Source of the DNA: a bacterium | Lineage (GTDB): Bacteria > Bacillota_I > Bacilli_A > RF39 > UBA660 | Length of the DNA stretch: 57,779 nt | Direction: 5' to 3' | NCBI GenBank assembly: GCA_014846175.1 | Contig: RKAV01000062.1 | Coordinates: forward strand, 1 to 57,779 | Part shown: positions 1 through 57,779 of the stretch, in pieces | Position numbering within the stretch: the stretch's first letter is position 1 | How the letters are laid out: the number at the start of each line of letters is the position of its first letter | Translations under genes and position numbers: made by a program | The notes under the pieces: generated by a model | The model's input: only the letters and a program-made list of their open reading frames with translations | What the model was told of the DNA's origin: nothing | Database searches by the model: none

Positions 1-1665
1 ACTGAAGTTAATGCACTTCCTGCTCACTACTTATGTCGTAATAAAGACTGTAAGTATTCAGAGTTTATGGATGAGGCTGGGGAACCTTACGGAAAAGAGT
101 ATTCATCAGGTTATGACTTACCAGATAAGATTTGTCCTAAATGTGGAGGAAAACTATCAAAAGAAGGACAAGATATGCCATTTGCAACCTTCTTAGGATT
201 TAATGCTGATAAAGTACCTGATATCGACTTAAACTTCTCGGGTGATTATCAATGGAAAGCTCATGAATATACTAAAGTACTATTTGGAGTTGATAATGTA
301 TATCGTGCTGGTACTATTGGAACGGTGGCTGAGAAAACTGCTTTTGGTTATGTTAAAGGTTATTTAGAAGAACATGGTATTGAAGGAAAAAGAAACGTTG
401 AAATAGAACGACTTGCTATTGGGTGTACGGGTGTTAAAAGAACAACTGGTCAGCATCCAGGAGGAATTGTTGTTATTCCAGGTTATATGGATGTATTTGA
501 TTTTACGCCCTTCCAATATCCAGCTGATGATAACACATCCCCTTGGCGAACTACCCACTTTGATTATCATGCTATTGACCAAGACGTCTTAAAACTAGAT
601 ATACTAGGTCATGATGACCCAACTGTTCTTAGAATGCTTCAAGATTTATCTGGACTTGATATAACAACTTTACCAATGGATGATAAAAGAATATTTTCCC
701 TTCTTTCTAGTACTAAAGAACTAGGTGTTACAGAAGATGAAATACTTTGTCCAACAGGAACATTAGGTCTTCCTGAACTAGGAACTAACTTTGTTATCCA
801 AATGTTAGTAGAAACAAAACCAAGTAGTTTTGGTGAACTTGTTAAAATTTCTGGTTTATCCCATGGTACTGACGTTTGGGCAGGTAATGCAAGTGAACTT
901 ATCAAAAATAATATTGTTCCTTTTAAAGATGTTATTGGTTGTCGTGATGATATCATGGTAAACTTAATGAACTGGGGTATGGAACCTAAACTAGCTTTCA
1001 AGATAATGGAATTTGTTCGTAAAGGTAAAGCATCAAAAGACCCAGAAACTTGGCAGGAATATGCTACTAAGATGAAAAATGCAAAGATACCAGATTGGTA
1101 TATAGAGTCATGTCATAAAATAAAATACATGTTCCCTAAAGCACATGCCTGTGCCTATGTTATGAGTGCTATTAGAATAGCTTGGTTTAAACTATATCAT
1201 CCTTTATGGTACTATGCTGCTTACTTCTCAATTAGAGAAGATGATTTTGATATCGAAGCAATGATAAAAGGTTATAATTCAATAAAGACAAAATATGAAG
1301 ATTTATTAGCAAAAGGCTATGAAGCTACAAATAAAGAAACTAATATAATAGGTAGTTTACACGTGGCAATGGAAGCAACTGCAAGAGGTATTAAATTTGC
1401 TCCTATTTCAATTGAAAAAAGTGATGCATCTCATTTCGTCTTAGATGATGAACATGAAAATACCTTAATACCACCTTTTTCTACCATTGATGGTCTAGGA
1501 GGAGCTGTGGCATCTACCATTGTTGAAGAACGTAAGAAACAACCATTCCTAAGCAAGGAAGATTTACAAAGAAGAGGAAAGGTATCTAAAACTTTAATTG
1601 ATAAAATGGATGCAATGGGAATAATTAGTAATTTACCAGATTCTAATCAATTAAGTTTATTTTAG
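1..1665 (+). CDS. polC: DNA polymerase III PolC-type, C-terminal part (5' end lies upstream of the window)
   Basis: Frame 1 is open from base 1 ([22 protein letters not shown], zinc-finger-like segment) and runs into the listed 67..1665 ORF. Motifs [26 protein letters not shown] and KYMFPKAHA are typical of the PolC polymerase core. Confidence 0.9.
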
Positions 1666-1674
1666 GAATAAAAT

Positions 1675-2571
1675 ATGGAAAAAGAAACATTAAATAATAT
1701 TCTACTAGGAATAATGGAAGTTTATAATCAAGATTTACCCAATGATAAGAAACATCAAGTATTAAGTGATTTATGGACTAAATACTATAAATTAAGTGAA
1801 AAAACAGGAATAAAGTTAGATTTTGCTTATCAATTATACTTAATAGGAGAAAGTGAAAGCTATATAATTAATCAAGAACCAGAGAGATTTATAATTAATA
1901 AAGAAGAACTAAATAAAGCTATTAGTGATTTAGAAAATAATAAAGAATTAACTCAAGATGAGATAGAAACACTTTTACAAGCCAGTGTAGAAAATGCTAG
2001 GAATGGTTTTGCTAGCTTAGGAATAGATGTGAAAACTAATTCATTAAATGGTTTTTGTGAGTTAGGACAAGCTCTTTCTTTAATGCCCTTAGAAAACATT
2101 GGTTTAAAAGTTACTAAAAATAGTGCTAAAGGAAGTTTTAATTATCCCTTTAATCATGCCTTTGGAACAGTTACTTTCCCTTATCAAGGTAATAAAGAAA
2201 AAATATATTTAATAGATACTACATTTCGACAATTTTTTACTACTAATAGATGTAATATAGGGAGGTATCATCAAGAAGAAGAAAATACTGGGAAGAAAGT
2301 AGCACCAGATCCAGGATTCTTTATAGAAGATAAGGAATTTGCTAAAGATTTAATGAGTAATGGATATATAGAATTAACTAAAGAAAATGCTACTAAATAT
2401 GGTGAAGCTTTCTATAAAGCTAGTATTCCTTTAAACGATAAAACTAATAATAGTAAGATAGATTATTATCAAAACATATTAAATGATAATGAAAACTATA
2501 AGATAAAAGATGATGAATTAGAAGGTATGAATGTTAATTTTAATACTAGAATAAATGTGAATAAAATATAA
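1675..2571 (+). CDS. hypothetical protein (298 aa)
   Basis: Long ORF 10 nt after the polC stop, same strand. No motif I can name. Confidence 0.5.
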   Translation: MEKETLNNILLGIMEVYNQDLPNDKKHQVLSDLWTKYYKLSEKTGIKLDFAYQLYLIGESESYIINQEPERFIINKEELNKAISDLENNKELTQDEIETLLQASVENARNGFASLGIDVKTNSLNGFCELGQALSLMPLENIGLKVTKNSAKGSFNYPFNHAFGTVTFPYQGNKEKIYLIDTTFRQFFTTNRCNIGRYHQEEENTGKKVAPDPGFFIEDKEFAKDLMSNGYIELTKENATKYGEAFYKASIPLNDKTNNSKIDYYQNILNDNENYKIKDDELEGMNVNFNTRINVNKI

Positions 2572-2635
2572 CCTTAAAAAAATTTATTGATTCTAACTGT
2601 ACTTTGTATTATAATAAGCCACAACGGAGGGATAT

Positions 2636-3409
2636 ATGGATTTTTTAATAGAATTAAATAATAAAAGTATAAGTAGTAAATATGATTCTGATTATTTTAA
2701 TGAGGTTTTAGAAATGATAAAGAATAATTATCAAGCAAGTGATGCTAGGTTTATTAGTGAAGCTTTAAAAAAAGAAGATGAAGTAATTATAGATTTACCT
2801 ACTGATAATTCTATTAAATTATTAATTAAGGGTAATAAAGTTAGTATAGATAATAAAGAATTATTAGTATCTATACTAGGTAATATGTTCAAAAATAAAA
2901 AAATTATTGAAAAGTTAGAAGAAGATAAATATACAGATAGTTTATTAAAAATAAGAAATAGAATAGCTTATGATGAAATATTAAATAAAAAATGTCTATA
3001 TAATAACTTAGGTGTTGCTTTTGTAGATGCTAATGGTCTTGGTATTATAAATAATATGTATGGTTATAAAATGGGCAATGAATTATTAAAAACAGTTACT
3101 GAATCTTTAGTTAATAATTTCAAACAAACTGATATATATAGAATTGGTGGAGATGAATTAGTAGTAATTTGTAGTGATATAACAAAAGAATTATTTTATG
3201 AAAGAATAGCAAGTAGTAGAATCTTCTTAGAAGATACACCTTTTGGAGCTTCTTTTGGGGTAGTCTATACTGATAAAACAGATGATTTAAATGGAGTTAT
3301 AGATCTTGCTAGTATTAAAATGAAAAAAGCTAAAGAAAAGTATAGAGAAGAGCATCCAGAAGAATATTTAGATAAATATAAAGTTAAATATAAAGAAAAA
3401 GCAATTTAA
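2636..3409 (+). CDS. GGDEF-domain protein (diguanylate cyclase-like, variant GGDEL signature)
   Basis: GVAFVDANGLGIINNMYGYKMGNELLK...IYRIGGDELVVICSD matches the GGDEF-domain core. SD GGAGGG lies upstream of the ATG. Confidence 0.7.
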   Translation: MDFLIELNNKSISSKYDSDYFNEVLEMIKNNYQASDARFISEALKKEDEVIIDLPTDNSIKLLIKGNKVSIDNKELLVSILGNMFKNKKIIEKLEEDKYTDSLLKIRNRIAYDEILNKKCLYNNLGVAFVDANGLGIINNMYGYKMGNELLKTVTESLVNNFKQTDIYRIGGDELVVICSDITKELFYERIASSRIFLEDTPFGASFGVVYTDKTDDLNGVIDLASIKMKKAKEKYREEHPEEYLDKYKVKYKEKAI

Positions 3410-3464
3410 GTGAATGCTTTTTTTTTCTTTTTATGCTATACTATCAGTGATAGGAGGGGCTTTT

Positions 3465-4196
3465 GTGATAGATAAAGTTAATTTAGAAGATATTAATTAC
3501 ATACAATATGGTAATAGTAAAGGAAAAGATATTGTTCTATTACATGGTTGGGGTCAAAATATAGAAATGATGAGGCCACTTGGTGATTTACTTTCTGATA
3601 ATTATCATATAACTATTATTGATTTACCAGGATTTGGTAAAAGTAAAGAACCAGAAGTTGTTTTAGATGTAGGTGATTATACTAAAATAGTTCATAGTTT
3701 ATTAGAAAAACTAAAAGTTAAAAAACCAACCTTAATAGGGCATTCCTTTGGGGGGAGAATTTCAATTTGTTATGGTGCAACTTATGAAGTTGATAAACTA
3801 GTGTTATGTGGTGCCCCTTGTGTTAAAACTAAGAAAGAATTAACTCTAAAAGAAAGAATGTTAAAGACTGCTAAGAAGTTACCAGGTATGGAAAAACTAT
3901 CAGAAATAGCTAAAAATTATATTGGATCAACTGATTATAAAAATGCTAGTCCAATAATGAGAGACATACTAGTTAAAACAGTAAACGAAGACTTATCTAA
4001 TTATGCTAAAAAAATAAAAGTACCAGTTATTTTAATATGGGGAGAATATGATGAAGCAGTTCCTTTAGAAGAAGCAAAGATGTTAGAAAAATTACTTTTA
4101 GATGGAGCTTTAATTGTTTTACCAGGGACACATTATGCTTACTTAGAAAACCTTTATCAAGTAGGTGCAATTATTAATAAATTTATGGAGGAATAA
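3465..4196 (+). CDS. alpha/beta-fold hydrolase
   Basis: HGWGQN oxyanion region and nucleophile elbow GHSFGG. I prefer the GTG at 3465 (SD AGGAGGGG 5 nt upstream) over the ATG at 3414, which sits in a T-run/terminator-like stretch. Confidence 0.75.
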   Translation: MIDKVNLEDINYIQYGNSKGKDIVLLHGWGQNIEMMRPLGDLLSDNYHITIIDLPGFGKSKEPEVVLDVGDYTKIVHSLLEKLKVKKPTLIGHSFGGRISICYGATYEVDKLVLCGAPCVKTKKELTLKERMLKTAKKLPGMEKLSEIAKNYIGSTDYKNASPIMRDILVKTVNEDLSNYAKKIKVPVILIWGEYDEAVPLEEAKMLEKLLLDGALIVLPGTHYAYLENLYQVGAIINKFMEE

Positions 4197-4198
4197 AA

Positions 4199-5830
4199 AT
4201 GTTTGTTAAATTTATTTTATTGTTTTTAATTACAATACTAATCATTATAAAATCTAAGAAAAACTTACACATGTTACAACAAAACTTATATAATGAAAAT
4301 AATCGTTATTTAAAGTGGGTATTAAATAATAGTAGTAATTTTGTTACTATTGAATTTATTTCCTTAGTAATGGTTTCCTTATCTTGTTGTTTTTTAACAG
4401 TTAATAAGAATATATCATTTATAATTAATATTATAGCTATTATTATTTATCTTATCTTTATAATTAAATACTATAAAGAAAGAAAAGAAGAACAAGTTAA
4501 GTTACCATTAGTAGTAACAGCTAGAATAAAAAGATTAATAGTTACAGAAACTATTCTTTACTTAATACCTTTAGTAATCTTATTTATGTTAAGAAGTGAT
4601 ATTATTTATAGTAGTTATTTAATATTTATTTATGCTTTAATGTGTTATTTAAATGTGTTTATTTTATTCTTAGCAAACTTTATTAATAAATATACCTTAG
4701 AAAAATATGTTTATTATCATTTTAAACATTTAGCAATGAAAAAGCTTCATAGTATGGAAAACTTGAAAGTAGTAGGTATTACTGGTAGTTATGGGAAAAC
4801 AAGTAGTAAAAATATATTAGCAGATATTTTAAATAGTAAATATGTAACACTACCAACACCAAAGAATTTAAATACACCTTATGGACTTATCATTACCATT
4901 AATAACCATTTAGATAAGTTTACGGAAGTATTTATTGCTGAAATGGGGGCTTATAAAACAGGAGAAATAAAACAACTTTGTGATATGGTTAAACCTAAAT
5001 ATGGTATATTAACTAAAATAGGAACAGCACATTTAGAAACATTTGGTAGTGAAGAAAATATTCAAAAAACTAAATTTGAACTTATTGAATCCTTACCACT
5101 TGATGGAGTAGGAGTTTTAAATAAAGATGACCCAAAGCAAGTAAGTTATAAATTAAAAAATAAATGTAAAATATTATGGATTGGTATAGAAAATAAAGAT
5201 GTAGATGTTCATGCTAGTGATATAAAATGTTCTAATGTAGGTACAAGTTTTAAGGTTAAGTTTAAAACTGAAGATAAAGAGTATTCTTTTGAAACTAAAC
5301 TTTTAGGTAACCATAATGTTTATAATATTCTAGCAGGACTTGCATTAGGATATGAATTAGGTATTTCTATAGATAAACTACAACAAGCAGTAAAAAACAT
5401 TAAACCAGTAGAACATCGATTAGAATTAAAAAGACTTGGAACATTCTATCAAATAGATGATGCTTATAACTCTAATCCAGTGGGAGCAAAAGGAGCAATT
5501 GATGTATTAGCAATGATGCCAGGAAAGAGAATAGTAGTAACACCAGGTATGGTTGAACTAGGAGAAAAAGAAGACTACTATAATGAAAAATTTGGAGAAC
5601 AAATAGCAGAAAAAGGTAATATTGATTATGTAGTTTTAATTGGTAAGAAAAAAACACTACCAATTAAAAAAGGATTAGAGAAGAAAAACTATAATATGGA
5701 TAATGTTATTGTTTACAATAATGTAAAAGAAGCATACAATTTTATTAGAGGTATTGATACAAAAGATGAAGTATATGCTTTATTTGAGAATGATTTACCT
5801 GATACTTATAATGAGAAAGAGGAAGGATGA
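4199..5830 (+). CDS. murF: UDP-MurNAc-tripeptide--D-Ala-D-Ala ligase (MurF-type Mur ligase) with about 190-aa N-terminal polytopic membrane region
   Basis: GITGSYGKTSSK P-loop, Mur ligase middle and C-terminal domains (DDAYNSNP, VVTPGMVELG). Overlaps ddl by ATGA. The N-terminal residues are strongly hydrophobic (several predicted TM helices). Confidence 0.8.
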   Translation: MFVKFILLFLITILIIIKSKKNLHMLQQNLYNENNRYLKWVLNNSSNFVTIEFISLVMVSLSCCFLTVNKNISFIINIIAIIIYLIFIIKYYKERKEEQVKLPLVVTARIKRLIVTETILYLIPLVILFMLRSDIIYSSYLIFIYALMCYLNVFILFLANFINKYTLEKYVYYHFKHLAMKKLHSMENLKVVGITGSYGKTSSKNILADILNSKYVTLPTPKNLNTPYGLIITINNHLDKFTEVFIAEMGAYKTGEIKQLCDMVKPKYGILTKIGTAHLETFGSEENIQKTKFELIESLPLDGVGVLNKDDPKQVSYKLKNKCKILWIGIENKDVDVHASDIKCSNVGTSFKVKFKTEDKEYSFETKLLGNHNVYNILAGLALGYELGISIDKLQQAVKNIKPVEHRLELKRLGTFYQIDDAYNSNPVGAKGAIDVLAMMPGKRIVVTPGMVELGEKEDYYNEKFGEQIAEKGNIDYVVLIGKKKTLPIKKGLEKKNYNMDNVIVYNNVKEAYNFIRGIDTKDEVYALFENDLPDTYNEKEEG

Positions 5831-5835
5831 TTAAA

Positions 5836-7053
5836 ATGAGAATTAAAGTAGGAGTTATTTTTGGGGGAGAAAGTGTTGAACATGAGGTAAGTATAATTAC
5901 TGCTATTCAAGCTATTAATAAAATGAATCAGGAGAAATATCAAATTATTCCTATTTACATAGCAAAAAATGGTGAGTGGTATACAGGAGATATGCTTTTT
6001 GATGTAGAAAGTTATCAAGATATGGGACTTATTAAAAAATACGCTAGTAATGTAGTACTATATAAAAAAGATAATCAGTTTGTATTACAAAGTAAAGGTT
6101 TCTTTAAGAAAGTAATTACAGATATAGATGTTGCTTTTCCAATTACTCACGGTACAAATGTAGAAGATGGAGTATTACAAGGATATTTACAAACAGTAGG
6201 TATTCCTTATGTAGGACCAAATGTTTATGCTGGAGTAGTAGGTCAAGATAAAGTTTATATGAGAGATATATTTAAAGCTAATGATATATCTATTCCTAAT
6301 TATACTTGGTTTTATGATACTGATTATAAAAATGATAGTGATAAAGTAATTAAGAAAATAGAGAAGTTAAGTTATCCTGTAATTATTAAGCCAGCTACTA
6401 CTGGTAGTAGTATTGGTATAGGTACTGCTAAAGATAAAAAAGAATTAGAAAAAGCTATTAGTGAAGCTATTAATTATGATTCTAAAATAATAGTTGAAGA
6501 AATGGTACCTAACTTAATGGAAGTAAATATTTCTGTTTTAGGTAATCATTCATCACAAGAATTAAGTGTTATAGAAGAAGTATTATCTACTCATAAATTC
6601 TTAACTTTTGAAGAAAAGTACGTTGGTAGTAGTAAAGTTAAAGGAAAACTAGGAGCAAAACTTACACCTTGTAAAGGGTCTAAGGGAATGGCGAGTGCAT
6701 CTCGTAAAATACCAGCAGATCTTACTGATAAGATGCAAAAAGAAGTAGAAGATTTAGCTATTAGAGTATTTAAAGCTCTAGGAAGTAGTGGAGTAGCTAG
6801 AATTGATATGTTAGTAGATAAAAAAGCTAAGAAAGTATATGTTAATGAAATTAATTCAATTCCAGGAAGTTTAGCTTTCTATCTATGGGATAAGAAAGGT
6901 AAAGATTATACAACTTTACTAGATGAAATGATTAATATAGCTATCAAAGATTATAAAACTAGAACTAGTAAAGTACATACTTTTGATAATAATATTTTAC
7001 AAGGATTTAGTGAAAATAGAGGCCTAAAAGGAATGAAAGGTAAAATTAAATAA
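5836..7053 (+). CDS. ddl: D-alanine--D-alanine ligase
   Basis: VGVIFGGESVEHEVSI N-terminus and ATP-grasp motifs (YPVIIKPATTGSSIGI, ARIDMLV...VNEINSIPG). The ATG at 5836 is better spaced from SD GAGGAAGG than the ATG at 5827. Confidence 0.9.
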   Translation: MRIKVGVIFGGESVEHEVSIITAIQAINKMNQEKYQIIPIYIAKNGEWYTGDMLFDVESYQDMGLIKKYASNVVLYKKDNQFVLQSKGFFKKVITDIDVAFPITHGTNVEDGVLQGYLQTVGIPYVGPNVYAGVVGQDKVYMRDIFKANDISIPNYTWFYDTDYKNDSDKVIKKIEKLSYPVIIKPATTGSSIGIGTAKDKKELEKAISEAINYDSKIIVEEMVPNLMEVNISVLGNHSSQELSVIEEVLSTHKFLTFEEKYVGSSKVKGKLGAKLTPCKGSKGMASASRKIPADLTDKMQKEVEDLAIRVFKALGSSGVARIDMLVDKKAKKVYVNEINSIPGSLAFYLWDKKGKDYTTLLDEMINIAIKDYKTRTSKVHTFDNNILQGFSENRGLKGMKGKIK

Positions 7054-7063
7054 GGACAAGATA

Positions 7064-7089
7064 AACGCAAATACTATGCGTTTTTTTTC
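7064..7089 (+). terminator. rho-independent terminator after ddl
   Basis: AACGCA-aatacta-TGCGTT hairpin followed by a T8 run. Confidence 0.7.
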
Positions 7090-7144
7090 TATTGATTAAT
7101 TTAATTATTAATAGTAAGATAGTTATAGAAAGGATAAGAGATGT

Positions 7145-8614
7145 GTGAAAGATAAAAAGAAACTAACTATAACATTAGTACTAACCCTAGTATTAGTAAT
7201 AACAATAGTAGGTATTAGTTATGCAGCATTTATTTATACAGGAACAGGTAAAACATTAAATACGATTACAACAGGAGCAATCTCAATGAGTTATGAAGAA
7301 AGTAGTAATGTTATATCTATGGATAAAGCCCTACCAACTACTGATGCCACCGGAAAGAAACAATTAAAAGCAGGAGAATACTTTGACTTTACGGTAGCAG
7401 GAAATATAGTAGGAGGAGAAACTATCAACTGGGAAATAGCAGCAGAAGATGTAACAAATTCTACTAAGAAGATAGATGGAAGTCATATAAAGTTATATTT
7501 AACAAGTATTAATAGTAGTGGGGTAGAAACAAAAGTAATGGCACCAACTACTTATAAAAGTCTAACAAAGGCTAATAATGATACCGGAAGACCAGCTAAT
7601 CAAATGAGTCTAGCAACAGGTACAACAGATACTAGTTTTTCAACTAAATATAGATTAAGAATGTATGTAGATGAAAATTACAATCCCCAAGGAGATGGAG
7701 GAGATTTATCATTTTCAGTAAAAGTAAATGTCTATGGTAAATCAAAAGCATCAAGTGGAGCAGATGTATTAATTGCAAAAGCAAATCCAGAAACACTAGA
7801 TTATGCTACTGCGACAACTAATCAAAAGAATCAAATGTGGACATTCACACACGAAGCAACAGAACAATTAAAGGCAACCACAGATTATAGATATATAGGA
7901 GCAAATCCTAATAACTATGTAAAATTCAATGATGAATTATGGAGAATTATAGGAGTATTTGATGTAGATGATGGAACAGGAAAAATAGAAAAAAGAATGA
8001 AAATTATCAGAAATGAATCAATAGGAAATGTTTTTTGGGATAGTAATAATTCTAATGAATGGAGTACAGCTTCTTTAAAAGCAACACTAAATACAGGAAC
8101 ATTTCATACAGGACTAAATGATACAGCAAAATCAATGATAGAAGGTACAAAGTGGTATTTAGGAGGTACTGGAGATTTTACTAGTTCATCAAATGGATTA
8201 GCCTCACATTTTTATAGTTATGAAAGAGGAACAACAGTATATAGTGGAAGAAGTACAAATTGGACAGGAAAAGTAGGATTAATGTACCCAAGTGACTATG
8301 GATACGCGACAAGTGGAGGGAACCGCATAAATAGAGCAAGCTGTATGGCAAAAGAATTATTCCATTGGAATGATAGTAGCTATAGTGATTGTAAAAATAA
8401 TGACTGGCTTTATAATTCATCACCACATCAATGGACAATGAGCCCGAGTGGCGATTATTCTGATCATGTTTTCTATGTCTATGATTCTGGCTATGTCAAC
8501 ATTACTTATGCTGGGGGTGCTGCTTATGCGGCTCGGCCAGTCGTACATCTAAAATCCACAATTAAGGTGATATCAGGATCAGGAACTGCTTCTTCTCCAT
8601 TCATTCTGGGATAA
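7145..8614 (+). CDS. secreted or cell-surface protein of unknown function (489 aa, N-terminal signal anchor)
   Basis: GTG start. KKKLTITLVLTLVLVITIVGISYAAF is a hydrophobic N-terminus. The Thr/Ser/Asn/Gly-rich mature part ends ...ARPVVHLKS... Confidence 0.5.
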   Translation: MKDKKKLTITLVLTLVLVITIVGISYAAFIYTGTGKTLNTITTGAISMSYEESSNVISMDKALPTTDATGKKQLKAGEYFDFTVAGNIVGGETINWEIAAEDVTNSTKKIDGSHIKLYLTSINSSGVETKVMAPTTYKSLTKANNDTGRPANQMSLATGTTDTSFSTKYRLRMYVDENYNPQGDGGDLSFSVKVNVYGKSKASSGADVLIAKANPETLDYATATTNQKNQMWTFTHEATEQLKATTDYRYIGANPNNYVKFNDELWRIIGVFDVDDGTGKIEKRMKIIRNESIGNVFWDSNNSNEWSTASLKATLNTGTFHTGLNDTAKSMIEGTKWYLGGTGDFTSSSNGLASHFYSYERGTTVYSGRSTNWTGKVGLMYPSDYGYATSGGNRINRASCMAKELFHWNDSSYSDCKNNDWLYNSSPHQWTMSPSGDYSDHVFYVYDSGYVNITYAGGAAYAARPVVHLKSTIKVISGSGTASSPFILG

Positions 8615-8780
8615 GATAGGGAGGTACTAAGACGCCGAAAATGAGGGCGAAGACCGAAAGGAGGCAGCTGTTGATAAATAGAAAAGTATGAATAAAGGTA
8701 AGTAGTAACTATGTAGGTACTAATGTGTAGAAAAAGAAAACGTGAAGAAAAATATAGGAGATAGATAACAGAGAGAGGGT

Positions 8781-8826
8781 GGTCAAGTAGTTGCGATTGA
8801 GCAACTACTTGACCCGATTTTTTTTT
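8781..8826 (+). terminator. strong rho-independent terminator
   Basis: Perfect 14-bp stem GGTCAAGTAGTTGC / GCAACTACTTGACC, 6-nt loop, then CGA plus a T9 run. Confidence 0.85.
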
Positions 8827-8880
8827 GAGATATAGTACGTGGGTGAAAAAATAAGTAATAAAATAATAAAATGCGAGTGT

Positions 8881-8913
8881 GGTCAATGACTTGCGTGACC
8901 CGATTATTTTTTT
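8881..8913 (+). repeat. degenerate second copy of the 8781 terminator module
   Basis: GGTCAATGACTTGCGTGACCCGATTATTTTTTT shares GGTCAA...TGACCCGATT plus T-run with the first copy, but most of the stem is missing. Confidence 0.5.
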
Positions 8914-9143
8914 GCTTTCAATATGTTAATTTATCATATATATTGTATCTATAAGTATGATATGATAGGTTGCTATAAATGTTATAGTAGGGTAATCTTT
9001 TATGAAGTGTACTTAGCTGATTAATTTAGATCTCTATGGTTAGAATGGTAATTAATATAGGTATTGAAATATTATAGTAGTAAACTACTTTTTTTCTTTG
9101 CTAAATTATGTTACCATATAATAGTAAAGATAGAGGTGATATT

Positions 9144-9308
9144 ATGCGTTTAGGAATGATTTTATTATTCTTCCTTTTATATCTAGGAATAATATTTTTA
9201 AGTGTTATGGGATTTAAGAAAAAAAATAAGAAGTTAAAAATTGTAGGTATTTCCTTATTAGTGCTTGCAATTATATTTACAACTATAATCGTTATTATAT
9301 ATGGTTAA
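9144..9308 (+). CDS. small membrane protein (two hydrophobic helices)
   Basis: MRLGMILLFFLLYLGIIFLSV...VGISLLVLAIIFTTIIVIIYG. SD AGAGGTG lies upstream of the ATG at 9144. Confidence 0.4.
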   Translation: MRLGMILLFFLLYLGIIFLSVMGFKKKNKKLKIVGISLLVLAIIFTTIIVIIYG

Positions 9309-9396
9309 TTATTTGGTAAAATATTGTAAATTTTTCTAAGATATTTGAGTAAGAAACTTGATACATGATATACTATAGAAGTAGGAGGTATGAAAG

Positions 9397-11634
9397 ATGA
9401 AAGAAGAATGGAAAGGCTTTAATGAAGGAGCTTGGACAAAAGAAATTAATGTAAATGATTTCATTAAGAAAAACTATAAGAAGTATGAAGGTGATGAAAG
9501 CTTTTTAGTAGGACCAACTGATAAAACTAAAAGAGTTTTAAAAGTCTATGATGATATGTGTAAAGAAGAAGTTAAAAAACATGTTATTGATATAGATACA
9601 GTACATCCTGCTGGAATTAATGCTTTTAAACCTGGATATATATCAGAAGATGATGATGTAATTGTTGGACTTCAAACTGATGAATTAGGTAAAAGAGAAA
9701 TTGTTCCTAAAGGTGGAATAAAGATGGTTTATCAGGAGTTAGAAGCTTATGGTTATAAGATGGATTCTACTCTTGAACATTTTATAAAAGATACTAATCT
9801 TGTTAAGACTCATAATGATGGAGTATTTGATGCTTATACAACTGAAATTAGACGTGCTCGTCATAATAAGTTATTAACAGGACTTCCTGATGCTTATGGA
9901 CGTGGAAGAATAATAGGTGACTATAGAAGAGTAGCATTATATGGTATTGATTATTTAATGGAACAGAAGAAAAATGACTGGGATAACATGAAGATAACAG
10001 TTATGGATGATGAAACTATTAGACTTCGTGAAGAAATATCAATGCAGTATAGAGCCTTGAATGAAATTAAAGAAATGGCTAAGAGTTATGGATTTGATAT
10101 TTCAGGGCCAGCTAAGAATGCTAAAGAAGCAGTACAATGGACATATTTTGGTTATTTAGCTGCTATTAAAGAAAATAATGGTGCTGCAATGAGTTTAGGT
10201 AGAGTAGATGCTTTCTTTGATATATACTTTGAAAGAGATTTAGCAAATGGTACTCTAACTGAAAGTGATGTTCAAGAAATAGTTGATCAATTTGTTATTA
10301 AACTAAGAGCAGCAAGACATTTAAGAACACCAGAATATGATGAATTATTCTCAGGTGATCCTACTTGGGTTACTTGTTCATTAGGTGGTATGACTAATGA
10401 AGGAGAAACATTAGTTAATAAGACAAGTTTCAGAATTGTTCATACCCTAGAGAACTTAGAGAGTGCCCCTGAACCTAATATGACTGTTTTATGGGCTGAT
10501 AAGTTACCAGAGTCTTGGAAGAAATATTGTGCTAAAGTAAGTATTGCTACTGACTCTATTCAATATGAAAATGATGATGTAATGCGTCCATCTATGGGTG
10601 ATGATTATGGTATAGCTTGTTGTGTATCAGCCATGAGACTTGGTAAAGATATGCAATTCTTTGGAGCTCGTTGTAATCTTGCTAAGACTTTGTTATATGC
10701 CCTAAATGGTGGCGTTGATGAAGTAAGACGTGATTTAGTTATTCCTGGTTTTGAAAAGATGACTGATGAAGTACTTGATTATGATAAGGTAAAAGATGCT
10801 TACTATAAGATGATGCATGAAGTAGCAAGAATCTATTCTGATGCTATGAATATTATTCACTACATGCATGATAAGTATGCTTATGAAGCTGGTCAAATGG
10901 CTCTACATGATACTTATGTTAATAGATTAATGGCTTATGGTGTAGCTGGATTTTCAGTAGCAGTAGATTCATTATCAGCTATTAAATATGCTAAAGTAAA
11001 ACCAATTAGAGATGAAGATGGTATAACTGTTGATTTTGAAATTGAAGGAGATTATCCTAAATTCGGTAATGATGATGATAGAGTAGATGACATTGCTAAA
11101 GAAATAATTAATAAATTCTATGAAGAGTTATGTCTACATCCTTGTTATAGAAAAGCTCATCCAACATTATCTATTTTAACTATCACTTCAAATGTAGTAT
11201 ATGGTTCTAATACAGGAGCTACTCCAGATGGTAGAAAAGCAGGTGTTGCCTTTGCTCCAGGAGCTAACCCAATGCATGGAAGAGATTCATCTGGTGCTAT
11301 AGCATCTCTTAACTCAGTAGCAAAATTAGATTGGGCTAATTGTTGTCGTGATGGTATTTCTAATACATTCTCAATCGTTCCTAATACTTTAGGACATAGT
11401 GAAGAAGAACGTATTGAAAACTTAGTATCATTACTAGATGGTTACTTTATTCAAGGAGCACATCACTTAAATGTAAACGTTTTAAACCGTGAGACATTAA
11501 TTGATGCTATGAATAATCCTGATAAATATCCACTACTTACAATCCGTGTTTCTGGTTATGCAGTTAGATTTAATAAACTTACAAGAAAGCAACAAGAGGA
11601 AGTAATTGCAAGAACTTTCCATGAGAAAATGTAA
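9397..11634 (+). CDS. pflB: pyruvate formate-lyase (formate C-acetyltransferase)
   Basis: 745 aa. Active-site CC (GIACCVSAM) and C-terminal glycyl-radical motif [19 protein letters not shown] lies 8 nt upstream. Confidence 0.95.
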
Positions 11635-12357
11635 ATGACTGGTGCAATCGATTCTATTGAAACATTTGGACTTGTAGATGGACCGGGTATTAGAACAGTT
11701 GTCTTTTTAACAGGTTGTCGTCTTCGTTGTCTTTACTGTCATAATCCAGAAATGTGGGTTAAAAGAGAAGATAATATTACTAGTGATGAACTTGTTAAGA
11801 AAGTTTTAAGAAGTAAACCATATTTTAAAAGAAATTCTGGAGGGGTAACTTTCTCTGGAGGAGAACCCCTTCTTCAAATTGAGTTTCTAACTGATGTTTG
11901 TAAAAAATTAAAGAAGGAAGATATTCATATCGCTTTAGATACTTGTGGAGTAGGAAAAGGCGATTATGATGAAATTCTTAGTCTTGTTGATTTAATATTA
12001 TTTGATGTTAAGTTTACTACAAGAGAAGGTTATAAACATTTAACAGGTAGAGAAATGGATGACTCTTTGAAATTTATTGAAGCGATGAATAAAAGTGGTA
12101 AACCAGTTTGGATTAGACAAGTAGTTGTACCTGGTATGATGGATAGTGAAGAATATATTGACTCATTAGTAGAATATTTAAAAAAGATTGATAATGTGGA
12201 AAGAGTAGAGTTTTTACCGTTCCATCACATGGGATTTTCTAAATATGAAGAGTTAGGTATAAATAATCCATTAAAAGATGTACCACCAATGGACGTTGAT
12301 AAATGTAATGAATTACAAGAACTATTTATGAAAAAATATAGAAGACTTACTAAATGA
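11635..12357 (+). CDS. pflA: pyruvate formate-lyase activating enzyme (radical SAM)
   Basis: CRLRCLYCHNPE is a CxxxCxxC cluster motif. Starts directly after the pflB stop (TAAATG). Confidence 0.9.
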   Translation: MTGAIDSIETFGLVDGPGIRTVVFLTGCRLRCLYCHNPEMWVKREDNITSDELVKKVLRSKPYFKRNSGGVTFSGGEPLLQIEFLTDVCKKLKKEDIHIALDTCGVGKGDYDEILSLVDLILFDVKFTTREGYKHLTGREMDDSLKFIEAMNKSGKPVWIRQVVVPGMMDSEEYIDSLVEYLKKIDNVERVEFLPFHHMGFSKYEELGINNPLKDVPPMDVDKCNELQELFMKKYRRLTK

Positions 12358-12367
12358 AGTCTTCTTT

Positions 12368-12643
12368 TTAATATAAAATTAGATAATATTTAATTATTAA
12401 TAAAATAGTTTGTACTAGAAATCCAATCCATGAACATACATTAGCAGTTTTAGCAGCTTTTGGATTTGACTTTTTAAAGACATAGTATAAAACTGCTCCC
12501 ACTATCGGCATGGTTAATCCTATTATAGCACAAATAATGTTTGTAATATCACTTTCATCAGTATTATTAATTAACCTATTTCCACACTGATGACAAAAAG
12601 TATCACCTTCATTTAATTTGGCTCCACACTTTGTACAGTACAT
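12368..12643 (-). CDS. zinc-ribbon membrane protein
   Basis: MYCTKCGAKLNEGDTFCHQCG zinc ribbon followed by two hydrophobic helices. Confidence 0.5.
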   Translation of the reverse strand: MYCTKCGAKLNEGDTFCHQCGNRLINNTDESDITNIICAIIGLTMPIVGAVLYYVFKKSNPKAAKTANVCSWIGFLVQTILLIIKYYLILY

Positions 12644-12662
12644 ATTTAACTCCTTTCCAAAA

Positions 12663-13082
12663 TTAATAAGCTGTTATTTTGTGAAAATTACAGTGATTTA
12701 TTTTTATATCTTCTGAAAACATATCGATTGTAGAAAATCTCCATGTTTCTTTTCCTAAAAGATTATTTGTATTATCTATTGCTGTCCCAAGATTATTACC
12801 AGCATCATCATAACAAATGAATTCAATTTCTACATATTGATAATCTTTGTTATTGTTATTTGTAACAGTACCTTCTATACGGTGCAATCCTAATTCATCA
12901 GTATACTCATTTGTTATTTCGTGTGTAAAATTATCTTCAGTATTACTATTGAAATCAGTGTTTATTATTGGATTTGAACTTTCCTCATCAAAAAAGTCTT
13001 TCCTTTCACTACTGCATCCAGTTAGGGTTAATAACAAAATAAAAATAACGGTTATTGATATAAAAATGTTTTGTTTTTTCAT
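12663..13082 (-). CDS. lipoprotein of unknown function
   Basis: MKKQNIFISITVIFILLLTLTGCSS has a lipobox LTGC. SD AAAGGAG precedes this ATG. Confidence 0.55.
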   Translation of the reverse strand: MKKQNIFISITVIFILLLTLTGCSSERKDFFDEESSNPIINTDFNSNTEDNFTHEITNEYTDELGLHRIEGTVTNNNNKDYQYVEIEFICYDDAGNNLGTAIDNTNNLLGKETWRFSTIDMFSEDIKINHCNFHKITAY

Positions 13083-13187
13083 GTTAACTCCTTTCAATTT
13101 TAATTATAGCATACAAACTTCTACTAGGCGACATATTTTTTTTGATAATTGTGGAATAATGTCTTTATGGAAAGGAAGTTGACTTCT

Positions 13188-13427
13188 ATGAGTAGATATT
13201 CAAAACATAATTTATCAATTCAGGTAAGAAAAAACATTAGAAAATATCGTCTTATTAGAAGTTATACCTTGCAAGAATTAGCAGATATGACTAATTTAAC
13301 TCATGGTTATGTTAGAGATTTGGAATGTTTGTCCATAGATAAAACTCCAACTTTAGAAACGATTGGTAAATTTGCTGATGCTTTAGAAATTGATATAAGA
13401 CAATTGTTTGATGACGTTGAAGTTTAA
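13188..13427 (+). CDS. XRE-family helix-turn-helix transcriptional regulator
   Basis: YTLQELADMTNLTHGYVRDLE is an HTH_3-type motif. SD AAAGGAAG lies 9 nt upstream of the ATG at 13188. Confidence 0.7.
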   Translation: MSRYSKHNLSIQVRKNIRKYRLIRSYTLQELADMTNLTHGYVRDLECLSIDKTPTLETIGKFADALEIDIRQLFDDVEV

Positions 13428-13493
13428 AAAAGTCAATTTAGGTATTCCCTTTTAAAAGTAAATGTGCTATACTAACGTAGTAAATCAATTCAT

Positions 13494-13569
13494 GGGCTGT
13501 TAGCTCAGTTGGTAGAGCAACTGACTCTTAATCAGTGGGTCTAGGGTTCGAATCCCTAACAGCCCACCA
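13494..13569 (+). tRNA. tRNA-Lys (anticodon CTT)
   Basis: Cloverleaf read by hand: acceptor GGGCTGT/ACAGCCC, anticodon loop CTCTTAA, T-loop GGTTCGAATCC, encoded CCA. Confidence 0.9.
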
Positions 13570-13585
13570 TGTATTGTAATTAAAG

Positions 13586-13609
13586 CTCTATTTAAAATAG
13601 AGTTTTTTT
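13586..13609 (+). terminator. terminator after tRNA-Lys
   Basis: CTCTAT-ttaaa-ATAGAG hairpin plus a T7 run. Confidence 0.6.
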
Positions 13610-13637
13610 GTTAGATTATTATAGTAGGAGGGAAAAT

Positions 13638-14291
13638 ATGTTGGACAAATATAACTTAACTAAAAAAGAAAATGTTTTTTTAGCTAAGAAGGTACTAGTA
13701 TCTAGTATTTATAATAGTGCAAAGTTAGAAGGGATAAATACAACTTATCCAGATACAAAAACTATTCTAGATGGAGCCAATGTTCCTTCATTAAGATTGG
13801 ATGAGATTAATTGTATTTTAAATTTAAGGGATGCTTGGAATTTTGTTCTCTCTAATATAGATGAAGCCATAACCCTTGATTTTATATGCAAAATTAATTC
13901 ATTTGTTTCAAGAAATGAGTCATTGGAGTGGGGAGTACTTAGAACAGGAAAAGTCGGTATAAATGGTGTTGATTATATTCCAGATATACCGAATGAAGCA
14001 AAAATAATTGCCGATATAAAAAATATTATGGAAGAGAAGAACATAACTAGAAGAAGCTTAGTACTTATGCTTTATTTGATGCGTACACAGGTTTTTTGGG
14101 ATGGTAATAAGAGAACCAGTATGATAGTAGCTAATAAGATTATGATAGAAAATGGTTGTGGAGTCATTACTATTAAAGAGGAATATTTTAAGGAATTTAA
14201 TAGTTTACTTACAGAATACTATAATACTAATAAAATGGAATCTCTACTTAAATTTTTATACAATAATTGTATTTTTGGAATGGAAATATAG
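13638..14291 (+). CDS. Fic/DOC-family protein with non-canonical motif
   Basis: QVFWDGNKRTSMIVANKIM aligns with the Fic/Doc core HxFx(D/N)(G/A)NKR, but with Gln at the His position. SD AGGAGGG precedes the ATG at 13638. The 13608 start overlaps the tRNA terminator. Confidence 0.6.
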   Translation: MLDKYNLTKKENVFLAKKVLVSSIYNSAKLEGINTTYPDTKTILDGANVPSLRLDEINCILNLRDAWNFVLSNIDEAITLDFICKINSFVSRNESLEWGVLRTGKVGINGVDYIPDIPNEAKIIADIKNIMEEKNITRRSLVLMLYLMRTQVFWDGNKRTSMIVANKIMIENGCGVITIKEEYFKEFNSLLTEYYNTNKMESLLKFLYNNCIFGMEI

Positions 14292-14428
14292 AGTATGGTT
14301 TATTAACATTAAAAGTGCACCTGTTATGCACTTTTTATTTTAAAATAGCAAAAAACTATTGACGAACATATTTTCTATGGTATAATAATCCTACTTGAAA
14401 AAAATATATAAAAGAAAGGAAGAAAAAT

Positions 14429-14752
14429 ATGGAAGAAATAATAATGACAAAATTTTTAGCCTATAAGAGTGGCTTTATAAGTGGAAAGTATGATTTTTTA
14501 GGATCTGTTGTAACTAATCAAGCTATGATTAATGTAAATGTTTCGGAAGATTCAATTAAAGAAGGCTGGTTTCTATTCGGTTATACTGATGCTATAGAGT
14601 TTTATGAAGATAGATTTAGTAAAGGACTAGATATTCGTAATATAAGAACAAATGATGTTGTTAAAGATTTATATGCTAAAAGAGTTACTGATTATAATGT
14701 AACTAATAAAGAAAATGTTCCTATCTGTAAATTTAAAATTAAGAAATTATAA
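14429..14752 (+). CDS. hypothetical protein (107 aa)
   Basis: ORF with SD AAAGGAAG upstream, 9 nt before the DUF1848 gene. Confidence 0.4.
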   Translation: MEEIIMTKFLAYKSGFISGKYDFLGSVVTNQAMINVNVSEDSIKEGWFLFGYTDAIEFYEDRFSKGLDIRNIRTNDVVKDLYAKRVTDYNVTNKENVPICKFKIKKL

Positions 14753-14761
14753 TGGTGGGAA

Positions 14762-15649
14762 ATGATTTTATTTGTAAGTGGTAGAACTGATATAGTAGCT
14801 TTTTATACTCCTTGGTTTATTAATAGATATAAAGAGGGGTATGTTGATGTTAGAAATCCCTTTTATCCTAGTTTAGTAAGTAGAATATATTTTGAAGATG
14901 TAGATTTATTATACTTTTGTACTAAGAATCCTTTACCTATAATCCCTTATCTAAGGGAGTTTAAAAAGAAAGTATTATTTAATGTAACAATAACACCATA
15001 TAAAAATGATATAGAATTAAATGTTCCTAATAAAAGTTTAATAATAGATGGAGTTAAACAAATAGCTGAGATTATTGGTAAAGATAATATTTATATTAGG
15101 TACGACCCAATTTTTCTAAGTAAAAAGTATAATCTTAATTATCATATTAAAGCTTTTGAAAGACTTTGTTCTTTACTAGATGGTTGTACTAATCATATAA
15201 TAATTTCTTTTATAGATGATTATAAGAATGTAAGAAAGAACATGAATAGTTTAAAGATAATTCCTTTTACTAAAGAAGATTATAAAGAAATAGGAGTTAA
15301 TTTTAGTAGAATAGCTAATAAATATAATATTACTTGTCAAACATGTTTTGAAAAAGAAAACTTAGTGGAGTATGGTTTTATCAAAGAAGATTGTCTTAGT
15401 AAAAAACTAGCTTATTCTTTAACTGGTAAGAACTATAAGAAAGGAAAAATGCGAAAAGGAAATCTATGTAATTGTGTTGAAATGGTAGATATTGGTGCTT
15501 ATAATTCTTGTAAACACTTATGTAAATATTGTTATGCTAATTATGATGAAGCAAAAGTTAATGAAAACTATAGAAATCATGATGTAAACTCATCACTATT
15601 AATTGGACATCTTACTGATAAAGATACGATAAAAGTAAGAAAAACATAA
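14762..15649 (+). CDS. DUF1848-family protein (putative Fe-S / radical-SAM-like)
   Basis: The N-terminus MILFVSGRTDIVAFYTPWFINRYKEGYVDVRNPF matches the conserved DUF1848 start as I recall it. C-terminal cysteine cluster CNCVEMVDIGAYNSCKHLCKYCYAN. Confidence 0.7.
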   Translation: MILFVSGRTDIVAFYTPWFINRYKEGYVDVRNPFYPSLVSRIYFEDVDLLYFCTKNPLPIIPYLREFKKKVLFNVTITPYKNDIELNVPNKSLIIDGVKQIAEIIGKDNIYIRYDPIFLSKKYNLNYHIKAFERLCSLLDGCTNHIIISFIDDYKNVRKNMNSLKIIPFTKEDYKEIGVNFSRIANKYNITCQTCFEKENLVEYGFIKEDCLSKKLAYSLTGKNYKKGKMRKGNLCNCVEMVDIGAYNSCKHLCKYCYANYDEAKVNENYRNHDVNSSLLIGHLTDKDTIKVRKT

Positions 15650-15671
15650 ATATAATTTGGAGGTAAAAACT

Positions 15672-17402
15672 ATGCATGAATTTATAAAGAATATTAAGTG
15701 TATTTGGAAATATGCTAGAAAAGAAAAAAGAGGAATAATTATTTATATAGTATTAAGTTTCTTTAATATAGTTTTTAGTGTTGCTTTTCCATTTGCTTTT
15801 TCAACTATAATAGTTAATCTAACAGATAATAAACTTAATCAAGTAATTTATACTGGTATAGTAATTTTAAGTTTGTGTATTATAGATAATATTTTTTCCT
15901 TTTTTAGAAATAGACTTTATGAAAAAATATTTAGAGAAATTTATATTGATATACAGTCTGATTTAGGAAAAGAGATATTAAAACTAAATAATAAGACTTT
16001 AGAGGAAAATAGTTCTGGTGTATTTATTCAAAGATTAGTTGATGATACTGAAAGTATTTCTACAATCTTTACCGATATGAGTGAATATATTACTGGAATT
16101 GTTTCTAATTTAGGAATAATAGTTAGTTATTTTATATTATGCAAGCCGATGTTTTTCTTTGTTTTATTTGTCCTTTTAGCAAGACTCCTTCTTGAGACAA
16201 AAAGAATAGATAAATATAATAAAAGTGAAAAAGAGTACAAAAAATATAATGATTCAATGACTGGTTTTGCTGGTGAAATAGTTCGTGGTGCAGAGGATAT
16301 TAAAATGTTAAACGGTGAAGTTAGCTTTCTAACAGAACTTAAAGATAGATTTAGAAAATTAAATAATCAAAAGTATGAAATGGAGAATAAAAATTTATCA
16401 TATATTTTTGTAAGATGGTCATTTTCAGATGTATGCAACTTTATAACCCTTTTAATAGTTGTTTCTCAGATAAGAATAAATGCTATTTCAGTAGCAGTCG
16501 GTGTTGTTATTATAAACTTTGGGAGTAGTTATAATAATTTGATACAAAATATTACTTCTTTTCACGAATTAATTAAGGAATTTAATTTATCAGCTTCACG
16601 TGTTTTTGATATATTTGATAATACTAAATATCCAAAAGAAAAGTTTGGTAGTGAGCATCTAACTAAAATTAATGGTGACTTTGAATTTAAAAATGTGACT
16701 TTTAAATACAATACTAAGTTGGTTCTTAATGATTTAAGTTTCAAAGTTAATGCTAATGAAACAGTTGCATTTGTTGGAAAAAGTGGAGCAGGTAAAACAA
16801 CAATCTTTAATCTACTATGCAAAATGTATGATAACTATGATGGAACAATTACGATGGATAGTGTTGATATAAAAAAATTAGATAAAGATACTATCAGAGG
16901 TAATATTACGATTGTTAGTCAAAACCCTTATATCTTTAATATGAGTATTAAAGATAATTTAAAATTAGTAAAAAATGATTTGACAGATGAAGAAATGGTT
17001 GAGGCTTGTAAATTAGCTTGCTTGGATGAATATATTAGTTCTCTACCTAATAAATACGATACAATAGTTGGAGAAGGTGGAGTTAATTTATCAGGTGGTG
17101 AAAAACAAAGACTTGCTATTGCAAGAGCATTTCTTCAAAAGACAGAGATTATCTTATTTGATGAAGCTAGTAGTGCCCTTGATAATGAAACACAGGCAAA
17201 AATACAAAAAGCTATAGACAACTTACAAAAAGATTATACAATTTTAATGATTGCTCACCGTTTATCAACAATTCAGAATGCTGATAGAATATTACTACTT
17301 GATGATGGTAGAATAAAAGCTGAAGGTACCCATAAAGAATTATTAAAAAATAGTAAACTGTATAAAAGTCTTTATGAAAAAGAAATTACTAAGAAAGATT
17401 AG
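15672..17402 (+). CDS. ABC transporter, fused permease/ATP-binding (type I exporter, MsbA-like)
   Basis: Six-helix N-terminal TMD, Walker A GKSGAGKTT, signature LSGGEKQR, Walker B ILFDEASSALD, H-loop IAHRL. Confidence 0.85.
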   Translation: MHEFIKNIKCIWKYARKEKRGIIIYIVLSFFNIVFSVAFPFAFSTIIVNLTDNKLNQVIYTGIVILSLCIIDNIFSFFRNRLYEKIFREIYIDIQSDLGKEILKLNNKTLEENSSGVFIQRLVDDTESISTIFTDMSEYITGIVSNLGIIVSYFILCKPMFFFVLFVLLARLLLETKRIDKYNKSEKEYKKYNDSMTGFAGEIVRGAEDIKMLNGEVSFLTELKDRFRKLNNQKYEMENKNLSYIFVRWSFSDVCNFITLLIVVSQIRINAISVAVGVVIINFGSSYNNLIQNITSFHELIKEFNLSASRVFDIFDNTKYPKEKFGSEHLTKINGDFEFKNVTFKYNTKLVLNDLSFKVNANETVAFVGKSGAGKTTIFNLLCKMYDNYDGTITMDSVDIKKLDKDTIRGNITIVSQNPYIFNMSIKDNLKLVKNDLTDEEMVEACKLACLDEYISSLPNKYDTIVGEGGVNLSGGEKQRLAIARAFLQKTEIILFDEASSALDNETQAKIQKAIDNLQKDYTILMIAHRLSTIQNADRILLLDDGRIKAEGTHKELLKNSKLYKSLYEKEITKKD

Positions 17403-17463
17403 TTATTAGCATCTTTAAATTTTTTTTCAGATGTTTTATAATTAATTAGAAGGTAGGGATTTT

Positions 17464-20052
17464 ATGGTACCAAAGTTTTCTAGAAAAGATGTAGTTAATT
17501 TTAATGAAGAAACATTATATAAAGAATATAAAGATTATGTAGATAAAGATAAAGATTATCTATTTAAAATATTTAATAGTAAAGATACAGGACTTACTAA
17601 TAAAGAGGTAATTAAAAGACGGGAAGAGAATGGAAGAAATGTTATTAATGAAGAAAAGAAGAAAAGTATTTTTACCTTTTTAATAGATTCTTTTAAAGAT
17701 CCATTCATTTATATATTAATAATTTTAGCAACTATTAACTTTTTATTAGGGGATAAATTAGGGGCTTTAATAATTATAATATTAGCACTTACTAGTAGTA
17801 TTATTAGACTTATTCAAGACTATTCGGCTTATAAATTTGATGTAAAATTAAAATCTAAGATATTTACAGTAACTACTGTTATTAGACAAGGTATAGTAAA
17901 AGAGATACCTACAAAAGATATAGTAGTAGGTGATATAATTGAACTTAATGCTGGAAGTATTATACCTAGTGATGCTATTTTATTAGAATCTAAAGATTTA
18001 TTTGTAAATCAAGGGGTATTTACAGGGGAAAGTGTACCAGTAGAAAAGAAAATAAGTAAGAATGGTAAAAGCTTACTTTCAATGGATAGAATATTACTAA
18101 TGAATACTAGTGTAGTAACAGGAAGAGGTAAAGCTTTGGTTATTAAAACAGGAAAGGATACTTATCTTGGAAACATATCTAAGTCAACTCTAAAAAATAA
18201 GACCTTAACTAACTTTGAAATAGGAATGAACGCGATTAGTAAAACCTTAATTCAATATATGCTAGTTATTACAGTATTAGTATTTATCTTAAATGTTCTT
18301 ATTCATCACAATATCTTAGAAGCTTTCTTCTTTGCAGTTTCAGTAGCAGTTGGTATTACACCATCAATGTTACCAATGATAGTTAACGTAAACTTAAGTA
18401 AAGGTGCTAAATCACTAGCTAAAAAAGATACTTTAGTAAAAAGAAGTGAAGCGATTGAAAACTTAGGAGCAATAGATGTTTTATGTACTGATAAGACAGG
18501 TACTTTAACTAAAGGAGAAATAATACTTACTTTGTCACTTGATAGTGAATTTAAAGATAGTATAGATGTTTTGAAATATGCTTATATAAATAGTGTTTAT
18601 AGTACAGGAATAAAAAATATAGTAGATAAAGCGATTATTTCTTATGCTAAGAAAAGAGATATTGAAATAGATAAATATGAAAAAGTAGATGAAATACCAT
18701 TTGATTATGAAAGAAGAAAAGCTAGTATTATTATAAAGGATACTAACGATTATAGAATGATTACTAAAGGAGCTTTAATAGAAGTAATAGATAGTTGTGA
18801 TAGTATTTATTTAAATAAAGAAATAATTAAACTTAATAAGAAAATAAGAGATGATATTTTAACTAAAGCTAGAGAATTAAGTAAAAAAGGTATGCAGGTG
18901 ATTGCTCTTGCTAGTAAAAAGTACACTGATAATAATATTACTGATGATAAAGGATTAGTTTTTTTAGGAGTAGTAGCTTTTGAAGATCCAATTAAACCAG
19001 GAGTTAAAAACACTATTAATAATTTAAAAAGAGTTGGTATTACTACTAAGATATTAACAGGTGATAATGTAGAAGCAACTCAAAATATTTGTTCTTTAGC
19101 AGATATTCCTAATGATAAAGTAGTTACAGGTGAAGAGTTTAGTAAACTTAGTTTGGCTGAACAGAAAAAGATGGTCGAAGAGGTATCTGTTTTTGCTAGA
19201 CTTACCCCACTTGAAAAAGATAACATTATTAAATTACTAAAAGAAAATGGACATGTCGTTGGTTATATGGGTGATGGAGTTAATGATGCTCCAAGTCTTA
19301 TTAGAGCAGATGTAGGAATAAGTGTTAATACAGCTACTTCTATTGCTAAAGAAGCTAGTGATATAATTCTTCTTAAGAAAAGTTTAAAGGTAGTTTATGA
19401 AGGAGTATTAGAAGGTAGAAAAGTCTATGGAAATATTATGAAATATATGAAAATGGCTTTATCAGCTGCTTTTGGAGATGTCTTTAGTGTCTTCTTAGCC
19501 AGTATTTTCTTACCATTCTTACCAATGCTTCCTATTCAGTTTTTACTTCAAGACTTATTGTATGATATGTCACAAACAATGATACCGTTTGATGATGTAG
19601 ATAAAGAATTTTTAATAGTACCTCATAAGTGGGATACTAGTGATTTAAGAAGGTTTATGAATATTATGGGAGTTGTAGCTTCCTCAATAGATATAGTAGC
19701 ATTTATTGGCTTTTACTATTTATTAGGTTTTAATGCTAATAATCCAGTAATGTTTCAAACAGCTTGGTTTATTGAAGGAGTTATTTCACAAACTTTAATA
19801 GTTCATTTTGTAAGAACTGCTAAGATACCATTTATAGAATCAACTGCTAATAAATATTTATTAATTTCTACTTTCTTATGTATAATAGCATCTATGATAT
19901 TACCAATTTTATTAGCACCTATTAAGTCCTTCCATTTCACTTATCTACCACTTAACTTTTATATATTTGTAATCTTTTTATCATTACTATATATTGTAGT
20001 AGAAGAAATAGTTAAGAAAATGTATATTAAAAAATATAAAAGATGGTTATAG
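17464..20052 (+). CDS. mgtA: magnesium-translocating P-type ATPase (MgtA-like)
   Basis: DKTGTLT phosphorylation site, MGDGVNDAPSL hinge. The C-terminal PFLPMLPIQFLLQDLLYD...PFDDVDKEF...KWD segment is typical of MgtA/MgtB. Confidence 0.8.
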   Translation: MVPKFSRKDVVNFNEETLYKEYKDYVDKDKDYLFKIFNSKDTGLTNKEVIKRREENGRNVINEEKKKSIFTFLIDSFKDPFIYILIILATINFLLGDKLGALIIIILALTSSIIRLIQDYSAYKFDVKLKSKIFTVTTVIRQGIVKEIPTKDIVVGDIIELNAGSIIPSDAILLESKDLFVNQGVFTGESVPVEKKISKNGKSLLSMDRILLMNTSVVTGRGKALVIKTGKDTYLGNISKSTLKNKTLTNFEIGMNAISKTLIQYMLVITVLVFILNVLIHHNILEAFFFAVSVAVGITPSMLPMIVNVNLSKGAKSLAKKDTLVKRSEAIENLGAIDVLCTDKTGTLTKGEIILTLSLDSEFKDSIDVLKYAYINSVYSTGIKNIVDKAIISYAKKRDIEIDKYEKVDEIPFDYERRKASIIIKDTNDYRMITKGALIEVIDSCDSIYLNKEIIKLNKKIRDDILTKARELSKKGMQVIALASKKYTDNNITDDKGLVFLGVVAFEDPIKPGVKNTINNLKRVGITTKILTGDNVEATQNICSLADIPNDKVVTGEEFSKLSLAEQKKMVEEVSVFARLTPLEKDNIIKLLKENGHVVGYMGDGVNDAPSLIRADVGISVNTATSIAKEASDIILLKKSLKVVYEGVLEGRKVYGNIMKYMKMALSAAFGDVFSVFLASIFLPFLPMLPIQFLLQDLLYDMSQTMIPFDDVDKEFLIVPHKWDTSDLRRFMNIMGVVASSIDIVAFIGFYYLLGFNANNPVMFQTAWFIEGVISQTLIVHFVRTAKIPFIESTANKYLLISTFLCIIASMILPILLAPIKSFHFTYLPLNFYIFVIFLSLLYIVVEEIVKKMYIKKYKRWL

Positions 20053-20062
20053 GTGATAAAAA

Positions 20063-20806
20063 ATGGAAATAGATGAATTAATTAGTTATATAAATATGTC
20101 TAAAAAAACAGTATTTTTTGGTGGAGCAGGAGTATCTACTGCTAGTGGTTTGCAAGACTTTAGAGGTAGTAATGGACTATATAAAGAAAAAAGAAAGTAT
20201 CCACCAGAAGAGATTTTATCTCATACTTTCTTTATGAAACATACTGATTTATTTTATGAATTTTATAAAGAAAAACTAAATAGTCTTAACTATAACCCTA
20301 ATATTATTCATAAGACTTTAAAACTAATGGAAGATAAAAACTTATTAAGTTCTATAATAACTCAAAATATTGATGGCTTTGATAAGATGGTTGGTAGTAG
20401 AAATGTTTTAGAATTACATGGCTCTATTTTAAGAAACTATTGCCTTAATTGTCATAAGTCTTATAGTGGTGAGTACGTTTTTAAATCCAAAGGTATTCCA
20501 AAGTGTAGTTGTGGTGGTATTATTAAACCTGATGTTGTCTTATATGAAGAAGCACTTGATAATAAAATACTAACTGAAGCTATCAAAGAAGTAAGTGAGG
20601 CAGATTTATTAATAGTAGGTGGAACCTCACTTCAGGTGTATCCTGCATCTTCTTTAGTAACATACTTTAGAGGTAAACATTTAGTTCTTATTAATAAAGA
20701 TGAAACACCTTATGATTATTTAGCAGATATAGTAATACATGATGATTTAGCTAGTGTTTTTGAAAAAATAAATAAAAGTATAAGTTTAAAAAAAGAGGTG
20801 TTCTAG
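20063..20806 (+). CDS. cobB: NAD-dependent protein deacylase (Sir2 family)
   Basis: FFGGAGVSTASGLQDFRG, TQNIDG, HG...C..C...C.CGG zinc module, GTSLQVYPA. Confidence 0.85.
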   Translation: MEIDELISYINMSKKTVFFGGAGVSTASGLQDFRGSNGLYKEKRKYPPEEILSHTFFMKHTDLFYEFYKEKLNSLNYNPNIIHKTLKLMEDKNLLSSIITQNIDGFDKMVGSRNVLELHGSILRNYCLNCHKSYSGEYVFKSKGIPKCSCGGIIKPDVVLYEEALDNKILTEAIKEVSEADLLIVGGTSLQVYPASSLVTYFRGKHLVLINKDETPYDYLADIVIHDDLASVFEKINKSISLKKEVF

Positions 20807-21603
20807 AAAGGAACAACCTCTTTATTAGTATAATGCTTAATAATATTATGAATGATTATAAATACTATTCCTAAGATTAAGAAACCTAAAGCTAATTTAT
20901 AACCTTTACTTATAAGACTTACTAGTATTTCTAAGTCCTTTTCACTACTAAGTATAAAGTTCATTAAGAAAGTTAAAATAGCAATTAAACTAGCAGTAAA
21001 TAAAGATATAAAAGTATAATATAAGAAGAAACTTAATTTTTTAAGAGTAAGAAGAGCAATACTTACTAACTCTATTACTAGTAAAATAATAGTTAAACTT
21101 CTTACTTTAGAATTACTACAAAAACTTATAACATCTAAGAATCCAGATATATCATTATCTTTATCTTCAATCATTTCATTAGATGATTCGATTACTTCTT
21201 TGCTAGCATTATCACTAATTTCTTTTATTTTTTCATCTGATAGATTAATATCATAATTCTTATTAGCTTTCTCTAAAAATTCTTTAGTTTTTTCTTTGAT
21301 AAGTTCTTCATCAACTTTGCTTTTACTACTAATCTTCTTATCAATTACTTCTTTTAAAATAGTATTAACATACTCTTTCATCTCATCGTTTGATAAAGCT
21401 TTATCAATCTTATCTTGACTGATACCTAAGTCTTCTGCTTCTTGATATAAGTCATTACTATTTACAACAGAATCATCAATTGCTTGATTAGCAATAATTT
21501 TTATTGCTTCACTTCCAACGTAAGGAATTGTAAAAAGTCCTACTAAAACAATAGTAGTTGCAGTTGCTATTATTGTAAGTAAAACTGCTAAAAATTTTTT
21601 CAT
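20803..21603 (-). CDS. membrane protein of unknown function
   Basis: N-terminal TM helix, acidic coiled middle and four C-terminal TM helices. Convergent with cobB (4-nt overlap). Confidence 0.5.
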   Translation of the reverse strand: MKKFLAVLLTIIATATTIVLVGLFTIPYVGSEAIKIIANQAIDDSVVNSNDLYQEAEDLGISQDKIDKALSNDEMKEYVNTILKEVIDKKISSKSKVDEELIKEKTKEFLEKANKNYDINLSDEKIKEISDNASKEVIESSNEMIEDKDNDISGFLDVISFCSNSKVRSLTIILLVIELVSIALLTLKKLSFFLYYTFISLFTASLIAILTFLMNFILSSEKDLEILVSLISKGYKLALGFLILGIVFIIIHNIIKHYTNKEVVPF

Positions 21604-21688
21604 ATATACACCTCTTAGACATACTATAACATATTTTACTAAATTCTTCTATTATTATGTTATAATTGGTAATAAAGGACGTGATTGG

Positions 21689-24028
21689 ATGAGTAAAAGA
21701 TATAATCCTGATAAGAATATTGGTCTTAGTAAGGAGCAAGTAAATGAAAGAATTAAAGACAATTTAGTTAACTTTAATACAAATGTAAAAACAAAAAGTG
21801 CTAAAGAAATTATCTTAGAAAATACTGTTACATTATTTAATATAATCAATGCTATTTTAGCAGTAGCAATTATTTTAGTAGGTAGCTATAAGAATCTTGG
21901 CTTTCTACTTATTATCGTTTTAAATACTGTTATTAGTACATTTCAAGAATTACATTCTAAAAGTGTTATTGATAAATTATCAGTAGTATCGGCATCAAAA
22001 GTTAAAGTATTAAGAGATAGTAAAGAATATGATGTTAATCTAGATGAAGTTGTTTTAGATGATATTATTTTACTTGAATTAGGTAACCAAGTAATTACAG
22101 ATGCTATTATAGTAGATGGAGTAGTGGAAGTTGATGAGTCATTTATAACGGGTGAAAGTGATACTTTAATAAAAAAAGAAGGCGATATGCTATTATCAGG
22201 TAGTTTTATTGTAAGTGGTAATGCTAAAGCTAAGGTAGAACACATTGGATATGATAACTATACTGCTAAAATATCAAGTGATACTAAGTATATAAAACCA
22301 ATATCATCTGAAATTATGCGTTCTCTTAATAAAATAGTTAAGACTATTTCAGTTATTATAGTTCCTCTTGGAATCTTGCTTTTTGCAAGACAGTTATATT
22401 TATCAGGTAATACTTTACAAAATGCTGTTGTTAACACAGTAGCAGCTATTATAGGAATGATACCAGAAGGATTAGTATTATTAACGTCAACTGTTTTTGC
22501 TGTTTCTGTTATTCGTCTTTCTAAAGAAAAAGTTTTAGTACAAGATTTATACTGCATTGAATCTCTTGCTAGAGTTGATGTGATTTGTCTTGATAAGACA
22601 GGTACTATCACAGAGGGTAAGATGGAAGTAGTAGATGTCATTCCATTAGAGGGAGAAACTAAAGCTTCATTAGGAGATATTTTAGGTAGTATGATGGCAG
22701 CTACAAAGGATAAAAATGCTACTGCTATTGCTATAAGAGATGCTTATTATCGTAAACCAAAATGGAAAGTAGAAGAAGTTATTCCTTTTTCATCCGAAAA
22801 GAAATATTCTGGTGTAAAGTTTGCTACTGATACTTATTTGATTGGAGCAGTAGAATTTGTTTTAAAAGACCATGGTAAGAGTTATCAAAAGATGTTAGAT
22901 GATTATATTAAAAAATACCGTGTTTTAGTTCTAGCCAAGGTTAATAATTACGGTAAAAAGAATGAGGAAAGACAAGCTTTAGGATTTATTTTATTACAAG
23001 ATAAAGTTAGAAAAGAAGCTAAAAAGACATTAGAGTACTTTAAAGAACAAGGTGTTGCTATTAAAATTATATCTGGAGATAATCCTATTACTGTTTCATC
23101 TATTGCTAAAAGAGCAGGACTTACTGAAAAACTTAAGGTGATAGATTTATCTACTTTAAATAGTGAAGAAGAGATACAAAAAGCAGCTTTGGAGTATGAT
23201 GTATTTGGAAGAGTAAAACCAGAAGAAAAGCACTTACTTATTAGAGCTTTAAAAGAAGCTGGTCACAATGTAGCGATGACAGGAGATGGTGTTAATGACT
23301 GTTTAGCTCTAAAAGAAGCAGACTGTTCTATTGCTATGGCTTCAGGAAGTGATGCTGCAAGAAGTGTATCCCAATTAGTTTTACTAGATTCTAATTTTGC
23401 TTCTATGCCTAGTGTAGTAGCAGAGGGGAGAAGAAGTATAAATAATCTTGAAAGATCTGCTTCTTTATTCTTAGTTAAAACAATTTATGCAGGAATACTT
23501 GCTTTCTTATTTCTATTTATAGAAATGTCTTATCCTTTTATACCGATTCAGTTGACACTTGCCAGTGTAGTAACTATTGGAATACCATCATTTGTCTTGG
23601 CACTTGAACCTAATAAAGAAAGAGTAAAAGGAAAATTCTTAGTGAATGTCTTAAAGAAATCAGCACCACCGGCCTTTACAATTATCCTAAATATTTTACT
23701 AATATGTCTAGCAGGGCAGATGTTTAGTCTTAGCTATGCTAAAATATCAACATTATGTTTAACCTTAACTGGTTATACATCATTTATTCTTTTATTTAAG
23801 ATATGTAGACCATTTAATAGAATAAGACTAATTTTATTTAGTACAATGTTTTATCTATTTATATATGCTATCTTTAATTTAACTACTTTATTTTCTATAA
23901 CACATTTTAATATCTTTATGATTTTTCTAGCATTTATCTTAATGTATTTATCACATAGATTATATACTTTCTTTGAAATGCTTATTGATAAACTTATGGT
24001 GAAATTAAGTAGTAAAAATATGATATAA
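21689..24028 (+). CDS. cation-translocating P-type ATPase (HAD superfamily, IC-like)
   Basis: TGES actuator motif, CLDKTGTITEG, MTGDGVNDCLALKEAD, 10-TM layout. Confidence 0.85.
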   Translation: MSKRYNPDKNIGLSKEQVNERIKDNLVNFNTNVKTKSAKEIILENTVTLFNIINAILAVAIILVGSYKNLGFLLIIVLNTVISTFQELHSKSVIDKLSVVSASKVKVLRDSKEYDVNLDEVVLDDIILLELGNQVITDAIIVDGVVEVDESFITGESDTLIKKEGDMLLSGSFIVSGNAKAKVEHIGYDNYTAKISSDTKYIKPISSEIMRSLNKIVKTISVIIVPLGILLFARQLYLSGNTLQNAVVNTVAAIIGMIPEGLVLLTSTVFAVSVIRLSKEKVLVQDLYCIESLARVDVICLDKTGTITEGKMEVVDVIPLEGETKASLGDILGSMMAATKDKNATAIAIRDAYYRKPKWKVEEVIPFSSEKKYSGVKFATDTYLIGAVEFVLKDHGKSYQKMLDDYIKKYRVLVLAKVNNYGKKNEERQALGFILLQDKVRKEAKKTLEYFKEQGVAIKIISGDNPITVSSIAKRAGLTEKLKVIDLSTLNSEEEIQKAALEYDVFGRVKPEEKHLLIRALKEAGHNVAMTGDGVNDCLALKEADCSIAMASGSDAARSVSQLVLLDSNFASMPSVVAEGRRSINNLERSASLFLVKTIYAGILAFLFLFIEMSYPFIPIQLTLASVVTIGIPSFVLALEPNKERVKGKFLVNVLKKSAPPAFTIILNILLICLAGQMFSLSYAKISTLCLTLTGYTSFILLFKICRPFNRIRLILFSTMFYLFIYAIFNLTTLFSITHFNIFMIFLAFILMYLSHRLYTFFEMLIDKLMVKLSSKNMI

Positions 24029-24034
24029 AAAAAA

Positions 24035-24070
24035 GTCATAGATATCAGTTTGATATTTATGATCTTTTTT
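24035..24070 (+). terminator. terminator after P-type ATPase
   Basis: TCATAGATATCA-gtt-TGATATTTATGA hairpin (one G-U pair) plus a T6 run. Confidence 0.65.
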
Positions 24071-24115
24071 AAGTATAAATAAAAATAAAAACCCCTAAGG
24101 GTTTAAAATTCTAAA

Positions 24116-24206
24116 TGGCGGAGACAGAGGGATTTGAACCCTCGCGACAGTTACCCATCCTACTCCCTTAGCAGGGGAGCCTCTTCAGCCTCTTGAGTAT
24201 GTCTCC
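24116..24206 (-). tRNA. tRNA-Ser (anticodon GCT)
   Basis: The reverse complement GGAGACATACTCAAGAGGCTGAAG...CTGCTAA...long variable arm...GGTTCAAATCCCTCTGTCTCCGCCA folds as a class II tRNA. Confidence 0.9.
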
Positions 24207-24226
24207 AAATTGCTTCCGTAGTTATA

Positions 24227-24255
24227 ATATTACCGTAAAATGAAAGTGATGTCAA
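24227..24255 (-). promoter_or_regulatory. sigma-A-type promoter for tRNA-Ser
   Basis: Minus strand reads GCAAAAGTGTTGACA-17 nt-TAATAT. The same GCAAAAGTGTTGACA string precedes the 10-tRNA cluster. Confidence 0.6.
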
Positions 24256-24631
24256 CACTTTTGCAAAGAAAAAGTGAAATTGAACTAATTAAATGTTACT
24301 ACTCAGCCATAATGTAAAAAAATGATACAAATCTAGTAAAATGAGTTATAATATATACAGCGAAATACAACTATCCTAAATAAATTAGTGTCTCGCTTTT
24401 TTAATTATTTTATGCTGATATAGAAGTACTGGATAACTATATTTTTATTATTGATGGATATATCTTTGATGAACTAGAAATCGTCCAAAGTTCAACAACT
24501 AATAAAGAAAGATGTCCAATTAGATAAAATAAAATGAGGGCAGCATTTGTTGCAATTCCAATAGTAATATATCAATAAATATAATAATTAAAAATATTAA
24601 TATATTTAGGAGGATTTCTAGGAGGATTTCT

Positions 24632-26590
24632 ATGATGCACGTTACAAAGGAATTAAAAGATTATATTGAACAACAAATATTACTAATATATGAAAAAAAT
24701 GATAATGGTCATGGTATTGAACATATTAAATATGTTATTAAAAGAAGTTTAGAATTTGCTAACCAATTTCCTCATATAAATCTTGACATGGTGTACACTA
24801 TTGCTTCTTTTCATGATGTAGCACACCATATAGATAAAGACAAACATGAAATATTATCTGCTAAATTATTTTATGAAAATGAAAAGATGAAAGATTTCTT
24901 TGATGATAAACAGAGAATAATTATTAAAGAAGCAATAGAAGATCATAGAGCATCATTAGAATATGAACCTAGAAGTGATTACGGTAAGATAATTTCATCG
25001 GCTGATAGAACAACTAATATTGAATCTATATTAAAGAGAACTCATTCTTATACTACTAAACATTACCGAGATTTAGATTTATGTCAAATGGTTGAGCGTT
25101 CTTATAATCATGTGCTTAAAAAGTATGGTGGTAATGGTTATGCTAAAAATTATTGCTATGATAAAGATTATGAACAATTTAAACAAGATGTTAAAAAAAT
25201 CTTAAAGAATAAATGGGAGTTTACAAAAAAATATTTGGATGTAAATGAAATTATGGATTTAAAAGAAAAAGCAAAATTATTTGCAATAAATGCCCATATG
25301 GGACAAATTAGAAAAAGTGAACCAGATAAACCTATGATAATACATCCTATTAGTGTAGGCATATTATTAGAAGAATATGGCTATGACGAACCAGTAGTAG
25401 CTGCAGGTTATTTACATGATGTCGTAGAAGATACTAAATATACCATTGAAGATATAAAAAGAGAATTTGGTAATGAAGTTGCAAACTTAGTTATGAGTGC
25501 ATCAGAGCCAGATAAATCATTATCTTGGGAAGAAAGAAAAACATATACTATTGAAGAAGCTAAAAAATTACCTTTAAGAAATAAGTTAGTTATTTGTGCA
25601 GATAAGATAAATAATTTAGAAGACTTAATGCTTAAATTTCAAAAAAGTGGAAAAAGAGATTTTTCAGCATTTAAGAGAGGTGAAGAACAACAGAAATGGT
25701 ATTATACAAATGTATATGAAAGTTTAATTTATGGCGAAGATGAAAATTTACCTATATTTAAAAGACTTAAAAATGTATTAGATATTGTATTTGCTGAAAA
25801 AGAAGATTTATATTTAAGAGATACTATTTTTGATGATAATAGAAACTACTATGAAGAGCTAAAAAAACTACATGCTCAAAAAGTGGAACTGCAAAAATTA
25901 AAGGCATTAAGTGTATTATCAAAACCATTTGTTATTGAATTTAGTGGTACACCTAGAACTGGTAAAACTACTACAATAAATAATTTATATGATTTCTTTA
26001 AAAAAGGTGGTTTTAATACTGCTGTAATTGAGGAATTTACTACATCTAGATATTATAAAGAAGTATTTAAACAAAAATATAAAGATGTAAGTTCCACTGA
26101 ATCGAATATGGCAATAATAAAAGAGGTTACGAGACAATTAGAAGAAGCACTTAATTCGGATAAAGAAATAATTTTAATTGATAGATCTATAAATGATAGA
26201 CAGATTTGGAATTATAGAAGATATATTCGCGGTGATATGCCAGAAGAACCATATCAAGAAGCAAGGGAGAAATATAGTGCAATATCAAGCAGATTAATAG
26301 ATTTTTTAGTTATTACATATGCCGAGCCTTTAACTTCACTAAAAAGAGATTATAATTCAAGTTTGGCATTAGAAAAAAGAAATTTTTTAAATATTGATAA
26401 TTTAAATGAATATAATCGGAGTTTAAAAGATTTACAAGAGTTATTTGAAACGAGTGTAGATGATTCAATTTTACTAGATACAAGTTCTATGGGTATGGAT
26501 AAGGTTTCTATAGAAATTGCATCACAAATAATGCCTGCTATGAGAAAAAGGTATATTAAAAATTTTAAACAAAAGTATAATTTAAAGTAA
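24632..26590 (+). CDS. three-domain protein: N-terminal HD phosphohydrolase, RelA/SpoT-type HD (alarmone hydrolase-like) and C-terminal P-loop (deoxy)nucleoside/nucleotide-kinase-like domain
   Basis: aa ~25-130 HGIEHI...SFHDVAHHIDK (HD). aa ~210-300 AHMGQIRKSEPDKPMIIHPISVGILL...AAGYLHDVVEDT (SpoT/Mesh1-type HD). aa ~435-560 FSGTPRTGKTT Walker A and ILIDRSINDRQIW (ERS-like motif of dNK/TMPK-fold kinases). Confidence 0.7.
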   Translation: MMHVTKELKDYIEQQILLIYEKNDNGHGIEHIKYVIKRSLEFANQFPHINLDMVYTIASFHDVAHHIDKDKHEILSAKLFYENEKMKDFFDDKQRIIIKEAIEDHRASLEYEPRSDYGKIISSADRTTNIESILKRTHSYTTKHYRDLDLCQMVERSYNHVLKKYGGNGYAKNYCYDKDYEQFKQDVKKILKNKWEFTKKYLDVNEIMDLKEKAKLFAINAHMGQIRKSEPDKPMIIHPISVGILLEEYGYDEPVVAAGYLHDVVEDTKYTIEDIKREFGNEVANLVMSASEPDKSLSWEERKTYTIEEAKKLPLRNKLVICADKINNLEDLMLKFQKSGKRDFSAFKRGEEQQKWYYTNVYESLIYGEDENLPIFKRLKNVLDIVFAEKEDLYLRDTIFDDNRNYYEELKKLHAQKVELQKLKALSVLSKPFVIEFSGTPRTGKTTTINNLYDFFKKGGFNTAVIEEFTTSRYYKEVFKQKYKDVSSTESNMAIIKEVTRQLEEALNSDKEIILIDRSINDRQIWNYRRYIRGDMPEEPYQEAREKYSAISSRLIDFLVITYAEPLTSLKRDYNSSLALEKRNFLNIDNLNEYNRSLKDLQELFETSVDDSILLDTSSMGMDKVSIEIASQIMPAMRKRYIKNFKQKYNLK

Positions 26591-26594
26591 AACA

Positions 26595-26621
26595 AAAGGA
26601 AGAGTAAAAACTCTTCCTTTT
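26595..26621. terminator. bidirectional hairpin terminator
   Basis: AAAGGAAGAG-taaaaa-CTCTTCCTTT with A/T runs on both sides. Confidence 0.65.
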
Positions 26622-27065
26622 GAAATACTTCTACCAAGTGTATAAATATACCCGCAACAATCAAAAATGCTTTAGTTATACTATTTTTAGTGATTAAGTC
26701 AATACTTTTTCGCGATTTTCTTTAGATTTGCTATGGGTGATTGCGTGTTTTTTTTATTTTCTATCTTCTATCTTACTTTTATTAGTTGTTTTTATTTTTT
26801 CAAAAGCATAATATTTTTGTGTGAAAAATGAGAAAAAACGATAGTAATTTGCATTAAAATAACCTCCTGTATTCAAAGAAGGCTATTTTATGCTGATTGA
26901 ATACGAAGAAATTACAAGAGGTTATTTTGTTGATTACTAGTAAAAATAAAGGCTGATAATAGAAGTTCATTTTCTGCTAACAATGCTAAAGAAAAAGTAA
27001 AAAAGACATTAGGCTTTCAAAAAAGATACATATCTTTTCTTTTTTGCGTAACATTGCTAAATGAA

Positions 27066-27097
27066 TTTAAAATAAAAAGCCTTAAAAATAAGGCTTT
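27066..27097 (-). terminator. terminator of the minus-strand tRNA trio
   Basis: AAAGCCTTA-aaaa-TAAGGCTTT hairpin followed on the minus strand by TTTTTATTTT. Confidence 0.6.
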
Positions 27098-27107
27098 GTA
27101 ATCATTA

Positions 27108-27184
27108 TGGTGACCAGTACGGAATTCGAATCCGTGAATGCTGCCGTGAAAGGGCAGTGTGTTAAGCCACTTCACCAACTGGCC
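27108..27184 (-). tRNA. tRNA-Glu (anticodon TTC)
   Basis: Reverse complement GGCCAGTTGGTGAAG...CCCTTTCACGG...GGATTCGAATTCCGTACTGGTCACCA. Confidence 0.9.
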
Positions 27185-27192
27185 AAAAAAAA

Positions 27193-27269
27193 TGGCGCCT
27201 CAACTAGGACTTGAACCTAGGACCCCTTGATTAACAGTCAAGTGCTCTAACCAACTGAGCTATTGAGGC
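27193..27269 (-). tRNA. tRNA-Asn (anticodon GTT)
   Basis: Reverse complement GCCTCAATAGCTCAGTTGGTTAGAGC...GACTGTTAATC...GGTTCAAGTCCTAGTTGAGGCGCCA. Confidence 0.9.
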
Positions 27270-27276
27270 ATCCTAA

Positions 27277-27353
27277 TGGTGGGCCTGACAGGACTTGAAC
27301 CTGTGACCTCTCGCTTATCAAGCGAGCGCTCTAACCAACTGAGCTACAAGCCC
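27277..27353 (-). tRNA. tRNA-Ile (anticodon GAT)
   Basis: Reverse complement GGGCTTGTAGCTCAGTTGGTTAGAGC...GCTTGATAAGC...GGTTCAAGTCCTGTCAGGCCCACCA. Confidence 0.9.
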
Positions 27354-27378
27354 GTTCCTTCAAAAACAGAACAATTTA

Positions 27379-27407
27379 ATATTACAATAAAATGTTTCAT
27401 AAATCAA
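27379..27407 (-). promoter_or_regulatory. candidate promoter for the Ile-Asn-Glu tRNA trio
   Basis: Minus strand reads TTGATT-17 nt-TAATAT about 25 nt upstream of tRNA-Ile. Confidence 0.45.
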
Positions 27408-27549
27408 GTCTTTTTTTTAAATTTTGTAATATATTTCCGACTTGCATACTTAGAATAGCAAAGATATGAATAAAAATCAAGCATTTTTTAAAAAATATTG
27501 TGATAAATTTCATCTTTTGTTATAATCTTCTAAGAAAAGAGGTGCTTTT

Positions 27550-28392
27550 ATGTATAAAAAAGTCGAAGAAGAAGGATTATTATTAGAAACAATATTAAAA
27601 TTATTTAACGAACAAAGTCATAAAAAATTAAAATCATACCTAAAAAATAATAGTATTTTTGTAAATGGTAAATCAATTACTGCTTATAACTACAAAGTAA
27701 AGAAAAATGATATTATTGAAATTAGAAAAGATTATAAGACTCATAAGAAGTGTCCTTTAAAGATACTTTATGAAGATGAATACTTTTTAGTAATAGAAAA
27801 ACCAGCACATTTATTAACAATAGCAACTACTAAAGAAAAAGAAAAAACAGCATATCACATTATGCGCCAATTTATTAAAGAAAGAAATAGTAAAGATAAA
27901 ATCTTTATCTTACATCGTCTAGATAAAGATACATCAGGAGTAGTAATATTTGTAAAAGATGAAAGAGTAAAAGAACTATTACAAAATGATTGGAATAACT
28001 TAATAGAAGATAGAGAATATATAGCAGTAGTACCTAAAGGAATAAAGTCATATACTAACTATACTTGTTATTTAAAAGAAGATAATAATTATAAAGTACA
28101 TGTTACTAATGATAAAAATGGTAAGAAAGCTATCACTTCTATCACCGTATTAAAAGAAAATAAGAATTATTCTTTAATTAAAATAAATATTAAGACAGGT
28201 AGAAAAAATCAAATAAGAGCAGTTCTATCACACTTAGGTTATCCAGTTGTAGGAGATACAAAATACGGTAGTGATATTAAAGCTAAAAGATTGTTATTAC
28301 ATGCTTCTAAGATAATTTTAACTAATCCAAAGAATAAGAAAAAATATACATTTGAGAGTAAATTACCAAGAGAATTTCAAAAATATGTATAA
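27550..28392 (+). CDS. RluA-family pseudouridine synthase with S4-like N-terminus
   Basis: HRLDKDTSGVV catalytic Asp motif and GRKNQIR motif. Confidence 0.85.
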   Translation: MYKKVEEEGLLLETILKLFNEQSHKKLKSYLKNNSIFVNGKSITAYNYKVKKNDIIEIRKDYKTHKKCPLKILYEDEYFLVIEKPAHLLTIATTKEKEKTAYHIMRQFIKERNSKDKIFILHRLDKDTSGVVIFVKDERVKELLQNDWNNLIEDREYIAVVPKGIKSYTNYTCYLKEDNNYKVHVTNDKNGKKAITSITVLKENKNYSLIKINIKTGRKNQIRAVLSHLGYPVVGDTKYGSDIKAKRLLLHASKIILTNPKNKKKYTFESKLPREFQKYV

Positions 28393-28434
28393 AAAATATC
28401 TCTTTCTATCATTATAAGATAGAAAGGTGATAAA

Positions 28435-29208
28435 ATGGCAAAATATAAAGTGGAAATTAGTGGAGTAGATACTAGAAATTTAAAAGTATTAACTAATGAA
28501 GAGATGGTGGAGTTATTTAAAAATATCAAAACTAATCCTTTTGCTAGAAATGATTTAGTAGAAGGTAATTTAAAGCTAGTACTTAGTATTTTAAAACGAT
28601 TTAAAAATCATAATGAAAATTTAGATGATTTATTTCAAGTTGGATGTATTGGACTTGTTAAGTCTATTGATAATTTTGATTTAGGTCAGAATGTAAAATT
28701 TTCAACCTATGCTGTGCCAATGATTATTGGGGAGATTAGACGTTATTTAAGAGATAATAATAGTATAAGAGTAAGTCGTTCAACCAAAGACTTAGCATAT
28801 AAAGCCTTAAAATATAAAGAAGAATACATTTTAACTAATGGAAAAGAACCATCTTGTGAAGAGATAAGTAAGCAATTAGATTGTACTACTTATGATGTTT
28901 ATCATGCTTTAGAGTCATTAAAAGATCCTGTTTCTATGTTTGAACCAATTTATAGTGATGGAGGAGATACTATCTATTTATATGATCAAATAGAAGATAA
29001 GAAGCAAACTGGAAGTGAGATAGAAAATCGTCTTGCTACTAATGATGCTATAAATATGTTATCTGATAGATGTCAACAAATATTAGAAGAAAGATTTATT
29101 ATCGGTAAAACACAAATGGAAGTAGCAGAAGACTTATCTATTAGTCAAGCTCAAGTATCAAGACTTGAAAAAAATGCTGTTAAACAGTTAAAGAAAATAC
29201 TTAAATAG
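28435..29208 (+). CDS. sigG: sporulation sigma factor (SigG-like)
   Basis: KVEISGVDTRNLKVLTNEEM...DDLFQVGCIGLVKSIDNFDLGQNVKFSTYAVPMIIGEIRRYLRDNNSIRVSRS closely follows the Bacillus SigG sequence as I remember it. Region 4 HTH is QMEVAEDLSISQAQVSRLEK. Confidence 0.85.
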   Translation: MAKYKVEISGVDTRNLKVLTNEEMVELFKNIKTNPFARNDLVEGNLKLVLSILKRFKNHNENLDDLFQVGCIGLVKSIDNFDLGQNVKFSTYAVPMIIGEIRRYLRDNNSIRVSRSTKDLAYKALKYKEEYILTNGKEPSCEEISKQLDCTTYDVYHALESLKDPVSMFEPIYSDGGDTIYLYDQIEDKKQTGSEIENRLATNDAINMLSDRCQQILEERFIIGKTQMEVAEDLSISQAQVSRLEKNAVKQLKKILK

Positions 29209-29252
29209 AATAGTATTTCTTTTTTTTACATAAAAATAAATAGGTGATAATA

Positions 29253-29483
29253 GTGAGATTATCAGATTTGCAAAACAAAGATATAGTAAATACTATGGAT
29301 GGTAGAAATGTAGGTAATATAATTGATGTTAAAATAGATCAATTAACGGGTGCTATTGTTTCTTTAGTAGTAGAACCTAATAAGAAAATGTTATCTTTTA
29401 TGAATAGAGGAGTAGAAGAAGAAATATCTTGGAAGAATATTGAAAGGATAGGAGAAGATGTTATCCTAGTAAGATTAGAATGA
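29253..29483 (+). CDS. YlmC/YmxH-family sporulation protein (PRC-barrel)
   Basis: RLSDLQNKDIVNTMDGRNVGNIIDVKID...GAIVSLVV is the family pattern. The GTG at 29253 follows SD AGGTGA. Confidence 0.7.
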   Translation: MRLSDLQNKDIVNTMDGRNVGNIIDVKIDQLTGAIVSLVVEPNKKMLSFMNRGVEEEISWKNIERIGEDVILVRLE

Positions 29484-30214
29484 ATTCTAGAAGACTCCAT
29501 TTAAAGAAAAGTAAGAAATCTAATCCCATTTCTTTTTTATTAGGAACTATTTTCTTCTCATTTATATTAACGATAATTATTATCTTTAAAGCTGGTAAAT
29601 ATTTAGAAGAGTCAATAACTAGTTATGCTACTATTGAAACTAAAAGAGTAGCAACTACTATTTTAAATGATGTAATTAGAAATTATGATTTTACTAAAGA
29701 AGATTTATATAAAATAGTTAAGAATGATTCAAAAGAAGTAGAATTTATTGATTATAATTCTAAAGAAGTTAATGCTATTTTAAATAAAATAAATAAGAAT
29801 GTTACTGATAGATTACTTGAAATAGAAAGCGGAGATACTAAAAACATTTCCTTATCAGATGGGCTTAAAGGTAGGAAATATATCTATTTAAAAAATGGAG
29901 TTGTTTGTGATATACCAATAGGAAGCTTAACAGGTAACTCATTACTTATTAATACTACTATGACTATTCCTATTAGATTTTCTTTTGTAGGAAGTGTTAA
30001 AAGCAATTTAGAAGTAAAGGTAAACTCTTATGGCTTTAATAATGCTTTAGTAGAATTATTCATTATAGTAGAAATAACAGAACAAATAACTCTTCCTCAT
30101 ACCTCTAAAGAAATTAAGGTATCAGCAAATATACCACTTGTTACAGAACTTATTCAAGGAAAAGTACCACTATATTATCAAGGGGGACTAGAAAAAAACT
30201 CTAATATAAGCTAA
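29480..30214 (+). CDS. yunB: sporulation protein YunB-like
   Basis: N-terminal TM helix, then ...IPIGSLTGNSLL...IPIRFSFVGSV... pattern. ATGA overlap with the preceding gene and sigG neighbourhood. Confidence 0.65.
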   Translation: MNSRRLHLKKSKKSNPISFLLGTIFFSFILTIIIIFKAGKYLEESITSYATIETKRVATTILNDVIRNYDFTKEDLYKIVKNDSKEVEFIDYNSKEVNAILNKINKNVTDRLLEIESGDTKNISLSDGLKGRKYIYLKNGVVCDIPIGSLTGNSLLINTTMTIPIRFSFVGSVKSNLEVKVNSYGFNNALVELFIIVEITEQITLPHTSKEIKVSANIPLVTELIQGKVPLYYQGGLEKNSNIS

Positions 30215-30239
30215 AATGTAAGTGGAAAGAGGAAAGTAT

Positions 30240-30509
30240 ATGATAGAGTTTTTTAATAATAAATATGAAATAATAAAGGGAAATGAATATTTTGATAAGG
30301 AATTAGTAGATTCATTACTAACTGATTATTTTGAACCTTATGATTATATTTTAGGAGATTATGCTTATGACAAATTAAGACTAAAGGGTTATTATGATAG
30401 TGATAATAAAAATAGAAATTCAATAAATGATATTAAAGATTTAGATGATTACATAAAAAATTATTGTGCTTATGGTTGTCATTATTTCTTATTAAAAAAG
30501 ATAAAATAG
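30240..30509 (+). CDS. YutD-like protein (DUF1027)
   Basis: FEPYDYILGDYAYDKLRLKGYY is the characteristic DUF1027 core as I recall it. Confidence 0.6.
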   Translation: MIEFFNNKYEIIKGNEYFDKELVDSLLTDYFEPYDYILGDYAYDKLRLKGYYDSDNKNRNSINDIKDLDDYIKNYCAYGCHYFLLKKIK

Positions 30510-30574
30510 AAAAAAGTCTTTCTATTTTTGTTTTTTTGTGTTAATATTAGTTTGTAGAATAGCAAGGGAGGAAG

Positions 30575-30844
30575 ATGTCTATGGAAAATAGTCAAAGAAA
30601 AGTTATGTCAATTGTGCAAGAAGACGGTTCTATTGATGAAGTAGAAGTTGTTATTGCTTTTGAATTTAAAGATACAAAAAAAGAATATGTAGTTTACACT
30701 AAAAATGAAAAAGATGCAAATGGAAATGTTACCGTTTATGTATCTCGTATTGAAAAAAATGGAGAAACTCCACAATTGTTTGGGGTTGATGATGAAACAG
30801 AATGGAATAGGGTAAAAGACGTATTGCGTAAATTATCACAATAA
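30575..30844 (+). CDS. DUF1292-like small acidic protein
   Basis: EDGSIDEVEVVIAFEFKDTKKEYVVYTKNE pattern. SD GGGAGG upstream. Confidence 0.5.
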   Translation: MSMENSQRKVMSIVQEDGSIDEVEVVIAFEFKDTKKEYVVYTKNEKDANGNVTVYVSRIEKNGETPQLFGVDDETEWNRVKDVLRKLSQ

Positions 30845-30861
30845 TAGCGGAGGCATAAAGT

Positions 30862-32523
30862 ATGAGTGAAGAAGAAAAGAAATTAAAAGAAATGGAAGAG
30901 TTTGGGGTAGAGCTAATTTTAAATCCAGGTCAGACTGTAGCAAAGTCTTCTCCAACAAAGCTTAAATTACAAGCTTTAACATTTATTATCATTGGTAAAA
31001 TAGAAAAATATTTTCTAGAGAATAAGTTAGATAAAGTAAAGAAAGCTGCTAAGGAAAGATTAGAACAAAGCAGTTCTATGGCAAAAGAGGAAAGAGAAGC
31101 TTACACTAATGCTATTAATAGTGCTGTTGCAAATTTAGAAAAACAAGTAGCTATATTTAATGAAAATTATAGTAGATTAATTCATAGAGGAAAACGTATG
31201 TTGAAAGTACCAAGCTATAATTTAAATAAATTAGATTTACAAGCTAAAGTAGATACTGTTAAAAATGCTGTAGATATGGTAGAATCTTACAAGAAAATGA
31301 CTGATGTATTTGCTAATACTAAAGCTAACTTTACAGGAGAAAGTAAAGATTCTGAAATATCTAAAGCTGAACAAGAAAATATTAGAAGGTCTGTTTATAA
31401 GGCTTTAAGTGGCTTTAGTGATAAAGAAATTGAAGATTATTCTAGGAAATTTGATGATACTGACAATCATACAATTGACAAGTTTATCAACAAGAAAGAA
31501 AATGATAAAACTAAGGAAGAGGAATTGGATAATTTCTTTGATAGATTTAGTCCAATTAAGAAAGAGAAAAAGTTATCTGATGGAGAATTGAATCAAGCTT
31601 TAAATGGTGGATTTGTAGATTTAGAAAAAAAAGATTTAGGTAAAGCTTTAAATGATGGTAAAGTTGCTACACCTAAACATTTAAGTGATAGTGATTTAGA
31701 TACATCATTAAATAAAAATGAACCTGTTGTGGAAAAGAAAGAATTTTCTAGTATATTCGATGATAAACCTAGTTTAATTGTGCCAGATTGGTTAAAAAAA
31801 GATACTGTTGAAATAGAAAGTAAAAAAGATGAGAAACCAACTGAGATTCCTATCTTTGATAATACTTTAAGTAATGATGATATTGCTTTTTATGCTGATA
31901 AGCTAACAGGTAAGAAAGAAACTACAATTGATGATGATATAGAAAAGACAGCAGAAAGTTTACCTGATGTTGATGATTTGAAAAATCAATTAAATGAATC
32001 TATTAAAGAAATAGAGCAAAAACGTCAAGCTAAAGAAGCTGCTAGAAAAAGTTATGAGCGAGAAAAAGAAGCTAGAGTAAAAGAAGAAGAAGAACTTTCT
32101 CTTAGCAAAAAAGAAAATGAAAACTTACGAAAAGAGCTAGAACGTAAGAAGGAAGAACAAAAAAATATTGATGAACTTAATCAAAGAGTTAAACGTGCAT
32201 TAGAGTATCAAAGACAAATAGAAGAAAATAAAAGAGCTGCTCTTGAAGAAGAGGAAGAAACTAAGAAGTATCAAGAAACTCTTAGACTTGAAAGAGAAAA
32301 TCAAAATAAAGTAGCTGAAGAAAGAGCAAAGGTTCAATCAGAACGTGCTACTTTACAATCAGAAACAACAGATATTGATGCTGTTTTAAGAAAAAAGAAA
32401 GCAATGTTGCAAGAAACAAAAAGACAATTACAGGCTTTTGCTACAACAGATAAAGTGGAAACAGCAAAATATGAAGACTTTTTTGCCCAATTACCACCAT
32501 CAAGACCTGGTAAAGCTAGATAG
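30862..32523 (+). CDS. Lys/Glu-rich coiled-coil protein of unknown function (553 aa)
   Basis: Long ORF with SD GGAGG upstream. The C-terminal third is a highly charged heptad-like sequence (EKEARVKEEEELSLSKKENENLRKELERKKEEQK...). Confidence 0.5.
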   Translation: MSEEEKKLKEMEEFGVELILNPGQTVAKSSPTKLKLQALTFIIIGKIEKYFLENKLDKVKKAAKERLEQSSSMAKEEREAYTNAINSAVANLEKQVAIFNENYSRLIHRGKRMLKVPSYNLNKLDLQAKVDTVKNAVDMVESYKKMTDVFANTKANFTGESKDSEISKAEQENIRRSVYKALSGFSDKEIEDYSRKFDDTDNHTIDKFINKKENDKTKEEELDNFFDRFSPIKKEKKLSDGELNQALNGGFVDLEKKDLGKALNDGKVATPKHLSDSDLDTSLNKNEPVVEKKEFSSIFDDKPSLIVPDWLKKDTVEIESKKDEKPTEIPIFDNTLSNDDIAFYADKLTGKKETTIDDDIEKTAESLPDVDDLKNQLNESIKEIEQKRQAKEAARKSYEREKEARVKEEEELSLSKKENENLRKELERKKEEQKNIDELNQRVKRALEYQRQIEENKRAALEEEEETKKYQETLRLERENQNKVAEERAKVQSERATLQSETTDIDAVLRKKKAMLQETKRQLQAFATTDKVETAKYEDFFAQLPPSRPGKAR

Positions 32524-32576
32524 GGTACTAAAAAATAGTACTCTTTTTTTGCTTACCTTCATACTATTAAATAGAG

Positions 32577-33503
32577 GTGGTTAGAATTAAAAATTTTCTT
32601 AATTATTATTATCACCTTTATCCAGTAGAAATTATCAAAGAAAAAGAAAACTATAAATTTTATTTAAATGATAAATTATATATTCTTTATTTAATAACTA
32701 ATAAAGAACAAGAAGTAAAAGAACAAATTATATTAAATAAAGAACTAGTTTATTATAATTATCCTTCTTTAGTTATAAATAATGTTTTTAATAATAGTTA
32801 TTCACTAATAGAGGGAAAGAATTATATACTTGTTTGTTATAATTTTTCTAATAGAAAAATTATGGAAACTGATCTAACTAAAGATATTTATATTAATAAA
32901 AATAATTATTTAATACTTAATAGAAGTAATTGGTATGATTTATGGTGTAAAAAGGTGGATTATTTTGAATACCAAAAAAACTATATAAAAGATAAATATC
33001 CTTTATTATATAATACTATTGATTATTTTATAGGTTATGCTGAAGTAGCTATTAGTTATTTATCTGAAGTTAATAAAATAATTAAAAGAGATAGTAAAGA
33101 TTATTTAACTATTTGTCATAAAAGAGTTTACTTTAATGATGATTTAAATAACTTTTATAATCCTTTTTCTCTTATTATTGATTATAAAGCTAGAGATGTA
33201 GGGGAATACTTGAAAAGTTTATTATTTTATGGTTATCAAGAAAAGCAAATAAAAGAACTATTATTAGTTATAAATAGTTCTTATCAAAGACATTTATTAA
33301 TGGCTAGAGTATTATTTCCAAGTTTTTATTTTGATTGTTATGAGGATATTATTAATGGTATAACGGGGGAAGAGAAAATAATTAGTATTTTAAATAAAAT
33401 AAAAGATTATGAAGACTTTTTAGTTTATCTTTATAATCTTTTAAGAGAAACTGATTATTTAATCCAAATTGATTTCTTAGAGAAACCTAGTTTGTTTCAT
33501 TAA
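32577..33503 (+). CDS. CotS/YutH-like spore-coat-associated kinase-fold protein (tentative)
   Basis: Call rests mainly on position between the yutD-like and yutI-like genes, as in Bacillus subtilis, and on size. No catalytic motif verified. Confidence 0.35.
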   Translation: MVRIKNFLNYYYHLYPVEIIKEKENYKFYLNDKLYILYLITNKEQEVKEQIILNKELVYYNYPSLVINNVFNNSYSLIEGKNYILVCYNFSNRKIMETDLTKDIYINKNNYLILNRSNWYDLWCKKVDYFEYQKNYIKDKYPLLYNTIDYFIGYAEVAISYLSEVNKIIKRDSKDYLTICHKRVYFNDDLNNFYNPFSLIIDYKARDVGEYLKSLLFYGYQEKQIKELLLVINSSYQRHLLMARVLFPSFYFDCYEDIINGITGEEKIISILNKIKDYEDFLVYLYNLLRETDYLIQIDFLEKPSLFH

Positions 33504-33732
33504 TATTTCTTACTTCTTTAACTTCTTCTATTTCATTCATTATCATTTGTTCAATACCATCTTTTAAAGTAACATCTAAGAAGTCACAGTTAGCACAAGC
33601 ACCACCTAAACTAACATAGACAATACCATCTTTATAACTTATAAAGTCAAGGGTTCCTCCATCACTTACTAAAAAGGGACGTAATTCATCAATTATTTCT
33701 CTTACTCTTATTTCTATTTGTTCATCATTCAT
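33487..33732 (-). CDS. NifU-like (Nfu-type) iron-sulfur cluster scaffold domain protein (YutI-like)
   Basis: IDELRPFLVSDGGTLDFISYKDGIVYVSLGGACANCDFLDVTLKDGIE has the CxxC Nfu motif. SD GGTGA precedes the ATG at 33732. Confidence 0.8.
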   Translation of the reverse strand: MNDEQIEIRVREIIDELRPFLVSDGGTLDFISYKDGIVYVSLGGACANCDFLDVTLKDGIEQMIMNEIEEVKEVRNINETN

Positions 33733-33815
33733 TTTTATCACCAAGACCATTATACGTAAATTAATACTTTTCGTAAAGAAAAAAGTGTGTTATAATTTAT
33801 ATGTGGTGAGAAGTG

Positions 33816-34157
33816 ATGCATGAAAAGTACAAGATTGGTTCTGTTGTACTGGGTTATGTCACTGGTATTAAAGAGTATGGGATTTTTGTTCAATTAGATA
33901 ATAATACAAGCGGTTTAATTCATATTTCAGAGATTTCAAATAAATTTATTAAAGATGTTAATGATTATGCTGCTGTTGGAGAACTTATTAGAGTAAGAAT
34001 TGTAAGGGAAGAAAAAAATAATCATTATTCTTTGAGTACTATGAATCTTGATTATCGTATTACTAAAAAGAGAGGTAGTAGGATAAAAGAGACACCATCA
34101 GGATTTAAAAATTTAGCTATATTTATAGAAAAAATGCTAAAAGATGAAAAAAAATAA
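33816..34157 (+). CDS. S1 RNA-binding domain protein (YugI / general stress protein 13-like)
   Basis: KIGSVVLGYVTGIKEYGIFVQLDNNTSGLIHISEIS is a classic S1 fold signature. Confidence 0.8.
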   Translation: MHEKYKIGSVVLGYVTGIKEYGIFVQLDNNTSGLIHISEISNKFIKDVNDYAAVGELIRVRIVREEKNNHYSLSTMNLDYRITKKRGSRIKETPSGFKNLAIFIEKMLKDEKK

Positions 34158-34175
34158 AAAAAGTTTGCAAAAGTG

Positions 34176-34204
34176 TTGACAATAGTTAAATAAATTGGTA
34201 TATT
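34176..34204 (+). promoter_or_regulatory. sigma-A promoter of the 10-tRNA cluster
   Basis: GCAAAAGTGTTGACA-17 nt-TATATT with an A-rich UP-like stretch upstream. Confidence 0.65.
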
Positions 34205-34226
34205 TAATTTCGTCAAGTGGTTACTT

Positions 34227-34303
34227 GGGCGATTAGCTCAGTTGGTTAGAGCACCTGCCTTACAAGCAGGGGGTCATAGGTTCGAGTCCTATATCGCCCA
34301 CCA
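34227..34303 (+). tRNA. tRNA-Val (anticodon TAC)
   Basis: GGGCGATTAGCTCAGTTGG...CCTTACAAG...GGTTCGAGTCCTATATCGCCCACCA. Confidence 0.9.
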
Positions 34304-34310
34304 TTAAGAT

Positions 34311-34386
34311 GCCGAAATAGCTCAATAGGTAGAGCAACTGATTTGTAATCAGTAGGTTCCGGGTTCGATTCCTGGTTTCGGCACCA
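34311..34386 (+). tRNA. tRNA-Thr (anticodon TGT)
   Basis: GCCGAAATAGCTCAATAGG...GATTTGTAATC...GGTTCGATTCCTGGTTTCGGCACCA. Confidence 0.9.
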
Positions 34387-34403
34387 TTTTATTGTTTATA
34401 GTC

Positions 34404-34487
34404 GGAGAGGTAGCGAAGTGGCTAAACGCGACAGACTGTAAATCTGTTCCTTCGGGTTCGATGGTTCGAATCCATCTCTCTCCACCA
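34404..34487 (+). tRNA. tRNA-Tyr (anticodon GTA)
   Basis: GGAGAGGTAGCGAAGTGG...GACTGTAAATC..., long variable arm, ...GGTTCGAATCCATCTCTCTCCACCA. Confidence 0.9.
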
Positions 34488-34497
34488 TCTTAGTTAT

Positions 34498-34572
34498 TGC
34501 CTCGTAGCCAAGTGGTAAGGCATCAGACTTTGACTCTGACATGCGTTAGTTCGAATCTAACCGAGGCAACCA
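34498..34572 (+). tRNA. tRNA-Gln (anticodon TTG)
   Basis: TGCCTCGTAGCCAAGTGG...GACTTTGACTC...GTTCGAATCTAACCGAGGCAACCA. Confidence 0.9.
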
Positions 34573-34586
34573 TTTTTTAAATATTT

Positions 34587-34662
34587 GATCCGCTAGCTCA
34601 GTCGGTAGAGCATTTGACTTTTAATCAAAGGGTCATGAGTTCGAATCTCATGCGGGTCACCA
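34587..34662 (+). tRNA. tRNA-Lys (anticodon TTT)
   Basis: GATCCGCTAGCTCAGTCGG...GACTTTTAATC...GTTCGAATCTCATGCGGGTCACCA. Confidence 0.9.
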
Positions 34663-34668
34663 TGATGT

Positions 34669-34757
34669 GCCTGAGTGGCGGAATTGGTAGACGCACAGGA
34701 CTTAAAATCCTGCGAAGGTCATACTTCGTGCCGGTTCAAGTCCGGCCTTAGGCACCA
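34669..34757 (+). tRNA. tRNA-Leu (anticodon TAA)
   Basis: GCCTGAGTGGCGGAATTGG...GGACTTAAAATCC..., long variable arm, ...GGTTCAAGTCCGGCCTTAGGCACCA. Confidence 0.9.
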
Positions 34758-34764
34758 TTTATTT

Positions 34765-34857
34765 GGAGGAATACCCAAGTCTGGTTGAAGGGACCGGTCT
34801 TGAAAACCGGGAGGTCGTGCAAACGGCGCAGGGGTTCGAATCCCTTTTCCTCCGCCA
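34765..34857 (+). tRNA. tRNA-Ser (anticodon TGA)
   Basis: GGAGGAATACCCAAGTCTGG...GGTCTTGAAAACC..., long variable arm, ...GGTTCGAATCCCTTTTCCTCCGCCA. Confidence 0.9.
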
Positions 34858-34878
34858 CTTAAATTTATATATTGATAT

Positions 34879-34954
34879 CGCGGGATGGAGCAGTTGGTAG
34901 CTCGTTGGGCTCATAACCCAGAGGCCGGAGGTTCGAGTCCTCCTCCCGCAACCA
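34879..34954 (+). tRNA. initiator tRNA-fMet (anticodon CAT)
   Basis: CGCGGGATGGAGCAG...GGGCTCATAACCC...GGTTCGAGTCCTCCTCCCGCAACCA. The C1-A72 mismatch and three G-C pairs closing the anticodon stem mark an initiator. Confidence 0.85.
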
Positions 34955-34958
34955 TAAT

Positions 34959-35035
34959 GGTTCCGTGGTGCAGCTGGTTAACACGTCTGCCTGTCACGCA
35001 GAAGATCGCGGGTTCGAGCCCCGTCGGAACCGCCA
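34959..35035 (+). tRNA. tRNA-Asp (anticodon GTC)
   Basis: GGTTCCGTGGTGCAGCTGG...GCCTGTCACGC...GGTTCGAGCCCCGTCGGAACCGCCA. Confidence 0.9.
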
Positions 35036-35041
35036 TTATTT

Positions 35042-35117
35042 GGTTTCATAGCTCAGTCGGTAGAGCAAAGGACTGAAAATCCTTGTGTCGGTGGTTCGAT
35101 TCCACCTGGAACCACCA
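35042..35117 (+). tRNA. tRNA-Phe (anticodon GAA)
   Basis: GGTTTCATAGCTCAGTCGG...GGACTGAAAATCC...GGTTCGATTCCACCTGGAACCACCA. Confidence 0.9.
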
Positions 35118-35143
35118 TTCGAGAATTTAAATTATAAATATAA

Positions 35144-35172
35144 AAGATACTTACTTGGTATCTTATTTTTTT
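35144..35172 (+). terminator. terminator of the tRNA cluster
   Basis: AAGATAC-ttacttg-GTATCTT hairpin plus ATTTTTTT. Confidence 0.7.
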
Positions 35173-35254
35173 GTCAAATTGTGTCATCTTTGAAAGAATA
35201 TTTATACATAAATATCATCTCTTGTTATAATTAAATAGAAAGGTGATGATAAAT

Positions 35255-35995
35255 ATGTTTAATGATAAAATAGTTTTAGTAACAGGAGGTACTAGAGGTA
35301 TTGGTTATGCTATAGTAGAAGCATTTTTAAAAGAAAAAGCAAAAGTAATACTTTTTGGTTCGAGAGAAGAAAGTGTTACTAAAGCAATTAATTCTTTAAA
35401 AGATGAAAATAATGAATATAAAGTAGAAGGTTATTTTACTAATTTAGCTAATTTAGAAGAAATGGAAAAAGTAACTAAAGAAATAGCTACTAAATATGGA
35501 AGAATTGATGTTTTAGTAAATAATGCTGGTGTGTCATCAAGTACACCTATAACAAGTTATACAGAAGAAGAATGTGATAAGATTATTAATCTTAATATAA
35601 AAGGCGTATTTGCTACTTCTAAAGCAGTTATTCCATATATGACAGGTGATAACCCATCTATTATAAATGTTAGTTCTATGGTTAGTTTTTATGGACAATC
35701 TAGTGGTTGTTTATATCCAACTAGTAAATTTGCTGTTAATGGTTTAACTAAGAGTCTAGCAAGAGAATTAGGTAAAAAGAAAATAAGAGTAAATGCAGTA
35801 GCACCTGGTATAACAAATACCGATATGGTTAAAAATTTACCTGATGAAATGATTAAACCATTAATCAATATGATACCATTAGGAAGAATTGGTGAACCTG
35901 ATGATATTGCTAATGCTGTTTTATTCTTAGCTAGTGATAAAGCAAGTTATGTAACAGGAACTATTCTTCAAGTAGACGGAGCAATGATGTGTTAA
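35255..35995 (+). CDS. short-chain dehydrogenase/reductase (3-oxoacyl-ACP reductase FabG-like)
   Basis: VTGGTRGIG cofactor motif, NNAG, catalytic YxxxK (YPTSKFAV), C-terminal ASYVTGTILQVDG. Confidence 0.85.
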   Translation: MFNDKIVLVTGGTRGIGYAIVEAFLKEKAKVILFGSREESVTKAINSLKDENNEYKVEGYFTNLANLEEMEKVTKEIATKYGRIDVLVNNAGVSSSTPITSYTEEECDKIINLNIKGVFATSKAVIPYMTGDNPSIINVSSMVSFYGQSSGCLYPTSKFAVNGLTKSLARELGKKKIRVNAVAPGITNTDMVKNLPDEMIKPLINMIPLGRIGEPDDIANAVLFLASDKASYVTGTILQVDGAMMC

Positions 35996-36539
35996 ATAAT
36001 GAAGACTTTTTAAGCTCTTTTTGAATAATAATATACAAAGGAAAAGATTTAGGATGATTATTTAGTAATCTATAAAGATTAGTTAAACTAGATACTCTAG
36101 TGAAAGAATAATTCTTATCTTTCCTTTTTATTATGCTTTTATCTTCATTAATTAAATAACTAGGATAATTAATACCCTTTAAATATTGATAAACAGTAGC
36201 ATCGCTAGTTTCAAAAGAAAATTTTAAATTATTATATCTTTGTATTTCTACTAGAATTAAATCAATAAATAGATTAGTCTTATCATTCATATTAGAAATT
36301 GTTAAGATAAGTTCTTTTTGATAATTTTTAAATAGCTCTAATATTTCCTTAAAAGTATATAAATTAGTACTTTTCTTAATCTCTTTAAAAGTTAAATTAT
36401 TAAAAGATGTATCACTATTAATTACTATAACAACATTATCACTAGTAAGACCTAATCTAATTCTAAAGCCAGTAATACAATTACTTGTTAAGAGAAGTTT
36501 ATCATTATCTTCTATTATGTCATCTATAATTAATTTCAT
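35961..36539 (-). CDS. hypothetical protein (192 aa)
   Basis: ORF convergent with the SDR gene, with a 35-nt 3' overlap. No recognisable motif. Confidence 0.35.
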   Translation of the reverse strand: MKLIIDDIIEDNDKLLLTSNCITGFRIRLGLTSDNVVIVINSDTSFNNLTFKEIKKSTNLYTFKEILELFKNYQKELILTISNMNDKTNLFIDLILVEIQRYNNLKFSFETSDATVYQYLKGINYPSYLINEDKSIIKRKDKNYSFTRVSSLTNLYRLLNNHPKSFPLYIIIQKELKKSSLFNTSLLRLLEE

Positions 36540-36638
36540 AAATAAAATCCTTTCATTTATTAAGACATCTATAATATTTTATGCTTTTAATCTTCAAAAA
36601 GTCCTAAAAATATGATATAATATCAGGCAGAAGAAGAG

Positions 36639-38639
36639 GTGGTAGATGTGGCATTAAAAGATGTTAGAGGTATAGGGCCAAGGTCTTTAGTCCTTTTAAA
36701 TAAAATGGGTATTCAAACAGTAGATGATTTAGTAACCCATTATCCATTTCGTTATGATATTTTGAAAAGAGGATCACTTACTGATACAGTTGATGGTGAT
36801 CATATTATTATAGATGGAAGAATAGAAAGTAGTCCTATTCTTGTAAGATTCAAAGCAGGTCTTAATAAAATGAACTTTAGATTAGTTACATCATCTGGTG
36901 TGGTTGGTATTTCAATATTTAATAGAGCATTTCTAAAGAGTCATTTAGTAGTAGGAACTGGTGTTACAGTAATAGGTAAATTTGATAAGAGAAAGAATGT
37001 TATTACAGCATCAGATATAAAGTTAGAAACGTTATCTGCTAAGATTAAGATAGAACCAGTTTATCATTTAACTAATGGAATTACTAATAAGAATATTTCT
37101 ACTTATATAAATATGGCTTTATTAGGTAATTATAAAGAAATAGTAGATTTTATTCCTTTAGAGTATCAAGAAAAATATAATTTTGTTAATAAAAGAACAG
37201 CGTTAAATATAGTACATAATCCACCTTCTCTTGAAAAGTTAGAAGAAGCAAAGAATAGACTTAAATATGAAGAATTATTTTCTTTTATGTTTAAGATTAA
37301 CTATTTAAAAATGGAGAATAAGAATAAAAATTCTGGTATAAAAAAGGAAATAGATACTAAGAAAATAGATGAGTTTATTAAAACACTTCCTTTTGAACTT
37401 ACAACTGATCAGGAAAAAGCAGTTTCTGATATTGTAAAGGACCTAGCTAGTGAAGGTAAGATGAATAGATTATTACAAGGTGATGTTGGTAGTGGAAAAA
37501 CAATAGTTTCTTTCCTTGCTATATATGCAAATTTTTTAGCAGGATATCAGAGTGCTTTAATGGCTCCTACAGAGATTCTTGCTATGCAACATTATAATAA
37601 TATGAAGGATATTTTTAAAGATATTAATATAAATATTGCTTTATTGACTAGATCAACTAATAAGAAAGAAAAAGACAAGATTTTAACAAGTCTTGCTAAT
37701 AATGAGATAGATGTAATTGTTGGAACTCATTCTTTAATTCAGGAAGAGGTTAAATATAGTAATTTAGGATTAGTTATTACTGATGAACAGCATAGATTTG
37801 GGGTTAATCAACGAGCTAATTTAGAAAATAAGGGTAAGAAACCAGATACTTTATATATGAGTGCTACTCCAATACCTAGAACTTATGCTTTAACAATCTT
37901 TGGTGATATGGATGTATCTACTATTAAAACAAGACCAAAGGGTAGGAAGAAGATACATACGGTAGTAAAAAAAGAAACTGAAATGAAAGATGTTTTGACG
38001 ATGATGTATGAAGAATTAAAACAAGATCATCAGATATATGTAATTGCACCATTAATAGAAGAAAGTGAAAATAGTGATTTAGCTAATGTTAATGAACTTA
38101 AAGATAAGTTAACAGTTGCTTTTGGTAGTAAATATAAGATAGGATTAATTCACGGAAAGATGGCTACAGTGGCTAAAGATAAAATAATGAATGATTTCCT
38201 TCTTAATAAGTGTCAGATTTTAATTAGTACTACAGTTATTGAAGTAGGGGTAGATGTTCCTAATGCTACTATGATGGCTATTTTTGATGCTAATAGATTT
38301 GGACTTTCAACACTTCATCAGTTAAGAGGAAGAGTAGGAAGAAATGATTTACAGTCACATTGTGTTTTAATAAGTAATCAGGATACGGAAAGACTTCATA
38401 TTATGGAGAAGACCACTGATGGGTTTGAAATAAGTGAAGAAGACTTTAAACTAAGAGGACATGGTGATTTATTTGGTACTAAACAAAGTGGTGATATGTC
38501 CTTTAAAATAGCTAATATAAAGAATGATTATTCTATCCTTTTAAGAGCTAGAGAAGATTCTTATCAATACCTCCTAAAGAAGACGGAAGAAGAAAAACAA
38601 TTAAAGATGAAAATTATTGAATCAATTATACATAGTTAA
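36639..38639 (+). CDS. recG: ATP-dependent DNA helicase RecG
   Basis: Wedge domain N-terminus, helicase motif I GDVGSGKT, DEQHRFG (motif II), TATPIPRT-like SATPIPRT, QLRGRVGR motif VI. Confidence 0.9.
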   Translation: MVDVALKDVRGIGPRSLVLLNKMGIQTVDDLVTHYPFRYDILKRGSLTDTVDGDHIIIDGRIESSPILVRFKAGLNKMNFRLVTSSGVVGISIFNRAFLKSHLVVGTGVTVIGKFDKRKNVITASDIKLETLSAKIKIEPVYHLTNGITNKNISTYINMALLGNYKEIVDFIPLEYQEKYNFVNKRTALNIVHNPPSLEKLEEAKNRLKYEELFSFMFKINYLKMENKNKNSGIKKEIDTKKIDEFIKTLPFELTTDQEKAVSDIVKDLASEGKMNRLLQGDVGSGKTIVSFLAIYANFLAGYQSALMAPTEILAMQHYNNMKDIFKDININIALLTRSTNKKEKDKILTSLANNEIDVIVGTHSLIQEEVKYSNLGLVITDEQHRFGVNQRANLENKGKKPDTLYMSATPIPRTYALTIFGDMDVSTIKTRPKGRKKIHTVVKKETEMKDVLTMMYEELKQDHQIYVIAPLIEESENSDLANVNELKDKLTVAFGSKYKIGLIHGKMATVAKDKIMNDFLLNKCQILISTTVIEVGVDVPNATMMAIFDANRFGLSTLHQLRGRVGRNDLQSHCVLISNQDTERLHIMEKTTDGFEISEEDFKLRGHGDLFGTKQSGDMSFKIANIKNDYSILLRAREDSYQYLLKKTEEEKQLKMKIIESIIHS

Positions 38640-38671
38640 GTGTAAAGAAGTGGAAAGTTTCGGAAATAAAA

Positions 38672-38700
38672 TTGACATCTTGGCATTTTTTAGTTATTAT
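38672..38700 (+). promoter_or_regulatory. near-consensus sigma-A promoter downstream of recG
   Basis: TTGACA (38672-38677), 17-nt spacer, TATTAT (38695-38700). Confidence 0.6.
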
Positions 38701-38706
38701 TAAGTT

Positions 38707-38820
38707 ACATGATAGGTAGCTTTTACTATTTATCATGAGGTATAATCTACTGCTTTTTATGTAGATATACTTACCGAAACCCCCTGAAGTTCCCTCGAAA
38801 GAGGGAACGCTTTTTGTTTT
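38707..38820 (+). ncRNA. candidate small RNA or leader transcript (unknown family) whose 3' end is the IME integration site
   Basis: Sits between the promoter above and the GNRA-loop terminator TTCCCTC-GAAA-GAGGGAA plus T-run (38790-38820). Internal hairpins CATGATA...TATCATG and ATCTAC...GTAGAT. No ORF with an SD. Confidence 0.35.
38780..38789 (+). repeat. putative att core copy 1 (CCCCCTGAAG)
   Basis: An identical 10-mer recurs at 50167-50176, each time immediately followed by a GAAA-loop terminator hairpin and T-run, about 130 bp (copy 1) or about 95 bp (copy 2) from the 3' end of an integrase gene. Confidence 0.55.
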
Positions 38821-38851
38821 ATAAGGCTTTCTGAGGTTTTTAATTTTTTCT

Positions 38852-38892
38852 AGATACCAAGCCAGATACCAAAAACCTTTTTTCAGATACCA
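38852..38892 (+). repeat. three direct AGATACCA repeats (putative Int-1 arm-type sites)
   Basis: AGATACCA at 38852, 38864 and 38885, between the core and the int-1 stop codon. Confidence 0.5.
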
Positions 38893-38916
38893 AATTTATT
38901 TTTTATTTAAGTTTAT

Positions 38917-40035
38917 TTAAATACCTAGATTTAAATTATCTATGGTATTTTTTACATTAGTAAGATTATTTGGAAACATGTGAGCATAAGTATCTAATGT
39001 TTCTTTAGTACTAGCATGTCCTAAATACTTAGATACAGTTGTTACTGGTTGACCAGTATTAATTAATAATGATGCACAACTATGCCTAAAAGAGTGTAGT
39101 GGAATTCTTCTAATATTAGCACTTTCAGCAATTCGCTTATTTATTCTATGCATCATTCCAAATGTTAGTGGATCTAATTCTCCAAAGATAAACCATTTTT
39201 CATTAAATCCGTAGTATTTCTTTTTATCATTATAAAGATTTACTAAATCATTGTATAAGACATCGGTAAGAGGTAATGTTCTAATACTTTTAGAAGTTTT
39301 AGGTGGAGTTAATTCATAATATTTTTGGCTATCTTTAACGCTATTAGCTTGTTTAGTAATAGATACTAACTTATTATTCCAATCTATATCAGACCATTGG
39401 AGACCTCTTGCTTCGCCTCTACGTAATCCACAATAATATAACATTTCAAACATTGCTTTATCATTTAGATTGGTAGTTCCTGTGATATATTTTTGGAATT
39501 TCTCAAATGTGTAAACATCTTTTTCCACTTTCATTTCATTAGGGTCTTTAAAGAACTCTATTTTTTTATAAAATTTCATTAGATTGATATCATACATTTT
39601 CATTCCCCAATTAAGAATAATCTTAAGAAATTTTTGAACATCATTTCTAGTAGAACATTTAATAGGTTTATTCCATAAGTCTTGTTGGAACTTATGATAT
39701 AGATTCCCATCCATATCTTTTAGTTTAACATTCTCAAAATCAGCAAAATATCTTCTTCTTTTTAAATATGTTTCCATTGTTCTTCTTCTAACTTTATTTT
39801 TTTGAGATTCGATATATTGGTCGGTTAGAGTACCAAATGTCATATCCATATATCCACCAAATTCTACTTTACTATTTAAAAACTCTCTTTCAGCATTCAT
39901 AGCATCTAATTTAGTTTTATATGCTTTAGAAAAACTTTTTTTCCATTTTCCGTTTTTATCTTTTTCATTCCAATAATATTTATATTTACGACCATCTTTA
40001 GTCCATTGATTCTTAGGTAATTTATATATTCCCAT
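38917..40035 (-). CDS. int: tyrosine site-specific integrase (IME-1)
   Basis: N-terminal arm-binding-type segment (WTKDGRKYKYYW). Catalytic region GLRRGEARGL...HSFRHSCASLLI...GHASTKETLDTYAHMF has the R..H-x-x-R..Y pattern. SD AGGAGG. Confidence 0.9.
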   Translation of the reverse strand: MGIYKLPKNQWTKDGRKYKYYWNEKDKNGKWKKSFSKAYKTKLDAMNAEREFLNSKVEFGGYMDMTFGTLTDQYIESQKNKVRRRTMETYLKRRRYFADFENVKLKDMDGNLYHKFQQDLWNKPIKCSTRNDVQKFLKIILNWGMKMYDINLMKFYKKIEFFKDPNEMKVEKDVYTFEKFQKYITGTTNLNDKAMFEMLYYCGLRRGEARGLQWSDIDWNNKLVSITKQANSVKDSQKYYELTPPKTSKSIRTLPLTDVLYNDLVNLYNDKKKYYGFNEKWFIFGELDPLTFGMMHRINKRIAESANIRRIPLHSFRHSCASLLINTGQPVTTVSKYLGHASTKETLDTYAHMFPNNLTNVKNTIDNLNLGI

Positions 40036-40122
40036 ATTTCATTCCTCCTTTTTTGTTGGGATTTATAAATATACCAGTTCGTAACGATTATATTTTATCA
40101 TACAAACTACGAATATTTATAA

Positions 40123-41502
40123 TCATCTCTCAAAATCATCACGTGATTTATTTTTATTTAAATGTTGTTTTGCTTTATCGATAGCAAAGTCAGGATCATT
40201 AGCTTGATGCCAATTATATGGAATATGAAGTACATCTAATAATTTTGTAGTTAAAGAGTATATTTTGTTTTGAATCGTAATTTTAAAATTATTAAATTCT
40301 TCAGTTAATTCTTGAAATTTATTTTTCCAAAATCCTATTTCTTTATTTTTATTTTCAATAATTTCTTTTTGACTATCAATAATTTTCTTTTGATTAATAT
40401 AAGTCTCTCCTGATTTAAAGTTATTAACTTCTTGAGTCAAAGTTTTAATTTCTAAATCCTTTTTAATATTATCTTCAGCAAGTTCTTTTGAGTAAGCAGA
40501 TAGATTATCTATATCTTCATCTTTATATTGTTTTAAAATACCTTTTTTAATAGGATTTAAGATATCTTTAGATGTTTCTATATCAACTTTATCAATAAAC
40601 TTGTTTTCGGTTTTATTTGCCTCTTTTAATAGTTTGTTTTCATTTTTGATTTCTCGATTTAAAGCATTTAACTCAATTTGTTGTTTCATAGCATTAGTTA
40701 AATGAGTTTTATCTTCACCAATTTCTCCTCTAAATAGATTGAATCCTTTAGATTTGATAAATTCATTATAATCATCTTGGAGTAGAGTATAAGATGCATT
40801 ACCACCTTTTTGTTTCCAAAATTGATCTGAATTTAGAAATTTACCTTTAACAGTTTCATAAATATTTTTACCATTCTTATCTTTCTTTTGAATAGGTACT
40901 AATTTCTTTTCTCCTTTTTTATTAGTTATTTCGTGTTTTAATTGATGACCATTTTCATCTAACTCAAATACTTTTCTCTTAACAACATTCACTACTGGAG
41001 TGAAATATATATGCATATGTGGTGTAGATTCATCAAGATGTATTGCTGCATATCTTATATTTTCACTACCTACATATTCTTTAATAAAGTTTAAACTTTC
41101 ATCAAAGAACTTTTTTATTTCGGTTGGTAAATTATGATTTTCATCTATGACTACATGTCTAATAGGCTGACCTGCCTTATCGCCAGTTTTATAAAATTCT
41201 CCGGTATCTTTAAATTCCATTCCATAGTGTTCGAAGAATTCTTGACCACTTGTTATTATTAAACCATTCAATACTTTTGTACTTTTCTTATTTGGATTAT
41301 AGTTTATATTGTTTGAATAAAGATAATCAAAAGTTGAACTAGCTAGAGTAGGACCATCATAATTTATTAATTCTATATTATAAGGAGTTCTAGTGTTATC
41401 ATATTTACCAGAACCTTTTCTTTCTTTTAATTCTTTATCTATTCCACCAATATCTGATGCTTTAAATTTTTCTAATCGTAGTGCTTGTTTTCCTGAGTAC
41501 AT
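40123..41502 (-). CDS. mob: MobV-family relaxase (Mob/Pre plasmid recombination enzyme)
   Basis: N-terminus RLEKFKASDIGGIDKE and HLDESTPHMHIYFTPVV (HxDExxPHxH) are Mob_Pre signatures. Coiled-coil C-terminus. Confidence 0.85.
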   Translation of the reverse strand: MYSGKQALRLEKFKASDIGGIDKELKERKGSGKYDNTRTPYNIELINYDGPTLASSTFDYLYSNNINYNPNKKSTKVLNGLIITSGQEFFEHYGMEFKDTGEFYKTGDKAGQPIRHVVIDENHNLPTEIKKFFDESLNFIKEYVGSENIRYAAIHLDESTPHMHIYFTPVVNVVKRKVFELDENGHQLKHEITNKKGEKKLVPIQKKDKNGKNIYETVKGKFLNSDQFWKQKGGNASYTLLQDDYNEFIKSKGFNLFRGEIGEDKTHLTNAMKQQIELNALNREIKNENKLLKEANKTENKFIDKVDIETSKDILNPIKKGILKQYKDEDIDNLSAYSKELAEDNIKKDLEIKTLTQEVNNFKSGETYINQKKIIDSQKEIIENKNKEIGFWKNKFQELTEEFNNFKITIQNKIYSLTTKLLDVLHIPYNWHQANDPDFAIDKAKQHLNKNKSRDDFER

Positions 41503-41543
41503 TTATTTTGACCTCCTTTCAATGATTGTTTTAAAATAATACT

Positions 41544-41598
41544 CTATCTCACTAGGGCATAATATATGCCCAACCGTGAGCTAAGGAATATTCCTTAG
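41544..41598. other. candidate oriT region of IME-1
   Basis: Lies directly upstream of mob. CTATCTCACTAGGGCATA is conserved with IME-2, followed by palindromes GGGCATAATATATGCCC and CTAAGGAATATTCCTTAG. Confidence 0.4.
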
Positions 41599-41756
41599 AA
41601 TCCTTTATGCTTGTAATAGCTAGAACCAATACCTAATAAATAGGTAAAGGCATTCGCTATCACAAGATTAATTAAACGATATACTATATCATTTAATTAA
41701 TGGATAATGAATTCACTATCGCCACTTCCAACCTTACAGGTTAGAACGTGCCTCGT

Positions 41757-42707
41757 TCATTCATTATTTTCAGAAGGTTCTTCATAAGAACAATGCCATA
41801 ATCTCTCATTAGCAGTTCTTTTACTTGTTATATGAAGACCTTCTTTCTCCAACAAACTTAGGTTTCTTTGAATTAAACCTCCAAGTTGTGTTGGTGTTAA
41901 TAAAATATTTGTTTTAGATAAGATATCTGATATAGTGTAATCAAAATCTTTCTTAGCAACTGCATATTTTATAAATAGTAGTAGATTATAATCAGTTTCA
42001 TCGTCAGTGTTTTCATCTATAACACTAAATGTTTGATTTTCATTTCTTTTTAAATTCAATTCTAATCTACTAAAATCTCTACCTTTATAATCTAAAGTTA
42101 GTTTATTACAATTACTTTTTGATTCTTTTAATTTCATAATTCCAGATGCATCAGCAGTTAGTCTGACACTACCCATAATTCCATTACTTTTATTTAAGTG
42201 ATGTGTAACAAATAATGTACAGTTATATTTTCTACATATTTCTTTAAACTTTTTAAATACAACATTATTTATTTCCTGATAATCGTTTTGATTATAGTTA
42301 CTATCAAATTTAATGTCTTTAAACATATCAATTATTACGAATAATGGTTTTTTATCAAAGGTTAATTCATGAATATCTCTTTCTATATCTCTGATATAAA
42401 AATCTGGAATATCATCTATATCTATAATGTGTAATTTATCTACATTAGGGTTCAAATTCATTAATTTAAATCGGTCTTGTAATTGATTTATGTCGCCCTC
42501 TGTGGTAATATATAAGACATGAGAGGGATTTACTTTGAATCCTAAAAAATCTTCTCCAGTAGTAAGAGAGAAGGCAAGTTGCTGAGCAAACATTGACTTG
42601 CCAACCTTAGGATGAGATACAAGTAGATAAACTCCATTTGATATCATTAGGTTTTCGACGATGATATCTTTTTTTATGCTTTTATTTACTTCGTTTATTT
42701 GTTTCAA
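41757..42707 (-). CDS. RecA-like AAA ATPase (RepA / AAA_25-like) of the IME backbone
   Basis: Walker A SHPKVGKS, Walker B-like LFVIIDMF, and THHLNK typical of the RepA/DnaB-C-like fold. TTG start with SD AAGGAG. Confidence 0.7.
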   Translation of the reverse strand: MKQINEVNKSIKKDIIVENLMISNGVYLLVSHPKVGKSMFAQQLAFSLTTGEDFLGFKVNPSHVLYITTEGDINQLQDRFKLMNLNPNVDKLHIIDIDDIPDFYIRDIERDIHELTFDKKPLFVIIDMFKDIKFDSNYNQNDYQEINNVVFKKFKEICRKYNCTLFVTHHLNKSNGIMGSVRLTADASGIMKLKESKSNCNKLTLDYKGRDFSRLELNLKRNENQTFSVIDENTDDETDYNLLLFIKYAVAKKDFDYTISDILSKTNILLTPTQLGGLIQRNLSLLEKEGLHITSKRTANERLWHCSYEEPSENNE

Positions 42708-42722
42708 TTTGTATCTCCTTTC

Positions 42723-42974
42723 TTACATGTTTTTAATTAATTGTTTACTAGAAACTCTAGATTCTAAATAAGAAATATCTATATCAAAGAATGCTACAAC
42801 TTCTTTAGTTGGTACAACAGACTTTGGAATTAGATAACCTTGCTTTTCTAATTTGTCTTTTATTTTCTTTTTAGCCTTTAGTGCAGAATTCCTACCAAGA
42901 TGTCCAAGTTTCATAATATCTTCTAGAGTGCACCATTGCTTAGCTACTAAATTTAATGTTTCTTCTGCAGTCAT
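42723..42974 (-). CDS. small HTH protein, excisionase / DUF3173-like (tentative)
   Basis: 83 aa, conserved with the 78-aa IME-2 protein (MTAEETL..V.KQWC.LED.MK...GRNSALK.K..IKDKL.KQGY..PK.VVP.KEVV...DI.I.YLESRV). Confidence 0.5.
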   Translation of the reverse strand: MTAEETLNLVAKQWCTLEDIMKLGHLGRNSALKAKKKIKDKLEKQGYLIPKSVVPTKEVVAFFDIDISYLESRVSSKQLIKNM

Positions 42975-42992
42975 ATTTTTATCTCCTTTCCT

Positions 42993-43247
42993 TTAATCTT
43001 TTTGTGGTGATACATAAATGTAATAAGTATCATCAAGTGAATTATAGATAATATATTTTTTCTTTCTTAATTCTCTAAATGCCAGTGCAACATCTTTTCT
43101 ACTATCATTACTAAGAGAGTAGAGGTCAGTATTTTCAAGTTCTTCATTAGTTCTAACTAATAGAGAATTAAGCATACTAGTTGTTCCGATAGATAAATCT
43201 TTAGGAATAATAAATTCTTCAATATTATCTTTCTTAAATAATCTCAT
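42993..43247 (-). CDS. hypothetical small protein (IME-1 only)
   Basis: ORF with SD AGGAGA. No counterpart in IME-2. Confidence 0.4.
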   Translation of the reverse strand: MRLFKKDNIEEFIIPKDLSIGTTSMLNSLLVRTNEELENTDLYSLSNDSRKDVALAFRELRKKKYIIYNSLDDTYYIYVSPQKD

Positions 43248-43271
43248 ATTCACATTCTCCTTTCTTATCAG

Positions 43272-43371
43272 TGTCCGACATTAAGGACAATTCAAATATA
43301 ACATTGTCCGAGAATACTGTCAATACAATTTGGCCGAAAAACTAGACATTTAAACAAAAATGTGGTAAAAT
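43272..43371. promoter_or_regulatory. divergent switch region of IME-1: operator-like TGKCCGA repeats and XRE promoter
   Basis: TGTCCGA at 43272 and 43305, TGGCCGA at 43331. Promoter is TAGACA-17 nt-TAAAAT with TG extension (43343-43371). Confidence 0.45.
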
Positions 43372-43411
43372 CAAATTATTGAGAGAAAAAAGGGGAGAAA
43401 GAAGTGTTATT

Positions 43412-43942
43412 ATGAACTCAGAAGAACTTAAAAATTTAATTGAATCAGCAAGAGAGGTTAAAGGTATTTCACAAAGAGAACTAGCTAAATTAACAGGTAT
43501 TAGTAGAAGTACTTTAAATGATTTAATTAATGGAAAAATAAAAAAAGTAGATATTGATGATCTACGTAAAATTGCAGAAACTTTAGATATGTCATTACAA
43601 AAGCTATTAAAAGCTTCTGGTTATGATGAAATGTCTTTATATTTTCATGCTCATAAAAATAAGGATAAATATGCTGATAAGTCTAGTAAAGATTTAAAAG
43701 AATTAATTGAACAATATAAAGAATCAGAAACGGATTTATTACAATTTGATTTTACTAAAAGAGAAAATGCTAGAAAAGCATCATTTATAATTTTTGAAGT
43801 AGCAGAACACTTGACTTTACTTAAAGATGGTAAAAGTAAATACACTTTAGAACAAGCAATAGAAGAATTAAATAAAGCACAAGAATTACTTAATCCAATT
43901 ATGGATAAGTATGATTATAAAAAATTACCAAAGAAAGATTAG
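43412..43942 (+). CDS. XRE-family regulator with about 110-aa C-terminal extension (IME-1)
   Basis: ISQRELAKLTGISRSTLNDLINGK HTH. Start chosen by alignment with the IME-2 paralogue. Conserved C-terminal end DKYDYKKLP. Confidence 0.75.
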   Translation: MNSEELKNLIESAREVKGISQRELAKLTGISRSTLNDLINGKIKKVDIDDLRKIAETLDMSLQKLLKASGYDEMSLYFHAHKNKDKYADKSSKDLKELIEQYKESETDLLQFDFTKRENARKASFIIFEVAEHLTLLKDGKSKYTLEQAIEELNKAQELLNPIMDKYDYKKLPKKD

Positions 43943-43957
43943 TTAAGAGGTGTTGCA

Positions 43958-45373
43958 ATGCGAATAGGAATAGATATAGATAATGTTCTATCTAATTTTA
44001 ATGATGTATTATTAAACGAATATAAGAAACATGATAATGCAATAAATGGCAAAGGTATAGTTCATCAAGATTTATATATTAGAAATATGTTTAATTGGGA
44101 TAAAGAATATGAAAAAAATTTTTACAAAGAAAATATTGAGTATTTTGCAAGCCTATTTGAACCGATTGAAGAATGTTCTAAATATGTAAAATTATTAAAA
44201 GAAGAAGGAAATACAATTTATATCATTAGTGGTCGAGATAATGGTGAATATTCTAACCCATATAAAATGACCATTGATTGGTTAAAAAAATATGATATTG
44301 TTTATGATAAATTATTTTTGGTAGATGCTTATAATAGTCATTCAAAAACAGAAATATGTATAGAATACAATATTGATGTAATGATAGATGATTCTAAAAG
44401 AATGTGTAAGGACATAAAGGATAATGGTATTAGAGCATTACTTATGGATACACCATATAATAGAGATACAAATGAATTTGAAAGAGTTAATTCATGGAAA
44501 GAAATTTATAACAAATTATCTAATAAAAAAATTAATGTGATACTTGATACAGATACTTATAATGAATGTGATGACCAATTTGCATTAGCCTATTTAATTA
44601 AGTCACAAGATATGTTTAATATTGAGGCAATTACAGTAGCACCATATTCTCATACAAAAAGAGATGTAAAAGTAATAGATGGACAAGAGTTGAGTTATAA
44701 TGAAATTTTAAAAATATGTAATTGGTTAAATTTTGATACCATTGATAAAGTATTTAAAGGATCAATGGACTATATTCAAAATGGATATGATGAAAATAAT
44801 GATGCAGTAAATAAAATAATTGAAGTGGCGCTTAAAAACGATAAAACCTATATATTAGGAATTGGAGCTATAACTAATATTGCTTTAGCTATAAAAAAAG
44901 AACCTAAGATAATTGATAGAATAGAAATCATTTGGTTAGGTGGAAATGAAATAGAATATAAAGATAATTTAGAATATAATTTCAAACAAGATATAGAGGC
45001 TGTAAAAATAGTGTTTGATTCTACAGTGAAAATGACTATACTACCTTGCAAAAATGTAGTATCAGATTTAAGAATAGATATAGCTGAATTAAAAAGTAAA
45101 TTAGATAATAGGAAAGAATTAAATAAATATTTAATTGAGAGATTTTATAATGATGGATATCATGGAATACAAGAAACAAGAGTAATATGGGATATATCAG
45201 TAATAGCATATATGATAAATAAAAATTGGTTTGAAACAGAAAAAATTAGTTGTCCCAATATCAAGGAAGATAGTTCTTATGAATTAACTGATAATAGACA
45301 TAGTATAACTTTTGTAACTAAATTAGATAGAGATAGAATATATGAAGATTTATTTAGAAAGTTAGGAGTATGA
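43958..45373 (+). CDS. fusion protein: NT5C-type 5'(3')-deoxyribonucleotidase (HAD) N-terminal domain plus inosine-uridine-type nucleoside hydrolase-like C-terminal domain
   Basis: N-terminus MRIGIDIDNVLSN (HAD motif I DxDxV), IISGR, MIDD. From aa ~192, NVILDTDTYNECDDQFALAYL resembles the IUNH DxDxxxDD Ca-binding motif with two extra residues. Later GIGAITNIALA. Confidence 0.65.
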   Translation: MRIGIDIDNVLSNFNDVLLNEYKKHDNAINGKGIVHQDLYIRNMFNWDKEYEKNFYKENIEYFASLFEPIEECSKYVKLLKEEGNTIYIISGRDNGEYSNPYKMTIDWLKKYDIVYDKLFLVDAYNSHSKTEICIEYNIDVMIDDSKRMCKDIKDNGIRALLMDTPYNRDTNEFERVNSWKEIYNKLSNKKINVILDTDTYNECDDQFALAYLIKSQDMFNIEAITVAPYSHTKRDVKVIDGQELSYNEILKICNWLNFDTIDKVFKGSMDYIQNGYDENNDAVNKIIEVALKNDKTYILGIGAITNIALAIKKEPKIIDRIEIIWLGGNEIEYKDNLEYNFKQDIEAVKIVFDSTVKMTILPCKNVVSDLRIDIAELKSKLDNRKELNKYLIERFYNDGYHGIQETRVIWDISVIAYMINKNWFETEKISCPNIKEDSSYELTDNRHSITFVTKLDRDRIYEDLFRKLGV

Positions 45374-45376
45374 ATT

Positions 45377-45985
45377 ATGAAATTAACAAGCGATGAAGCA
45401 TTAAAACTAATTGAAAAAGAAAGAAATGAAACATCAAATGAACGATGGATAAATCATTCTATTTGTGTTGGTAATGCTGCAGGTAAAATAGCAGAAGCAT
45501 TAAATTTGAATATAGATTATGCAAAAACCTTAGGATATATTCATGATATTGGCAAAAAATTTAAGTATGATGAAAAAGGTGTATTTCCACATGCAATGAA
45601 TGGATATAAATATATTAAATCATTAGGATATGACGAGGATTATGCAGGAATTTGTATTAAACATTCATTTTTAAATAATGATATAGATTGTATTTCAAAC
45701 GATCGTGATGAAACAGATAAAAGTAATGAAAATTATGATTTTGTAAAACAGTATATAAGTAAAGAATATTCCATATATGAAAAAATTATAAATCTTTGCG
45801 ATTTAATGTGTACTACAAAAGTTTTAACAGTGGATAAAAGAATGATAGATTTGTTATATAGACATGGTGTCTATGCTAAAACACATTATCATATAGAAGA
45901 AACTATTAAATTGAAGGAATATTTTGATAATTTATTAGGATACAATTTATATGATTTGTTTTCTGAGATAAAAGAAAATTTGTAG
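45377..45985 (+). CDS. HD-domain phosphohydrolase (202 aa)
   Basis: INHSICVGNAAGKIAE...LGYIHDIGK carries the H...HD metal-binding signature. Similar in size to the YfbR-type 5'-deoxynucleotidases. Confidence 0.6.
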   Translation: MKLTSDEALKLIEKERNETSNERWINHSICVGNAAGKIAEALNLNIDYAKTLGYIHDIGKKFKYDEKGVFPHAMNGYKYIKSLGYDEDYAGICIKHSFLNNDIDCISNDRDETDKSNENYDFVKQYISKEYSIYEKIINLCDLMCTTKVLTVDKRMIDLLYRHGVYAKTHYHIEETIKLKEYFDNLLGYNLYDLFSEIKENL

Positions 45986-45993
45986 GTGATGTT

Positions 45994-46593
45994 ATGCGAA
46001 TAGGAATAGATATAGATGGCGTATTAACCGACATAGAACAATGGCAGTTAGATTATGGAAGTAAGTTTTATTTTGAAAAATATAATAAACAAATATTAGA
46101 TAATGAAGGCTATGAAACAACTGATATATTTAAAGTTGATAGTAAATTAGATGATGAGTTTTGGACTGAATATTTCAAAGATTATTCGATAAATGTTGAT
46201 GTTAGAAAATTGGCTAGCGAGGTAATTAAAAAACTAAAACAGGATGATAATGAAATTTATATTATTACCGCAAGAGGTAGTTTTTTATCACATTCTGCAA
46301 ATGTAATGCTTTTTGAAGAAAATAAAAATATTGTTTTAGAGTGGCTTAGAAAAAATGAAATTGAGTATGACAAAATAATATTTAGTCCAGAAGATAAACT
46401 TAGTATATGTATAGAAAATAATATTGATGTAATGATAGAAGATAAAGTTGATAACATAAATAAAATATCATCTAGAATTCCAGTTATATGTTTTCATGCA
46501 GGATATAACAAAAATTGTATTGGTGATAATATTATTAGATGTTATAGTTGGTATGACATATATAGTAAAATAAATAAAATGGTTCAAAAATGA
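45994..46593 (+). CDS. NT5C-type 5'(3')-deoxyribonucleotidase-like HAD protein
   Basis: MRIGIDIDGVLTD (DxDxV), IITAR, MIEDK. Paralogous to the N-terminal domain of the 471-aa protein. Confidence 0.6.
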   Translation: MRIGIDIDGVLTDIEQWQLDYGSKFYFEKYNKQILDNEGYETTDIFKVDSKLDDEFWTEYFKDYSINVDVRKLASEVIKKLKQDDNEIYIITARGSFLSHSANVMLFEENKNIVLEWLRKNEIEYDKIIFSPEDKLSICIENNIDVMIEDKVDNINKISSRIPVICFHAGYNKNCIGDNIIRCYSWYDIYSKINKMVQK

Positions 46594-47807
46594 AAAGATT
46601 ACTAAGAATTAGTTTTGATTTATCATTATTATCATTTATACCAATAATATCTTGGTTTTTACTTGGAATAATAGTTGATAAGAATTTAATTAATATATTT
46701 ACACTAACTTATCCGTTACAATTTATATATTATATAATTAAATCTATATTTTCTACTGGAGCTAATATAAGTAAAGAAAAAGATAAAAACGAAAATGCAG
46801 TAATGTCAGGTTTAGTATTAGGAACAATTGTTTCTATAATTATTTTTACTATAATTCTATTAAATGTGGATAATTATATTAGTTTTATGAATATGGATAT
46901 AAGTACATATAAAAACTTTACTATATATTCAATATTACAACTATTCATTTGTTTAGAATTTGCGATGATGCAAGATAAACTATATTATGAAGAAAAAAAT
47001 AAATTAGCAAATAAGTATTCTTTAGTATTTAATTTGTTAAATTTTATATTATTGATTGGAACATCTTTAATAACAAAAAATCAAATTATTATAATTGCAA
47101 CAACATTGATTCCATTAGCGATATATACTTTGTATATTTATATTAAAAATAGTAATAATTTTAAATTTAATATTAATGTATTAAAATGTATAAAATACGA
47201 TTCAGTTGAATTGTTCAATAATATTGCATTCTTTTTAATATTCTTGTTTGGATTATCTAATGCCTTAGAATATGGAGAAATGTATGCAACTGCTTTAACT
47301 TTTATAGCATTAATAACAGATACACAGTGGGATACTTTTGTTGCTATAAAAGAGGCAGCAACAATAGATATTAGTAAAAGAAAATTTAATTATATAGAAC
47401 ATAGAAATAATGCTTACAAATTATTAGGAATATTATTTGGGACAAGCTTAATTATGTTTGTATTATTATATGGATTTTATGATTTAGATTTTAAAATTAC
47501 AATGCTATATTTTTCATTTGAAATAGTTAATTTTTTAATTTATCCAATATATAGAATTAAAACTTGTTATTTACAATTGGAATATTCAGCTTTTAAAATT
47601 ACATCAAATAAGATAATAGCATCAATACTTAGAATGTTTATTTCGTTATTAAAAACACCATTTTGTACAGGAATAGGACAAGTGTGTTCATCAGTTTATC
47701 AATTTATAACAGTTAGTATAATGTTTGGTCATAATTTTAAAATTGATAAAACAGGTTGTGTTGTTAAAAAGAAATCAATATTGAATAATGACACTATGAC
47801 ATTATAA
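46590..47807 (+). CDS. polytopic membrane protein (about 12 TM, MOP/MATE-flippase-like topology; function unknown)
   Basis: ATGA start-stop overlap with the preceding gene. I count about twelve hydrophobic segments in the translation. Confidence 0.5.
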   Translation: MKRLLRISFDLSLLSFIPIISWFLLGIIVDKNLINIFTLTYPLQFIYYIIKSIFSTGANISKEKDKNENAVMSGLVLGTIVSIIIFTIILLNVDNYISFMNMDISTYKNFTIYSILQLFICLEFAMMQDKLYYEEKNKLANKYSLVFNLLNFILLIGTSLITKNQIIIIATTLIPLAIYTLYIYIKNSNNFKFNINVLKCIKYDSVELFNNIAFFLIFLFGLSNALEYGEMYATALTFIALITDTQWDTFVAIKEAATIDISKRKFNYIEHRNNAYKLLGILFGTSLIMFVLLYGFYDLDFKITMLYFSFEIVNFLIYPIYRIKTCYLQLEYSAFKITSNKIIASILRMFISLLKTPFCTGIGQVCSSVYQFITVSIMFGHNFKIDKTGCVVKKKSILNNDTMTL

Positions 47808-47966
47808 ATGTGAGTAGGATACTAACAAACAATGTGTCATGTATCATTTAATAATAAAAATAATGAAATATGTGATATAATAGTATATATAAAAAGAAGC
47901 GCTAGTACAGGCTTATGATTATAAGTTTTTGTATTGGCGTTTTTTTCGTAGTAAGGAAGTGATAAA

Positions 47967-50024
47967 ATGAATTTAAATTTAGAAAATGGATATACTGTTA
48001 CTTTACCTTCAAAAGGAAAGCATAATATATATTATGGACCAAATAAAATAGGTAAAACTCAGATATCTCGTTCGATGAAAAAATATTATGAAGAAATAAG
48101 TGAAAAAGTTCTTTTGTTTAATGAAAATATTTTAAGTGATATGATTATTCAAAGTAGTGAAGATATTAATTCTTTTGAAGTAATGCCTATGGCACAAGAG
48201 TATAATAAATACTATAATAATATGCAAAAAAGTAAAGAAAAATTATCAATGAAAAATAGTTTAAAGGATTTATGCTTAGTTAATACAAAAAAGGCATTTC
48301 AAGGGTTTGAAAAAATAAGTGAGTATATTAATGATGATAATACTTATTCTTATAATGGTGATGCTTTATCACCAGTTTATAGTCAAGATGATATCAAGGA
48401 TATGTATAAGCCAAAAAAGGTAAATATGAATATTTTTGAAATAATTGATAATCTGAAAAAGGATAATATCAAAATAATACCAGATAATGTTAAGAAAATT
48501 GTTGAGTATGATATATATAACATTCAATTGAAAATAAATCAAGACCCAGATAAATACAAGAATTGTCCTGTTTGTTTTTCACCTATTTGTCAAGAGAATT
48601 TAGATAATATAAGGGAAAGCATTGAAAATGGTTCAATCGAAAAAGAATTGCAATTATCAATATTATTCTATTTAGATAATAAAAGTGATATTTTAAGAAA
48701 TAAAATGTCTGAGATATTATTATGTGAATCATATGAATCCTTTGAAAAAGATTTTAAGTTAGATGTTGAAAAATCTATTATTTCTTATTTAAGTAATCAG
48801 TATGATAAAAAGGATGTTATAAATTATAAAGAAAATAAAACAAAAGTTGAAGAAATATTAAATAAAACAAAGGATTTTAAAATAAATGAAAATGTTGAAT
48901 TAAGTAATTATATAAAAAATAAATTAAAGAATCATACGGTTTATAAAAATACAGATATAGAAATAAAAATTAGTGATGGAAAGTTAAAAGTTTTAAATAG
49001 TCAAGTTGAATATGATAAAATGTCTAAATCGGAACAAAATTATTTCAAATTTCTTTATTTTGATATTTTAGTTCATCAAAAGATTTTAGAAGGGAATTTG
49101 CATATAATTATTGATGATCCATTTGATAGTTATGATGATATTTATGTCCAAGATTCAATAGCAATAATAACAAAATTAATAAATGAACATATTGAAGATA
49201 TTGATACAATTGATATTTTTTCTCACAGTATGTATATTCTTGATTTATATGATTCATTGAAAAAAATATATAATAAATTTAATATTTACTGGATGGATCA
49301 AATTGGTTTAACAAAAGAAATAAATATATTTGAAGATGGCTATCTTTTGTTTGAAAAAATAGATATAAATCCTTACGATTATGGAATTATATTGAAGATT
49401 AGCGATAAAATGGTTGATAAATATTCATTGATTGTATTTGCTGCACTTTTAAGAAATGAAATAAATGTAGAGCGTTTGTTATTTAAAAATAATAGCAATG
49501 GTGAACTTTCTGATGTGAAAAATAAAGTAGAAGAACTATATAATAAAATATCAGAATCAATCGATCATGTGAGGGAGGAAATATCAATAATTGAATTAAA
49601 TAACATTATTAATGAAATATTTTATTTTGGCTTAAACGATAACGAAATACAGAATGTGTCATCTTTATTTGATGATATTTCAAAAGATTATGTTGATATA
49701 GATATAAAAGCAAAAACTGGTTCTGGAAATGTTGTATCGGTTCCTAAAAATGATATTTGTTATATATTAATTTATAAAATATTATTTGGTTTGAAAATTA
49801 GAAGATTATTAGAAAAGAAGGTTTATGATATTGTACAAGAAGACTACACTGAAGTGTGGGATTTAATTGAAAAAATACCAAATACTCCATTGTATGATTA
49901 TTATAATTTATATAAATACATAATTAATTCGTTTAATCATTCTTCATCAAGAGTTGTTCCACCAATTTTTGTGTATAGTTTCAAATCATTACGAGAAATG
50001 TATGAAGAATTACAAGCATTGTAG
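47967..50024 (+). CDS. AAA_13 / PrrC-RloC-like ABC-type ATPase with unknown C-terminal domain (685 aa)
   Basis: Walker A-like YYGPNKIGKTQ, central coiled region with CPVCFSPIC, signature-like MSKSEQNYF, Walker B IIIDDPFDSYDD (compare the DDPxSSLD of this family). About 270 aa of C-terminal sequence carries no motif I recognise. Confidence 0.55.
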   Translation: MNLNLENGYTVTLPSKGKHNIYYGPNKIGKTQISRSMKKYYEEISEKVLLFNENILSDMIIQSSEDINSFEVMPMAQEYNKYYNNMQKSKEKLSMKNSLKDLCLVNTKKAFQGFEKISEYINDDNTYSYNGDALSPVYSQDDIKDMYKPKKVNMNIFEIIDNLKKDNIKIIPDNVKKIVEYDIYNIQLKINQDPDKYKNCPVCFSPICQENLDNIRESIENGSIEKELQLSILFYLDNKSDILRNKMSEILLCESYESFEKDFKLDVEKSIISYLSNQYDKKDVINYKENKTKVEEILNKTKDFKINENVELSNYIKNKLKNHTVYKNTDIEIKISDGKLKVLNSQVEYDKMSKSEQNYFKFLYFDILVHQKILEGNLHIIIDDPFDSYDDIYVQDSIAIITKLINEHIEDIDTIDIFSHSMYILDLYDSLKKIYNKFNIYWMDQIGLTKEINIFEDGYLLFEKIDINPYDYGIILKISDKMVDKYSLIVFAALLRNEINVERLLFKNNSNGELSDVKNKVEELYNKISESIDHVREEISIIELNNIINEIFYFGLNDNEIQNVSSLFDDISKDYVDIDIKAKTGSGNVVSVPKNDICYILIYKILFGLKIRRLLEKKVYDIVQEDYTEVWDLIEKIPNTPLYDYYNLYKYIINSFNHSSSRVVPPIFVYSFKSLREMYEELQAL

Positions 50025-50030
50025 AATTCT

Positions 50031-50051
50031 AGATACCAAAACTAGATACTA
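50031..50051 (+). repeat. AGATACCA / AGATACTA repeats at the right arm of IME-1
   Basis: TTCTAGATACCAA (50027-50039) is identical to 38848-38860. A second CTAGATACTA follows. Confidence 0.5.
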
Positions 50052-50166
50052 AATCTCAAAAATAAAGCTATTTTTATAAGCTTTGATAAATTTTTATAAA
50101 AGAAAAAGCCTTATTTTGCAAGACTTTAACAAATTATTAAATTATTACGAACTGATAATAATATTT

Positions 50167-50176
50167 CCCCCTGAAG
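50167..50176 (+). repeat. putative att core copy 2 (CCCCCTGAAG)
   Basis: Identical to 38780-38789. Confidence 0.55.
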
Positions 50177-50208
50177 AGGAATCGAAAGATTCCTCATTTT
50201 TGTTTTTT
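50177..50208 (+). terminator. GAAA-loop terminator hairpin following core copy 2
   Basis: AGGAATC-GAAA-GATTCCT then CATTTTTGTTTTTT. Same architecture as 38790-38820 but a different stem sequence. Confidence 0.6.
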
Positions 50209-50260
50209 GCTTGAAATTACAAGGGTTTGTTAATTTTAAATTTTATAAATTAATGCTTTC

Positions 50261-50289
50261 AACTACCAATTAACTACCAAAATCTACCA
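50261..50289 (+). repeat. three direct AACTACCA/ATCTACCA repeats (putative Int-2 arm-type sites)
   Basis: AACTACCA at 50261 and 50272, ATCTACCA at 50282. They overlap the 3' end of int-2. Confidence 0.45.
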
Positions 50290-51415
50290 TTGTAGCATCA
50301 GTACAAGTTAGTTTATTTATGGTATTTACAGCATCATAAAGTTTATCTTTGAACATATGAGTATAAGTATCTAAAGTTTCTTCGATTGAAGCATGACCTA
50401 AGAAATCAGATACAACTGCTATATTAGTATTATTATTAATTAATAGTGATGCACAACTATGCCTAAAGTCGTGTAATCTTATTCTTTTAATATTAGCTTT
50501 TTTAGCAATTTCAATATTCTTATGCCTCATTTGATAGAATGTTATAGGAAGATAATTTCCAAATATAAACCATTCATCGTTAAATTCAGCAAATTGCTTT
50601 TGCTCATCATATAGCTTTTTTAAATCATTAAATAATACATTAGCAATAGGTAATATCCTATTACTTTTTTTAGTTTTTGGCTGTGTTAATTCATAATTTG
50701 TACAAGTTTCAGATCCATGTGTAACAGCTTGTTTTGTAATAGATACTGATTTATTATTCCAATTAATATCTTTCCATTGTAAGCCTCTAGCTTTACCTCT
50801 ACGAAGTCCTAGATAATATAAAGTTTCATACATACATTTAATTTGTAAGTTAGGGGATTCTGATATAAATTGATTAAATTCTTCTAAAGTATAGAAATCC
50901 ATTTCTTTCTTTAAATCAGATGCTGTAGTAAAACTTTCCATTCTGCTATAAAATTTACTCATATTGAAACCATAAGTCTTAGTTGCCCAATTAATTACAA
51001 TCTTTAAGAATTTTTGAATTTCATTTTTATAACTATTTGAACAATCTACTTTCATCATTTCAGCTCTCCATCTTTGATAATGAGTAGCATCCATATCTTT
51101 TAATTTAACTTTATCAAACATTCCAATATATTTAATTCTATCTCGATAAGTCTTTAAAGTTGACCATCTTACTATATTTTTTTGAACTTCGTAATATTTT
51201 GTGTACAAATCTTTGAAGGTCATATTCATATCTCCTTCAAATACTTCAGCCATTTTTAAATATTCTTTTTCAGCACGTTTTGCTTCTGCCTCAGTTTTAT
51301 ATGCTTTGGAAAACTTTTTGTGTTTTTTACCATCTAAACCTGTTTCCCAAATATACCATATATATTTACGACCATCTTTAGTCCATTTGCTTTCTTCTAA
51401 TAGTCTAACTGCCAT
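50270..51415 (-). CDS. int: tyrosine site-specific integrase (IME-2)
   Basis: GLRRGKARGL...HDFRHSCASLLI...GHASIEETLDTYTHMF. Paralogous to int-1. SD AGGAGG lies 7 nt before the ATG at 51415. Confidence 0.9.
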   Translation of the reverse strand: MAVRLLEESKWTKDGRKYIWYIWETGLDGKKHKKFSKAYKTEAEAKRAEKEYLKMAEVFEGDMNMTFKDLYTKYYEVQKNIVRWSTLKTYRDRIKYIGMFDKVKLKDMDATHYQRWRAEMMKVDCSNSYKNEIQKFLKIVINWATKTYGFNMSKFYSRMESFTTASDLKKEMDFYTLEEFNQFISESPNLQIKCMYETLYYLGLRRGKARGLQWKDINWNNKSVSITKQAVTHGSETCTNYELTQPKTKKSNRILPIANVLFNDLKKLYDEQKQFAEFNDEWFIFGNYLPITFYQMRHKNIEIAKKANIKRIRLHDFRHSCASLLINNNTNIAVVSDFLGHASIEETLDTYTHMFKDKLYDAVNTINKLTCTDATMVDFGS

Positions 51416-51509
51416 TTTCATTCCTCCTTTGCTTAGATTAGACTATTCACGCACTTCAGTTGGTAGTTTACCATATTTAATTATTTTTTCCAACTGAAGT
51501 GCGATAGTT

Positions 51510-52922
51510 TTATCTTTCTATTTCAAAATCATCTTTATTTTTATGGTTTTTACTATAATAACCATAATTAATAGCATCAGCTATATTTTCATATTCTTCT
51601 AATTTATCTTTAGGTTTATCTCTACCTAAAACTTTATCTAGTGCTTTACATATCTTTTTAAGTAGAAATTTCCATTTATCAACTTCAGTTTCTAATTTAG
51701 TTTTTAAACTCTCGATATTATTACTTAGTATATTAACTAAATCATTTAATCTACCAATTTCTTGTTTTTGTTCCTTAATTATTTTATTTTTCTTTAATAA
51801 TTCATTGTTATTTTTAAAAGTTTTGTTTTCTTCAGTAAGTTTAGCAATTTCCATATCTTTATTAGCGTTATCAGTACTTAAGATGATTATTTTGTGTTGT
51901 AATCCTTTTGTGTATTTAATTATCTTAAAAACATCATCTTCTTTATAACCACCAAGTTTTCTTTTAGTAGGATTTAATACATTACTATAATCACTATTAT
52001 ATTCGAGATTTTTAAGTCCATTTTTAGAGTTTTCAATAATCTTTAAGGTATTCTCCTTTTCTTTATTTAATTCTTCTAATTCGACTTTTTTCTCGGCAAT
52101 ATCATAATCTAGTTTTGATTGATTTTCTTTATTAGAACCAACATCTCCACGATAGAGATTAAATCCTTTTTCAGTAATAAACTTATTAAAGTCATTTTGC
52201 ATTTGATGAAAAGATAATTTACCACCTTTATCTTTCCAAAATTGATCACAGTTTAAAAATTTACCATTTACTTCTTCATAAACAATTTTACCTTTATCAT
52301 CACGAAGTAATTTAGGTACAATAGAGGTAGTTCTATCTTTCTTTTTTATTTCTTCTTTAACAACATTACCATTTTCATCTTTTACAAAACATTTTCTTTT
52401 AACTTTAGTAACTACGGGAACAAAATAAGCTTGTAGGTGAGGAGTATCTTCATCATAGTGAATTTGTGATAATAAGATATTTTCTTCACCAACATATTCT
52501 TTTAAAAACTCCATACAAGAGTCAAAAAAGTAACTTACAGCTTTTGTTATATCTCCTTTAGCTTTAATATCAGGAATCATTACTGCTTGTCCTTTTTTAT
52601 CTCCTGTATGATAAGTTCTACCACTATCTTTAAATTTCATTCCAAGTGATTGAAAGAATTCAGGACCACTTGTGAATGTTACACCATTTAAAAGGTTAGT
52701 GTTAGGTCTATTTTGATATTCAATATTTCTTACTTTTAAATTATTCTTAACTTCTTGATATAAATTATTTTGAGTAAGAGATACATATTCAACATTAAAT
52801 ATAGTTCTATCTTTATCATAATTACCTGTACCTTTTCTATCAGTCATTTCTACACCAATATTATAAAGGTCATCTTTTTTACATTGAGTTTCAACTCGTA
52901 CTACTTGTTTTCCATCATACAA
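51510..52922 (-). CDS. mob: MobV-family relaxase (IME-2)
   Basis: HYDEDTPHLQAYFVPVV and collinear similarity to the IME-1 relaxase. TTG start with SD AAGGAG. Confidence 0.8.
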   Translation of the reverse strand: MYDGKQVVRVETQCKKDDLYNIGVEMTDRKGTGNYDKDRTIFNVEYVSLTQNNLYQEVKNNLKVRNIEYQNRPNTNLLNGVTFTSGPEFFQSLGMKFKDSGRTYHTGDKKGQAVMIPDIKAKGDITKAVSYFFDSCMEFLKEYVGEENILLSQIHYDEDTPHLQAYFVPVVTKVKRKCFVKDENGNVVKEEIKKKDRTTSIVPKLLRDDKGKIVYEEVNGKFLNCDQFWKDKGGKLSFHQMQNDFNKFITEKGFNLYRGDVGSNKENQSKLDYDIAEKKVELEELNKEKENTLKIIENSKNGLKNLEYNSDYSNVLNPTKRKLGGYKEDDVFKIIKYTKGLQHKIIILSTDNANKDMEIAKLTEENKTFKNNNELLKKNKIIKEQKQEIGRLNDLVNILSNNIESLKTKLETEVDKWKFLLKKICKALDKVLGRDKPKDKLEEYENIADAINYGYYSKNHKNKDDFEIER

Positions 52923-52970
52923 TATTTAATTCTCCTTTCTTTGTTTTTAGTATTAGAGGCCATTTATGAC

Positions 52971-53046
52971 CTATCTCACTAGGGCATAGCCCAATCGTGA
53001 GTTTAAGGATTTCACCCTTAAAAATCCCAAATAATCACTATCGCCA
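52971..53046. other. candidate oriT region of IME-2
   Basis: CTATCTCACTAGGGCATA (52971-52988), CCCAATCGTGAG and CACTATCGCCA (53036-53046) are shared with the IME-1 mob-upstream region. Confidence 0.4.
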
Positions 53047-53119
53047 AGTTCTTATTTATAGAAGATGATTATTCATCATCTTCAAGTATAGGTTCTTAAT
53101 ATACACAATGATATTTTCT

Positions 53120-54027
53120 TTAATTACTAGTTCTAGACTTTGTTATATGAAGGCCTTCTTTTTCTAATAAATCAATATTTAAATTTAATGATCTTCCAAA
53201 ACGTAGAGCAGTTGTTTTTAACTTAGCATCATGAATAATACTTGTAGAAGTAAATTCAAAATCTTTTTTATATGATGCATACTTAATAAAAAGAATTAAG
53301 TTTTCATCAATTTCATCATCTTCAATTGAATTACTTATTTTAAAAGTTTGATTTTTATTTCTTTTTAAATCTATATCAAAACCTTCAAAATCTCTATTAA
53401 TTACTTTCATAGTTAAATGATTATGGTCATTTCTATTCTCAAACAAAGTAATTTTACCATCTATACAAGCATCAAAAGCTGTACTACCTAATGTTTCATT
53501 CCTTTTATTTAAGTGATGAGTAAATAGAATAGTGATATTGTATTTCTCGCATAATTCTCTTAACTTAGGCATTAACTTTTGAGCTACATCTTGAAAATCA
53601 TTAATATCATAAGAGATACCTAAATCCATATCTTTAAGCATATCTATTATTACAAATTTATTAGTAGTTTTATCACCAGCAAAATCAGCAATTTCATATT
53701 CATGGTCAAATATACTTATAGTAGATTTTCCATCTCTCTATCCATGATAAATAATGAGCTTTCCTTTGGAGTTAATTGTAATGTTTTGTATCTGTCTTGT
53801 AATTGACCAAAATCAGACTCTGTGCTAATATATAATACAGGTGAAAGAGTTACTTTGTGTCCTAGAAATGGTAATCCATTTGTAAGGCAGTAGGAAAGTT
53901 GCAGTGCCAACATAGACTTTCCTACTTTAGGTTTTGATACAAGTAAATATACACCTTTAGACCTCATTAGTCCTTCGACAATGATGTCTTTTTTTTCACT
54001 TGTATCTATCTCTTCAATTAGTTTCAT
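53120..54027 (-). pseudogene. RecA-like AAA ATPase of IME-2, split by a frameshift
   Basis: ORF 53716..54027 carries the Walker A (SKPKVGKS). ORF 53120..53641 carries FTHHLNK and the C-terminus. The C-terminal frame stays open upstream to about 53745 (GKSTISIFDHEYEIADF...KFVIIDMLKDM), so a single frame change near 53745-53760 explains the split. Confidence 0.7.
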
Positions 54028-54030
54028 ATT

Positions 54031-54267
54031 TTACGCTCCTTTCTTTACTCGAGATTCTAAATAACCTATATTAATATCTAAATAATCTACTACTTCTTTC
54101 ATAGGTACTACATGCTTTGGAACCATATAACCTTGTTTAGTAAGTTTATCTTTAATAGTTCGTTTAATTTTAAGAGCAGAATTTCTACCAACTTGGCTAA
54201 TTTTCATTAAATCTTCTAAATTGCACCATTGTTTTGATACGATTTCTAAAGTTTCCTCAGCAGTCAT
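54031..54267 (-). CDS. small HTH protein, excisionase / DUF3173-like (IME-2)
   Basis: Paralogue of 42723..42974. Confidence 0.5.
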   Translation of the reverse strand: MTAEETLEIVSKQWCNLEDLMKISQVGRNSALKIKRTIKDKLTKQGYMVPKHVVPMKEVVDYLDINIGYLESRVKKGA

Positions 54268-54285
54268 TTTCTCCCTCCTTTCTAC

Positions 54286-54386
54286 ATTGTAAGGTTATCC
54301 TTACAATTATATTATCTAACAAATAAATTTTATTGTCAAGAAAAACTGACAAAATGTTGTGAAAAACTTACAAAGTATGATATAAT
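54286..54386. promoter_or_regulatory. divergent switch region of IME-2: inverted-repeat operators and XRE promoter
   Basis: ATTGTAAGGTTATCCTTACAAT (54286-54307), TTGTCAAGAAAAACTGACAA (54333-54352), TTGTGAAAAACTTACAA (54357-54373). Promoter is TTGTGA-17 nt-TATAAT with TG extension. Confidence 0.5.
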
Positions 54387-54431
54387 GAATTTGGGATTAA
54401 TTTATATCCTAATAAATGAAGGAGTATTTAT

Positions 54432-54956
54432 ATGGATAAAGAGATTACTTTAAAAACTTTAATTGAAGGTGGAAGAGATATAAAGAATTTTTCTCAAAGA
54501 GAACTTGCCAGAAGAATAGGATTAAGTAATACATCATTAAATGATCTTGAAAATGGAAAAGTTCAAAAACCTGATATAGAAGTATTAAGAAAAATTGCTG
54601 AAGAACTCGATTTGTCTTTAGAACAATTATTAAAAGCAGCAGGATATAATGCCATAACAACAATGCTAACTAGTGATGAGTTTCAAAATAAATCAACTAG
54701 AGATTTAAAAAATATTATTAAAGAGTGCAGAAACTTTAAGTATGACATTTTAGATTGGGATAGTAATAAACGAAATATAACAAGAAATGTAATGGCTGAT
54801 TTAGAAAGAATTACACATAAATTAGAGCTTATAAGAGATAATCGAGGAATAAACTACACATTAGATAATGCGATAGAAGATATTAATAAATCTTTAGAAG
54901 AGTTAAAAGATGTAGTTAAGAAATATGATTATAGTAAATTACCTAATGACTTATAG
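54432..54956 (+). CDS. XRE-family regulator with C-terminal extension (IME-2)
   Basis: FSQRELARRIGLSNTSLNDLENGK HTH. C-terminal KKYDYSKLP as in IME-1. Confidence 0.75.
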   Translation: MDKEITLKTLIEGGRDIKNFSQRELARRIGLSNTSLNDLENGKVQKPDIEVLRKIAEELDLSLEQLLKAAGYNAITTMLTSDEFQNKSTRDLKNIIKECRNFKYDILDWDSNKRNITRNVMADLERITHKLELIRDNRGINYTLDNAIEDINKSLEELKDVVKKYDYSKLPNDL

Positions 54957-54974
54957 AAAGAGAGATGATTAATA

Positions 54975-55772
54975 ATGATTTTAGTGAATAATGAAAAGTT
55001 AAATAATTTAAACTCTATTTCTGTAAATGATTTATATATTTTGACTGATTTTGATGGAACAATTACTAAGGATAATAGTGATAGTTCTTGGGCAAGTATT
55101 TTTAAAAATCCTAAAGTTACAAAAGAATTTATTGATGAATGTATAAGAATATTTAGTCATTATCATAAATTTGAAATTGATGAGTCATTATCAATTGAAG
55201 AAAAAATGCCAATCATGAGTGAATGGTATAGAAAAAATATAGAAACATTAATTAATTTTGGTATTACAGAAGAAATTATAAACTATGCTGCTAATAACGA
55301 AAGTATTATGGCTTTTCGAGATGGAGCAATTGATTTTTTAAAGACAATGTATGAAAAAAATATTCCTATTATAGTAATATCAGCAGGTGTTGGTAATATT
55401 ATTGAACAATTTTTAATTAGAAATAATTGCAATTATTCAAATATTTATATTTGTTCTAATTTCTTGGAATATGAAAAAGGCATAGTTAAAGGAGTTAGAG
55501 ATAATAATTTAACTCATCCATTAAATAAAAATGAAGTATTTTTACCATCAAATATTAAAAGTAAAATTATAGGCAGAAATAATATTTTACTTCTTGGCAA
55601 TAGTGTTTTAGATATAAATATGGCAGGTACTAATAGAAATGTTTATAAATTGGGTTTTTTAGATGAAAAAATAGAAGAAAGATTAGAATCTTTTAAAGAA
55701 AACTACGATATAGTTTGTACAGATAATACTTCTTATGATGAAATACGAAGTAAAATAAAAATTCTAAATTAG
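54975..55772 (+). CDS. HAD-superfamily nucleotidase, pyrimidine 5'-nucleotidase (UMPH-1)-like (tentative)
   Basis: LTDFDGTITKD (DxDxT motif I), cap-like insertion, VISAGVGN and GNSVLD motifs. Confidence 0.5.
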   Translation: MILVNNEKLNNLNSISVNDLYILTDFDGTITKDNSDSSWASIFKNPKVTKEFIDECIRIFSHYHKFEIDESLSIEEKMPIMSEWYRKNIETLINFGITEEIINYAANNESIMAFRDGAIDFLKTMYEKNIPIIVISAGVGNIIEQFLIRNNCNYSNIYICSNFLEYEKGIVKGVRDNNLTHPLNKNEVFLPSNIKSKIIGRNNILLLGNSVLDINMAGTNRNVYKLGFLDEKIEERLESFKENYDIVCTDNTSYDEIRSKIKILN

Positions 55773-55786
55773 GTCGTGGTGATATA

Positions 55787-56472
55787 ATGAAAAAAGAGTC
55801 CTTTGATAAATTATTAAAGATTATGTCTAAATGTGATAAATGCACTAATTTTAAGTGTAAAGAGAAGTCATTGATAAATATTTATAATGATTATAACTTT
55901 AGTTCAAATATACCATCTATATGGACTGATTGGTTTAATAGACTAGATTCCAAGATTATGATTATAGGTCAAGACTGGGGACCTTATAATGATATGAAAA
56001 AACTAAATAATTTGTTAAAAGAAGATAAAAGTAATTGGAATGAATTAATTGAGTCATAAAAAAGTAATACAAAAAAATATTAGAAAAATATATAAAAGAA
56101 TCTTCTAACAGTAGGTATTCGTTAAATGATATATTTATAACAAATGCAATAATGTGTGCAAGACAGGGAGATAATTATAGAGGAAATAATATTGATTTAA
56201 AAAAATCTACTCTAAAATGTAGTGATTTCTTATTAAAACAAATCGAGATAGTAAAGCCAAAAGTAATATTAACTTTAGGATATTATCCATTATTATCTTT
56301 ATCTAACTTATTAAATTTTGATATAGAAAGAACACTAAAGGAAACTATTAGAAAATATCCTGAAATAAATAAAGATGATTATGTTATTATTCCTTTATAT
56401 CACCCAGTAGCACAAATTAAAAAGGCTGAACAGTTAGTGCAATATAAAAAAATATGGAATTATATTGACTAA
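55787..56472 (+). pseudogene. uracil-DNA-glycosylase-superfamily gene, disrupted
   Basis: IMIIGQDWGP (motif A-like) lies in ORF 55787..56059. FITNAIMCAR and LYHPVA (motif B-like) lie in the second frame, which is open from 56068. A TAA at 56057 plus a frame change in or near the A7 run at 56071-56077 separate the halves. Confidence 0.55.
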
Positions 56473-56493
56473 AAATAAGGAGAACGTTATTAT

Positions 56494-56873
56494 ATGAAAG
56501 TATTAAGTTTAACTGAACCATACGCAACTTTAATTAAAAATGGTATTAAAACAATAGAAACTAGAAGTTGGAAAACTAATTATAGAGGTAAATTATACAT
56601 TCATGCAAGTTCAACAAAAATTCCAAAAGAATATAAAAATAGTAAAGAGTTGATATTAATTGTTTAAATTATGGAAACATAATTTGCTCTTGTGAATTAA
56701 TTGATTGTATTGAAATGACAGAAGAATTTTTAGAAAAAATGAAGAAAAATAAAAATGAATATATAACAGGTATTTATGCTGTTGGAAGATATGCATGGAT
56801 ATTAAAAGATATAAAAGTATTAGACAAACCTATTAAAGCCAAAGGATATTTAGGTATTTGGAATTTTGATTAA
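56494..56873 (+). pseudogene. ASCH-domain gene with a frameshift
   Basis: MKVLSLTEPYATLIKNGIKTIETRSWKTNYRGKLYIHAS... stops at 56665-56667. The rest (NYGNIICSCELIDCIEM...GRYAWILKDIKVLDKPIKAKGYLGIWNF) continues in another frame to the TAA at 56871-56873. Confidence 0.6.
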
Positions 56874-56935
56874 ATAATAATTACGGCTTGATGATAACCA
56901 TATACAATTGATTTTAAAAAGGAGATGTGAAATAA

Positions 56936-57244
56936 ATGAAGATAATAACAGTGTGTGGTAGTTTGAAATTTGTTAATGAAATGATGGAAATAACAGAAAA
57001 AATGGAACTAGAAGGTAATTGTATGTTAGTACCTATATATAATCCATCAAAAACTAGCAAAGATGACTTTACTGAAGAAGAAGCATTAATGCTTGATAAA
57101 ATGCATAAAGAAAGAATAAAACTATCTGATGCTATTTTAGTTGTAAATGTTAATGATTATATAGGTAGTAGCACTAAAAGTGAAATCGAGTTTGCTAAAT
57201 CATTAAATAAAGAAATAATGTATTATACTGATTTAATAAAATAA
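56936..57244 (+). CDS. small nucleoside 2-deoxyribosyltransferase-like protein (tentative)
   Basis: MKIITVCGSLKF...SDAILVVNVNDYIGSSTKSEIEFAKSLNKEI follows the pattern I associate with the Nuc_deoxyri_tr2-type family (ICGSxxF ... yiG.st..Ei.yA). SD AAGGAG. Confidence 0.4.
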   Translation: MKIITVCGSLKFVNEMMEITEKMELEGNCMLVPIYNPSKTSKDDFTEEEALMLDKMHKERIKLSDAILVVNVNDYIGSSTKSEIEFAKSLNKEIMYYTDLIK

Positions 57245-57271
57245 TTTTTAACAAATATACAAAGGTGAAGT

Positions 57272-57779
57272 ATGACTAATTTTTTAAAATGGTTAAGTAT
57301 TTTATCTACTCGAGAGTGGGCTACAATAATTTGGATTTTGATTTTATCAGTATATGTATTAATTAATAAGAAAACAAGATATTCTGCCCTAGACGTTATT
57401 AAAATATTATTTGGAAAGAATTTAATAAAAATATGGATAATAACTTCTTTATATGTGATTTTAATAACATTATTATTTTCTAAAACGTCAATATGGGATA
57501 ATTGTTACATAAAGGATATTATTATATGGTATATAACATCAGGAGTAATATTTTGTTTTAATGCAGCATCTAGGGAATCTGATGAACAATATATTTGGAA
57601 AGTATTAAAAGATAATTTAAAGTTTACAATTGTTATAGAGTTTTTTTATAGTACATTTACATTTAAACTTTGGGTTGAGTTACTAATTATTCCTATTATT
57701 ACATTCTTAGCAATGGTAGATCCTGTTGCTGAAAGAAAAGAAGAATACAAAATTGCACATAAGTTTATGCAATCAATAT
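57272..57779 (+). CDS. membrane protein, 3' end beyond the window
   Basis: My own translation from the ATG at 57272 (SD AAAGGTGA) is open to the window end: MTNFLKWLSILSTREWATIIWILILSVYVLINKK..., with several hydrophobic helices. Confidence 0.45.
   Translation, partial: MTNFLKWLSILSTREWATIIWILILSVYVLINKKTRYSALDVIKILFGKNLIKIWIITSLYVILITLLFSKTSIWDNCYIKDIIIWYITSGVIFCFNAASRESDEQYIWKVLKDNLKFTIVIEFFYSTFTFKLWVELLIIPIITFLAMVDPVAERKEEYKIAHKFMQSI

Follow-up and report, generated by a model that had tools for sequence, protein, structure and literature searches.

Small alarmone hydrolases (SAHs) have so far been regarded as stand-alone proteins, some of which are antitoxins and others promiscuous regulators of the 'orphan' kind. 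Those of the MixSpo/RelH type, such as Listeria monocytogenes Lmo0812 (4YF1), Corynebacterium glutamicum RelH (7QOD) and a Leptospira SAH (7QOE), have ~180–200 aa, carry all the hydrolase motifs and have no synthetase domain. Among the orphan SAHs, housekeeping and promiscuous roles are on record for XccSAH (PMC9765508). Here we describe a family in which an SAH is hard-wired to a nucleoside/nucleotide-kinase fold, often together with a second HD domain, in hundreds of uncultured gut Bacilli species. In the literature that we searched, no SAH-kinase fusion is reported, in keeping with the preliminary description of the locus, made from the DNA sequence, which had called the fusion unusual. The family member analysed here is encoded on a contig of 57,779 nucleotides (RKAV01000062.1, assembly GCA_014846175.1), referred to below in its entirety as the window.

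Domain architecture of the 652-residue protein

The ORF starts with ATG, codes for 652 aa and lies exactly where the preliminary description had placed it (Table 1); its full-length homologues are 60–100% identical to it. The three-domain reading was borne out by the Pfam HD, HD_4 and AAA_28 matches, each of which exceeds its own gathering score. All the motifs quoted in the description were located, namely HGIEHI (residues 27–32) and FHDVAHH (60–66) in the N-terminal HD domain, HMGQIRKSEPDKPMIIHPISV (222–242) and YLHDVVEDT (260–268) in the SAH domain, and GTPRTGKTT (439–447) and IDRS (516–519) in the kinase-like domain. Across a set of 30 homologues, whose identities range from 100% down to 60%, none of the three domains shows any change in its catalytic residues. 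The AlphaFold model of the protein is a confident one, with a pLDDT of 91.9 and a pTM of 0.84, and since the latter is high, the model is consistent with a fixed arrangement of the domains. The helical linker that precedes the kinase-like domain also stands before this domain in the alignment of its stand-alone homologues. The hydrolase-kinase pair makes up the conserved core of the family, to which the N-terminal HD domain may or may not be added; the fusion is seen in 42 of 80 loci.

Table 1. Positions in the window of the hydrolase-kinase gene, its encoded domains and its flanking features
Feature	Position	Strand	Evidence or remark
Complete gene, HD / small alarmone hydrolase / kinase-like protein	24632..26590	+	stop codon included; ORF and full-length homologues
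HD phosphohydrolase domain, residues 1-205, YedJ/YpgQ type (profile-level similarity)	24632..25246	+	Pfam HD 1.4e-14; profile vs PDB
Small alarmone hydrolase domain, residues 208-395, RelA/SpoT hydrolase fold	25253..25816	+	Pfam HD_4 1.6e-16; 4yf1 match
Helical linker, residues 396-430, long helix 404-426	25817..25921	+	secondary structure of the model; kinase-domain alignment
P-loop kinase-like domain, residues about 431-652, dNK/TMPK fold	25922..26587	+	Pfam AAA_28 8.3e-8; Foldseek; profile
Shine-Dalgarno region, two tandem 12-bp copies (aggaggatttct x2)	24608..24631	+	abuts the ATG
Hairpin with G+C, A/T runs on both sides	26593..26622	.	right behind the stop codon
DUF6414 gene remnant (residues 5-38 and final 14 residues)	24405..24575	+	blastx; DNA comparison with L005, L009 and L080
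tRNA-Ser(gct)	24116-24206	-	upstream flank of the gene
tRNA-Glu/Asn/Ile	27108-27353	-	downstream flank of the gene

The N-terminal domain is assigned to the YedJ/YpgQ type by profile-level similarity only: its profile matched the PDB entries 2pq7 (5e-9), Escherichia coli YedJ (3gw7, 3e-8) and Bacillus subtilis YpgQ (5dqv, 2e-3), and its score for the NCBIfam YedJ equivalog PRK10119 is 22 bits for a cut-off of 286. It also matches phrog_3921 (1e-24). The residues H27, H31, H61-D62, H72, H105 and D125 are invariant. Among them, H31, H61-D62 and D125 form the H...HD...D metal-binding motif and align with the metal ligands H29, H58-D59 and D124 of YpgQ. Homologues of this domain are fused elsewhere to NUDIX, to nucleoside 2-deoxyribosyltransferase and to a NadR-like NMNAT+AAA_28 protein, all of which are nucleotide-salvage proteins. 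This optional third module would most likely hydrolyse (d)NTPs or (d)NMPs.

Judged from its sequence, the middle domain is an SAH of the RelH/Lmo0812 (MixSpo) type. It scores 60.8 bits with Pfam HD_4 (cut-off 27.2), matches Lmo0812 (4yf1) with an E-value of 1.6e-36 and 40–43% identity, and also matches Mesh1 and the hydrolase domains of Rel enzymes. In Foldseek, the target-normalised TM-scores were 0.85–0.91 to 4yf1 and 0.81–0.85 to RelH and the Leptospira SAH. The alignment check found all the SpoT hydrolase catalytic residues: R227-K228, H238, H262-D263, E266-D267, D324 and N328 are invariant in the 30 homologues and align with those of Lmo0812, the Leptospira SAH and Mesh1. The match to the long-RSH model TIGR00691 covers model positions 4–99 only, with 78.8 bits for a cut-off of 499. 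Pfam and NCBIfam searches detected no synthetase, TGS or ACT domain in the protein, the RelA_SpoT matches ending at the hydrolase region, which agrees with the earlier claim that the synthetase is missing. In our alignments, R227-K228-S229 sits where guanine-accepting Rel enzymes carry R-R/K-S, and the ppApp-specific Aph1 has D-K-A at the matching position (PMC10083569). By homology, the domain is predicted to be active and would use Mn2+ to strip the 3'-pyrophosphate from (pp)pGpp, with (p)ppApp as a probable further substrate. It may also attack 2'/3'-phosphorylated cofactors such as NADPH.

For the C-terminal domain, fold comparison, profile and motif alignment agree on the dNK/TMPK-like fold that had been read from the sequence at the outset. 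In the model, the P-loop core has five strands and is interrupted by helical insertions; helix 566–575 and the loop that follows are read as the LID. Foldseek matched it with a probability of 1.0 to dAK, dCK, dNK and TMPK structures, and the target-normalised TM-scores to Giardia dAK, yeast and human TMPK, dCK, Dm-dNK and AbmG range from 0.55 to 0.73. The family profile of the domain matched Giardia dNK (2e-6) as well as Mycoplasma dGK (1e-4), in alignments that bring the Glu and DRS motifs into register. The key residues are those of the Walker A motif GxxxxGK[ST] (G439-T-P-R442-T-G-K445-T446, invariant in the 30 homologues), together with E468, D517-R518-S519, R572, E581 and R583. In Giardia dNK, strand 2 is followed by an E-P-V segment that we take to hold the catalytic Glu and that aligns with E468; the DRS of this enzyme aligns with D517-R518-S519. 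E468 and these three residues are all invariant. The P-loop of yeast TMPK presumably reads GLDRTGKTT, and we take the Arg in GTPRTGKTT to follow the type I TMPK pattern.

Among Pfam families, the kinase-like domain passes the threshold of the generic AAA_28 only (33.1 for a cut-off of 27); the dNK (PF01712) and Thymidylate_kin (PF02223) families are not reported for the 652-residue protein, and PF01712 is recorded for one of its homologues (P0032). Profiles also matched the SRP GTPases FtsY and SRP54 around the P-loop, an identity that we rejected because the fold matches and the five-strand topology are kinase-like. Since the kinase of this clade retains every catalytic motif, it would most likely phosphorylate a (deoxy)nucleoside or a nucleoside monophosphate with ATP.

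Distribution and active-site decay

Species-level genomes that encode relatives of the protein number at least 573, and every one of them is a MAG of uncultured gut Bacilli. No member from a cultured organism was found, and the distant two-domain relatives are all metagenomic proteins. The preliminary description had allowed for a widespread and already characterised housekeeping enzyme; within its lineage the architecture is indeed widespread, though uncharacterised. Our scan of viral contigs yielded no relatives, and a Foldseek search of BFVD found single-domain analogues only. The GC content of the gene is 26%, equal to that of its flanks, and in the light of this lack of a GC anomaly, composition speaks against horizontal transfer.

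Among 23 representatives of the distant two-domain relatives, the active sites show reciprocal decay. Some (P0153, P0160, P0164, P0168, P0184 and P0238) have kept the SAH motifs and lost the P-loop, and others (P0143 and P0234) have kept the P-loop and lost SAH residues. Where the P-loop has decayed, the length and the fold of the kinase-like domain persist, so the C-terminal domain may be mainly regulatory or structural.

Genetic environment

The gene is flanked by the tRNA genes given in the preliminary description, at distances of 425 bp on the upstream side and 517 bp on the downstream side (gaps of about 420 and 500 bp had been announced). The same description had non-coding DNA on either side of the gene, but the upstream gap contains a decayed DUF6414 gene. 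Comparison with the DNA of the closest relatives (L005, L009 and L080), in which a DUF6414 gene precedes the hydrolase-kinase gene, revealed an internal deletion of ~640 bp between the two ends of the remnant. An intact DUF6414 relative matches Pfam PF19952 with an E-value of 1.5e-37. We regard this remnant as context, outside the enzyme. The same three relatives have a single copy of the 12-bp Shine-Dalgarno unit that is duplicated in the window. The hairpin behind the stop codon is a probable bidirectional intrinsic terminator. With a ribosome-binding site and a terminator of its own, the gene is monocistronic. The search for riboswitches and other cis-acting RNAs in the flanks, by Rfam at the gathering threshold and by an E-value scan of positions 23,900–27,600, returned tRNAs and chance-level matches only.

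We clustered the neighbouring genes across 85 loci and identified no conserved partner, no neighbour being present in more than 12 of them. The most common neighbours are a UDG-superfamily gene (12 of the 85 loci) and a gene for an SLFN/AlbA-type regulator (10 of 85), neither of which is found in the window. In one relative, Fic and SLFN/AlbA-type genes lie nearby. We also screened the window and 88 related loci, which together amount to 1.03 Mb, for the pattern E-x-Q-x-R-[TS], which we take to be the signature of RSH synthetases. The pattern is absent from all of them, and no toxSAS was seen among the varying neighbourhoods of the related loci. PADLOC gave no match for the 652-residue protein or for DUF6414. 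The accessory or island-remnant context proposed at the outset did not hold up, given the presence of the gene in so many genomes, its native GC content, and the lack of recurrent neighbours, of PADLOC matches and of viral relatives.

Proposed function and alternatives

With moderate confidence, we consider the protein to be a multifunctional nucleotide-turnover enzyme, encoded on the chromosome and maintained by vertical descent in an uncultured, AT-rich lineage of gut Bacilli. The SAH would be permanently coupled via the long helix to the P-loop kinase of dNK/TMPK fold, and the domains would act jointly to remove alarmones and to restore the balance of the purine and deoxynucleotide pool. 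The protein would thus be an 'orphan' housekeeping SAH and not an antitoxin. The substrates of every domain, as well as any coupling between the activities, are what we infer from these analyses.

The readings that we weighed against this one differ mainly in the role given to the C-terminal domain or to the SAH. The kinase-like domain might chiefly be an allosteric nucleotide sensor or an oligomerization module, so that the protein would in effect be an SAH under regulation, to which an HD domain is an accessory. The loss of the P-loop in many distant members whose kinase-like domain has kept its length and fold would fit such a role, and the dimer architecture as a means of SAH regulation is a known theme (PMC9293644). 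Nevertheless, the Gly, Lys, Thr and Arg of the P-loop, E468, the DRS motif and the LID residues R572 and R583 are invariant in 30 sequences down to 60% identity; because all the kinase motifs are so conserved, catalysis appears to be retained in the clade of the window, and we find the sensor role unlikely there. Opposed activities as in Rel/SpoT are a further idea, in which the kinase would make a nucleotide messenger phosphorylated at the 2' or 3' position, for degradation by the fused SAH, with mutual regulation of the two. The order of the domains is that of long RSH enzymes, with the hydrolase followed by a 'making' domain, a helix joins them, and the pTM fits a fixed arrangement. Furthermore, the reciprocal decay among the distant relatives recalls the subfunctionalization of RelA and SpoT, and the SAH fold can take the 2'-phosphate off NADPH (PMC9765508). 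However, kinases of the dNK/TMPK fold act on 5'-OH or 5'-phosphate groups and not on 2'/3'-OH groups. Known 3'-OH kinases (CoaE, APS kinase) do not come near the top of the sequence or fold matches, that of APS kinase being local to the P-loop. This makes the idea distinctly improbable. Its broader form, a Rel-like switch built from different parts, in which the kinase makes a phosphorylated nucleotide signal or RNA end that the SAH erases, with reciprocal regulation and with one site inactivated in sister lineages, appears just as doubtful.

A role in NAD(P) salvage or homeostasis would combine an SAH acting as an NADPH 2'-phosphatase, like Mesh1 and XccSAH, with a kinase of the nicotinamide-riboside type (AAA_28/NadR-RNK). 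AAA_28, the sole kinase family above threshold, presumably includes the RNK domain of NadR, and the NadR-like NMNAT+AAA_28 protein fused to a homologue of the N-terminal HD domain (P0159, 49% identity for the HD) points in the same direction. The NADPH phosphatase activity of an SAH is on record (PMC9765508). Nevertheless, a NadR-RNK identity of the kinase was rejected, as hhalign of the C-terminal family profile with the RNK-like domain of P0159 aligned the P-loop alone (probability 1.8%). NadR is also missing from the best 60 PDB sequence matches and the top 50 fold matches, dNK and TMPK being better, so this role is very unlikely. We are even more sceptical of the antitoxin or counter-defence function against a toxic nucleotide that was initially proposed for the gene. 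On that view, an island remnant would carry a gene for antitoxin, immunity or counter-defence purposes, and its product would neutralize a toxSAS-type or other toxic nucleotide or the 3'-pyrophosphorylation of tRNA. SAHs are known as antitoxins and immunity proteins (PMC7229694, PMC10083569), the gene lies among tRNA genes, the DUF6414 gene precedes it in the closest relatives and is decayed in the window, and Fic and SLFN/AlbA-type genes are close by in one relative. Against this stand the absence of the synthetase pattern from the 1.03 Mb screened, the poor recurrence of any neighbour, the negative PADLOC results for both proteins, the lack of relatives in viral contigs and of anything beyond single-domain analogues in BFVD, the native composition, and the conservation of the gene in hundreds of species. 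Lastly, the protein might heal tRNA or other RNA ends in the manner of HD-Pnk. In that case, 5'-OH ends would be phosphorylated by the P-loop domain, and ends with a 2',3'-cyclic phosphate, a 3'-phosphate or a 3'-pyrophosphate would be cleaned by the HD and SAH domains. SAHs can undo the pyrophosphorylation of the tRNA CCA end, and there are weak matches to KTI12. Preprints describe toxSAS enzymes that pyrophosphorylate this end, and according to PMC6097658, which cites Munir and Shuman 2017, Runella HD-Pnk has an HD phosphoesterase at its N-terminus and a P-loop kinase at its C-terminus. However, no AAA_33/Pnk match was found with Pfam, the top 50 Foldseek PDB matches of the C-terminus consist of kinases for nucleosides or nucleotides and include not one polynucleotide kinase, and no ligase, Hen1 or Tpt1 occurs in the Pfam-annotated neighbourhoods or the annotated recurrent neighbour clusters. 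We therefore give end healing hardly any credence.

If the activities of the nucleotide-turnover enzyme that we propose are coupled, alarmone clearance would be tied directly to nucleotide re-phosphorylation or salvage in gut bacteria with reduced genomes, and the protein would represent a new architecture within the RSH superfamily. If the domains merely work side by side, our analyses provide a useful annotation and no more. The reciprocal active-site decay in the relatives is a natural experiment on regulation by pseudo-enzymes, parallel to that of RelA and SpoT.

Comparison with known systems

The N-terminal HD domain shares its H...HD...D metal motif and its profile with YedJ (3GW7), 2PQ7 and YpgQ (5DQV). 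The only biochemically characterised one of these relatives is YpgQ, a (d)NTP pyrophosphohydrolase of B. subtilis; we know of no function for YedJ. Unlike these stand-alone proteins, the domain is fused to others and has two additional invariant His residues, H72 and H105.

The middle domain has the fold of the MixSpo/RelH SAHs, with TM-scores of 0.81–0.91 overall, and shares their complete hydrolase motifs and their lack of a synthetase domain. Whereas these SAHs stand alone, it is embedded between an HD and a kinase-fold domain, so that the protein, with 652 aa and two further domains, is neither small nor single-domain. Like the orphan SAHs, Xanthomonas XccSAH and metazoan Mesh1, it has no cognate toxic synthetase nearby, and by analogy their general role in nucleotide and cofactor homeostasis is plausible for it as well. 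XccSAH and Mesh1 nevertheless belong to a different subfamily, Mesh1/Mesh1-L, and they are single-domain proteins whose activities have been measured.

The dNKs and type I TMPKs (Giardia dAK 8PUU, human dCK, Dm-dNK, yeast and human TMPK) have a P-loop core like that of the C-terminal domain and likewise an acidic residue after strand 2, and the ERS motif of dNKs or DRY motif of TMPKs corresponds to its DRS motif. Sequence identity to these fold matches is just 14–20%, and the domain differs from them by its N-terminal helix and its fusion to hydrolases. Runella HD-Pnk similarly combines an HD phosphoesterase and a P-loop kinase in a single chain, the former on the N-terminal side. In the 652-residue protein, however, the kinase is dNK/TMPK-like and not Pnk-like, an SAH lies in between, and the annotated neighbours include no ligase. 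The long RSH enzymes Rel and SpoT also combine an N-terminal RSH hydrolase with a second nucleotide-phosphotransfer domain on one chain. They differ from the protein described here by their TGS and ACT domains and by the nature of the second domain, which is a pyrophosphokinase of the nucleotidyltransferase fold in long RSH enzymes and a P-loop kinase in this family.

Domain composition and predicted structure

The three-part reading of the protein in the preliminary description, all of whose quoted motifs were found in the ORF, was borne out: a generic HD domain at the N-terminus, a SpoT-type hydrolase without synthetase and a C-terminal P-loop kinase fold. Pfam domains were counted only above gathering scores (see the table). 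Over residues 210-377, the middle domain matches the Listeria small alarmone hydrolase (SAH) Lmo0812 (4YF1, E 1.6e-36), as well as the Leptospira SAH, Drosophila and human Mesh1 and the hydrolase domains of Rel enzymes. In alignments with known hydrolases, its catalytic R-K, H, HD, ED and D..N motifs are identical. The match to the NCBIfam spoT_relA model is confined to the first 99 model positions, and the protein thus has no synthetase, TGS or ACT domain.

An AlphaFold2 model of the whole protein, based on 30 homologues, has high confidence along its entire length (mean pLDDT 91.9, pTM 0.84). Foldseek searches of the PDB retrieved Lmo0812, C. glutamicum RelH, the Leptospira SAH and Mesh1 for the middle domain (target-normalised TM-scores 0.75-0.91), and Giardia deoxyadenosine kinase, yeast and human thymidylate kinases, human dCK, Drosophila dNK and AbmG for the C-terminus (0.55-0.73), consistent with SAH and deoxynucleoside/thymidylate kinase (dNK/TMPK) folds, respectively. 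The C-terminal family profile matches Giardia dNK (2e-6) and Mycoplasma dGK (1e-4), with E468 aligned to the kinase Glu after strand 2 and D517-R518-S519 to the kinase DRS motif. We take the Arg in the P-loop, GTPRTGKTT, to be a feature typical of type I thymidylate kinases. Profile matches to FtsY/SRP54 around the P-loop were discarded, as the five-strand topology and the ranking of fold hits point to a kinase. The N-terminal family profile matches 2PQ7 (5e-9), E. coli YedJ (3e-8) and B. subtilis YpgQ (2e-3).

Features of the window and of the hydrolase-kinase protein
Feature	Position	Strand	Basis
tRNA-Ser(gct)	24116-24206	-	ARAGORN
DUF6414 remnant, residues 5-38 of 268-aa protein	24405-24506		
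DUF6414 remnant, last 14 residues	24534-24575		
12-bp tandem duplication	24608-24631		
Hydrolase-kinase ORF, 652 codons	24632-26590	+	ORF call
Probable hairpin terminator, directly 3' of the ORF	26593-26622		
Segment of ~440 bp between terminators	26630-27075		
tRNA-Glu/Asn/Ile	27108-27353	-	ARAGORN
Sigma factor and YunB-family genes	28435-30214		
Ten-tRNA array	34227-35117		
HD	residues 29-129		Pfam 1.4e-14
HD_4, RelA/SpoT-type hydrolase	residues 217-332		Pfam 1.6e-16
AAA_28	residues 436-546		Pfam 8.3e-8

Distribution and architectures

Homologues at 60-100% identity populate more than 120 database clusters and are mostly full-length (~650 aa); the few with a name belong to 'Bacilli bacterium' MAGs and Candidatus (Allo)scybalousia. 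Aligning 30 of them showed no variation at the catalytic residues of any of the three domains. The preliminary description had allowed for a widespread, already characterised housekeeping enzyme. Within the lineage it is widespread, with relatives in at least 573 genomes when one genome per species was scanned, but it is uncharacterised. The 80 loci among the matches listed come essentially all from MAGs of uncultured gut Bacilli, a few of which carry the labels Clostridia, Mycoplasma, Tenericutes or Muribaculaceae, and from Clostridium sp. CAG:524.

Domain-wise tblastn on these 80 loci identified the fused three-domain form in 42, whereas the N-terminal HD is absent from 36, whose ORFs start at the Met208 equivalent, and is present only as a fragment directly upstream in two. 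One of the 36 two-domain loci harbours it as a gene of its own, 3.4 kb upstream. In seven MAG contigs (L014, L033, L034, L035, L036, L039 and L049), the three-domain gene is broken into two ORFs, identically (85+569 aa) in L034 and L035; these splits may stem from frameshift errors in the assembly of AT-rich DNA or from a genuine pseudogenisation of the N-terminal HD.

In an exhaustive search with 50%-identity representatives, the three-domain form makes up one cluster and the two-domain hydrolase-kinase form many, with identities down to ~32%; each domain also occurs alone. The distant relatives that we looked up are metagenomic proteins. In other proteins the N-terminal HD is joined to NUDIX (P0152, P0186), nucleoside 2-deoxyribosyltransferase (P0195) or methyltransferase (P0209) domains, to a second HD copy or to a NadR-like NMNAT+AAA_28 protein (P0159), a set of partners typical of nucleotide salvage and house-cleaning. 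P0159 (595 aa) combines a weak CTP_transf_like/NMNAT match and AAA_28 with a C-terminal HD copy, 49% identical to residues 7-207 of the window protein.

Decay of active sites in distant relatives

Catalytic positions were scored in 23 two-domain representatives. Both active sites are retained in the closer ones (>=44% identity), and hydrolase and kinase sites are intact in the clade of the window. Several distant representatives, including P0153, P0160, P0164, P0168, P0184 and P0238, have kept the hydrolase motifs and lost the P-loop; the reverse holds for P0143 and P0234, and a few have lost both sites. Across the decayed set, which also comprises P0133, P0169, P0221 and P0266, decay is reciprocal, with the P-loop or the SAH HD/ED residues gone and the domain itself retained. 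That the domains remain together although one is catalytically dead argues for a putative structural or regulatory interaction between hydrolase and kinase. This pattern recalls the pseudo-domains of RelA/SpoT enzymes.

Genomic context

ORF calling and ARAGORN confirmed the gene between tRNA-Ser and a tRNA trio, with 425 bp to the tRNA gene upstream and 517 bp to those downstream. The upstream gap, previously described as non-coding DNA, contains the remnant of a DUF6414 (PF19952) gene with ~640 bp deleted between its two ends. In the closest relatives (loci L005, L009, L080 and L020), this gene is intact (268 aa) and lies ~50 bp directly upstream of the hydrolase-kinase gene with no evident promoter between them; the pair may be co-transcribed. 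DUF6414 is absent from PADLOC.

A strong Shine-Dalgarno sequence precedes the ORF. It lies inside the unit of a perfect tandem duplication (aggaggatttct x2) that abuts the start codon, the unit being single-copy in the nearest relatives. Loci L006-L011, L036 and L039 share a conserved block, CTAGAATAAT..ATATAGTATAATTTTATTAG, ~70 bp 5' of the gene, with a TATAAT box preceded by ATAG. As the block stays with the gene while neighbours change, it suggests a putative promoter of the gene's own in these loci. It is missing in the sub-clade of the window, where the DUF6414 gene precedes the hydrolase-kinase gene. No Rfam elements were found in the flanks. Between the hydrolase-kinase terminator and that of the tRNA-Ile/Asn/Glu operon lies a segment that lacks any ORF >=60 aa, Rfam match or likeness to neighbour proteins of related loci.

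The accessory or island-remnant context initially proposed is not supported. Gene and flanks have the same GC content (~26%), the surrounding genes are of an ordinary chromosomal kind (two P-type ATPases, a Sir2 family gene, an RluA-type pseudouridine synthase, a sigma factor and YunB), the distribution is wide and a scan of viral contigs yielded no relatives; BFVD returned only single-domain analogues (jumbo-phage HD hydrolases, viral dNK/dTMP kinases). The locus does not look like an island. Two of the genes, for a sporulation-type sigma factor (Sigma70 r2/r3/r4) and a sporulation protein of the YunB family, hint at a lineage of spore-formers, although the GC content is 26% and the genome looks reduced. 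A ten-tRNA array lies further downstream.

Neighbourhoods of relatives diverge even at 89% identity. When all neighbours in 85 loci were clustered, no partner gene recurred in more than 12, the most frequent being a UDG-superfamily gene (12/85) and an SLFN/AlbA-type regulator (10/85). The UDG-superfamily gene (PF03167, E 7e-7) is immediately upstream on the same strand in 11 loci (L001, L002, L018, L019, L021, L022, L024, L034, L042, L053 and L083) and is not found in the window.

Proposed function

The reading with most support is that of a multifunctional housekeeping enzyme of nucleotide turnover. Homology is our guide to the substrates of all three domains: (pp)pGpp is the expected substrate of the middle domain, which would hydrolyse its 3'-pyrophosphate, the kinase domain most likely phosphorylates a (deoxy)nucleoside or NMP, and (d)NTPs or (d)NMPs are the most likely targets of hydrolysis by the N-terminal HD. 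Promiscuity towards (p)ppApp and NADPH is frequent among characterised SAHs (PMC10434055; PMC9765508).

We give the other readings in descending order of likelihood. That the kinase-fold domain mainly regulates the hydrolase is unlikely. It is less likely still that the two form a Rel-like opposed pair, one activity making and the other erasing a phosphorylated nucleotide, and a role in NAD(P) salvage is improbable. The antitoxin or counter-defence role suggested at first appears more improbable still, given the native GC content and the lack of a recurrent partner, of a viral-contig relative and of any PADLOC match to the protein. E-x-Q-x-R-[TS] is a signature of RSH synthetases; this pattern occurs neither in 1.03 Mb of related loci nor in the window, which speaks against a toxSAS-type toxin nearby. 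RNA end-healing of the HD-Pnk type is very improbable. Were the kinase product to be hydrolysed by the fused SAH domain, the significance of the protein would be much greater.

Comparison with known families

Full-text literature searches found no SAH-kinase fusions and an RSH survey that we consulted does not mention such an architecture, in line with the preliminary view that a fusion to two further nucleotide-processing domains is unusual. The hydrolase-kinase protein is real, conserved and unannotated, and its parts are familiar domains. Its middle domain resembles RelH/MixSpo-type SAHs in sequence, fold and motifs, but at 652 aa the protein is not a small single-domain SAH. The C-terminus has the fold and motifs of the dNK/TMPK families and scores below their curated sequence models. 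The N-terminal domain is only distantly related to YedJ and to YpgQ, its sole characterised relative, an Mn-dependent (d)NTP pyrophosphohydrolase (PMC8177086). The middle domain has R-K-S at a position occupied by R-R/K-S in guanine-accepting Rel enzymes and by D-K-A in the ppApp-specific Aph1 (PMC10083569).

Follow-up and report, generated by a model that had tools for sequence, protein, structure and literature searches.

Two related integrative mobilizable elements, probably accreted in tandem at the 3' end of a small RNA gene downstream of recG

Two modules with the same gene order lie side by side to the right of recG in the stretch of DNA analyzed here (the window, 57,779 nucleotides), which comes from an uncultured low-GC gut bacterium. 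How did they come to share one site, and by what means would they move? A first-pass annotation had read them as two related integrative mobilizable elements (IMEs) in tandem, and this was borne out by two copies of CCCCCTGAAG plus hairpin, colinear backbones, and protein identities of 39 to 70%. They are very probably two distinct IMEs of one family that site-specific recombination has stacked head-to-tail on the 3' end of a small RNA (sRNA) gene directly downstream of recG. The remaining 38 kb of the window consist of housekeeping genes.

The core sequence CCCCCTGAAG occurs exactly twice in the window, both times on the plus strand (38780-38789 and 50167-50176); 0.02 copies were expected, and two matches were found in 0 of 100 shuffles. 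Each copy runs directly into a GC-rich, GAAA-looped hairpin followed by a T-run (38789-38808 and 50176-50195). A third core plus hairpin, predicted earlier to mark the right end of element 2, is present on the near-identical contig L007 (20385-20394, window position 58351-58360), which shows 2 mismatches in 19,813 bp with window positions 37967-57779. Read from L007, element 2 extends past the window and has its right end about 570 bp beyond base 57779. Element 1 measures 11.4 kb and element 2 8.2 kb. The chromosomal side of the array is organized as follows.

36639..38639, plus strand: recG, chromosomal flank and syntenic marker (Pfam RecG_wedge, DEAD, Helicase_C, RecG_dom3_C)
38672..38700, plus strand: target sRNA promoter (TTGACA, 17-nt spacer, TATTAT; 11/12 consensus positions)
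38706..38815, plus strand: target sRNA gene, start approximate (fold z-score of -6.3; covariation)
38780..38789, plus strand: core copy 1, attL of element 1, CCCCCTGAAG

The earlier reading had placed the insertion site downstream of recG, which is right, and had missed the sRNA gene (~38706-38815) whose 3' end is the actual target. The integration target is the invariant 3' tail of this conserved, strongly covarying gene, not recG, which lies upstream of the sRNA in most related loci. The sRNA promoter was the top-scoring site in the scanned region, and its position is kept in about 70 related loci. The RNA comprises hairpin 1 (38708-38737), hairpin 2 (38738-38772), a single-stranded tail ending in the core, and a terminator supplied by element 1. 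An alignment of 58 sequences showed 94% paired cells (75% in shuffles) and 211 compensatory cells (60 in shuffles). The Rfam search returned no family at threshold. A weak match to RAGATH-12 RNA (RF03149; window 38762-38838, 26.1 bits, E = 0.002) extends from the sRNA tail across the GAAA-loop hairpin into the beginning of element 1; membership in this family was rejected, the score being far under the gathering score of 75 and six other sRNA-bearing loci giving no match at E = 0.1 or better.

Element 1 occupies the interval between the two core copies of the window.

38789..38808, plus strand: element-1-borne terminator hairpin, GTTCCCTC GAAA GAGGGAAC plus T-run (terminator scan)
38850..38893, plus strand: left arm with AGATACCA repeated three times in direct orientation (at 38852, 38864, and 38885), putative arm-type sites for the integrase
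38917..40035, minus strand: int1, tyrosine integrase, 372 aa (Pfam Phage_integrase, E = 2e-26; PHROG integrase, E = 8e-55)
40123..41502, minus strand: mob1, MobV-like relaxase, 459 aa (Pfam Mob_Pre, E = 2e-20)
41544..41598, minus strand: candidate oriT upstream of mob1, hairpin plus inverted repeat CTCACGGTTGGGC..GCCCTAGTGAG ATAG
41757..42707, minus strand: AAA_25 (RecA/DnaB-like) ATPase, 316 aa (Pfam AAA_25, E = 3e-26)
42723..42974, minus strand: conserved small protein, 83 aa
42993..43253, minus strand: 86-aa ORF, element 1 only, without counterpart in element 2 (no family)
43295..43371: divergent promoter-like sites separating the leftward backbone operon from XRE and cargo (minus strand TTGACA/TATATT, plus strand TAGACA/TAAAAT)
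43379..43942, plus strand: XRE-family regulator, 187 aa (Pfam HTH_3, E = 3e-14)
43958..50024, plus strand: cargo (NT5C plus nucleoside-hydrolase fusion, HD phosphohydrolase, NT5C, 405-aa membrane protein, 685-aa protein)
50029..50053, plus strand: right arm, AGATACCA and AGATACTA repeats
50167..50176, plus strand: core copy 2 (attR for element 1, attL for element 2)

The int1 translation shows the HxxR, H, and Y motifs. The AAA_25 protein matched primase/helicase C-terminal domains in PHROG and may act as a replication helicase once the element is excised. What had been called a small HTH is indeed a small protein present in both elements, but the HTH label found no counterpart: the 83-aa protein had no Pfam or NCBIfam match, and its AlphaFold2 model (pLDDT of 93.5, five helices) retrieved nothing better than E = 0.35 from the PDB in a fold search. 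Among the cargo, no family could be assigned to the 685-aa protein, and PADLOC gave no match for four of the five proteins, the fifth (HD) showing weak Cas3-type HD-domain matches only.

Element 2 begins at the core copy where element 1 ends.

50176..50195, plus strand: element-2-borne terminator hairpin, GAGGAATC GAAA GATTCCTC plus T-run (terminator scan)
50259..50291, plus strand: left arm, three (A)ACTACCA repeats
50270..51421, minus strand: int2, tyrosine integrase, 383 aa (Pfam Phage_integrase, E = 2e-25)
51510..52922, minus strand: mob2, MobV-like relaxase, 470 aa, motif HYDEDTPHLQ (Pfam Mob_Pre, E = 3e-12)
52971..53021, minus strand: candidate oriT
53120..54027, minus strand: AAA_25 gene, disrupted (private 2-bp insertion near 53733)
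54031..54267, minus strand: small protein, 78 aa, paralogous to the 83-aa protein of element 1
54432..54956, plus strand: XRE-family regulator, 174 aa (Pfam HTH_3)
54975..57779, plus strand: cargo (UMPH-1 5'-nucleotidase, UDG, ASCH, 102-aa protein, membrane protein truncated at the window edge)

The backbones of the two elements are colinear, with a DNA identity of about 70 to 73%; both have int, mob, AAA_25, and the small protein on the minus strand and XRE followed by cargo on the plus strand. The order described earlier therefore applies to both elements, except that the AAA_25 gene of element 2 is split by the 2-bp insertion. Phage_integrase, Mob_Pre, AAA_25, and HTH_3 were detected in both. 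The proteins had been described as paralogous but diverged, and the peptides quoted in support were found in the translations: the relaxases are 39% identical, the XRE regulators 44%, the integrases 50%, and the small proteins 70%. The arm repeats are private to each element at both ends (AGATACCA in element 1 and AACTACCA in element 2), and the right end of element 2 (L007 20240-20280) carries two further (A)ACTACCA copies and one inverted copy. In other hosts, the AAA_25 gene of element 2 is intact (318 aa). The window's copy also has a broken UDG (nonsense mutation at 56057 and a 1-bp deletion) and a broken ASCH (13-bp deletion at 56647). Since AAA_25 and two cargo genes were lost to mutations private to this copy, it may be partly disabled.

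In related genomes, element 2 and an element-1-type backbone are each found alone at this same site; the modules are not scattered over unconnected loci flanked by differing repeats. Element 2 stands alone at the sRNA/recG site in L001, L002, L004, L005, and L006, with an identical element-side junction sequence. Its DNA is 98.7 to 99.5% identical (about 99.3%) across L001, L003, L004, L005, and L006, while the RecG proteins of hosts carrying near-identical copies are just 49 to 69% identical to that of the window; similarity between hosts begins and stops exactly at the core. In L003, element 2 lies inside dtd (left junction gtgtt/CCCCCTGAAGagg, right junction taaccgCCC/agtagaa), and the displaced 3' end of dtd picks up directly after it, which fixes the exact ends of the element. 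The terminator hairpin does not differ between hosts of element 2, this dtd insertion included. The window's copy has only 18 private substitutions in 7.6 kb relative to copies in other genera, so its lineage was on the move very recently. The 102-aa protein of element 2 was recorded in 576 blocks of the sequence collection. In another species (L139/L140), the same site carries an element-1-type backbone by itself, with different cargo, the same hairpin and arm repeats, a 94% identical Int, and 86.5% identical backbone DNA. In L001/L006, a decayed element-1-type island with AGATACCA arms, an XRE1-like fragment (81% identical), and no int sits on the right-hand side of element 2, opposite to the window order, and other right junctions of element 2 lead into further, different arms. 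The order in the array is thus not fixed.

The relaxases point to conjugative mobilization. As in IMESag-rpsI and pMV158-type MobV (MobM) systems, they carry a Mob_Pre domain and an HxDExxPHxH metal-binding motif (HLDESTPHMH in Mob1, aligned with that of MobM, PDB 4LVI, at E = 4e-13), an inverted repeat lies upstream of mob as a candidate oriT, and there is no coupling protein. The closest annotated relatives are relaxases of small mobilizable plasmids. They nevertheless differ from plasmid MobV relaxases, being just 24 to 27% identical, falling under the NCBIfam MobV cut-off (84.7 bits for Mob1, cut-off of 100), having a long C-terminal coiled region (~200 aa), and showing no histidine at the position of the catalytic His22 of MobM in two alignments; Mob2 also has Q for the last motif His. 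The putative oriT is the sole block conserved between the two mob-upstream spacers. The absence of phage structural and T4SS genes noted earlier was confirmed in both elements using Pfam and PHROG, which also revealed no coupling-protein gene, so the pore of a helper would be needed and both elements probably depend on a conjugative helper. No such helper was seen within the window, and no recognisable excisionase was found in the elements.

Could these islands be phage-inducible (PICI-like) satellites or remnants of prophages, with a helper phage packaging them? Their layout has satellite traits: int at one end, a divergent XRE-type switch, an AAA_25 protein matching phage primase/helicase PHROGs, a best integrase match to phage integrase phrog_1, a size of 8 to 11 kb, and cargo and neighbouring islands that look defence-like (AbiE and Gabija-like genes). 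We consider this very improbable, however, given the MobV-type relaxase with its conserved upstream repeat in both elements, the plasmid affinities of that relaxase, the lack of terminase, capsid, portal, and packaging-redirection genes or PHROG structural matches, and the lack of DNA similarity to 50,697 phage records. It is very improbable that the islands are fixed (cis-mobilizable or dead) markers of an old hotspot, neither able to excise or transfer now. The lesions in element 2 would fit this, as would the common occurrence at the site of integrase-less islands bounded by the same core, and the attP junction of the excised element 2 circle was not found in JGI metagenome contigs; yet both elements keep an intact int, mob, XRE, and set of att arms, no gene of element 1 is interrupted, and element 2 has its few private substitutions. 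Shared gene order, shared orientation, and backbone similarity could also come from a single island duplicated in place and then diverged, or from a composite built by ordinary recombination, with the repeat a by-product and not an att site. This has almost no probability left and is already contradicted: element 2 shares 99.3% identity with copies in distant hosts and just ~72% with its neighbour, each element occurs alone elsewhere, their order is reversed in L001/L006, their arm repeats differ, and the dtd insertion ends exactly at the core.

Under the accretion of two IMEs, the tyrosine integrase would recombine the element-borne CCCCCTGAAG with the identical copy in the sRNA's invariant, single-stranded tail, and the element-specific direct repeats are likely arm-type binding sites of the integrase. 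Because a hairpin and T-run are carried right behind the core, integration would swap the sRNA terminator, and the sRNA gene would keep one. The core would be regenerated at both ends of every integrated element, so that a second element could enter at either end, giving the array sRNA-core-E1-core-E2-core-(further island). The leftward operon (small protein, AAA_25 helicase-like ATPase, relaxase, and integrase) opposes XRE across the predicted divergent promoters; XRE derepression probably triggers excision, and the AAA_25 protein may help the circle to replicate. [quoted passage not shown]

Tandem IME accretion is already well documented, and the stacking seen here is of the ordinary kind. 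Streptococcal IMEs accrete at the 3' ends of rpsI, rpmG, and rplL (Coluzzi et al. 2017, PMC5357655; reviewed in Guedon et al. 2017, PMC5704250), including IME1-IME2 arrays at one att site whose integrases are 21 to 69% identical (50% here). They resemble our elements in size (~10 kb), in having a tyrosine integrase and a relaxase and no T4SS, in integrating at a conserved gene 3' end that the element restores, in sharing one core, and in having frequent decayed neighbours (CIMEs). The differences lie in the host, here an uncultured low-GC gut Bacilli lineage, in the target, a small non-coding RNA gene and not a ribosomal protein or tRNA gene, and in the module set, which joins one MobV-like relaxase to an AAA_25 ATPase and a tyrosine integrase, whereas streptococcal single-MobV elements were reported with serine integrases and ParB-like proteins (PMC5357655, PMC5704250). 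Islands and prophages at the 3' ends of tRNA, tmRNA, and sRNA genes likewise have their core in the 3' portion of a gene for a structured RNA, bring a replacement 3' end, place their integrase gene next to the RNA gene, and form hotspots with island arrays. In contrast to these, the RNA here is without an Rfam family match, only its terminator is replaced, and the crossover falls in a single-stranded C-rich tail.

The 57.8-kb window contains exactly two copies of the 10-nt core CCCCCTGAAG, starting at 38780 and 50167 and both on the + strand, against an expected count of 0.02; none of 100 shuffled sequences contained two copies. Each copy leads into a hairpin that has an 8-bp GC-rich stem and a GAAA loop and is followed by a T-run (38789-38808 and 50176-50195), and these hairpins were the top two terminator-like sites of the region in a terminator scan. 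This confirms the core-plus-hairpin arrangement that the first-pass annotation had placed at the start of each of two related, head-to-tail integrative mobilizable elements (IMEs; element 1 and element 2). The third copy that it anticipated at the right end of element 2 is also present, in a near-identical contig reaching past the window end (L007, ENA ERZ27241583; 2 mismatches in 19,813 bp relative to window 37967-57779, with 2.2 kb extra to the right). It lies at L007 20385-20394, corresponding to window position 58351-58360, about 190 bp past a membrane-protein gene cut by the window end, and its hairpin is formed by GGAGCCGAAAGGCTCC and a T-run. The elements are thus bounded by direct repeats containing the target core (38780, 50167, and L007 20385), with core-to-core lengths of 11,387 bp for element 1 and 8,184 bp for element 2. 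Element-specific repeats found at both ends are putative arm-type integrase binding sites, listed here with the predicted circle junctions.

Repeats at the element ends and predicted junctions of the excised circles
38852, 38864, and 38885: element 1 left arm, next to int1, three copies of AGATACCA
50031 and 50044: element 1 right arm, just inside the right end, AGATACCA and AGATACTA
50261-50289: element 2 left arm, next to int2, three copies of (A)ACTACCA
L007 20240-20280: element 2 right arm, inside the right end, two direct copies and one inverted copy of (A)ACTACCA
Predicted attP1 (element 1 circle junction): …CTGATAATAATATTT-CCCCCTGAAG-TTCCCTCGAAAGAGGG…
Predicted attP2 (element 2 circle junction): …GAATTCTAACCG-CCCCCTGAAG-AGGAATCGAAAG…

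To the right of each core, the minus strand encodes a tyrosine integrase, a Mob_Pre relaxase, an AAA_25 ATPase, and a small conserved protein, while the plus strand encodes an XRE regulator followed by cargo. Between the leftward operon and the XRE and cargo genes lie divergent promoter-like sites. The two backbones are colinear (70-73% DNA identity), and their proteins are 50% (Int), 39% (Mob), 70% (small protein), and 44% (XRE) identical, in agreement with the earlier description of a shared gene order and orientation with paralogous but diverged products. Each element has its own recombinase, matching Phage_integrase (E = 2e-26 for element 1 and 2e-25 for element 2), and both translations show the catalytic motifs HxxR, H, and Y. 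The AAA_25 protein is similar to the C-terminal helicase portion of primase-helicases from phages and plasmids; it may serve to replicate the circle after excision. The small protein (83 aa in element 1 and 78 aa in element 2) is the most conserved of the backbone. The AlphaFold2 model of the 83-aa protein is confident; a role as excisionase was considered and set aside, since it matched no Pfam, NCBIfam, or PHROG family and its best PDB fold match was no better than E = 0.35.

The Mob proteins score 73.7 and 47.5 bits against Mob_Pre (gathering score, 25.5), match the MobM structure 4LVI (E = 4e-13), and share 24-27% identity with relaxases from small mobilizable plasmids of Firmicutes; the 84.7 bits obtained with NCBIfam NF041497 stay below the MobV-family cutoff of 100. 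The MobV metal-binding motif HxDExxPHxH reads HLDESTPHMH in Mob1 of element 1 and HxDExTPHLQ in Mob2 of element 2 and several relatives, with Q replacing the final H. At the position of the catalytic His22 of MobM, in a weakly aligned region, all nine family members compared (phmmer, MAFFT) have a gap or L/M, so that the nucleophile of these relaxases is uncertain. In the two spacers upstream of mob, conservation is confined to one block, a hairpin with CTCACGnTTGGGC…GCCCTAGTGAG-ATAG after it (41544-41598 and 52971-53021). This inverted repeat, whose arms are also given as CTCACGNTTGGGC..GCCCTAGTGAGATAG, is a candidate oriT and a putative nicking substrate of Mob1 and Mob2. We also observed that the tyrosine of GxGxYD is invariant within this MobV-like relaxase family (window 40123-41502 and 51510-52922).

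None of the ORFs of either element encodes a T4SS or coupling protein. In agreement with the first-pass annotation, domain and PHROG searches revealed no phage structural genes in the elements; packaging genes and DNA similarity to phages were not found either. A phage-inducible chromosomal island or other satellite was judged unlikely on the same grounds, the elements carrying a relaxase instead. The window outside the elements consists of housekeeping genes. Mobilization would thus require a helper, of which none is seen here.

The region into which the elements inserted holds the following features.

Features to the left of and at the first core
34227-35117: ten clustered tRNA genes about 1.5 kb upstream of recG, which these elements leave unused
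36639-38639: recG, confirmed
38672: TTGACA of a near-consensus promoter between recG and the first core, followed by a 17-nt spacer and TATTAT
About 38706-38815, + strand: small RNA (sRNA) gene, comprising two hairpins, a single-stranded tail ending in the core, and a terminator (fold z-score, -6.3)

The integration target is this sRNA gene and not recG. Scanning species-representative genomes with CCRAAACCCCCTGAAG retrieved about 80 low-GC loci, labeled uncultured Bacilli, Tenericutes, Mycoplasma, Erysipelotrichaceae, and Clostridium sp. CAG:302, all with the same architecture and usually right after recG. In an alignment of 58 sequences, the three helices were 94% paired, versus 75% in shuffles and at most 53% with the partners slid, compensatory cells numbered 211 versus 60 expected, and the C-rich tail ACCAAAACCCCCUGAAG was invariant. 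Every terminator stem starts with the final G of the core, and the stems vary between occupants, so that each element swaps the terminator of the sRNA for its own. As expected of a variable hotspot, the sRNA loci include seemingly empty sites (e.g., L009, L032, and L042), nine sites with an Int1/2-like gene directly after the core, and many contigs of metagenome-assembled genomes (MAGs) ending exactly at CCCCCTGAAG (L012, L023, L071, L078, L080, and others), the last suggesting that assemblies break at the hotspot. At gathering scores, Rfam detected only tRNAs in the whole window and no family in the sRNA. A permissive scan of the att region gave only RAGATH-12, a membership rejected because the match (26.1 bits against a gathering score of 75) was below threshold and the family was absent from six other sRNA-carrying loci, where the Rfam scan returned nothing. 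A search of the window for the complement of the sRNA tail gave no convincing target.

Many related genomes also carry, upstream of recG, a covarying hairpin that displays in its loop the same 10-mer as the sRNA tail (CCCCCUGAAG); AUAAAAAGAAUAAAAAGGGGUUGGCUAGUGUGAUACUAGC and a further hairpin come next (L001:850-960, L004:980-1090, L006, L021, L024, L028, L041, L055, L079, L094, L127, and L133). This RNA-like motif has no Rfam match and is absent from the window, where 36540-36638 differs. It may pair or be coregulated with the downstream sRNA, which hints at a regulatory RNA pair around recG.

Both elements are recently mobile units, each independent of the other. Element 2 is found in many other hosts. 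Exact copies of its 102-aa protein are recorded in 576 blocks of the sequence collection. The element also occurs in runs labeled chicken gut, bovine gut, and wastewater and in Hadza-named metagenome samples. It lies alone directly after recG in four related loci (L001, L002, L004, and L006); in a fifth (L005), the RNA gene it occupies is the same but the surroundings are rearranged. Its DNA in other hosts is 98.7-99.5% identical to the window copy (about 99.3% across hosts), while the RecG proteins of these hosts are only 49-69% identical to that of the window, a disparity that points indirectly to excision and helper-aided transfer. On the left, the similarity sets in precisely at the core, and the element-borne hairpin is the same in every host; on the right, the similarity again stops precisely at the core. 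In another species (L003:3221-11420), element 2 lies within the 3' part of dtd (D-Tyr-tRNA deacylase), with the junctions gtgtt|CCCCCTGAAGagg… on the left and …taaccgCCC|agtagaaactgg… on the right. Only CCC is shared at the right junction, dtd is shortened by about 30 codons, and its displaced C-terminal coding sequence picks up right after the element. This is a secondary-site insertion, which fixes the ends of element 2 and puts the crossover within the core's left part.

The window copy of element 2 differs from five copies in other hosts by only 18 private substitutions in 7.6 kb and by several private lesions: the AAA_25 gene is split by 2 bp inserted near 53733, UDG has acquired a stop codon at 56057 and a 1-bp deletion (lesions at 56057-56078), and ASCH has lost 13 bp at 56647. 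These three genes are intact in the other five copies. int2, mob2, and XRE2 are intact in the window copy, and no gene of element 1 is interrupted.

Copies of element 1 proper are rare: its exact Int is recorded only in the window-matching contigs L007 and L129, and its exact 685-aa protein only in these and L008. In another species (L139 and L140), a backbone of this type occupies the same site alone, with different cargo. Its Int is 94% identical and its DNA 86.5% identical over 5.1 kb, and it shares the hairpin and the three AGATACCA repeats. Elsewhere, a 97%-identical Mob is joined to a different 327-aa integrase at a different locus (L130-L132), indicating module shuffling. In L001 and L006, the right end of element 2 adjoins a variant of the core (CCCCCTGAAA) with a further hairpin; beyond these lie AGATACCA repeats, a fragment resembling XRE1 (81% identical), and cargo, without an integrase. 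This is a decayed element-1-type island, in the reverse of the window order. Six further right junctions of element 2 lead to several other hairpins and arm repeats, with up to three cores within 9-14 kb.

These observations bear on how the array arose. The middle core (50167) lies between the right arm of element 1 and the left arm of element 2, and the two integrases are distinct (50% identical). The comparison with related genomes proposed in the first-pass annotation showed element 2 and the element-1-type backbone each alone at the same sRNA/recG site. Duplication in place is excluded by the single occupancies, the reversed order, and the varied right junctions, and repeated site-specific accretion at one att site, as first proposed, is the only economical account. 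Entry at attL or attR gives the same array, so that the order of arrival cannot be deduced from it. The exact attP junction of element 2 had no match in JGI metagenome contigs, and a shorter pattern of its right end retrieved six loci, all chromosomal arrays and no circle. The assembled contigs of public runs were fragmentary and uninformative on excision, except for one from wastewater that tracks the right end of element 1 as far as 50178 before diverging.

Among Firmicutes, the tandem stacking of IMEs is textbook knowledge. Streptococcal IMEs are well known to accumulate at the 3' end of a shared target gene, whether their integrases are related or not and often next to decayed elements, and IMEs in general, tandem accretion included, have been reviewed (PMC5357655, PMC5704250). 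Compared with the streptococcal arrays, this locus belongs to an uncultured lineage, uses a noncoding sRNA as target, and has an unusual combination of modules; it is clearly a new example of tandem accretion and not a new kind of system. It documents an active integration hotspot in reduced-genome, as yet unculturable gut bacteria, with one 8-kb element nearly identical across genera, and can serve as a model for the traffic of mobile DNA in such a lineage. The core and hairpin are a precise marker to delimit islands in these MAGs and account for the frequent breaks of MAG contigs at this very point, and the by-products are a strongly covarying sRNA family without Rfam match and a recurrent nucleotide-catabolism cargo. 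A broader reading, which we hold only tentatively and consider rather unlikely, is that the conserved tail ACCAAAACCCCCUGAAG, next to recG across an uncultured low-GC gut Bacilli lineage, is a landing pad common to a guild of IMEs and integrase-less islands, each with its own terminator, whose traffic rewrites the 3' end of the sRNA; the hinted recG RNA pair and a possible new cargo module would belong to the same picture.

The cargo of this IME family repeatedly concerns nucleotide or nucleoside catabolism. In the window (43958-46593 and 54975-57244), it includes a fusion of NT5C with a nucleoside hydrolase, HD, NT5C, a UMPH-1 5'-nucleotidase, UDG, and ASCH, and a relative (L130:5141-8702) carries two NT5C along with HAD and MFS. 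PADLOC gave nothing on the cargo beyond weak Cas3-type HD-domain matches for the HD protein. The recurrent cargo could represent a new kind of nucleotide-pool or antiphage module.

To the right of the third core, L007 encodes AbiEi-like, DUF7695, and AAA_21 proteins (20395-22058), with no integrase within 1.7 kb. This flank resembles element-type arms in L113, L034, and L102, where variable defense-like genes come next, also without an integrase; the segment is either a third, integrase-less island or host DNA. More widely, defense-type genes without a nearby integrase lie to the right of the last core (L007:20395-22058, L004:11425-20309, L113, L021, L034, and L102), among them AbiEi/AbiEii-like pairs, OLD plus UvrD (Gabija-like), GmrSD, a methylase, and Fic, suggesting that the hotspot also acts as a defense island or holds a string of decayed elements.

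Follow-up and report, generated by a model that had tools for sequence, protein, structure and literature searches.

Here, we describe an operon of five plus-strand genes (XRE, FUS, HD, NT5C2 and TM12; 43412-47807) in a 57,779-nt stretch of DNA (the window) from an uncultured gut bacterium, which is carried as cargo by an integrative mobilizable element, IME-1. Judging from the families to which its products belong, the operon would form a one-way route from nucleotides to base and sugar, completed by a pump. The reading that we place first, tentatively and at somewhat less than an even chance, is that the operon functions in nucleotide sanitation or antimetabolite resistance by dephosphorylation, deglycosylation and export.

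The operon and its mobile element

XRE (43412-43942) encodes the HTH regulator of the element, with an N-terminal HTH (HTH_3, 53 bits, E=3e-14) and a C-terminal domain of ~100 aa. It is followed after 15 nt by FUS (43958-45373; 471 aa), after 3 nt by HD (45377-45985) and after 8 nt by NT5C2 (45994-46593; 199 aa), the end of which visibly overlaps the start of TM12 (46590-47807) by the 4 nt ATGA. All Pfam domains assigned to the operon proteins score above the gathering cut-offs. Between the backbone operon and XRE lies a divergent promoter-like pair (43295-43371), recognized by consensus matches only: a minus-strand candidate (TTGACA/TATATT, 11/12 consensus matches, with TG) and a plus-strand candidate (TAGACA/TAAAAT, with TG). 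No terminator is predicted downstream of XRE before 50176. The short XRE-FUS gap, the promoter pair and the absence of a predicted terminator suggest that XRE and the downstream genes are on one transcript, while the position directly behind the XRE gene of the element suggests expression of the operon from the integrated element. Thus, the gene content, tight packing and place behind XRE described in the first-pass annotation agree with the ORF coordinates, gaps and Pfam domains.

IME-1 spans 11.4 kb (about 38780-50206) and is delimited by att-like repeats, in which CCCCCTGAAG is followed by a hairpin with a GAAA loop and TTTTTGTT; matching copies lie at 38780-38820 and 50167-50206. The attL-like core (38780-38820) reads CCCCCTGAAG, the hairpin TTCCCTC-GAAA-GAGGGAA and then TTTTTGTTTT, and forms the end of a short stretch that is preceded by a promoter and lies downstream of recG. 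The attR-like core (50167-50206) is also the intrinsic terminator after orf685 and the left junction of a sister IME. The composite motif is also present at both ends of the element in loci L001 and L003, and homology to both loci stops at 50205-50219. The claim that the operon is IME cargo is borne out by these matching cores, which flank the element, and by the same pair in L001. Three AGATACCAA direct repeats (38852-38893), which are kept in L003, are probably arm-type integrase-binding sites; analogous CTACCAA x3 repeats adjoin int2. The backbone genes, all on the minus strand, encode a tyrosine integrase (38917-40035; Phage_integrase, E=2.4e-26), a Mob_Pre-type relaxase (40123-41502; Mob_Pre, E=2.3e-20) and the AAA_25 (RepA/DnaB-like) ATPase of a replication/maintenance module (41757-42707; AAA_25, E=2.8e-26). 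Further cargo is orf685 (47967-50024, plus strand), which encodes a P-loop protein with GPNKIGKT, CPVC and IIIDDPFDS motifs and probably has its own extended -10 promoter. In the sister IME, a homologous XRE gene occupies the equivalent position, and a gene for a UMPH-1 pyrimidine nucleotidase lies behind it, matching the position of the operon.

Predicted functions of the operon proteins

FUS combines an N-terminal NT5C-type HAD nucleotidase (residues 1-190; NT5C, 53.7 bits) with a C-terminal nucleoside hydrolase (residues 194-471; IU_nuc_hydro, 87.9 bits). The nucleotidase carries D6xD8, S91, K130 and D144-D145. NT5C2 is a stand-alone NT5C-type HAD nucleotidase (NT5C, 35.9 bits, E=9e-9; phrog_420, E=1e-18) with D6xD8, T92, K135 and E149-D150, as read from its translation. 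Both modules have the HAD fold, the DxDxV, S/T, K and DD motifs, the length (~190-200 aa) and the phage/prophage occurrence in common with the 5'(3')-deoxyribonucleotidases NT5C/NT5M (cdN/mdN; PF06941) and the YorS-type enzymes of Bacillus subtilis SPbeta; however, they are fused to a nucleoside hydrolase or coupled to a MATE-like pump, and they share only about 29% identity with the enzymes of phages.

The hydrolase domain of FUS matches the model of the Ca2+-dependent nucleoside N-ribohydrolases (IU-NH, IAG-NH and RihA/B/C; PF01156) over its full length and has their Asp cluster, T-N, E-x-N and final Asp (D197xD199x5D205D206, T306-N307, E339xN341 and W411-D412). The four fingerprint Asp residues align to those of YeiK, and the other three motifs are conserved too. 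In contrast to these enzymes, it shares a polypeptide with a nucleotidase and has DxDx5DD instead of DxDx3DD, an extended form that is common to a stand-alone subfamily; the residue before the last Asp is Trp, like that of group II IAG-NH and unlike the His of group I enzymes. No structure of a close relative has been solved, and the best match of the domain in the PDB (E=6e-15) covers the central part only. Because its closest stand-alone relative is encoded in a PfkB kinase-hydrolase-NupC operon, we infer that it belongs to a genuine nucleoside-cleaving subfamily. IUNH-type hydrolases act on ribonucleosides, and this sugar specificity does not obviously match the "deoxy" label of the NT5C modules. 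PMC8910321 is consistent with such action on ribonucleosides.

HD is an HDIG-type HD phosphohydrolase/phosphodiesterase (Pfam HD, 37.7 bits; TIGR00277) that forms its own narrow family (2320 matches). H27, H56-D57, H72, H96 and D142 are invariant in a H..HD..K..H..H..D pattern, in which K60 is invariant in alignment A3 and nearly so in alignment A5. The HD metal-binding residues and the length (~200 aa) are those of the HDIG-type proteins YqeK (Ap4A hydrolase), YpgQ (NTP pyrophosphohydrolase) and PgpH (c-di-AMP phosphodiesterase), which we compare together with the HD nucleotidases YfbR, OxsA and PenF; substrates across the whole group are nucleotides, but none of its members matches HD significantly in sequence. 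The nearest folds are those of PgpH, HD-GYP, YqeK and YpgQ, with a moderate likeness (TM about 0.4-0.5). PenF provides a precedent for action of an HD enzyme on nucleoside-analogue phosphates (PMC11592144). As had been supposed, the catalytic motifs are intact, with the residues of the HAD modules, the HD domain and the hydrolase all conserved.

TM12 (about 405 aa) represents a narrow, unannotated family (265 clusters at 50% identity), and a Pfam search with the protein gave no match. Three independent routes indicate that it is a divergent exporter of predicted MATE/MOP fold and not an uptake permease: the family profile matches PfMATE (E about 0.007); MatE is the only Pfam family matched by more than one member of the family; and the top Foldseek matches of the AlphaFold model (pLDDT 93.9, 12 long helices) are all MATE proteins (E 8e-7, TM 0.62-0.74). 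Its earlier description as a 12-TM protein is refined by the profile and Foldseek matches. The 12-helix fold is shared with MATE transporters of the MOP superfamily (PfMATE, Aq_128 and NorM), which differ in their length of about 450 aa and in matching Pfam MatE. The MOP fold also covers lipid-linked glycan flippases; however, these score worse than MATE against TM12. A gene with an NT5C domain adjoins TM12 in 13 of 18 loci. Because distant relatives are found in housekeeping loci lacking nucleotidases, TM12 may be a general exporter that is loosely coupled to the operon enzymes.

Distribution and genomic neighbours

At least 390 species genomes, all from uncultured gut Bacilli, encode the FUS fusion. 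In 57 of 79 species-level loci, HD follows FUS at a distance of no more than four genes, and in 36 of the 79 it is the immediate neighbour. The block from FUS to TM12 (43948-47847) recurs with 98% nucleotide identity in a different, unrelated genomic context. This linkage and this block demonstrate that the clustering of the operon genes is not due to chance. orf685 is outside the block, and other genes take its place in L004 and L089. The conserved core is FUS-HD, while NT5C2 and TM12 are a facultative add-on. Mobile-element backbones of at least four kinds carry the FUS module, and this, together with the near-identical block in a different context, establishes that it moves horizontally. 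For about 75% of the loci, however, neither a recombinase nor a relaxase is encoded within 10 kb. FUS directly follows secA in six species, and secA-FUS-HD is a fixed chromosomal position in some subclades. Otherwise, contexts are highly variable, and multiple copies per genome can occur.

The usual neighbours of FUS are genes for GNAT acetyltransferases and for His-phosphatase, HAD, PHP, 2H and NUDIX enzymes, and MccF-like S66 peptidases and ABC, MFS and MATE pumps also recur; at the family level, these give the impression of detoxification and house-cleaning functions. Defence-like genes are only occasional. In L089, genes for MazG-like, Schlafen-type helicase, Fic and AAA_15/21 proteins come after the identical block; some recurrent neighbours match the PADLOC families SoFic/PDC-S04, AriA-like and PDC-S02; and a protein with a 5-hmdU-DNA-kinase domain is encoded one to four genes from FUS in four species. 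FUS, NT5C2 and TM12 had no match among the PADLOC models and are, as anticipated, unassigned there.

Possible roles of the operon

According to the sanitation and resistance model, HD would cut phosphoanhydride or phosphodiester groups of nucleoside polyphosphates or dinucleotides to give monophosphates, and the two NT5C-type modules would take off the last phosphate. The hydrolase domain of FUS would then split the N-glycosidic bond of the nucleoside handed on by the fused nucleotidase, and TM12, with its modelled fold and presumed substrate, would export the nucleoside or base. The operon proteins contain no sensor or regulatory domain, and indiscriminate breakdown of normal nucleotides would waste resources; selectivity of the enzymes for non-canonical or toxic nucleotides is, therefore, most likely. 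Human NT5C2 confers thiopurine resistance by the same logic, i.e., dephosphorylation of a toxic nucleotide analogue followed by nucleoside efflux; however, the organism is unrelated, the HAD subfamily is different, and the operon adds a hydrolase and an HD enzyme and is mobile. Such a role would suit the hosts, which probably depend on imported nucleosides. Among the roles suggested earlier, the fold of TM12 favours detoxification and export and weakens salvage.

The same fold argues against ordinary accessory catabolism or pool homeostasis, in which surplus nucleotides or those from RNA turnover would be converted to base and ribose for carbon or base recycling and the location on mobile elements would be incidental. 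We consider this doubtful, although the ribokinase-like-hydrolase-NupC operon is catabolic, the fusion is widespread within one host group, secA-FUS-HD is chromosomally fixed in places, and the neighbouring 2H phosphoesterases and His-phosphatases could handle 2',3'-cyclic and 3'-phosphates from RNA decay. The linked membrane protein has the fold of an exporter and not of a nucleoside importer, the operon lacks a ribokinase and an importer, and unregulated cytoplasmic breakdown of normal nucleotides would be costly. Moreover, the variable contexts, possible multiple copies and spread at 98% identity indicate accessory rather than core metabolism.

An unlikely role, in our view, is defence against phages or other mobile elements, in which depletion of (d)NMPs or destruction of phage-specific modified nucleotides (e.g., of the dUMP or 5-hmdUMP type, or modified purines) would block phage DNA synthesis, with specificity replacing a sensor. 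The operon directly follows a repressor-like gene, as rexAB follows cI in phage lambda, and is carried by several types of mobile element; also, the sister IME couples its pyrimidine nucleotidase with a UDG-superfamily ORF. The occasional neighbours in L089 and those matching PADLOC families point the same way, as does the 5-hmdU-DNA-kinase domain, which is part of a validated defence system (PMC13092281). Like dCTP deaminase, dGTPase, PUA-Cal-HAD and CARF-HAD effectors, the operon enzymes would act on the nucleotide pool, and HAD phosphatase chemistry is used by some such anti-phage enzymes and by recently described defence systems, e.g., DS-9 (PMC13092281). In contrast to these, the operon has no detected PADLOC homology and no sensor domain, and it also encodes a hydrolase for glycosidic bonds and an exporter, the latter with no obvious role in defence; a hydrolase acting on ribonucleosides fits poorly with an attack on DNA precursors. 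Small-molecule enzymes and efflux pumps, and not hallmarks of defence, make up most of the commonest neighbours, and the position after secA and the many loci distant from recombinases and relaxases also speak against this role. The earlier suggestion of defence is, thus, left with positional and weak neighbourhood support.

Least probable by far is that the operon is anti-defence cargo that degrades nucleotide immune signals of the recipient (cyclic oligonucleotides or cADPR isomers), with HD linearizing the signals and the nucleotidases and a XopQ-like hydrolase finishing the process. In favour of this, the nearest HD folds include the cyclic-dinucleotide phosphodiesterases PgpH and HD-GYP, the IUNH-like effector XopQ cleaves 2'cADPR (bioRxiv 10.64898/2026.06.15.732069), and the same arrays repeatedly contain 2H and metallo-beta-lactamase-fold enzymes. 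Against it, YqeK and YpgQ match HD about equally at the same moderate likeness, chromosomal copies predominate, the model does not account for the exporter, and the place behind the repressor suggests that the genes are active in the integrated element and not on entry.

Composition of the cargo operon

The five genes of the operon (43412-47807) lie on the plus strand exactly where the first-pass annotation had placed them, and all domain calls in the operon are above Pfam gathering scores. The first gene (43412-43942) encodes an XRE regulator (Pfam HTH_3). It is followed by FUS (43958-45373; 471 aa), in which an NT5C nucleotidase domain (residues 3-187) and an IU_nuc_hydro nucleoside hydrolase domain (residues 194-462) form one polypeptide; HD (45377-45985; 202 aa), an HD hydrolase matched by Pfam HD and NCBIfam HDIG; NT5C2 (45994-46593; 199 aa), a second, stand-alone NT5C protein; and TM12 (46590-47807; 405 aa), a 12-helix membrane protein without a match in Pfam, NCBIfam, PADLOC, or PHROGs. 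Intergenic gaps of 15, 3, and 8 nt separate the first four genes; the last two, NT5C2 and TM12, overlap by ATGA. The strongest promoter-like sequences lie back to back at 43295-43371 as a divergent pair, and we suggest that the operon would be expressed from the XRE promoter of the integrated element. The sole convincing plus-strand terminator-like site is at 50176-50195, 3' of orf685 (47967-50024; 685 aa). Because the 159-nt spacer ahead of orf685 holds TGTGATATAAT, an extended −10-like element at ~47872, orf685 is probably transcribed from a promoter of its own. The orf685 protein contains a Walker A motif (GPNKIGKT), a CPVC motif, and a Walker-B-like motif (IIIDDPFDS), which may resemble those of AAA_13/PrrC-like ABC ATPases; it has no family match in Pfam, NCBIfam, PADLOC, or PHROGs and none in the PDB.

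Pfam NT5C (PF06941; gathering cut-off 24.8 bits) matches the N terminus of FUS at 53.7 bits and NT5C2 at 35.9 bits. HAD motifs I-IV, tested as DxDx[TV], S/T, K, and DD, are D6-I-D8-N-V, S91, K130, and D144-D145 in FUS, where S91 was read from the sequence itself and the others are invariant among ten homologues; in NT5C2, they were read from the sequence as D6-I-D8-G-V, T92, K135, and E149-D150. The best viral match of both modules is phrog_420, which is of unknown function (E=1e-21 for FUS and 1e-18 for NT5C2), and Bacillus phage "deoxyribonucleotidases" are 29% identical. Single-sequence searches of the PDB with HD and NT5C2 returned nothing informative.

The second domain of FUS matches the nucleoside N-ribohydrolase family PF01156 at 87.9 bits (cut-off 34.2), with residues 194-462 covering positions 1-296 of the 297 in the model. 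Among annotated proteins, stand-alone "nucleoside hydrolases" come closest to it (33-35% identity, E ~1e-50), one of which is encoded on a Klebsiella plasmid between genes for a PfkB-family kinase and a NupC-type transporter, a set that is a nucleoside catabolic operon. FUS and these relatives have in common the extended fingerprint D-[ST]-D-T-[FY]-N-E-x-D-D-Q, in which the aspartates are spaced DxDx5DD as opposed to the canonical DxDxxxDD; in a profile alignment, all four are present and align to those of YeiK with a 2-residue insertion. Likewise, T306-N307, E339/N341, and D412 of FUS correspond to T126, E166/N168, and D242 in the Crithidia enzyme (1MAS). A lack of catalytic residues on proper alignment would have refuted the first-pass annotation; such a lack is not observed. 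FUS has W411 in place of the His ahead of the last Asp. A Trp before the last Asp marks the group II (purine-specific IAG-type) nucleoside hydrolases (PMC8910321); FUS has Trp at this position, and the β3-α3 loop, where group II enzymes carry a second Trp, is not alignable. Judged by sequence, the DxDx5DD hydrolases are a new nucleoside hydrolase subfamily.

HD scores 37.7 bits against Pfam PF01966 (cut-off 22) and 37.8 bits against the HDIG model TIGR00277 (cut-off 27.6). Its family is narrow. Family alignments show no substitution at H27, H56-D57, H72, H96, or D142, which include the H..HD..D metal ligands, and next to none at K60. The sequence profile scarcely extends to solved structures, with E=0.004 for the OxsA-like protein 1xx7 and E=0.2 or worse for YqeK. 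In a Foldseek search with the AlphaFold model (pLDDT 89), the nearest structures were the HD domain of PgpH, HD-GYP, YqeK, and YpgQ, with TM scores of ~0.4-0.5 and E values of 4.5e-3 or worse. Thus, neither the PDB profile search nor Foldseek gave a significant sequence match or a close structural match that would place HD in the YqeK, YpgQ, or PgpH subfamilies. The folds predicted to be nearest all hydrolyze nucleotides or dinucleotides, and none is near enough for transfer of a substrate. A precedent for an HD enzyme dedicated to nucleoside-analogue phosphates is PenF (PMC11592144).

The TM12 family is small, with 265 clusters (50% identity) out of 1.84 billion representatives. TM12 of the window does not match Pfam MatE (PF01554) even at E=1; no Pfam family other than MatE is matched by more than one TM12 member, and MatE itself weakly and by 2 of 48 members, and a profile of these 48 members matches PfMATE-type structures at E ~0.007. 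The AlphaFold model (pLDDT 93.9, pTM 0.92) has twelve long helices, and 46 PDB structures matched it in Foldseek at E<=1e-3 (TM scores of 0.6-0.74), with MATE transporters on top (E to 8e-7, TM scores of 0.62-0.74) and the flippases Wzx (WzxE) and MurJ ranking below them. Based on the profile match, the MatE matches, and the predicted structure, we conclude that TM12 is a MATE/MOP-fold exporter, and a new MATE-like transporter family is described here. An MFS protein or nucleoside permease was ruled out by this fold and by hhalign, which found no relation to the MFS-like neighbors.

TM12 was also considered as an obligate nucleotidase partner across its family; this was ruled out, as members with 26-40% identity occur in housekeeping or unrelated contexts. 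Because several distant relatives without nucleotidase linkage lie in a lepA-hemN-X-hrcA-grpE-dnaK locus (with dnaJ next), an ordinary chromosomal exporter family seems, from these gene orders, to have contributed one clade to mobile modules. The position in this locus suggests a core physiological exporter as the source of the mobile clade. Two loci from other genomes, L100 (5001-6206) and L096, have distant TM12 members at precisely this position of the lepA-hemN-TM12-hrcA-grpE-dnaK-dnaJ arrangement.

The integrative mobilizable element and its sister

The backbone of IME-1 lies to the left of the operon on the minus strand and encodes a tyrosine integrase (38917-40035), a Mob_Pre relaxase (40123-41502), and an AAA_25 protein (41757-42707), all recognized by Pfam, together with two small ORFs. 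At the left junctions of both this element and the related element that follows it in tandem (38780-38820 and 50167-50206), we found a composite motif consisting of CCCCCTGAAG, a hairpin with a GAAA loop, and TTTTTGTTTT; behind each copy come three arm-like direct repeats that adjoin the integrase gene. Locus L001 from another genome carries the same element with 94.5% identity over 36915-50219 of the window and has no second element. Because the composite att motif is present at both ends of the element in L001, IME-1 is delimited by sequence comparison to ~38780-50206, with the operon inside. With an integrase and a relaxase, no conjugation machinery, flanking att repeats, and presence or absence between genomes, it has the features expected of an integrative mobilizable element. 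No match to 38800-50300 was obtained when plasmid and phage collections were searched at the nucleotide level.

In the homologous locus L003/L093, the chromosomal site after recG, the attL core, the arm repeats, attR, and the cargo are all as in IME-1, while the integrase, relaxase, and AAA_25 genes and the 5' half of the XRE gene are missing. We interpret this locus as an internally deleted, immobilized copy of IME-1 that kept its cargo. The occurrence of the cargo after recG without an integrase in L003 could have indicated that the operon belongs to the chromosomal flank; this was rejected because L003 keeps attL, the arm repeats, and attR. The att cores, their presence in L001, and the internally deleted derivative in L003 all bear out the first-pass annotation, in which the operon was regarded as cargo of the element. 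In L003/L093 (8200-17100), His-phosphatase and GNAT genes are inserted ahead of FUS, a 258-aa ORF is inserted ahead of TM12, and TM12 is split into ORFs of 65 and 272 aa.

The att core falls at the terminator end of a ~110-nt stretch downstream of recG that has a promoter-like site 5' of it (38672-38838). From these signals, this stretch may be a small RNA gene serving as the integration target. RAGATH-12 matches 38762-38838 over its full length at a sub-threshold score (26 bits versus a gathering score of 75, E=0.0018); because the match is sub-threshold and the second att copy has none, we treat a RAGATH-12 identity of the attL core as unreliable. L001 (CAVDCT010000006.1) is labelled Roseburia sp.; because its DNA has ~25% G+C and all other relatives are in uncultured Bacilli, this label probably reflects mis-binning.

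The backbone of the sister element begins at 50270 and is 70-75% identical to that of IME-1 at the DNA level. It comprises int2 (50270-51421), a Mob_Pre gene (51510-52922), and an AAA_25 gene that is split into two ORFs (53120-53641 and 53716-54027) and is probably a pseudogene; a third att copy closing the element was not found up to the end of the window. Behind its XRE gene (54432-54956), at the position that the operon occupies in IME-1, the first cargo gene encodes a UMPH-1-type pyrimidine 5'-nucleotidase (54975-55772, E=2e-48). The next, a UDG-superfamily gene (55787-56472), is apparently frameshifted, with the N-terminal part containing GQDWGP (55787-56059) and the C-terminal part in another frame (56152-56472, Pfam UDG E=5e-7). 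These two genes make nucleotide-directed cargo a theme of this element family, which fits detoxification and defense alike. With its well-defined limits and tandem accretion, IME-1 is usable as a model.

Distribution of the module and its possible function

More than 4400 homologues of FUS in the database share its two-domain architecture. Its relatives are spread over 390 species-representative genomes, nearly all of them from gut samples and labelled as uncultured Bacilli, "Tenericutes," or CAG-type "Clostridium"; the one named genus is Candidatus Onthousia, filed under Bacilli incertae sedis. These host names presumably correspond to reduced-genome RF39-like lineages. In 57 of 79 loci, HD follows FUS at a distance of no more than four genes, and in 36 the two are adjacent; a stand-alone NT5C and TM12 are each present in 18 of the 79, and all four families in 10. 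When TM12 occurs, it adjoins an NT5C-domain gene in 13 of 18 cases, in either order. Based on these counts, the module consists, as judged from gene order, of a conserved FUS-HD core and a facultative NT5C-exporter add-on.

Horizontal spread is directly visible: the block 43948-47847 is 98% identical in locus L004/L089, where everything around it differs, and L002 has a deletion variant of it. Of 80 loci, 20 have a recombinase or relaxase gene no more than 10 kb away, a seed-based count that is probably an underestimate. The backbones include tyrosine-integrase IMEs, other Mob_Pre elements that directly abut FUS-HD, serine-recombinase elements, and an ICE-like region with sortase, CHAP, and coupling protein genes; in six species, secA is immediately 5' of FUS. 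Recurrent neighbors encode phosphatases of the His-phosphatase, HAD, and PHP families, a 2H phosphoesterase, NUDIX proteins, GNAT acetyltransferases, a small protein resembling P-loop kinases, an MccF-like S66 peptidase, and ABC, MFS, and MATE pumps. Defense-like genes form a minority of the neighbors: they encode Fic/SoFic proteins, AriA-like ATPases, a PDDEXK nuclease, and, in four species, the 5-hmdU DNA kinase helical-domain protein described below, and near the block in L089 there are MazG-like, Schlafen-type helicase, and AAA_15/21 genes.

We speculate that HD would act first, followed by the NT5C nucleotidases and then the hydrolase, that the fusion would allow channelling between nucleotidase and hydrolase, and that TM12 would export the product. 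We tentatively suggest that the operon functions in nucleotide sanitation or in antimetabolite resistance with efflux. The lack of a sensor domain and the cost of degrading normal nucleotides argue for selectivity toward abnormal nucleotides, and the acetyltransferase, phosphatase, and pump neighbors point to detoxification or house-cleaning rather than to a typical defense island. In its way of working, the operon would be most like known house-cleaning and resistance operons. Ordinary catabolism or control of nucleotide pools is less probable, given what the breakdown of normal nucleotides would cost, and the exporter argues against salvage based on uptake.

Anti-phage defense appears unlikely: the UMPH-1 nucleotidase and UDG ORF of the sister element fit it, as they fit detoxification; however, the neighbors are mainly acetyltransferases, phosphatases, and pumps and not those of a typical defense island. 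In PADLOC-DB v2, FUS, NT5C2, TM12, and orf685 have no match, HD has only weak Cas3-HD matches, and XRE has only generic HTH matches; the operon fits no PADLOC system, in agreement with the earlier view that the locus is unassigned. A sensor-less form of immunity, in which FUS and HD would selectively destroy phage-specific non-canonical nucleotides before these could be built into phage DNA, the MATE-like pump would expel the base, and several kinds of mobile elements would spread the module among uncultured gut Bacilli, is more doubtful still; if true, defense would depend on metabolite specificity instead of infection sensing. Degradation of nucleotide immune signals by these enzymes is highly improbable.

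The evidence to date compels no surprising mechanism. All superfamilies involved are known; the fusion, the DxDx5DD subfamily, the narrow HD and MATE-like families, and their joint mobile carriage are undescribed in the libraries and papers searched, and we found no description of the NT5C-hydrolase fusion or of the operon in the literature. FUS-HD is abundant and widespread; its hosts, uncultured, small-genome gut Bacilli, are likewise abundant, and their biochemistry is almost unexplored. If the module clears or exports nucleoside or base analogues, it would be a horizontally mobile tolerance determinant for natural nucleoside toxins and could affect nucleoside-analogue drugs passing through the gut; if it acts in defense, it would add a sensor-free, metabolite-selective mechanism.

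Two further observations concern the surroundings of FUS. The 5-hmdU DNA kinase helical-domain model is matched over its entire length (E=9e-106) by a protein of ~314 aa (L009:8152-9096, with relatives in L024, L040, and L063) that is encoded one to four genes from FUS in four species; this domain is also present in a recently validated E. coli defense system (PMC13092281). Finally, in loci L081-L088, L098, and many of L001-L080, short genes (~60-250 aa) follow one another on one strand in long arrays that encode acetyltransferases, phosphatases, small kinases, and pumps and differ in composition between species.

Follow-up and report, generated by a model that had tools for sequence, protein, structure and literature searches.

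The gene at positions 47967 to 50024 (+ strand) of the window, the whole stretch of 57,779 nucleotides analysed here, may encode a RloC-type protein that joins ATPase and nuclease in one polypeptide, and would then be defence cargo at the distal end of the integrative mobilizable element IME-1. We give about an even chance to this reading, which draws on analogy with known systems and predicts an abortive-infection protein. Residues 1-457 of the product form an ABC/Rad50-like ATPase head in which the motifs for nucleotide binding and hydrolysis are intact:

47967 to 50024, + strand: complete open reading frame of 685 aa plus stop, with an ATG start and no internal stop
47967 to 49337, + strand: ABC/Rad50-type ATPase module, residues 1-457 (invariant motifs, hhalign, AlphaFold2, Foldseek)
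48036 to 48059, + strand: Walker A, G24-P-N26-K-I-G29-K30-T31 (invariant)
48564 to 48575, + strand: C200-P201-V-C203, zinc-hook-like CxxC knuckle in the helical insert (both Cys invariant)
49020 to 49037, + strand: signature-like M-S353-K-S355-E356-Q (MSKSEQ; invariant)
49104 to 49139, + strand: Walker B/D-loop, I380-I-I-D383-D384-P-F-D387-S388-Y-D390 (invariant)
49221 to 49226, + strand: H-loop/linchpin S419-H420 (invariant; absent from the motifs of the initial annotation)

Motif invariance refers to a 23-sequence alignment of the family, in which the P-loop, CPxC, signature-like and Walker B motifs quoted in the initial annotation are all present and unchanged; the residue counts given further below refer to 36 sequences. 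These motifs do align with the AAA_13/ABC family, a point on which the earlier proposal could have failed: comparison by hhalign of the family profile A1 with 15 canonical AAA_13 proteins gave a probability of 98.5% (E 2.3e-15, 551 columns), with Walker A, CxxC, signature, Walker B and H-loop each in register with its AAA_13 counterpart. AAA_13 proteins make up 32 of the 44 distant matches of the family profile (HMMER), and distant matches are also recognized by the PADLOC models for PDC-S06, PrrC and LmuB, the best PDC-S06 model score among these relatives reaching E 2.9e-261. The AlphaFold2 model of the protein (pLDDT 88.4) has as its top Foldseek matches Rad50 (E 4e-4), SMC3, LmuB, the retron Eco8 ATPase and ABC nucleotide-binding domains. 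Profile retrieval, hhalign and these Rad50/SMC-head matches uphold the assignment of the N-terminal two thirds to an AAA_13/RloC-type ABC ATPase with CxxC. In the model, the ATPase fold continues beyond the H-loop with a helix (423-434) and two strands (439-445 and 451-456); as it runs on to about residue 457, the extra C-terminal domain measures about 228 aa (458-685) instead of the about 270 aa first proposed.

A helical insert (about residues 76-330) splits the head and carries the CPxC knuckle. Neither C200 nor C203 varies within the family, both are kept in all 8 outgroup proteins, and the CPxC of the family aligns to the CPFC of canonical AAA_13 proteins (hhalign). The Rad50 zinc-hook structure 1l8d is a weak match (E 0.57), and two relatives, P0098 and P0112, reach 22.8 and 18.8 bits with the Pfam model Rad50_zn_hook, below its cutoff of 24.3. 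A long coiled middle had been described around the motif; the model instead flanks it with many short helices, the longest of about 21 residues, and not with a long antiparallel coiled coil, and the zinc hook is putative.

The family is very rare and unannotated. A word-indexed search of 5.8 billion proteins recovered homologues in 54 clusters at 90% identity, and a family profile search found 73 representatives at 50% identity among 1.84 billion. Searched directly, Pfam, PADLOC, NCBIfam and PDB sequences yielded no usable match to the full protein, those to DUF1623 and Csm6_6H being weak and sub-threshold. The Pfam model AAA_13 (PF13166; gathering threshold 36 bits) did not match the protein even at E ≤ 1, nor did the PADLOC models for RloC and PrrC, nor that for PDC-S06 at E < 1, and tblastn found no match in phage and plasmid collections. 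The nearest outgroup protein, P0068, scores 43.4 bits with AAA_13 and 3.5e-10 with the PADLOC models for PDC-S06.

The remaining third of the protein contains the following elements:

49338 to 50021, + strand: C-terminal domain, residues 458-685, mostly alpha-helical with one small beta-hairpin; predicted effector (AlphaFold2)
49452 to 49568, + strand: first conserved Arg...His pair, R496 (49452-49454) and H534 (49566-49568), on two consecutive long helices (alignment)
49800 to 49814, + strand: R612-R-L-L-E616, candidate Arg-X3-Glu of a RloC/PrrC-type triad (conservation, hhalign)
49926 to 49940, + strand: N654-S-F-N-H658, candidate catalytic His, 41 residues past E616 (conservation, hhalign)

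Modelled alone, this domain has a pLDDT of 88.4 and a pTM of 0.87. Comparisons of its profile with PDB sequences and of 28 C-domain sequences individually with Pfam yielded nothing above chance level (SNAP29, ATG17, GIPC, ABC-3C CTD6 at E 0.0025 in 1 of 28, and two matches to RnlA_DBD at 0.009). Foldseek returned nothing with E < 0.5 from PDB and BFVD. In both fold libraries, HEPN proteins rank near the top by target-normalised TM-score, with matches that are not significant: 7ae6_B (E 4.1, TMt 0.39) and RNase L 7dsy (E 2.6) in PDB, and the phage HEPN protein A0A8S5QFF3 (E 3.8, TMt 0.37) in BFVD. A match to a well-known non-effector domain, which would have spoken against the initial annotation, is thus absent from Pfam, PDB and BFVD at significant scores. 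The sequences retrieved by two further word-indexed protein searches, with C-domain and tail profiles, were all fragments of this family.

Conservation in the domain is highest at polar residues: R/K612, E/D616, N654, H658, R496 and H534. Position 612 is R or K in 36/36 sequences, whereas position 616 is E or D in 33/36 and Q in the three most distant family members. H658 and P666 are present in all 36, F656 in 35 and N654 in 34, with S659 and P665-P666 following H658. R496 is kept in 35/36 and H534 in 34/36, and the outgroup proteins P0068 and P0072 show R-x3-E-x37-S-H in this region. The Rx4-6H motif of HEPN proteins is replaced by a conserved [ILMF]-N-x-F-x-H in which the canonical Arg position is hydrophobic (I653), a deviation shared by RloC-like proteins (xN-x-G-S-H). 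Two segments of the domain, LYNKISESIDH and LYKYIINSFNH, resemble each other; an internal duplication (residues 473-545 vs 592-685) is non-significant (P 0.11).

The nuclease domain of RloC and PrrC is defined by an Arg-X3-Glu-X36-52-His triad, often with a Ser preceding the His, and all three residues are essential in PrrC (R320/E324/H356) and in Geobacillus RloC (R692/E696/H737) (PMC2610378). The initial annotation had recognized no motif in the C-terminal region and suggested a new effector; the lack of a database match stands, but R612-x3-E616-x41-H658 fits this triad definition, as a pattern match only, with a Ser that follows H658 rather than preceding it as is usual in RloC. When the tail was compared with RloC-like C-termini, hhalign gave a short, weak alignment (P 0.004-0.017, probability 3-8%) that places IRRLLE...NSFNHS on MRRILE...NAGSH. 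Its profile score of 20.5, against a column-shuffle null of 10.5 +/- 2.0, was reached by 0 of 150 shuffles. The tail module (about 95 residues) is common to the window family and a wider clade, groups B and C, of other unannotated Rad50-like ATPases. With the profile broadened to this clade the score was 13.1, reached by 12 of 150 shuffles, and the RloC similarity was lost; groups B and C by themselves gave no significant hhalign match to RloC C-termini. Since the triad pattern fits and the weak, above-shuffle alignment falls on the RloC motifs, a diverged RloC-type RNase is the more likely and more economical prediction from these sequences than a new effector.

It is possible, if somewhat unlikely, that the domain is no RNase at all, the ATPase being a Rad50/SMC-like sensor of foreign DNA and the C-terminal domain either an effector with new chemistry (a DNase, or an enzyme directed at nucleotides or proteins) or a sensor/adaptor acting through host factors or R-M in trans. 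The missing HEPN or nuclease match in Pfam, PDB and BFVD would agree with this, as would the lack of similarity between groups B and C and RloC C-termini and three structural features, namely about 90 residues more than in the RloC-like C-terminal region, a variable alpha/beta insert (about residues 540-596) and the conserved R496/H534 pair, to which nothing in RloC corresponds. Yet the best-conserved residues form R-x3-E...N-x3-H at RloC-like spacing and the sole above-chance alignment falls on the RloC catalytic motifs, while stand-alone occurrence in many contexts argues for a built-in effector. We regard as unlikely a more far-reaching proposal, in which residues 458-685 would be an undescribed effector with R496/H534 and R612/H658 forming an intramolecular pseudo-dimeric site, the tail module would define a wider unannotated clade of single-gene immunity proteins (groups B and C), and the leader of the gene would be a switch releasing expression on infection. 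Such a site of two Arg...His helix pairs would have its analogue in the paired HEPN domains of Cas13.

The diverged RloC-type reading also agrees with the overall architecture. RloC, the 'restriction-linked ORF' of Geobacillus kaustophilus and Campylobacter, is an AAA_13 protein and a wobble-nucleotide-excising anticodon nuclease. Like the window protein, it is a single polypeptide of similar size (658-897 aa, against 685) with the same order of ABC motifs, a CxxC in the insert between Walker A and signature, and a C-terminal helical region with Arg-X3-Glu-X~40-His; it is usually stand-alone, often near R-M genes or on mobile islands, with low predicted expression, and RloC-like proteins show profile-profile homology to the family over the full length (98.5%, hhalign). 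The window protein differs in falling below every curated AAA_13, RloC and PrrC model, in its shorter insert modelled as short helices, in its longer C-terminal region with the added R496/H534 pair, in the context of the His (NxFNH-S vs NxGS-H) and in lacking the RloC end motif GHYxMM, and homology in the C-domain is weakly supported. PrrC, an anticodon nuclease of E. coli whose gene is embedded in EcoprrI, a type I R-M locus, likewise fuses an ABC ATPase to a C-terminal R/E/H nuclease domain (predicted in the window protein) and follows the logic of abortive infection, and in two cases a homologue of the window protein is encoded immediately upstream of hsdMSR. However, PrrC has no CxxC/hook insert, and it is located between hsd genes and silenced by the R-M enzyme, whereas the window gene is carried by an IME and has no R-M gene near it. 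PDC-S06, a single-gene phage-defence candidate of AAA_13 type in PADLOC, belongs to the same architecture class and its models match distant relatives of the family, though not the window protein itself; where the literature mentions PDC-S06, it is merely listed, as a candidate only. The ATPase head fold is also that of Rad50/SbcC, LmuB (Lamassu), the retron Eco8 ATPase and AriA of PARIS (Foldseek), Rad50 having in addition a CxxC hook-like element in common with the window protein, and the coupling of an ABC ATPase sensor to an effector is a principle also of SMC-like defence ATPases. These proteins nevertheless work with separate partners (Mre11/SbcD, LmuA/LmuC, AriB, a reverse transcriptase), whereas the window protein has no conserved partner, a putative fused effector and no long coiled-coil arms.

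The genomic contexts of the homologues bear out the description of a stand-alone protein, as no gene is conserved beside them across 8 different contexts. No Mre11/SbcD-like gene was found in any of these, and no conserved neighbour corresponds to the partners of Lamassu or ABC-3C systems (LmuA/LmuC, or middle component plus effector), the sole hint being the ABC-3C CTD6 match. A small-ORF antitoxin was considered and ruled out, the adjacent ORFs being of 20-43 aa and unconserved. Overall, the neighbours include type I, II and IV R-M genes, nSTAND3, KAP NTPase, Fic and TIR: a KAP NTPase and type I R-M in L006, SMEK-nSTAND3 and type I R-M in L020, nSTAND3, Fic, an EcoRI-type methylase and GmrSD in L007, Dcm and a MwoI-like gene in L008, and Dcm, a MutH-like gene and TIR in L025. 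The L006 and L020 homologues are located directly upstream of the hsdMSR operons and not inside them. RloC-like ABC-HEPN proteins have been described in such a defence/R-M context, including linkage to Fic/Doc (PMC3710099). Two distant homologues lie in polysaccharide-synthesis loci, not in defence islands.

In the window, the gene is the last one of IME-1, which is delimited by two repeats:

38780 to 38830, + strand: left junction repeat of IME-1, in the recG terminator region (repeat comparison)
50167 to 50205, + strand: right junction repeat of IME-1, CCCCCTGAAG, with a GAAA-loop hairpin (50176-50195) and a T-run (repeat copy at 38780)

The two copies are 11,387 bp apart, the left one after recG, and define an IME of 11.4 kb. 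A terminator-like site was found at the right junction repeat, which doubles as the terminator of the ATPase gene. The repeat lies on both sides of the element in L001 and L011 and past the gene in L014, L015 and L017, while L006 carries only one copy, which is unoccupied and lies after recG. The point at which metagenome contigs diverge is 50176-50178, inside the right repeat. The placement of the gene at the distal end of IME-1 is therefore correct: it is last before the right junction repeat at 50167, as it is last before attR in all five of L001, L011, L014, L015 and L017. The position of the L006 homologue directly after recG had raised the idea that the gene is chromosomal flank, which we rejected because the repeat follows the gene in the window and in these five loci. 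On the same IME backbone, the cargo between the HTH gene and the ATPase gene differs between the window and L001, and PADLOC detected no defence system among the IME cargo genes, only a weak Cas3-HD similarity of the HD protein.

The constant position of the gene as the last before attR in IMEs of the same backbone, while other cargo differs, would suit a protein that serves the IME itself in exclusion, maintenance or addiction, be it through an attack on rival plasmids or IMEs, for instance, or through the killing of cells that lose the element. We consider this quite unlikely, as homologues 49-65% identical (L006, L007, L008, L020 and L025) have no IME backbone and reside in chromosomal R-M/defence islands, and the gene has no conserved antitoxin-like partner. 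That the protein is a housekeeping ATPase of DNA repair (Rad50/SbcC/RecN type) is highly improbable despite the Rad50 heads among the best structural matches and the hook-like CxxC, given the lack of a Mre11/SbcD-like partner and of long coiled-coil arms in the insert, the extra C-terminal domain, the extremely sparse and patchy distribution of the family, the mobile-element location and a GC content below that of the flanks.

The gene is preceded by a leader with these elements:

47873 to 47881, + strand: extended -10 box TGATATAAT, candidate promoter of the ATPase cassette (exact match; no -35 match)
47893 to 47946, + strand: leader stem-loop, intrinsic-terminator-like, ending in U7 (47940-47946), between the -10 box and the SD (folding)
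47953 to 47959, + strand: Shine-Dalgarno AAGGAAG, 7 nt upstream of the ATG (read from the sequence)

The extended -10 box lies exactly where it was first reported and is kept as TGTGATATAAT and TATGTTATAAT upstream of the homologues in L001 and L006. The motif TGNTATAAT is not enriched window-wide (14 found vs 11.3 expected); it is plausibly a real promoter type here because 8 of the 14 sites precede + strand ORF starts by 20-95 nt. Near the gene, sigma-70-like hexamer pairs are about as frequent as chance predicts (28 found vs 29.7 expected). The imperfect hairpin with a T7 run upstream of the SD was also found, its span being refined to the one given above; it has an MFE of -23.8 kcal/mol (z = -5.0), a stability matched by none of 200 shuffles. 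L001 and L006 keep the hairpin, their apical stems showing compensatory changes, and the leader made of -10 box, hairpin and U-run accompanies the gene behind three different upstream neighbours. In L008, an unrelated hairpin with a U-run precedes a homologue 49% identical, while the L017 and L020 leaders have no such hairpin; an Rfam search of leader and gene gave no family match. Of the two roles initially offered for the hairpin, attenuator or terminator of the upstream operon, the second is too narrow: the three upstream neighbours, the compensatory changes and the L008 hairpin indicate that it belongs to the gene's own cassette, although it can also serve the upstream operon. As it sits between the -10 box and the SD, the mRNA of the gene must read through it. 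The AGGA of the SD is invariant in six aligned homologous leaders. A low expression level has also been predicted for rloC genes (PMC2610378).

By analogy with RloC and PrrC, we infer a mechanism in which two protomers would pair through ATP-dependent engagement of their heads, perhaps also through Zn shared by two CPxC knuckles, and in which the ATPase module would keep the C-terminal domain inactive in uninfected cells. A signal of invasion, for which DNA ends or damage and loss of restriction activity are candidates, would alter the state of the ATPase or hook and release the C-terminal domain. The latter may act as a metal-independent RNase through Arg612, Glu616 and His658, with tRNA anticodon loops as the likeliest target, so that translation would halt and the infection abort. 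The promoter-proximal terminator hairpin could hold basal expression of a potentially toxic protein low.

Proteins of the RloC/PrrC type are the classic case of an ABC ATPase gating a suicidal tRNA nuclease. The present family keeps this architecture and has drifted beyond annotation based on Pfam, NCBIfam, PADLOC and PDB; therefore, tools of the PADLOC type would not call the protein as defence. The tail module common to other unannotated Rad50-like ATPases suggests that ABC-ATPase-plus-nuclease defence in low-GC gut Bacilli is partly missed. Should the triad assignment be wrong, the C-terminal domain would be a new effector; either way, the finding fits, and does not unsettle, the present view of defence islands. 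We read the protein as a divergent form of a known anti-phage type, not a new type. Should the triad assignment be right, the protein would offer a compact, partner-free system for the control of an RNase by a zinc-hook ATPase, and would exemplify defence cargo that occupies one fixed position of a small mobilizable element and brings its own low-expression leader.

The RloC-like protein under study is encoded by a single uninterrupted reading frame:

47967-50024, + strand: ATPase ORF, 685 codons

The ATPase motifs quoted in the initial annotation are all present in the protein and are invariant across an alignment of 23 family members (26-81% identity): the Walker A residues G24, N26, G29, K30 and T31, the CPxC motif (C200, P201 and C203), S353/S355/E356 and the stretch D383-D384-P-F-D-S-Y-D390. 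The pair S419-H420 is invariant as well. The family is very small: when 5.8 billion proteins were searched by word index, 54 clusters were found. An exhaustive HMMER search of 1.84 billion representatives (50% identity) with the family profile gave 73 matches at E <= 1e-3, including 26 at E <= 1e-10. The window protein itself has no relevant Pfam match at E <= 1, no match in PADLOC or NCBIfam and no phmmer match among PDB sequences, and would fail a formal Pfam AAA_13 membership test. Its identity as an AAA_13/RloC-like ATPase, already proposed in the initial annotation, is practically certain, since profile matches, an alignment in register with AAA_13 and a Rad50-type fold all point to it. 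Of the 44 weaker profile matches, 32 belong to Pfam AAA_13 (best E 6e-179), and many also match SMC_N and AAA_21; in PADLOC, these weaker matches correspond to the single-gene defence candidate PDC-S06, PrrC, LmuB and AriA. Aligned profile to profile with 15 canonical AAA_13 proteins, the family reached 98.5% probability (E 2.3e-15, 551 columns), pairing YGPNKIGKTQISR with FGANGTGKTTISR, NCPVCFSPI with RCPFCQGYL, MSKSEQNYFKFLYF with LSEGERNLLTFLYF, IIIDDPFDSYD with VIDDPISSMD and IFSHS with VLTHN, followed by an NP motif that is also paired. The confident AlphaFold2 model (mean pLDDT 88.4, pTM 0.76) best matches Rad50 heads in the PDB (E 4e-4), followed by SMC3, the Lamassu protein LmuB, the retron Eco8 ATPase and nucleotide-binding domains of ABC transporters.

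In this model, the insert between the ATPase lobes (about residues 76-330) consists of short helices in series; long coiled-coil arms are absent and CPxC lies on a small knuckle. Comparison of CPxC with the Rad50 zinc-hook crystal structure gave a weak match (E 0.57), and two relatives show near-threshold matches to Pfam Rad50_zn_hook. As each chain offers only two cysteines, zinc binding would need two chains, an arrangement known in Rad50 and proposed for RloC (PMC2610378, PMC3458546).

The C-terminal domain had been estimated at about 270 residues; the ATPase fold extends to about residue 457, leaving residues 458-685. Modelled alone from 28 aligned sequences, and with confidence (pLDDT 88.4, pTM 0.87), this domain contains long helices at 485-507, 512-533, 597-623, 641-655 and 672-684; an alpha/beta insert of variable sequence occupies about 540-596. 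Its initial description as a possible new effector without recognisable motif is not fully borne out, although no significant match was detected in Pfam with individual sequences, in the PDB with the domain profile, or by Foldseek in the PDB (best E 1.3) and BFVD (best E 0.55). Ranked by target-normalised TM-score, the top matches repeatedly include HEPN proteins (0.39 for 7ae6_B, 0.37 for one from a phage; RNase L is also among them), none of them significant. The last ~95 residues form a tail module common to other AAA_13-like ATPases that Pfam likewise leaves unannotated, as found by hhalign with two groups of related ATPases, B (99.1%, E 4e-19) and C (79%, E 1.6e-5). A triad-like pattern is nonetheless present in the domain, among its eight most conserved positions.

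Best-conserved residues of the C-terminal domain across 36 sequences (family plus nearest outgroups)
R496: 35/36
H534: 34/36
R/K612: 36/36
E/D616: 33/36 (Gln in 3)
N654: 34/36
F656: 35/36
H658: 36/36
P666: 36/36

RloC is defined, and related to PrrC, by the motif Arg-X3-Glu-X36-52-His (Davidov and Kaufmann; PMC2610378), whose residues are each essential for nuclease activity and toxicity in PrrC (R320/E324/H356) and Geobacillus RloC (R692/E696/H737; PMC2610378). The arrangement R612-x3-E616-x41-H658 fits this pattern, which appears as MRRILE...(37)...N-x-G-S-H in the canonical AAA_13 proteins of our comparison set. The best local hhalign alignment between the domain and RloC-like C-terminal regions places IRRLLE on MRRILE and NSFNHS on NAGSH; its P-value is 0.004-0.017 with a low HH probability (3-8%), and in a control with 150 column-shuffled decoys (mean 10.5, sd 2.0) none attained its score (20.5). 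Three observations count against this reading. When the query was broadened to all tail-module proteins, the score fell to chance level (13.1, reached by 12/150 shuffles); groups B and C show no similarity to RloC C-termini; and the classical HEPN arginine of Rx4-6H is missing, the motif being hydrophobic-N-x-F-x-H, a deviation common to the window family and RloC-like proteins. Weighing the triad-like motif and the above-shuffle alignment against these points, a divergent RloC/PrrC-type nuclease domain is the best reading, a prediction that we hold at close to even chances and do not regard as established. The first Arg/His pair (R496 and H534, 38 residues apart) has no counterpart in RloC and reads R-x3-E-x37-S-H in two outgroup proteins, P0068 and P0072. 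Internal duplication of the domain, when tested, was not significant (P 0.11).

The gene is preceded by the following leader, whose extended -10 box lies where initially placed:

47873-47881, + strand: extended -10 TGATATAAT, upstream of the ATPase ORF
47893-47946, + strand: stem-loop ending in U7 (-23.8 kcal/mol, z = -5.0, 0/200 shuffles as stable)
Upstream of the ATPase start codon, + strand: Shine-Dalgarno AAGGAAG

The interval from 47946 to the start codon at 47967 is too short to hold a promoter, so every ATPase transcript must cross the hairpin and U7. The -10 box, basal stem, U-run and Shine-Dalgarno are kept in two other loci carrying homologues, L001 and L006, the latter with a different upstream neighbour (recG plus 570 nt), and the apical stem has changed in a compensatory manner (CUUAU/AUAAG to CAUUU/AAAUG), indicating that the leader is part of the cassette of the ATPase gene. 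In locus L008 an unrelated stable hairpin and U-run take up this position, neither occurs in L017 or L020, and Rfam gave no match to the leader. The hairpin had been viewed as a possible attenuator or as the possible terminator of the upstream operon; it is terminator-like, but belongs to the ATPase cassette and not merely to that operon. Most simply, it would be a leaky terminator keeping a toxic product scarce and insulating the gene from the cargo operon upstream; it may instead be a regulated attenuator. The motif TGNTATAAT occurs at 14 sites in the window (examples at 14378, 21658, 27518, 33788, 35223, 36613, 47873 and 54378), which is no enrichment (11.3 expected), but 8/14 precede a + strand ORF start by 20-95 nt; the usual promoter of this bacterium seems to be an extended -10 that lacks a -35 box.

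Downstream of recG (36639-38639), the window carries two tandem integrative mobilizable elements, IME-1 and IME-2, each encoding a tyrosine integrase, a Mob_Pre relaxase, an AAA_25 ATPase and an Xre-type HTH protein. Junction repeats show that the ATPase gene is the last gene of IME-1, confirming its distal position:

38780-38830: first copy of the junction repeat
50167-50205: second copy, 143 nt past the ATPase stop codon

The repeat consists of CCCCCTGAAG, a hairpin with a GAAA loop and a T-run, and reads TTTTTGTTT after the hairpin. Its stem varies in every copy (GTTCCCTC/GAGGGAAC, GAGGAATC/GATTCCTC, GGAGCC/GGCTCC), pairing being always kept. The integration site therefore overlaps the recG terminator, and the hairpin of the right copy is the terminator of the ATPase gene. 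The layout recurs elsewhere: the same element is bracketed by the repeat in L011 (without IME-2) and L001 (copies at 25, 10198 and 16301), the repeat lies 3' of the ATPase gene in L014, L015 and L017, metagenome contigs diverge exactly at 50176-50178, and L006 has a single unoccupied copy after recG (at 7542). In L001-L004 the middle of the same backbone holds other genes (a transglutaminase-like one, NUDIX and GT28, at 5294-7815 in L001, replacing NT5C-IUNH, HD, NT5C and a membrane protein), with the ATPase still in the last slot. The third copy in L001 bounds a further island with a two-component system and ABC/FtsX genes.

Genes of nucleotide catabolism are cargo of both IMEs of the window and of related loci. 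In IME-1 (43958-47807) it comprises an NT5C-nucleoside hydrolase fusion, an HD phosphohydrolase and a second NT5C, beside a 405-aa multi-pass membrane protein without Pfam match; in IME-2 (54975-56472), a UMPH-1 pyrimidine 5'-nucleotidase and a UDG fragment. The latter is apparently a truncated uracil-DNA glycosylase-like gene: a 106-aa ORF (56152-56472, +) whose match to the UDG superfamily profile is confined to the C-terminal half (positions 69-139 of 141). In L023 (28-3611), a dCMP-deaminase-like gene and UDG lie immediately upstream of a distant ATPase homologue. This cargo matched no PADLOC system; it might serve defence, through nucleotide depletion or modified bases, or confer resistance to nucleoside analogues. 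In IME-2 the AAA_25 gene is split (53120-53641 and 53716-54027, -; 173 + 103 aa, against 316 aa in IME-1), probably by a frameshift or as a pseudogene, so that IME-2 may be defective. GC content falls to its minimum for the window (0.22-0.24, against 0.25-0.33 elsewhere) over the cargo half of IME-1 (44000-50000), in which the ATPase gene lies. Eleven tRNA genes form an array (34227-35117, +) a short distance upstream of recG and the IME insertion site; three more cluster at 27108-27353 (-).

Away from IMEs, homologues with 33-65% identity reside in defence islands, and two distant members in polysaccharide loci.

Contexts of homologues in defence islands
L006: after recG; followed by a KAP NTPase and hsdMSR
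L007: between SMEK_N-nSTAND3 and Fic, an EcoRI-type methylase and GmrSD
L008: adjoining Dcm and an MwoI-like gene
L020: 16 nt after a SMEK-nSTAND3 gene; followed by hsdM, hsdS and hsdR
L025: 12 nt after a Dcm gene; near a MutH-like gene and a TIR gene

These contexts match those reported for RloC-like ABC-HEPN proteins, including Fic/Doc linkage (PMC3710099). No neighbour is conserved across them, so the protein is self-contained, in line with its initial description as stand-alone. In the independent contigs L007 (5720-7984) and L020 (7711-9984), the SMEK_N-nSTAND3 NTPase gene ends only 16 nt before the homologue; the two genes may therefore be co-transcribed, and could form a two-gene arrangement peculiar to the subclade concerned (52% identical to the window protein). 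The gene was recovered only from low-GC 'Bacilli/Tenericutes' gut MAGs and from metagenomes of gut and wastewater origin (samples from wastewater, pig and chicken), and was absent from the phage and plasmid collections searched.

Anatomy, conservation, ATPase homology, stand-alone status, mobile and defence contexts and the leader are established by these data; for activity, trigger and target we infer, as the best-supported model, that ATP would drive dimerisation of the heads, possibly with a zinc-mediated CPxC contact, and that the C-terminal domain would be auto-inhibited in uninfected cells until freed by a DNA- or restriction-related invasion signal. R612, E616 and H658 would then cleave RNA without metal, tRNA being the most likely target, and the resulting translational arrest would abort the infection. 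Current annotation and defence-finder resources miss the window protein and the wider clade with the common tail module; the window protein is a strongly diverged relative of known RloC/PrrC-type defence proteins, and a role in defence is likely.
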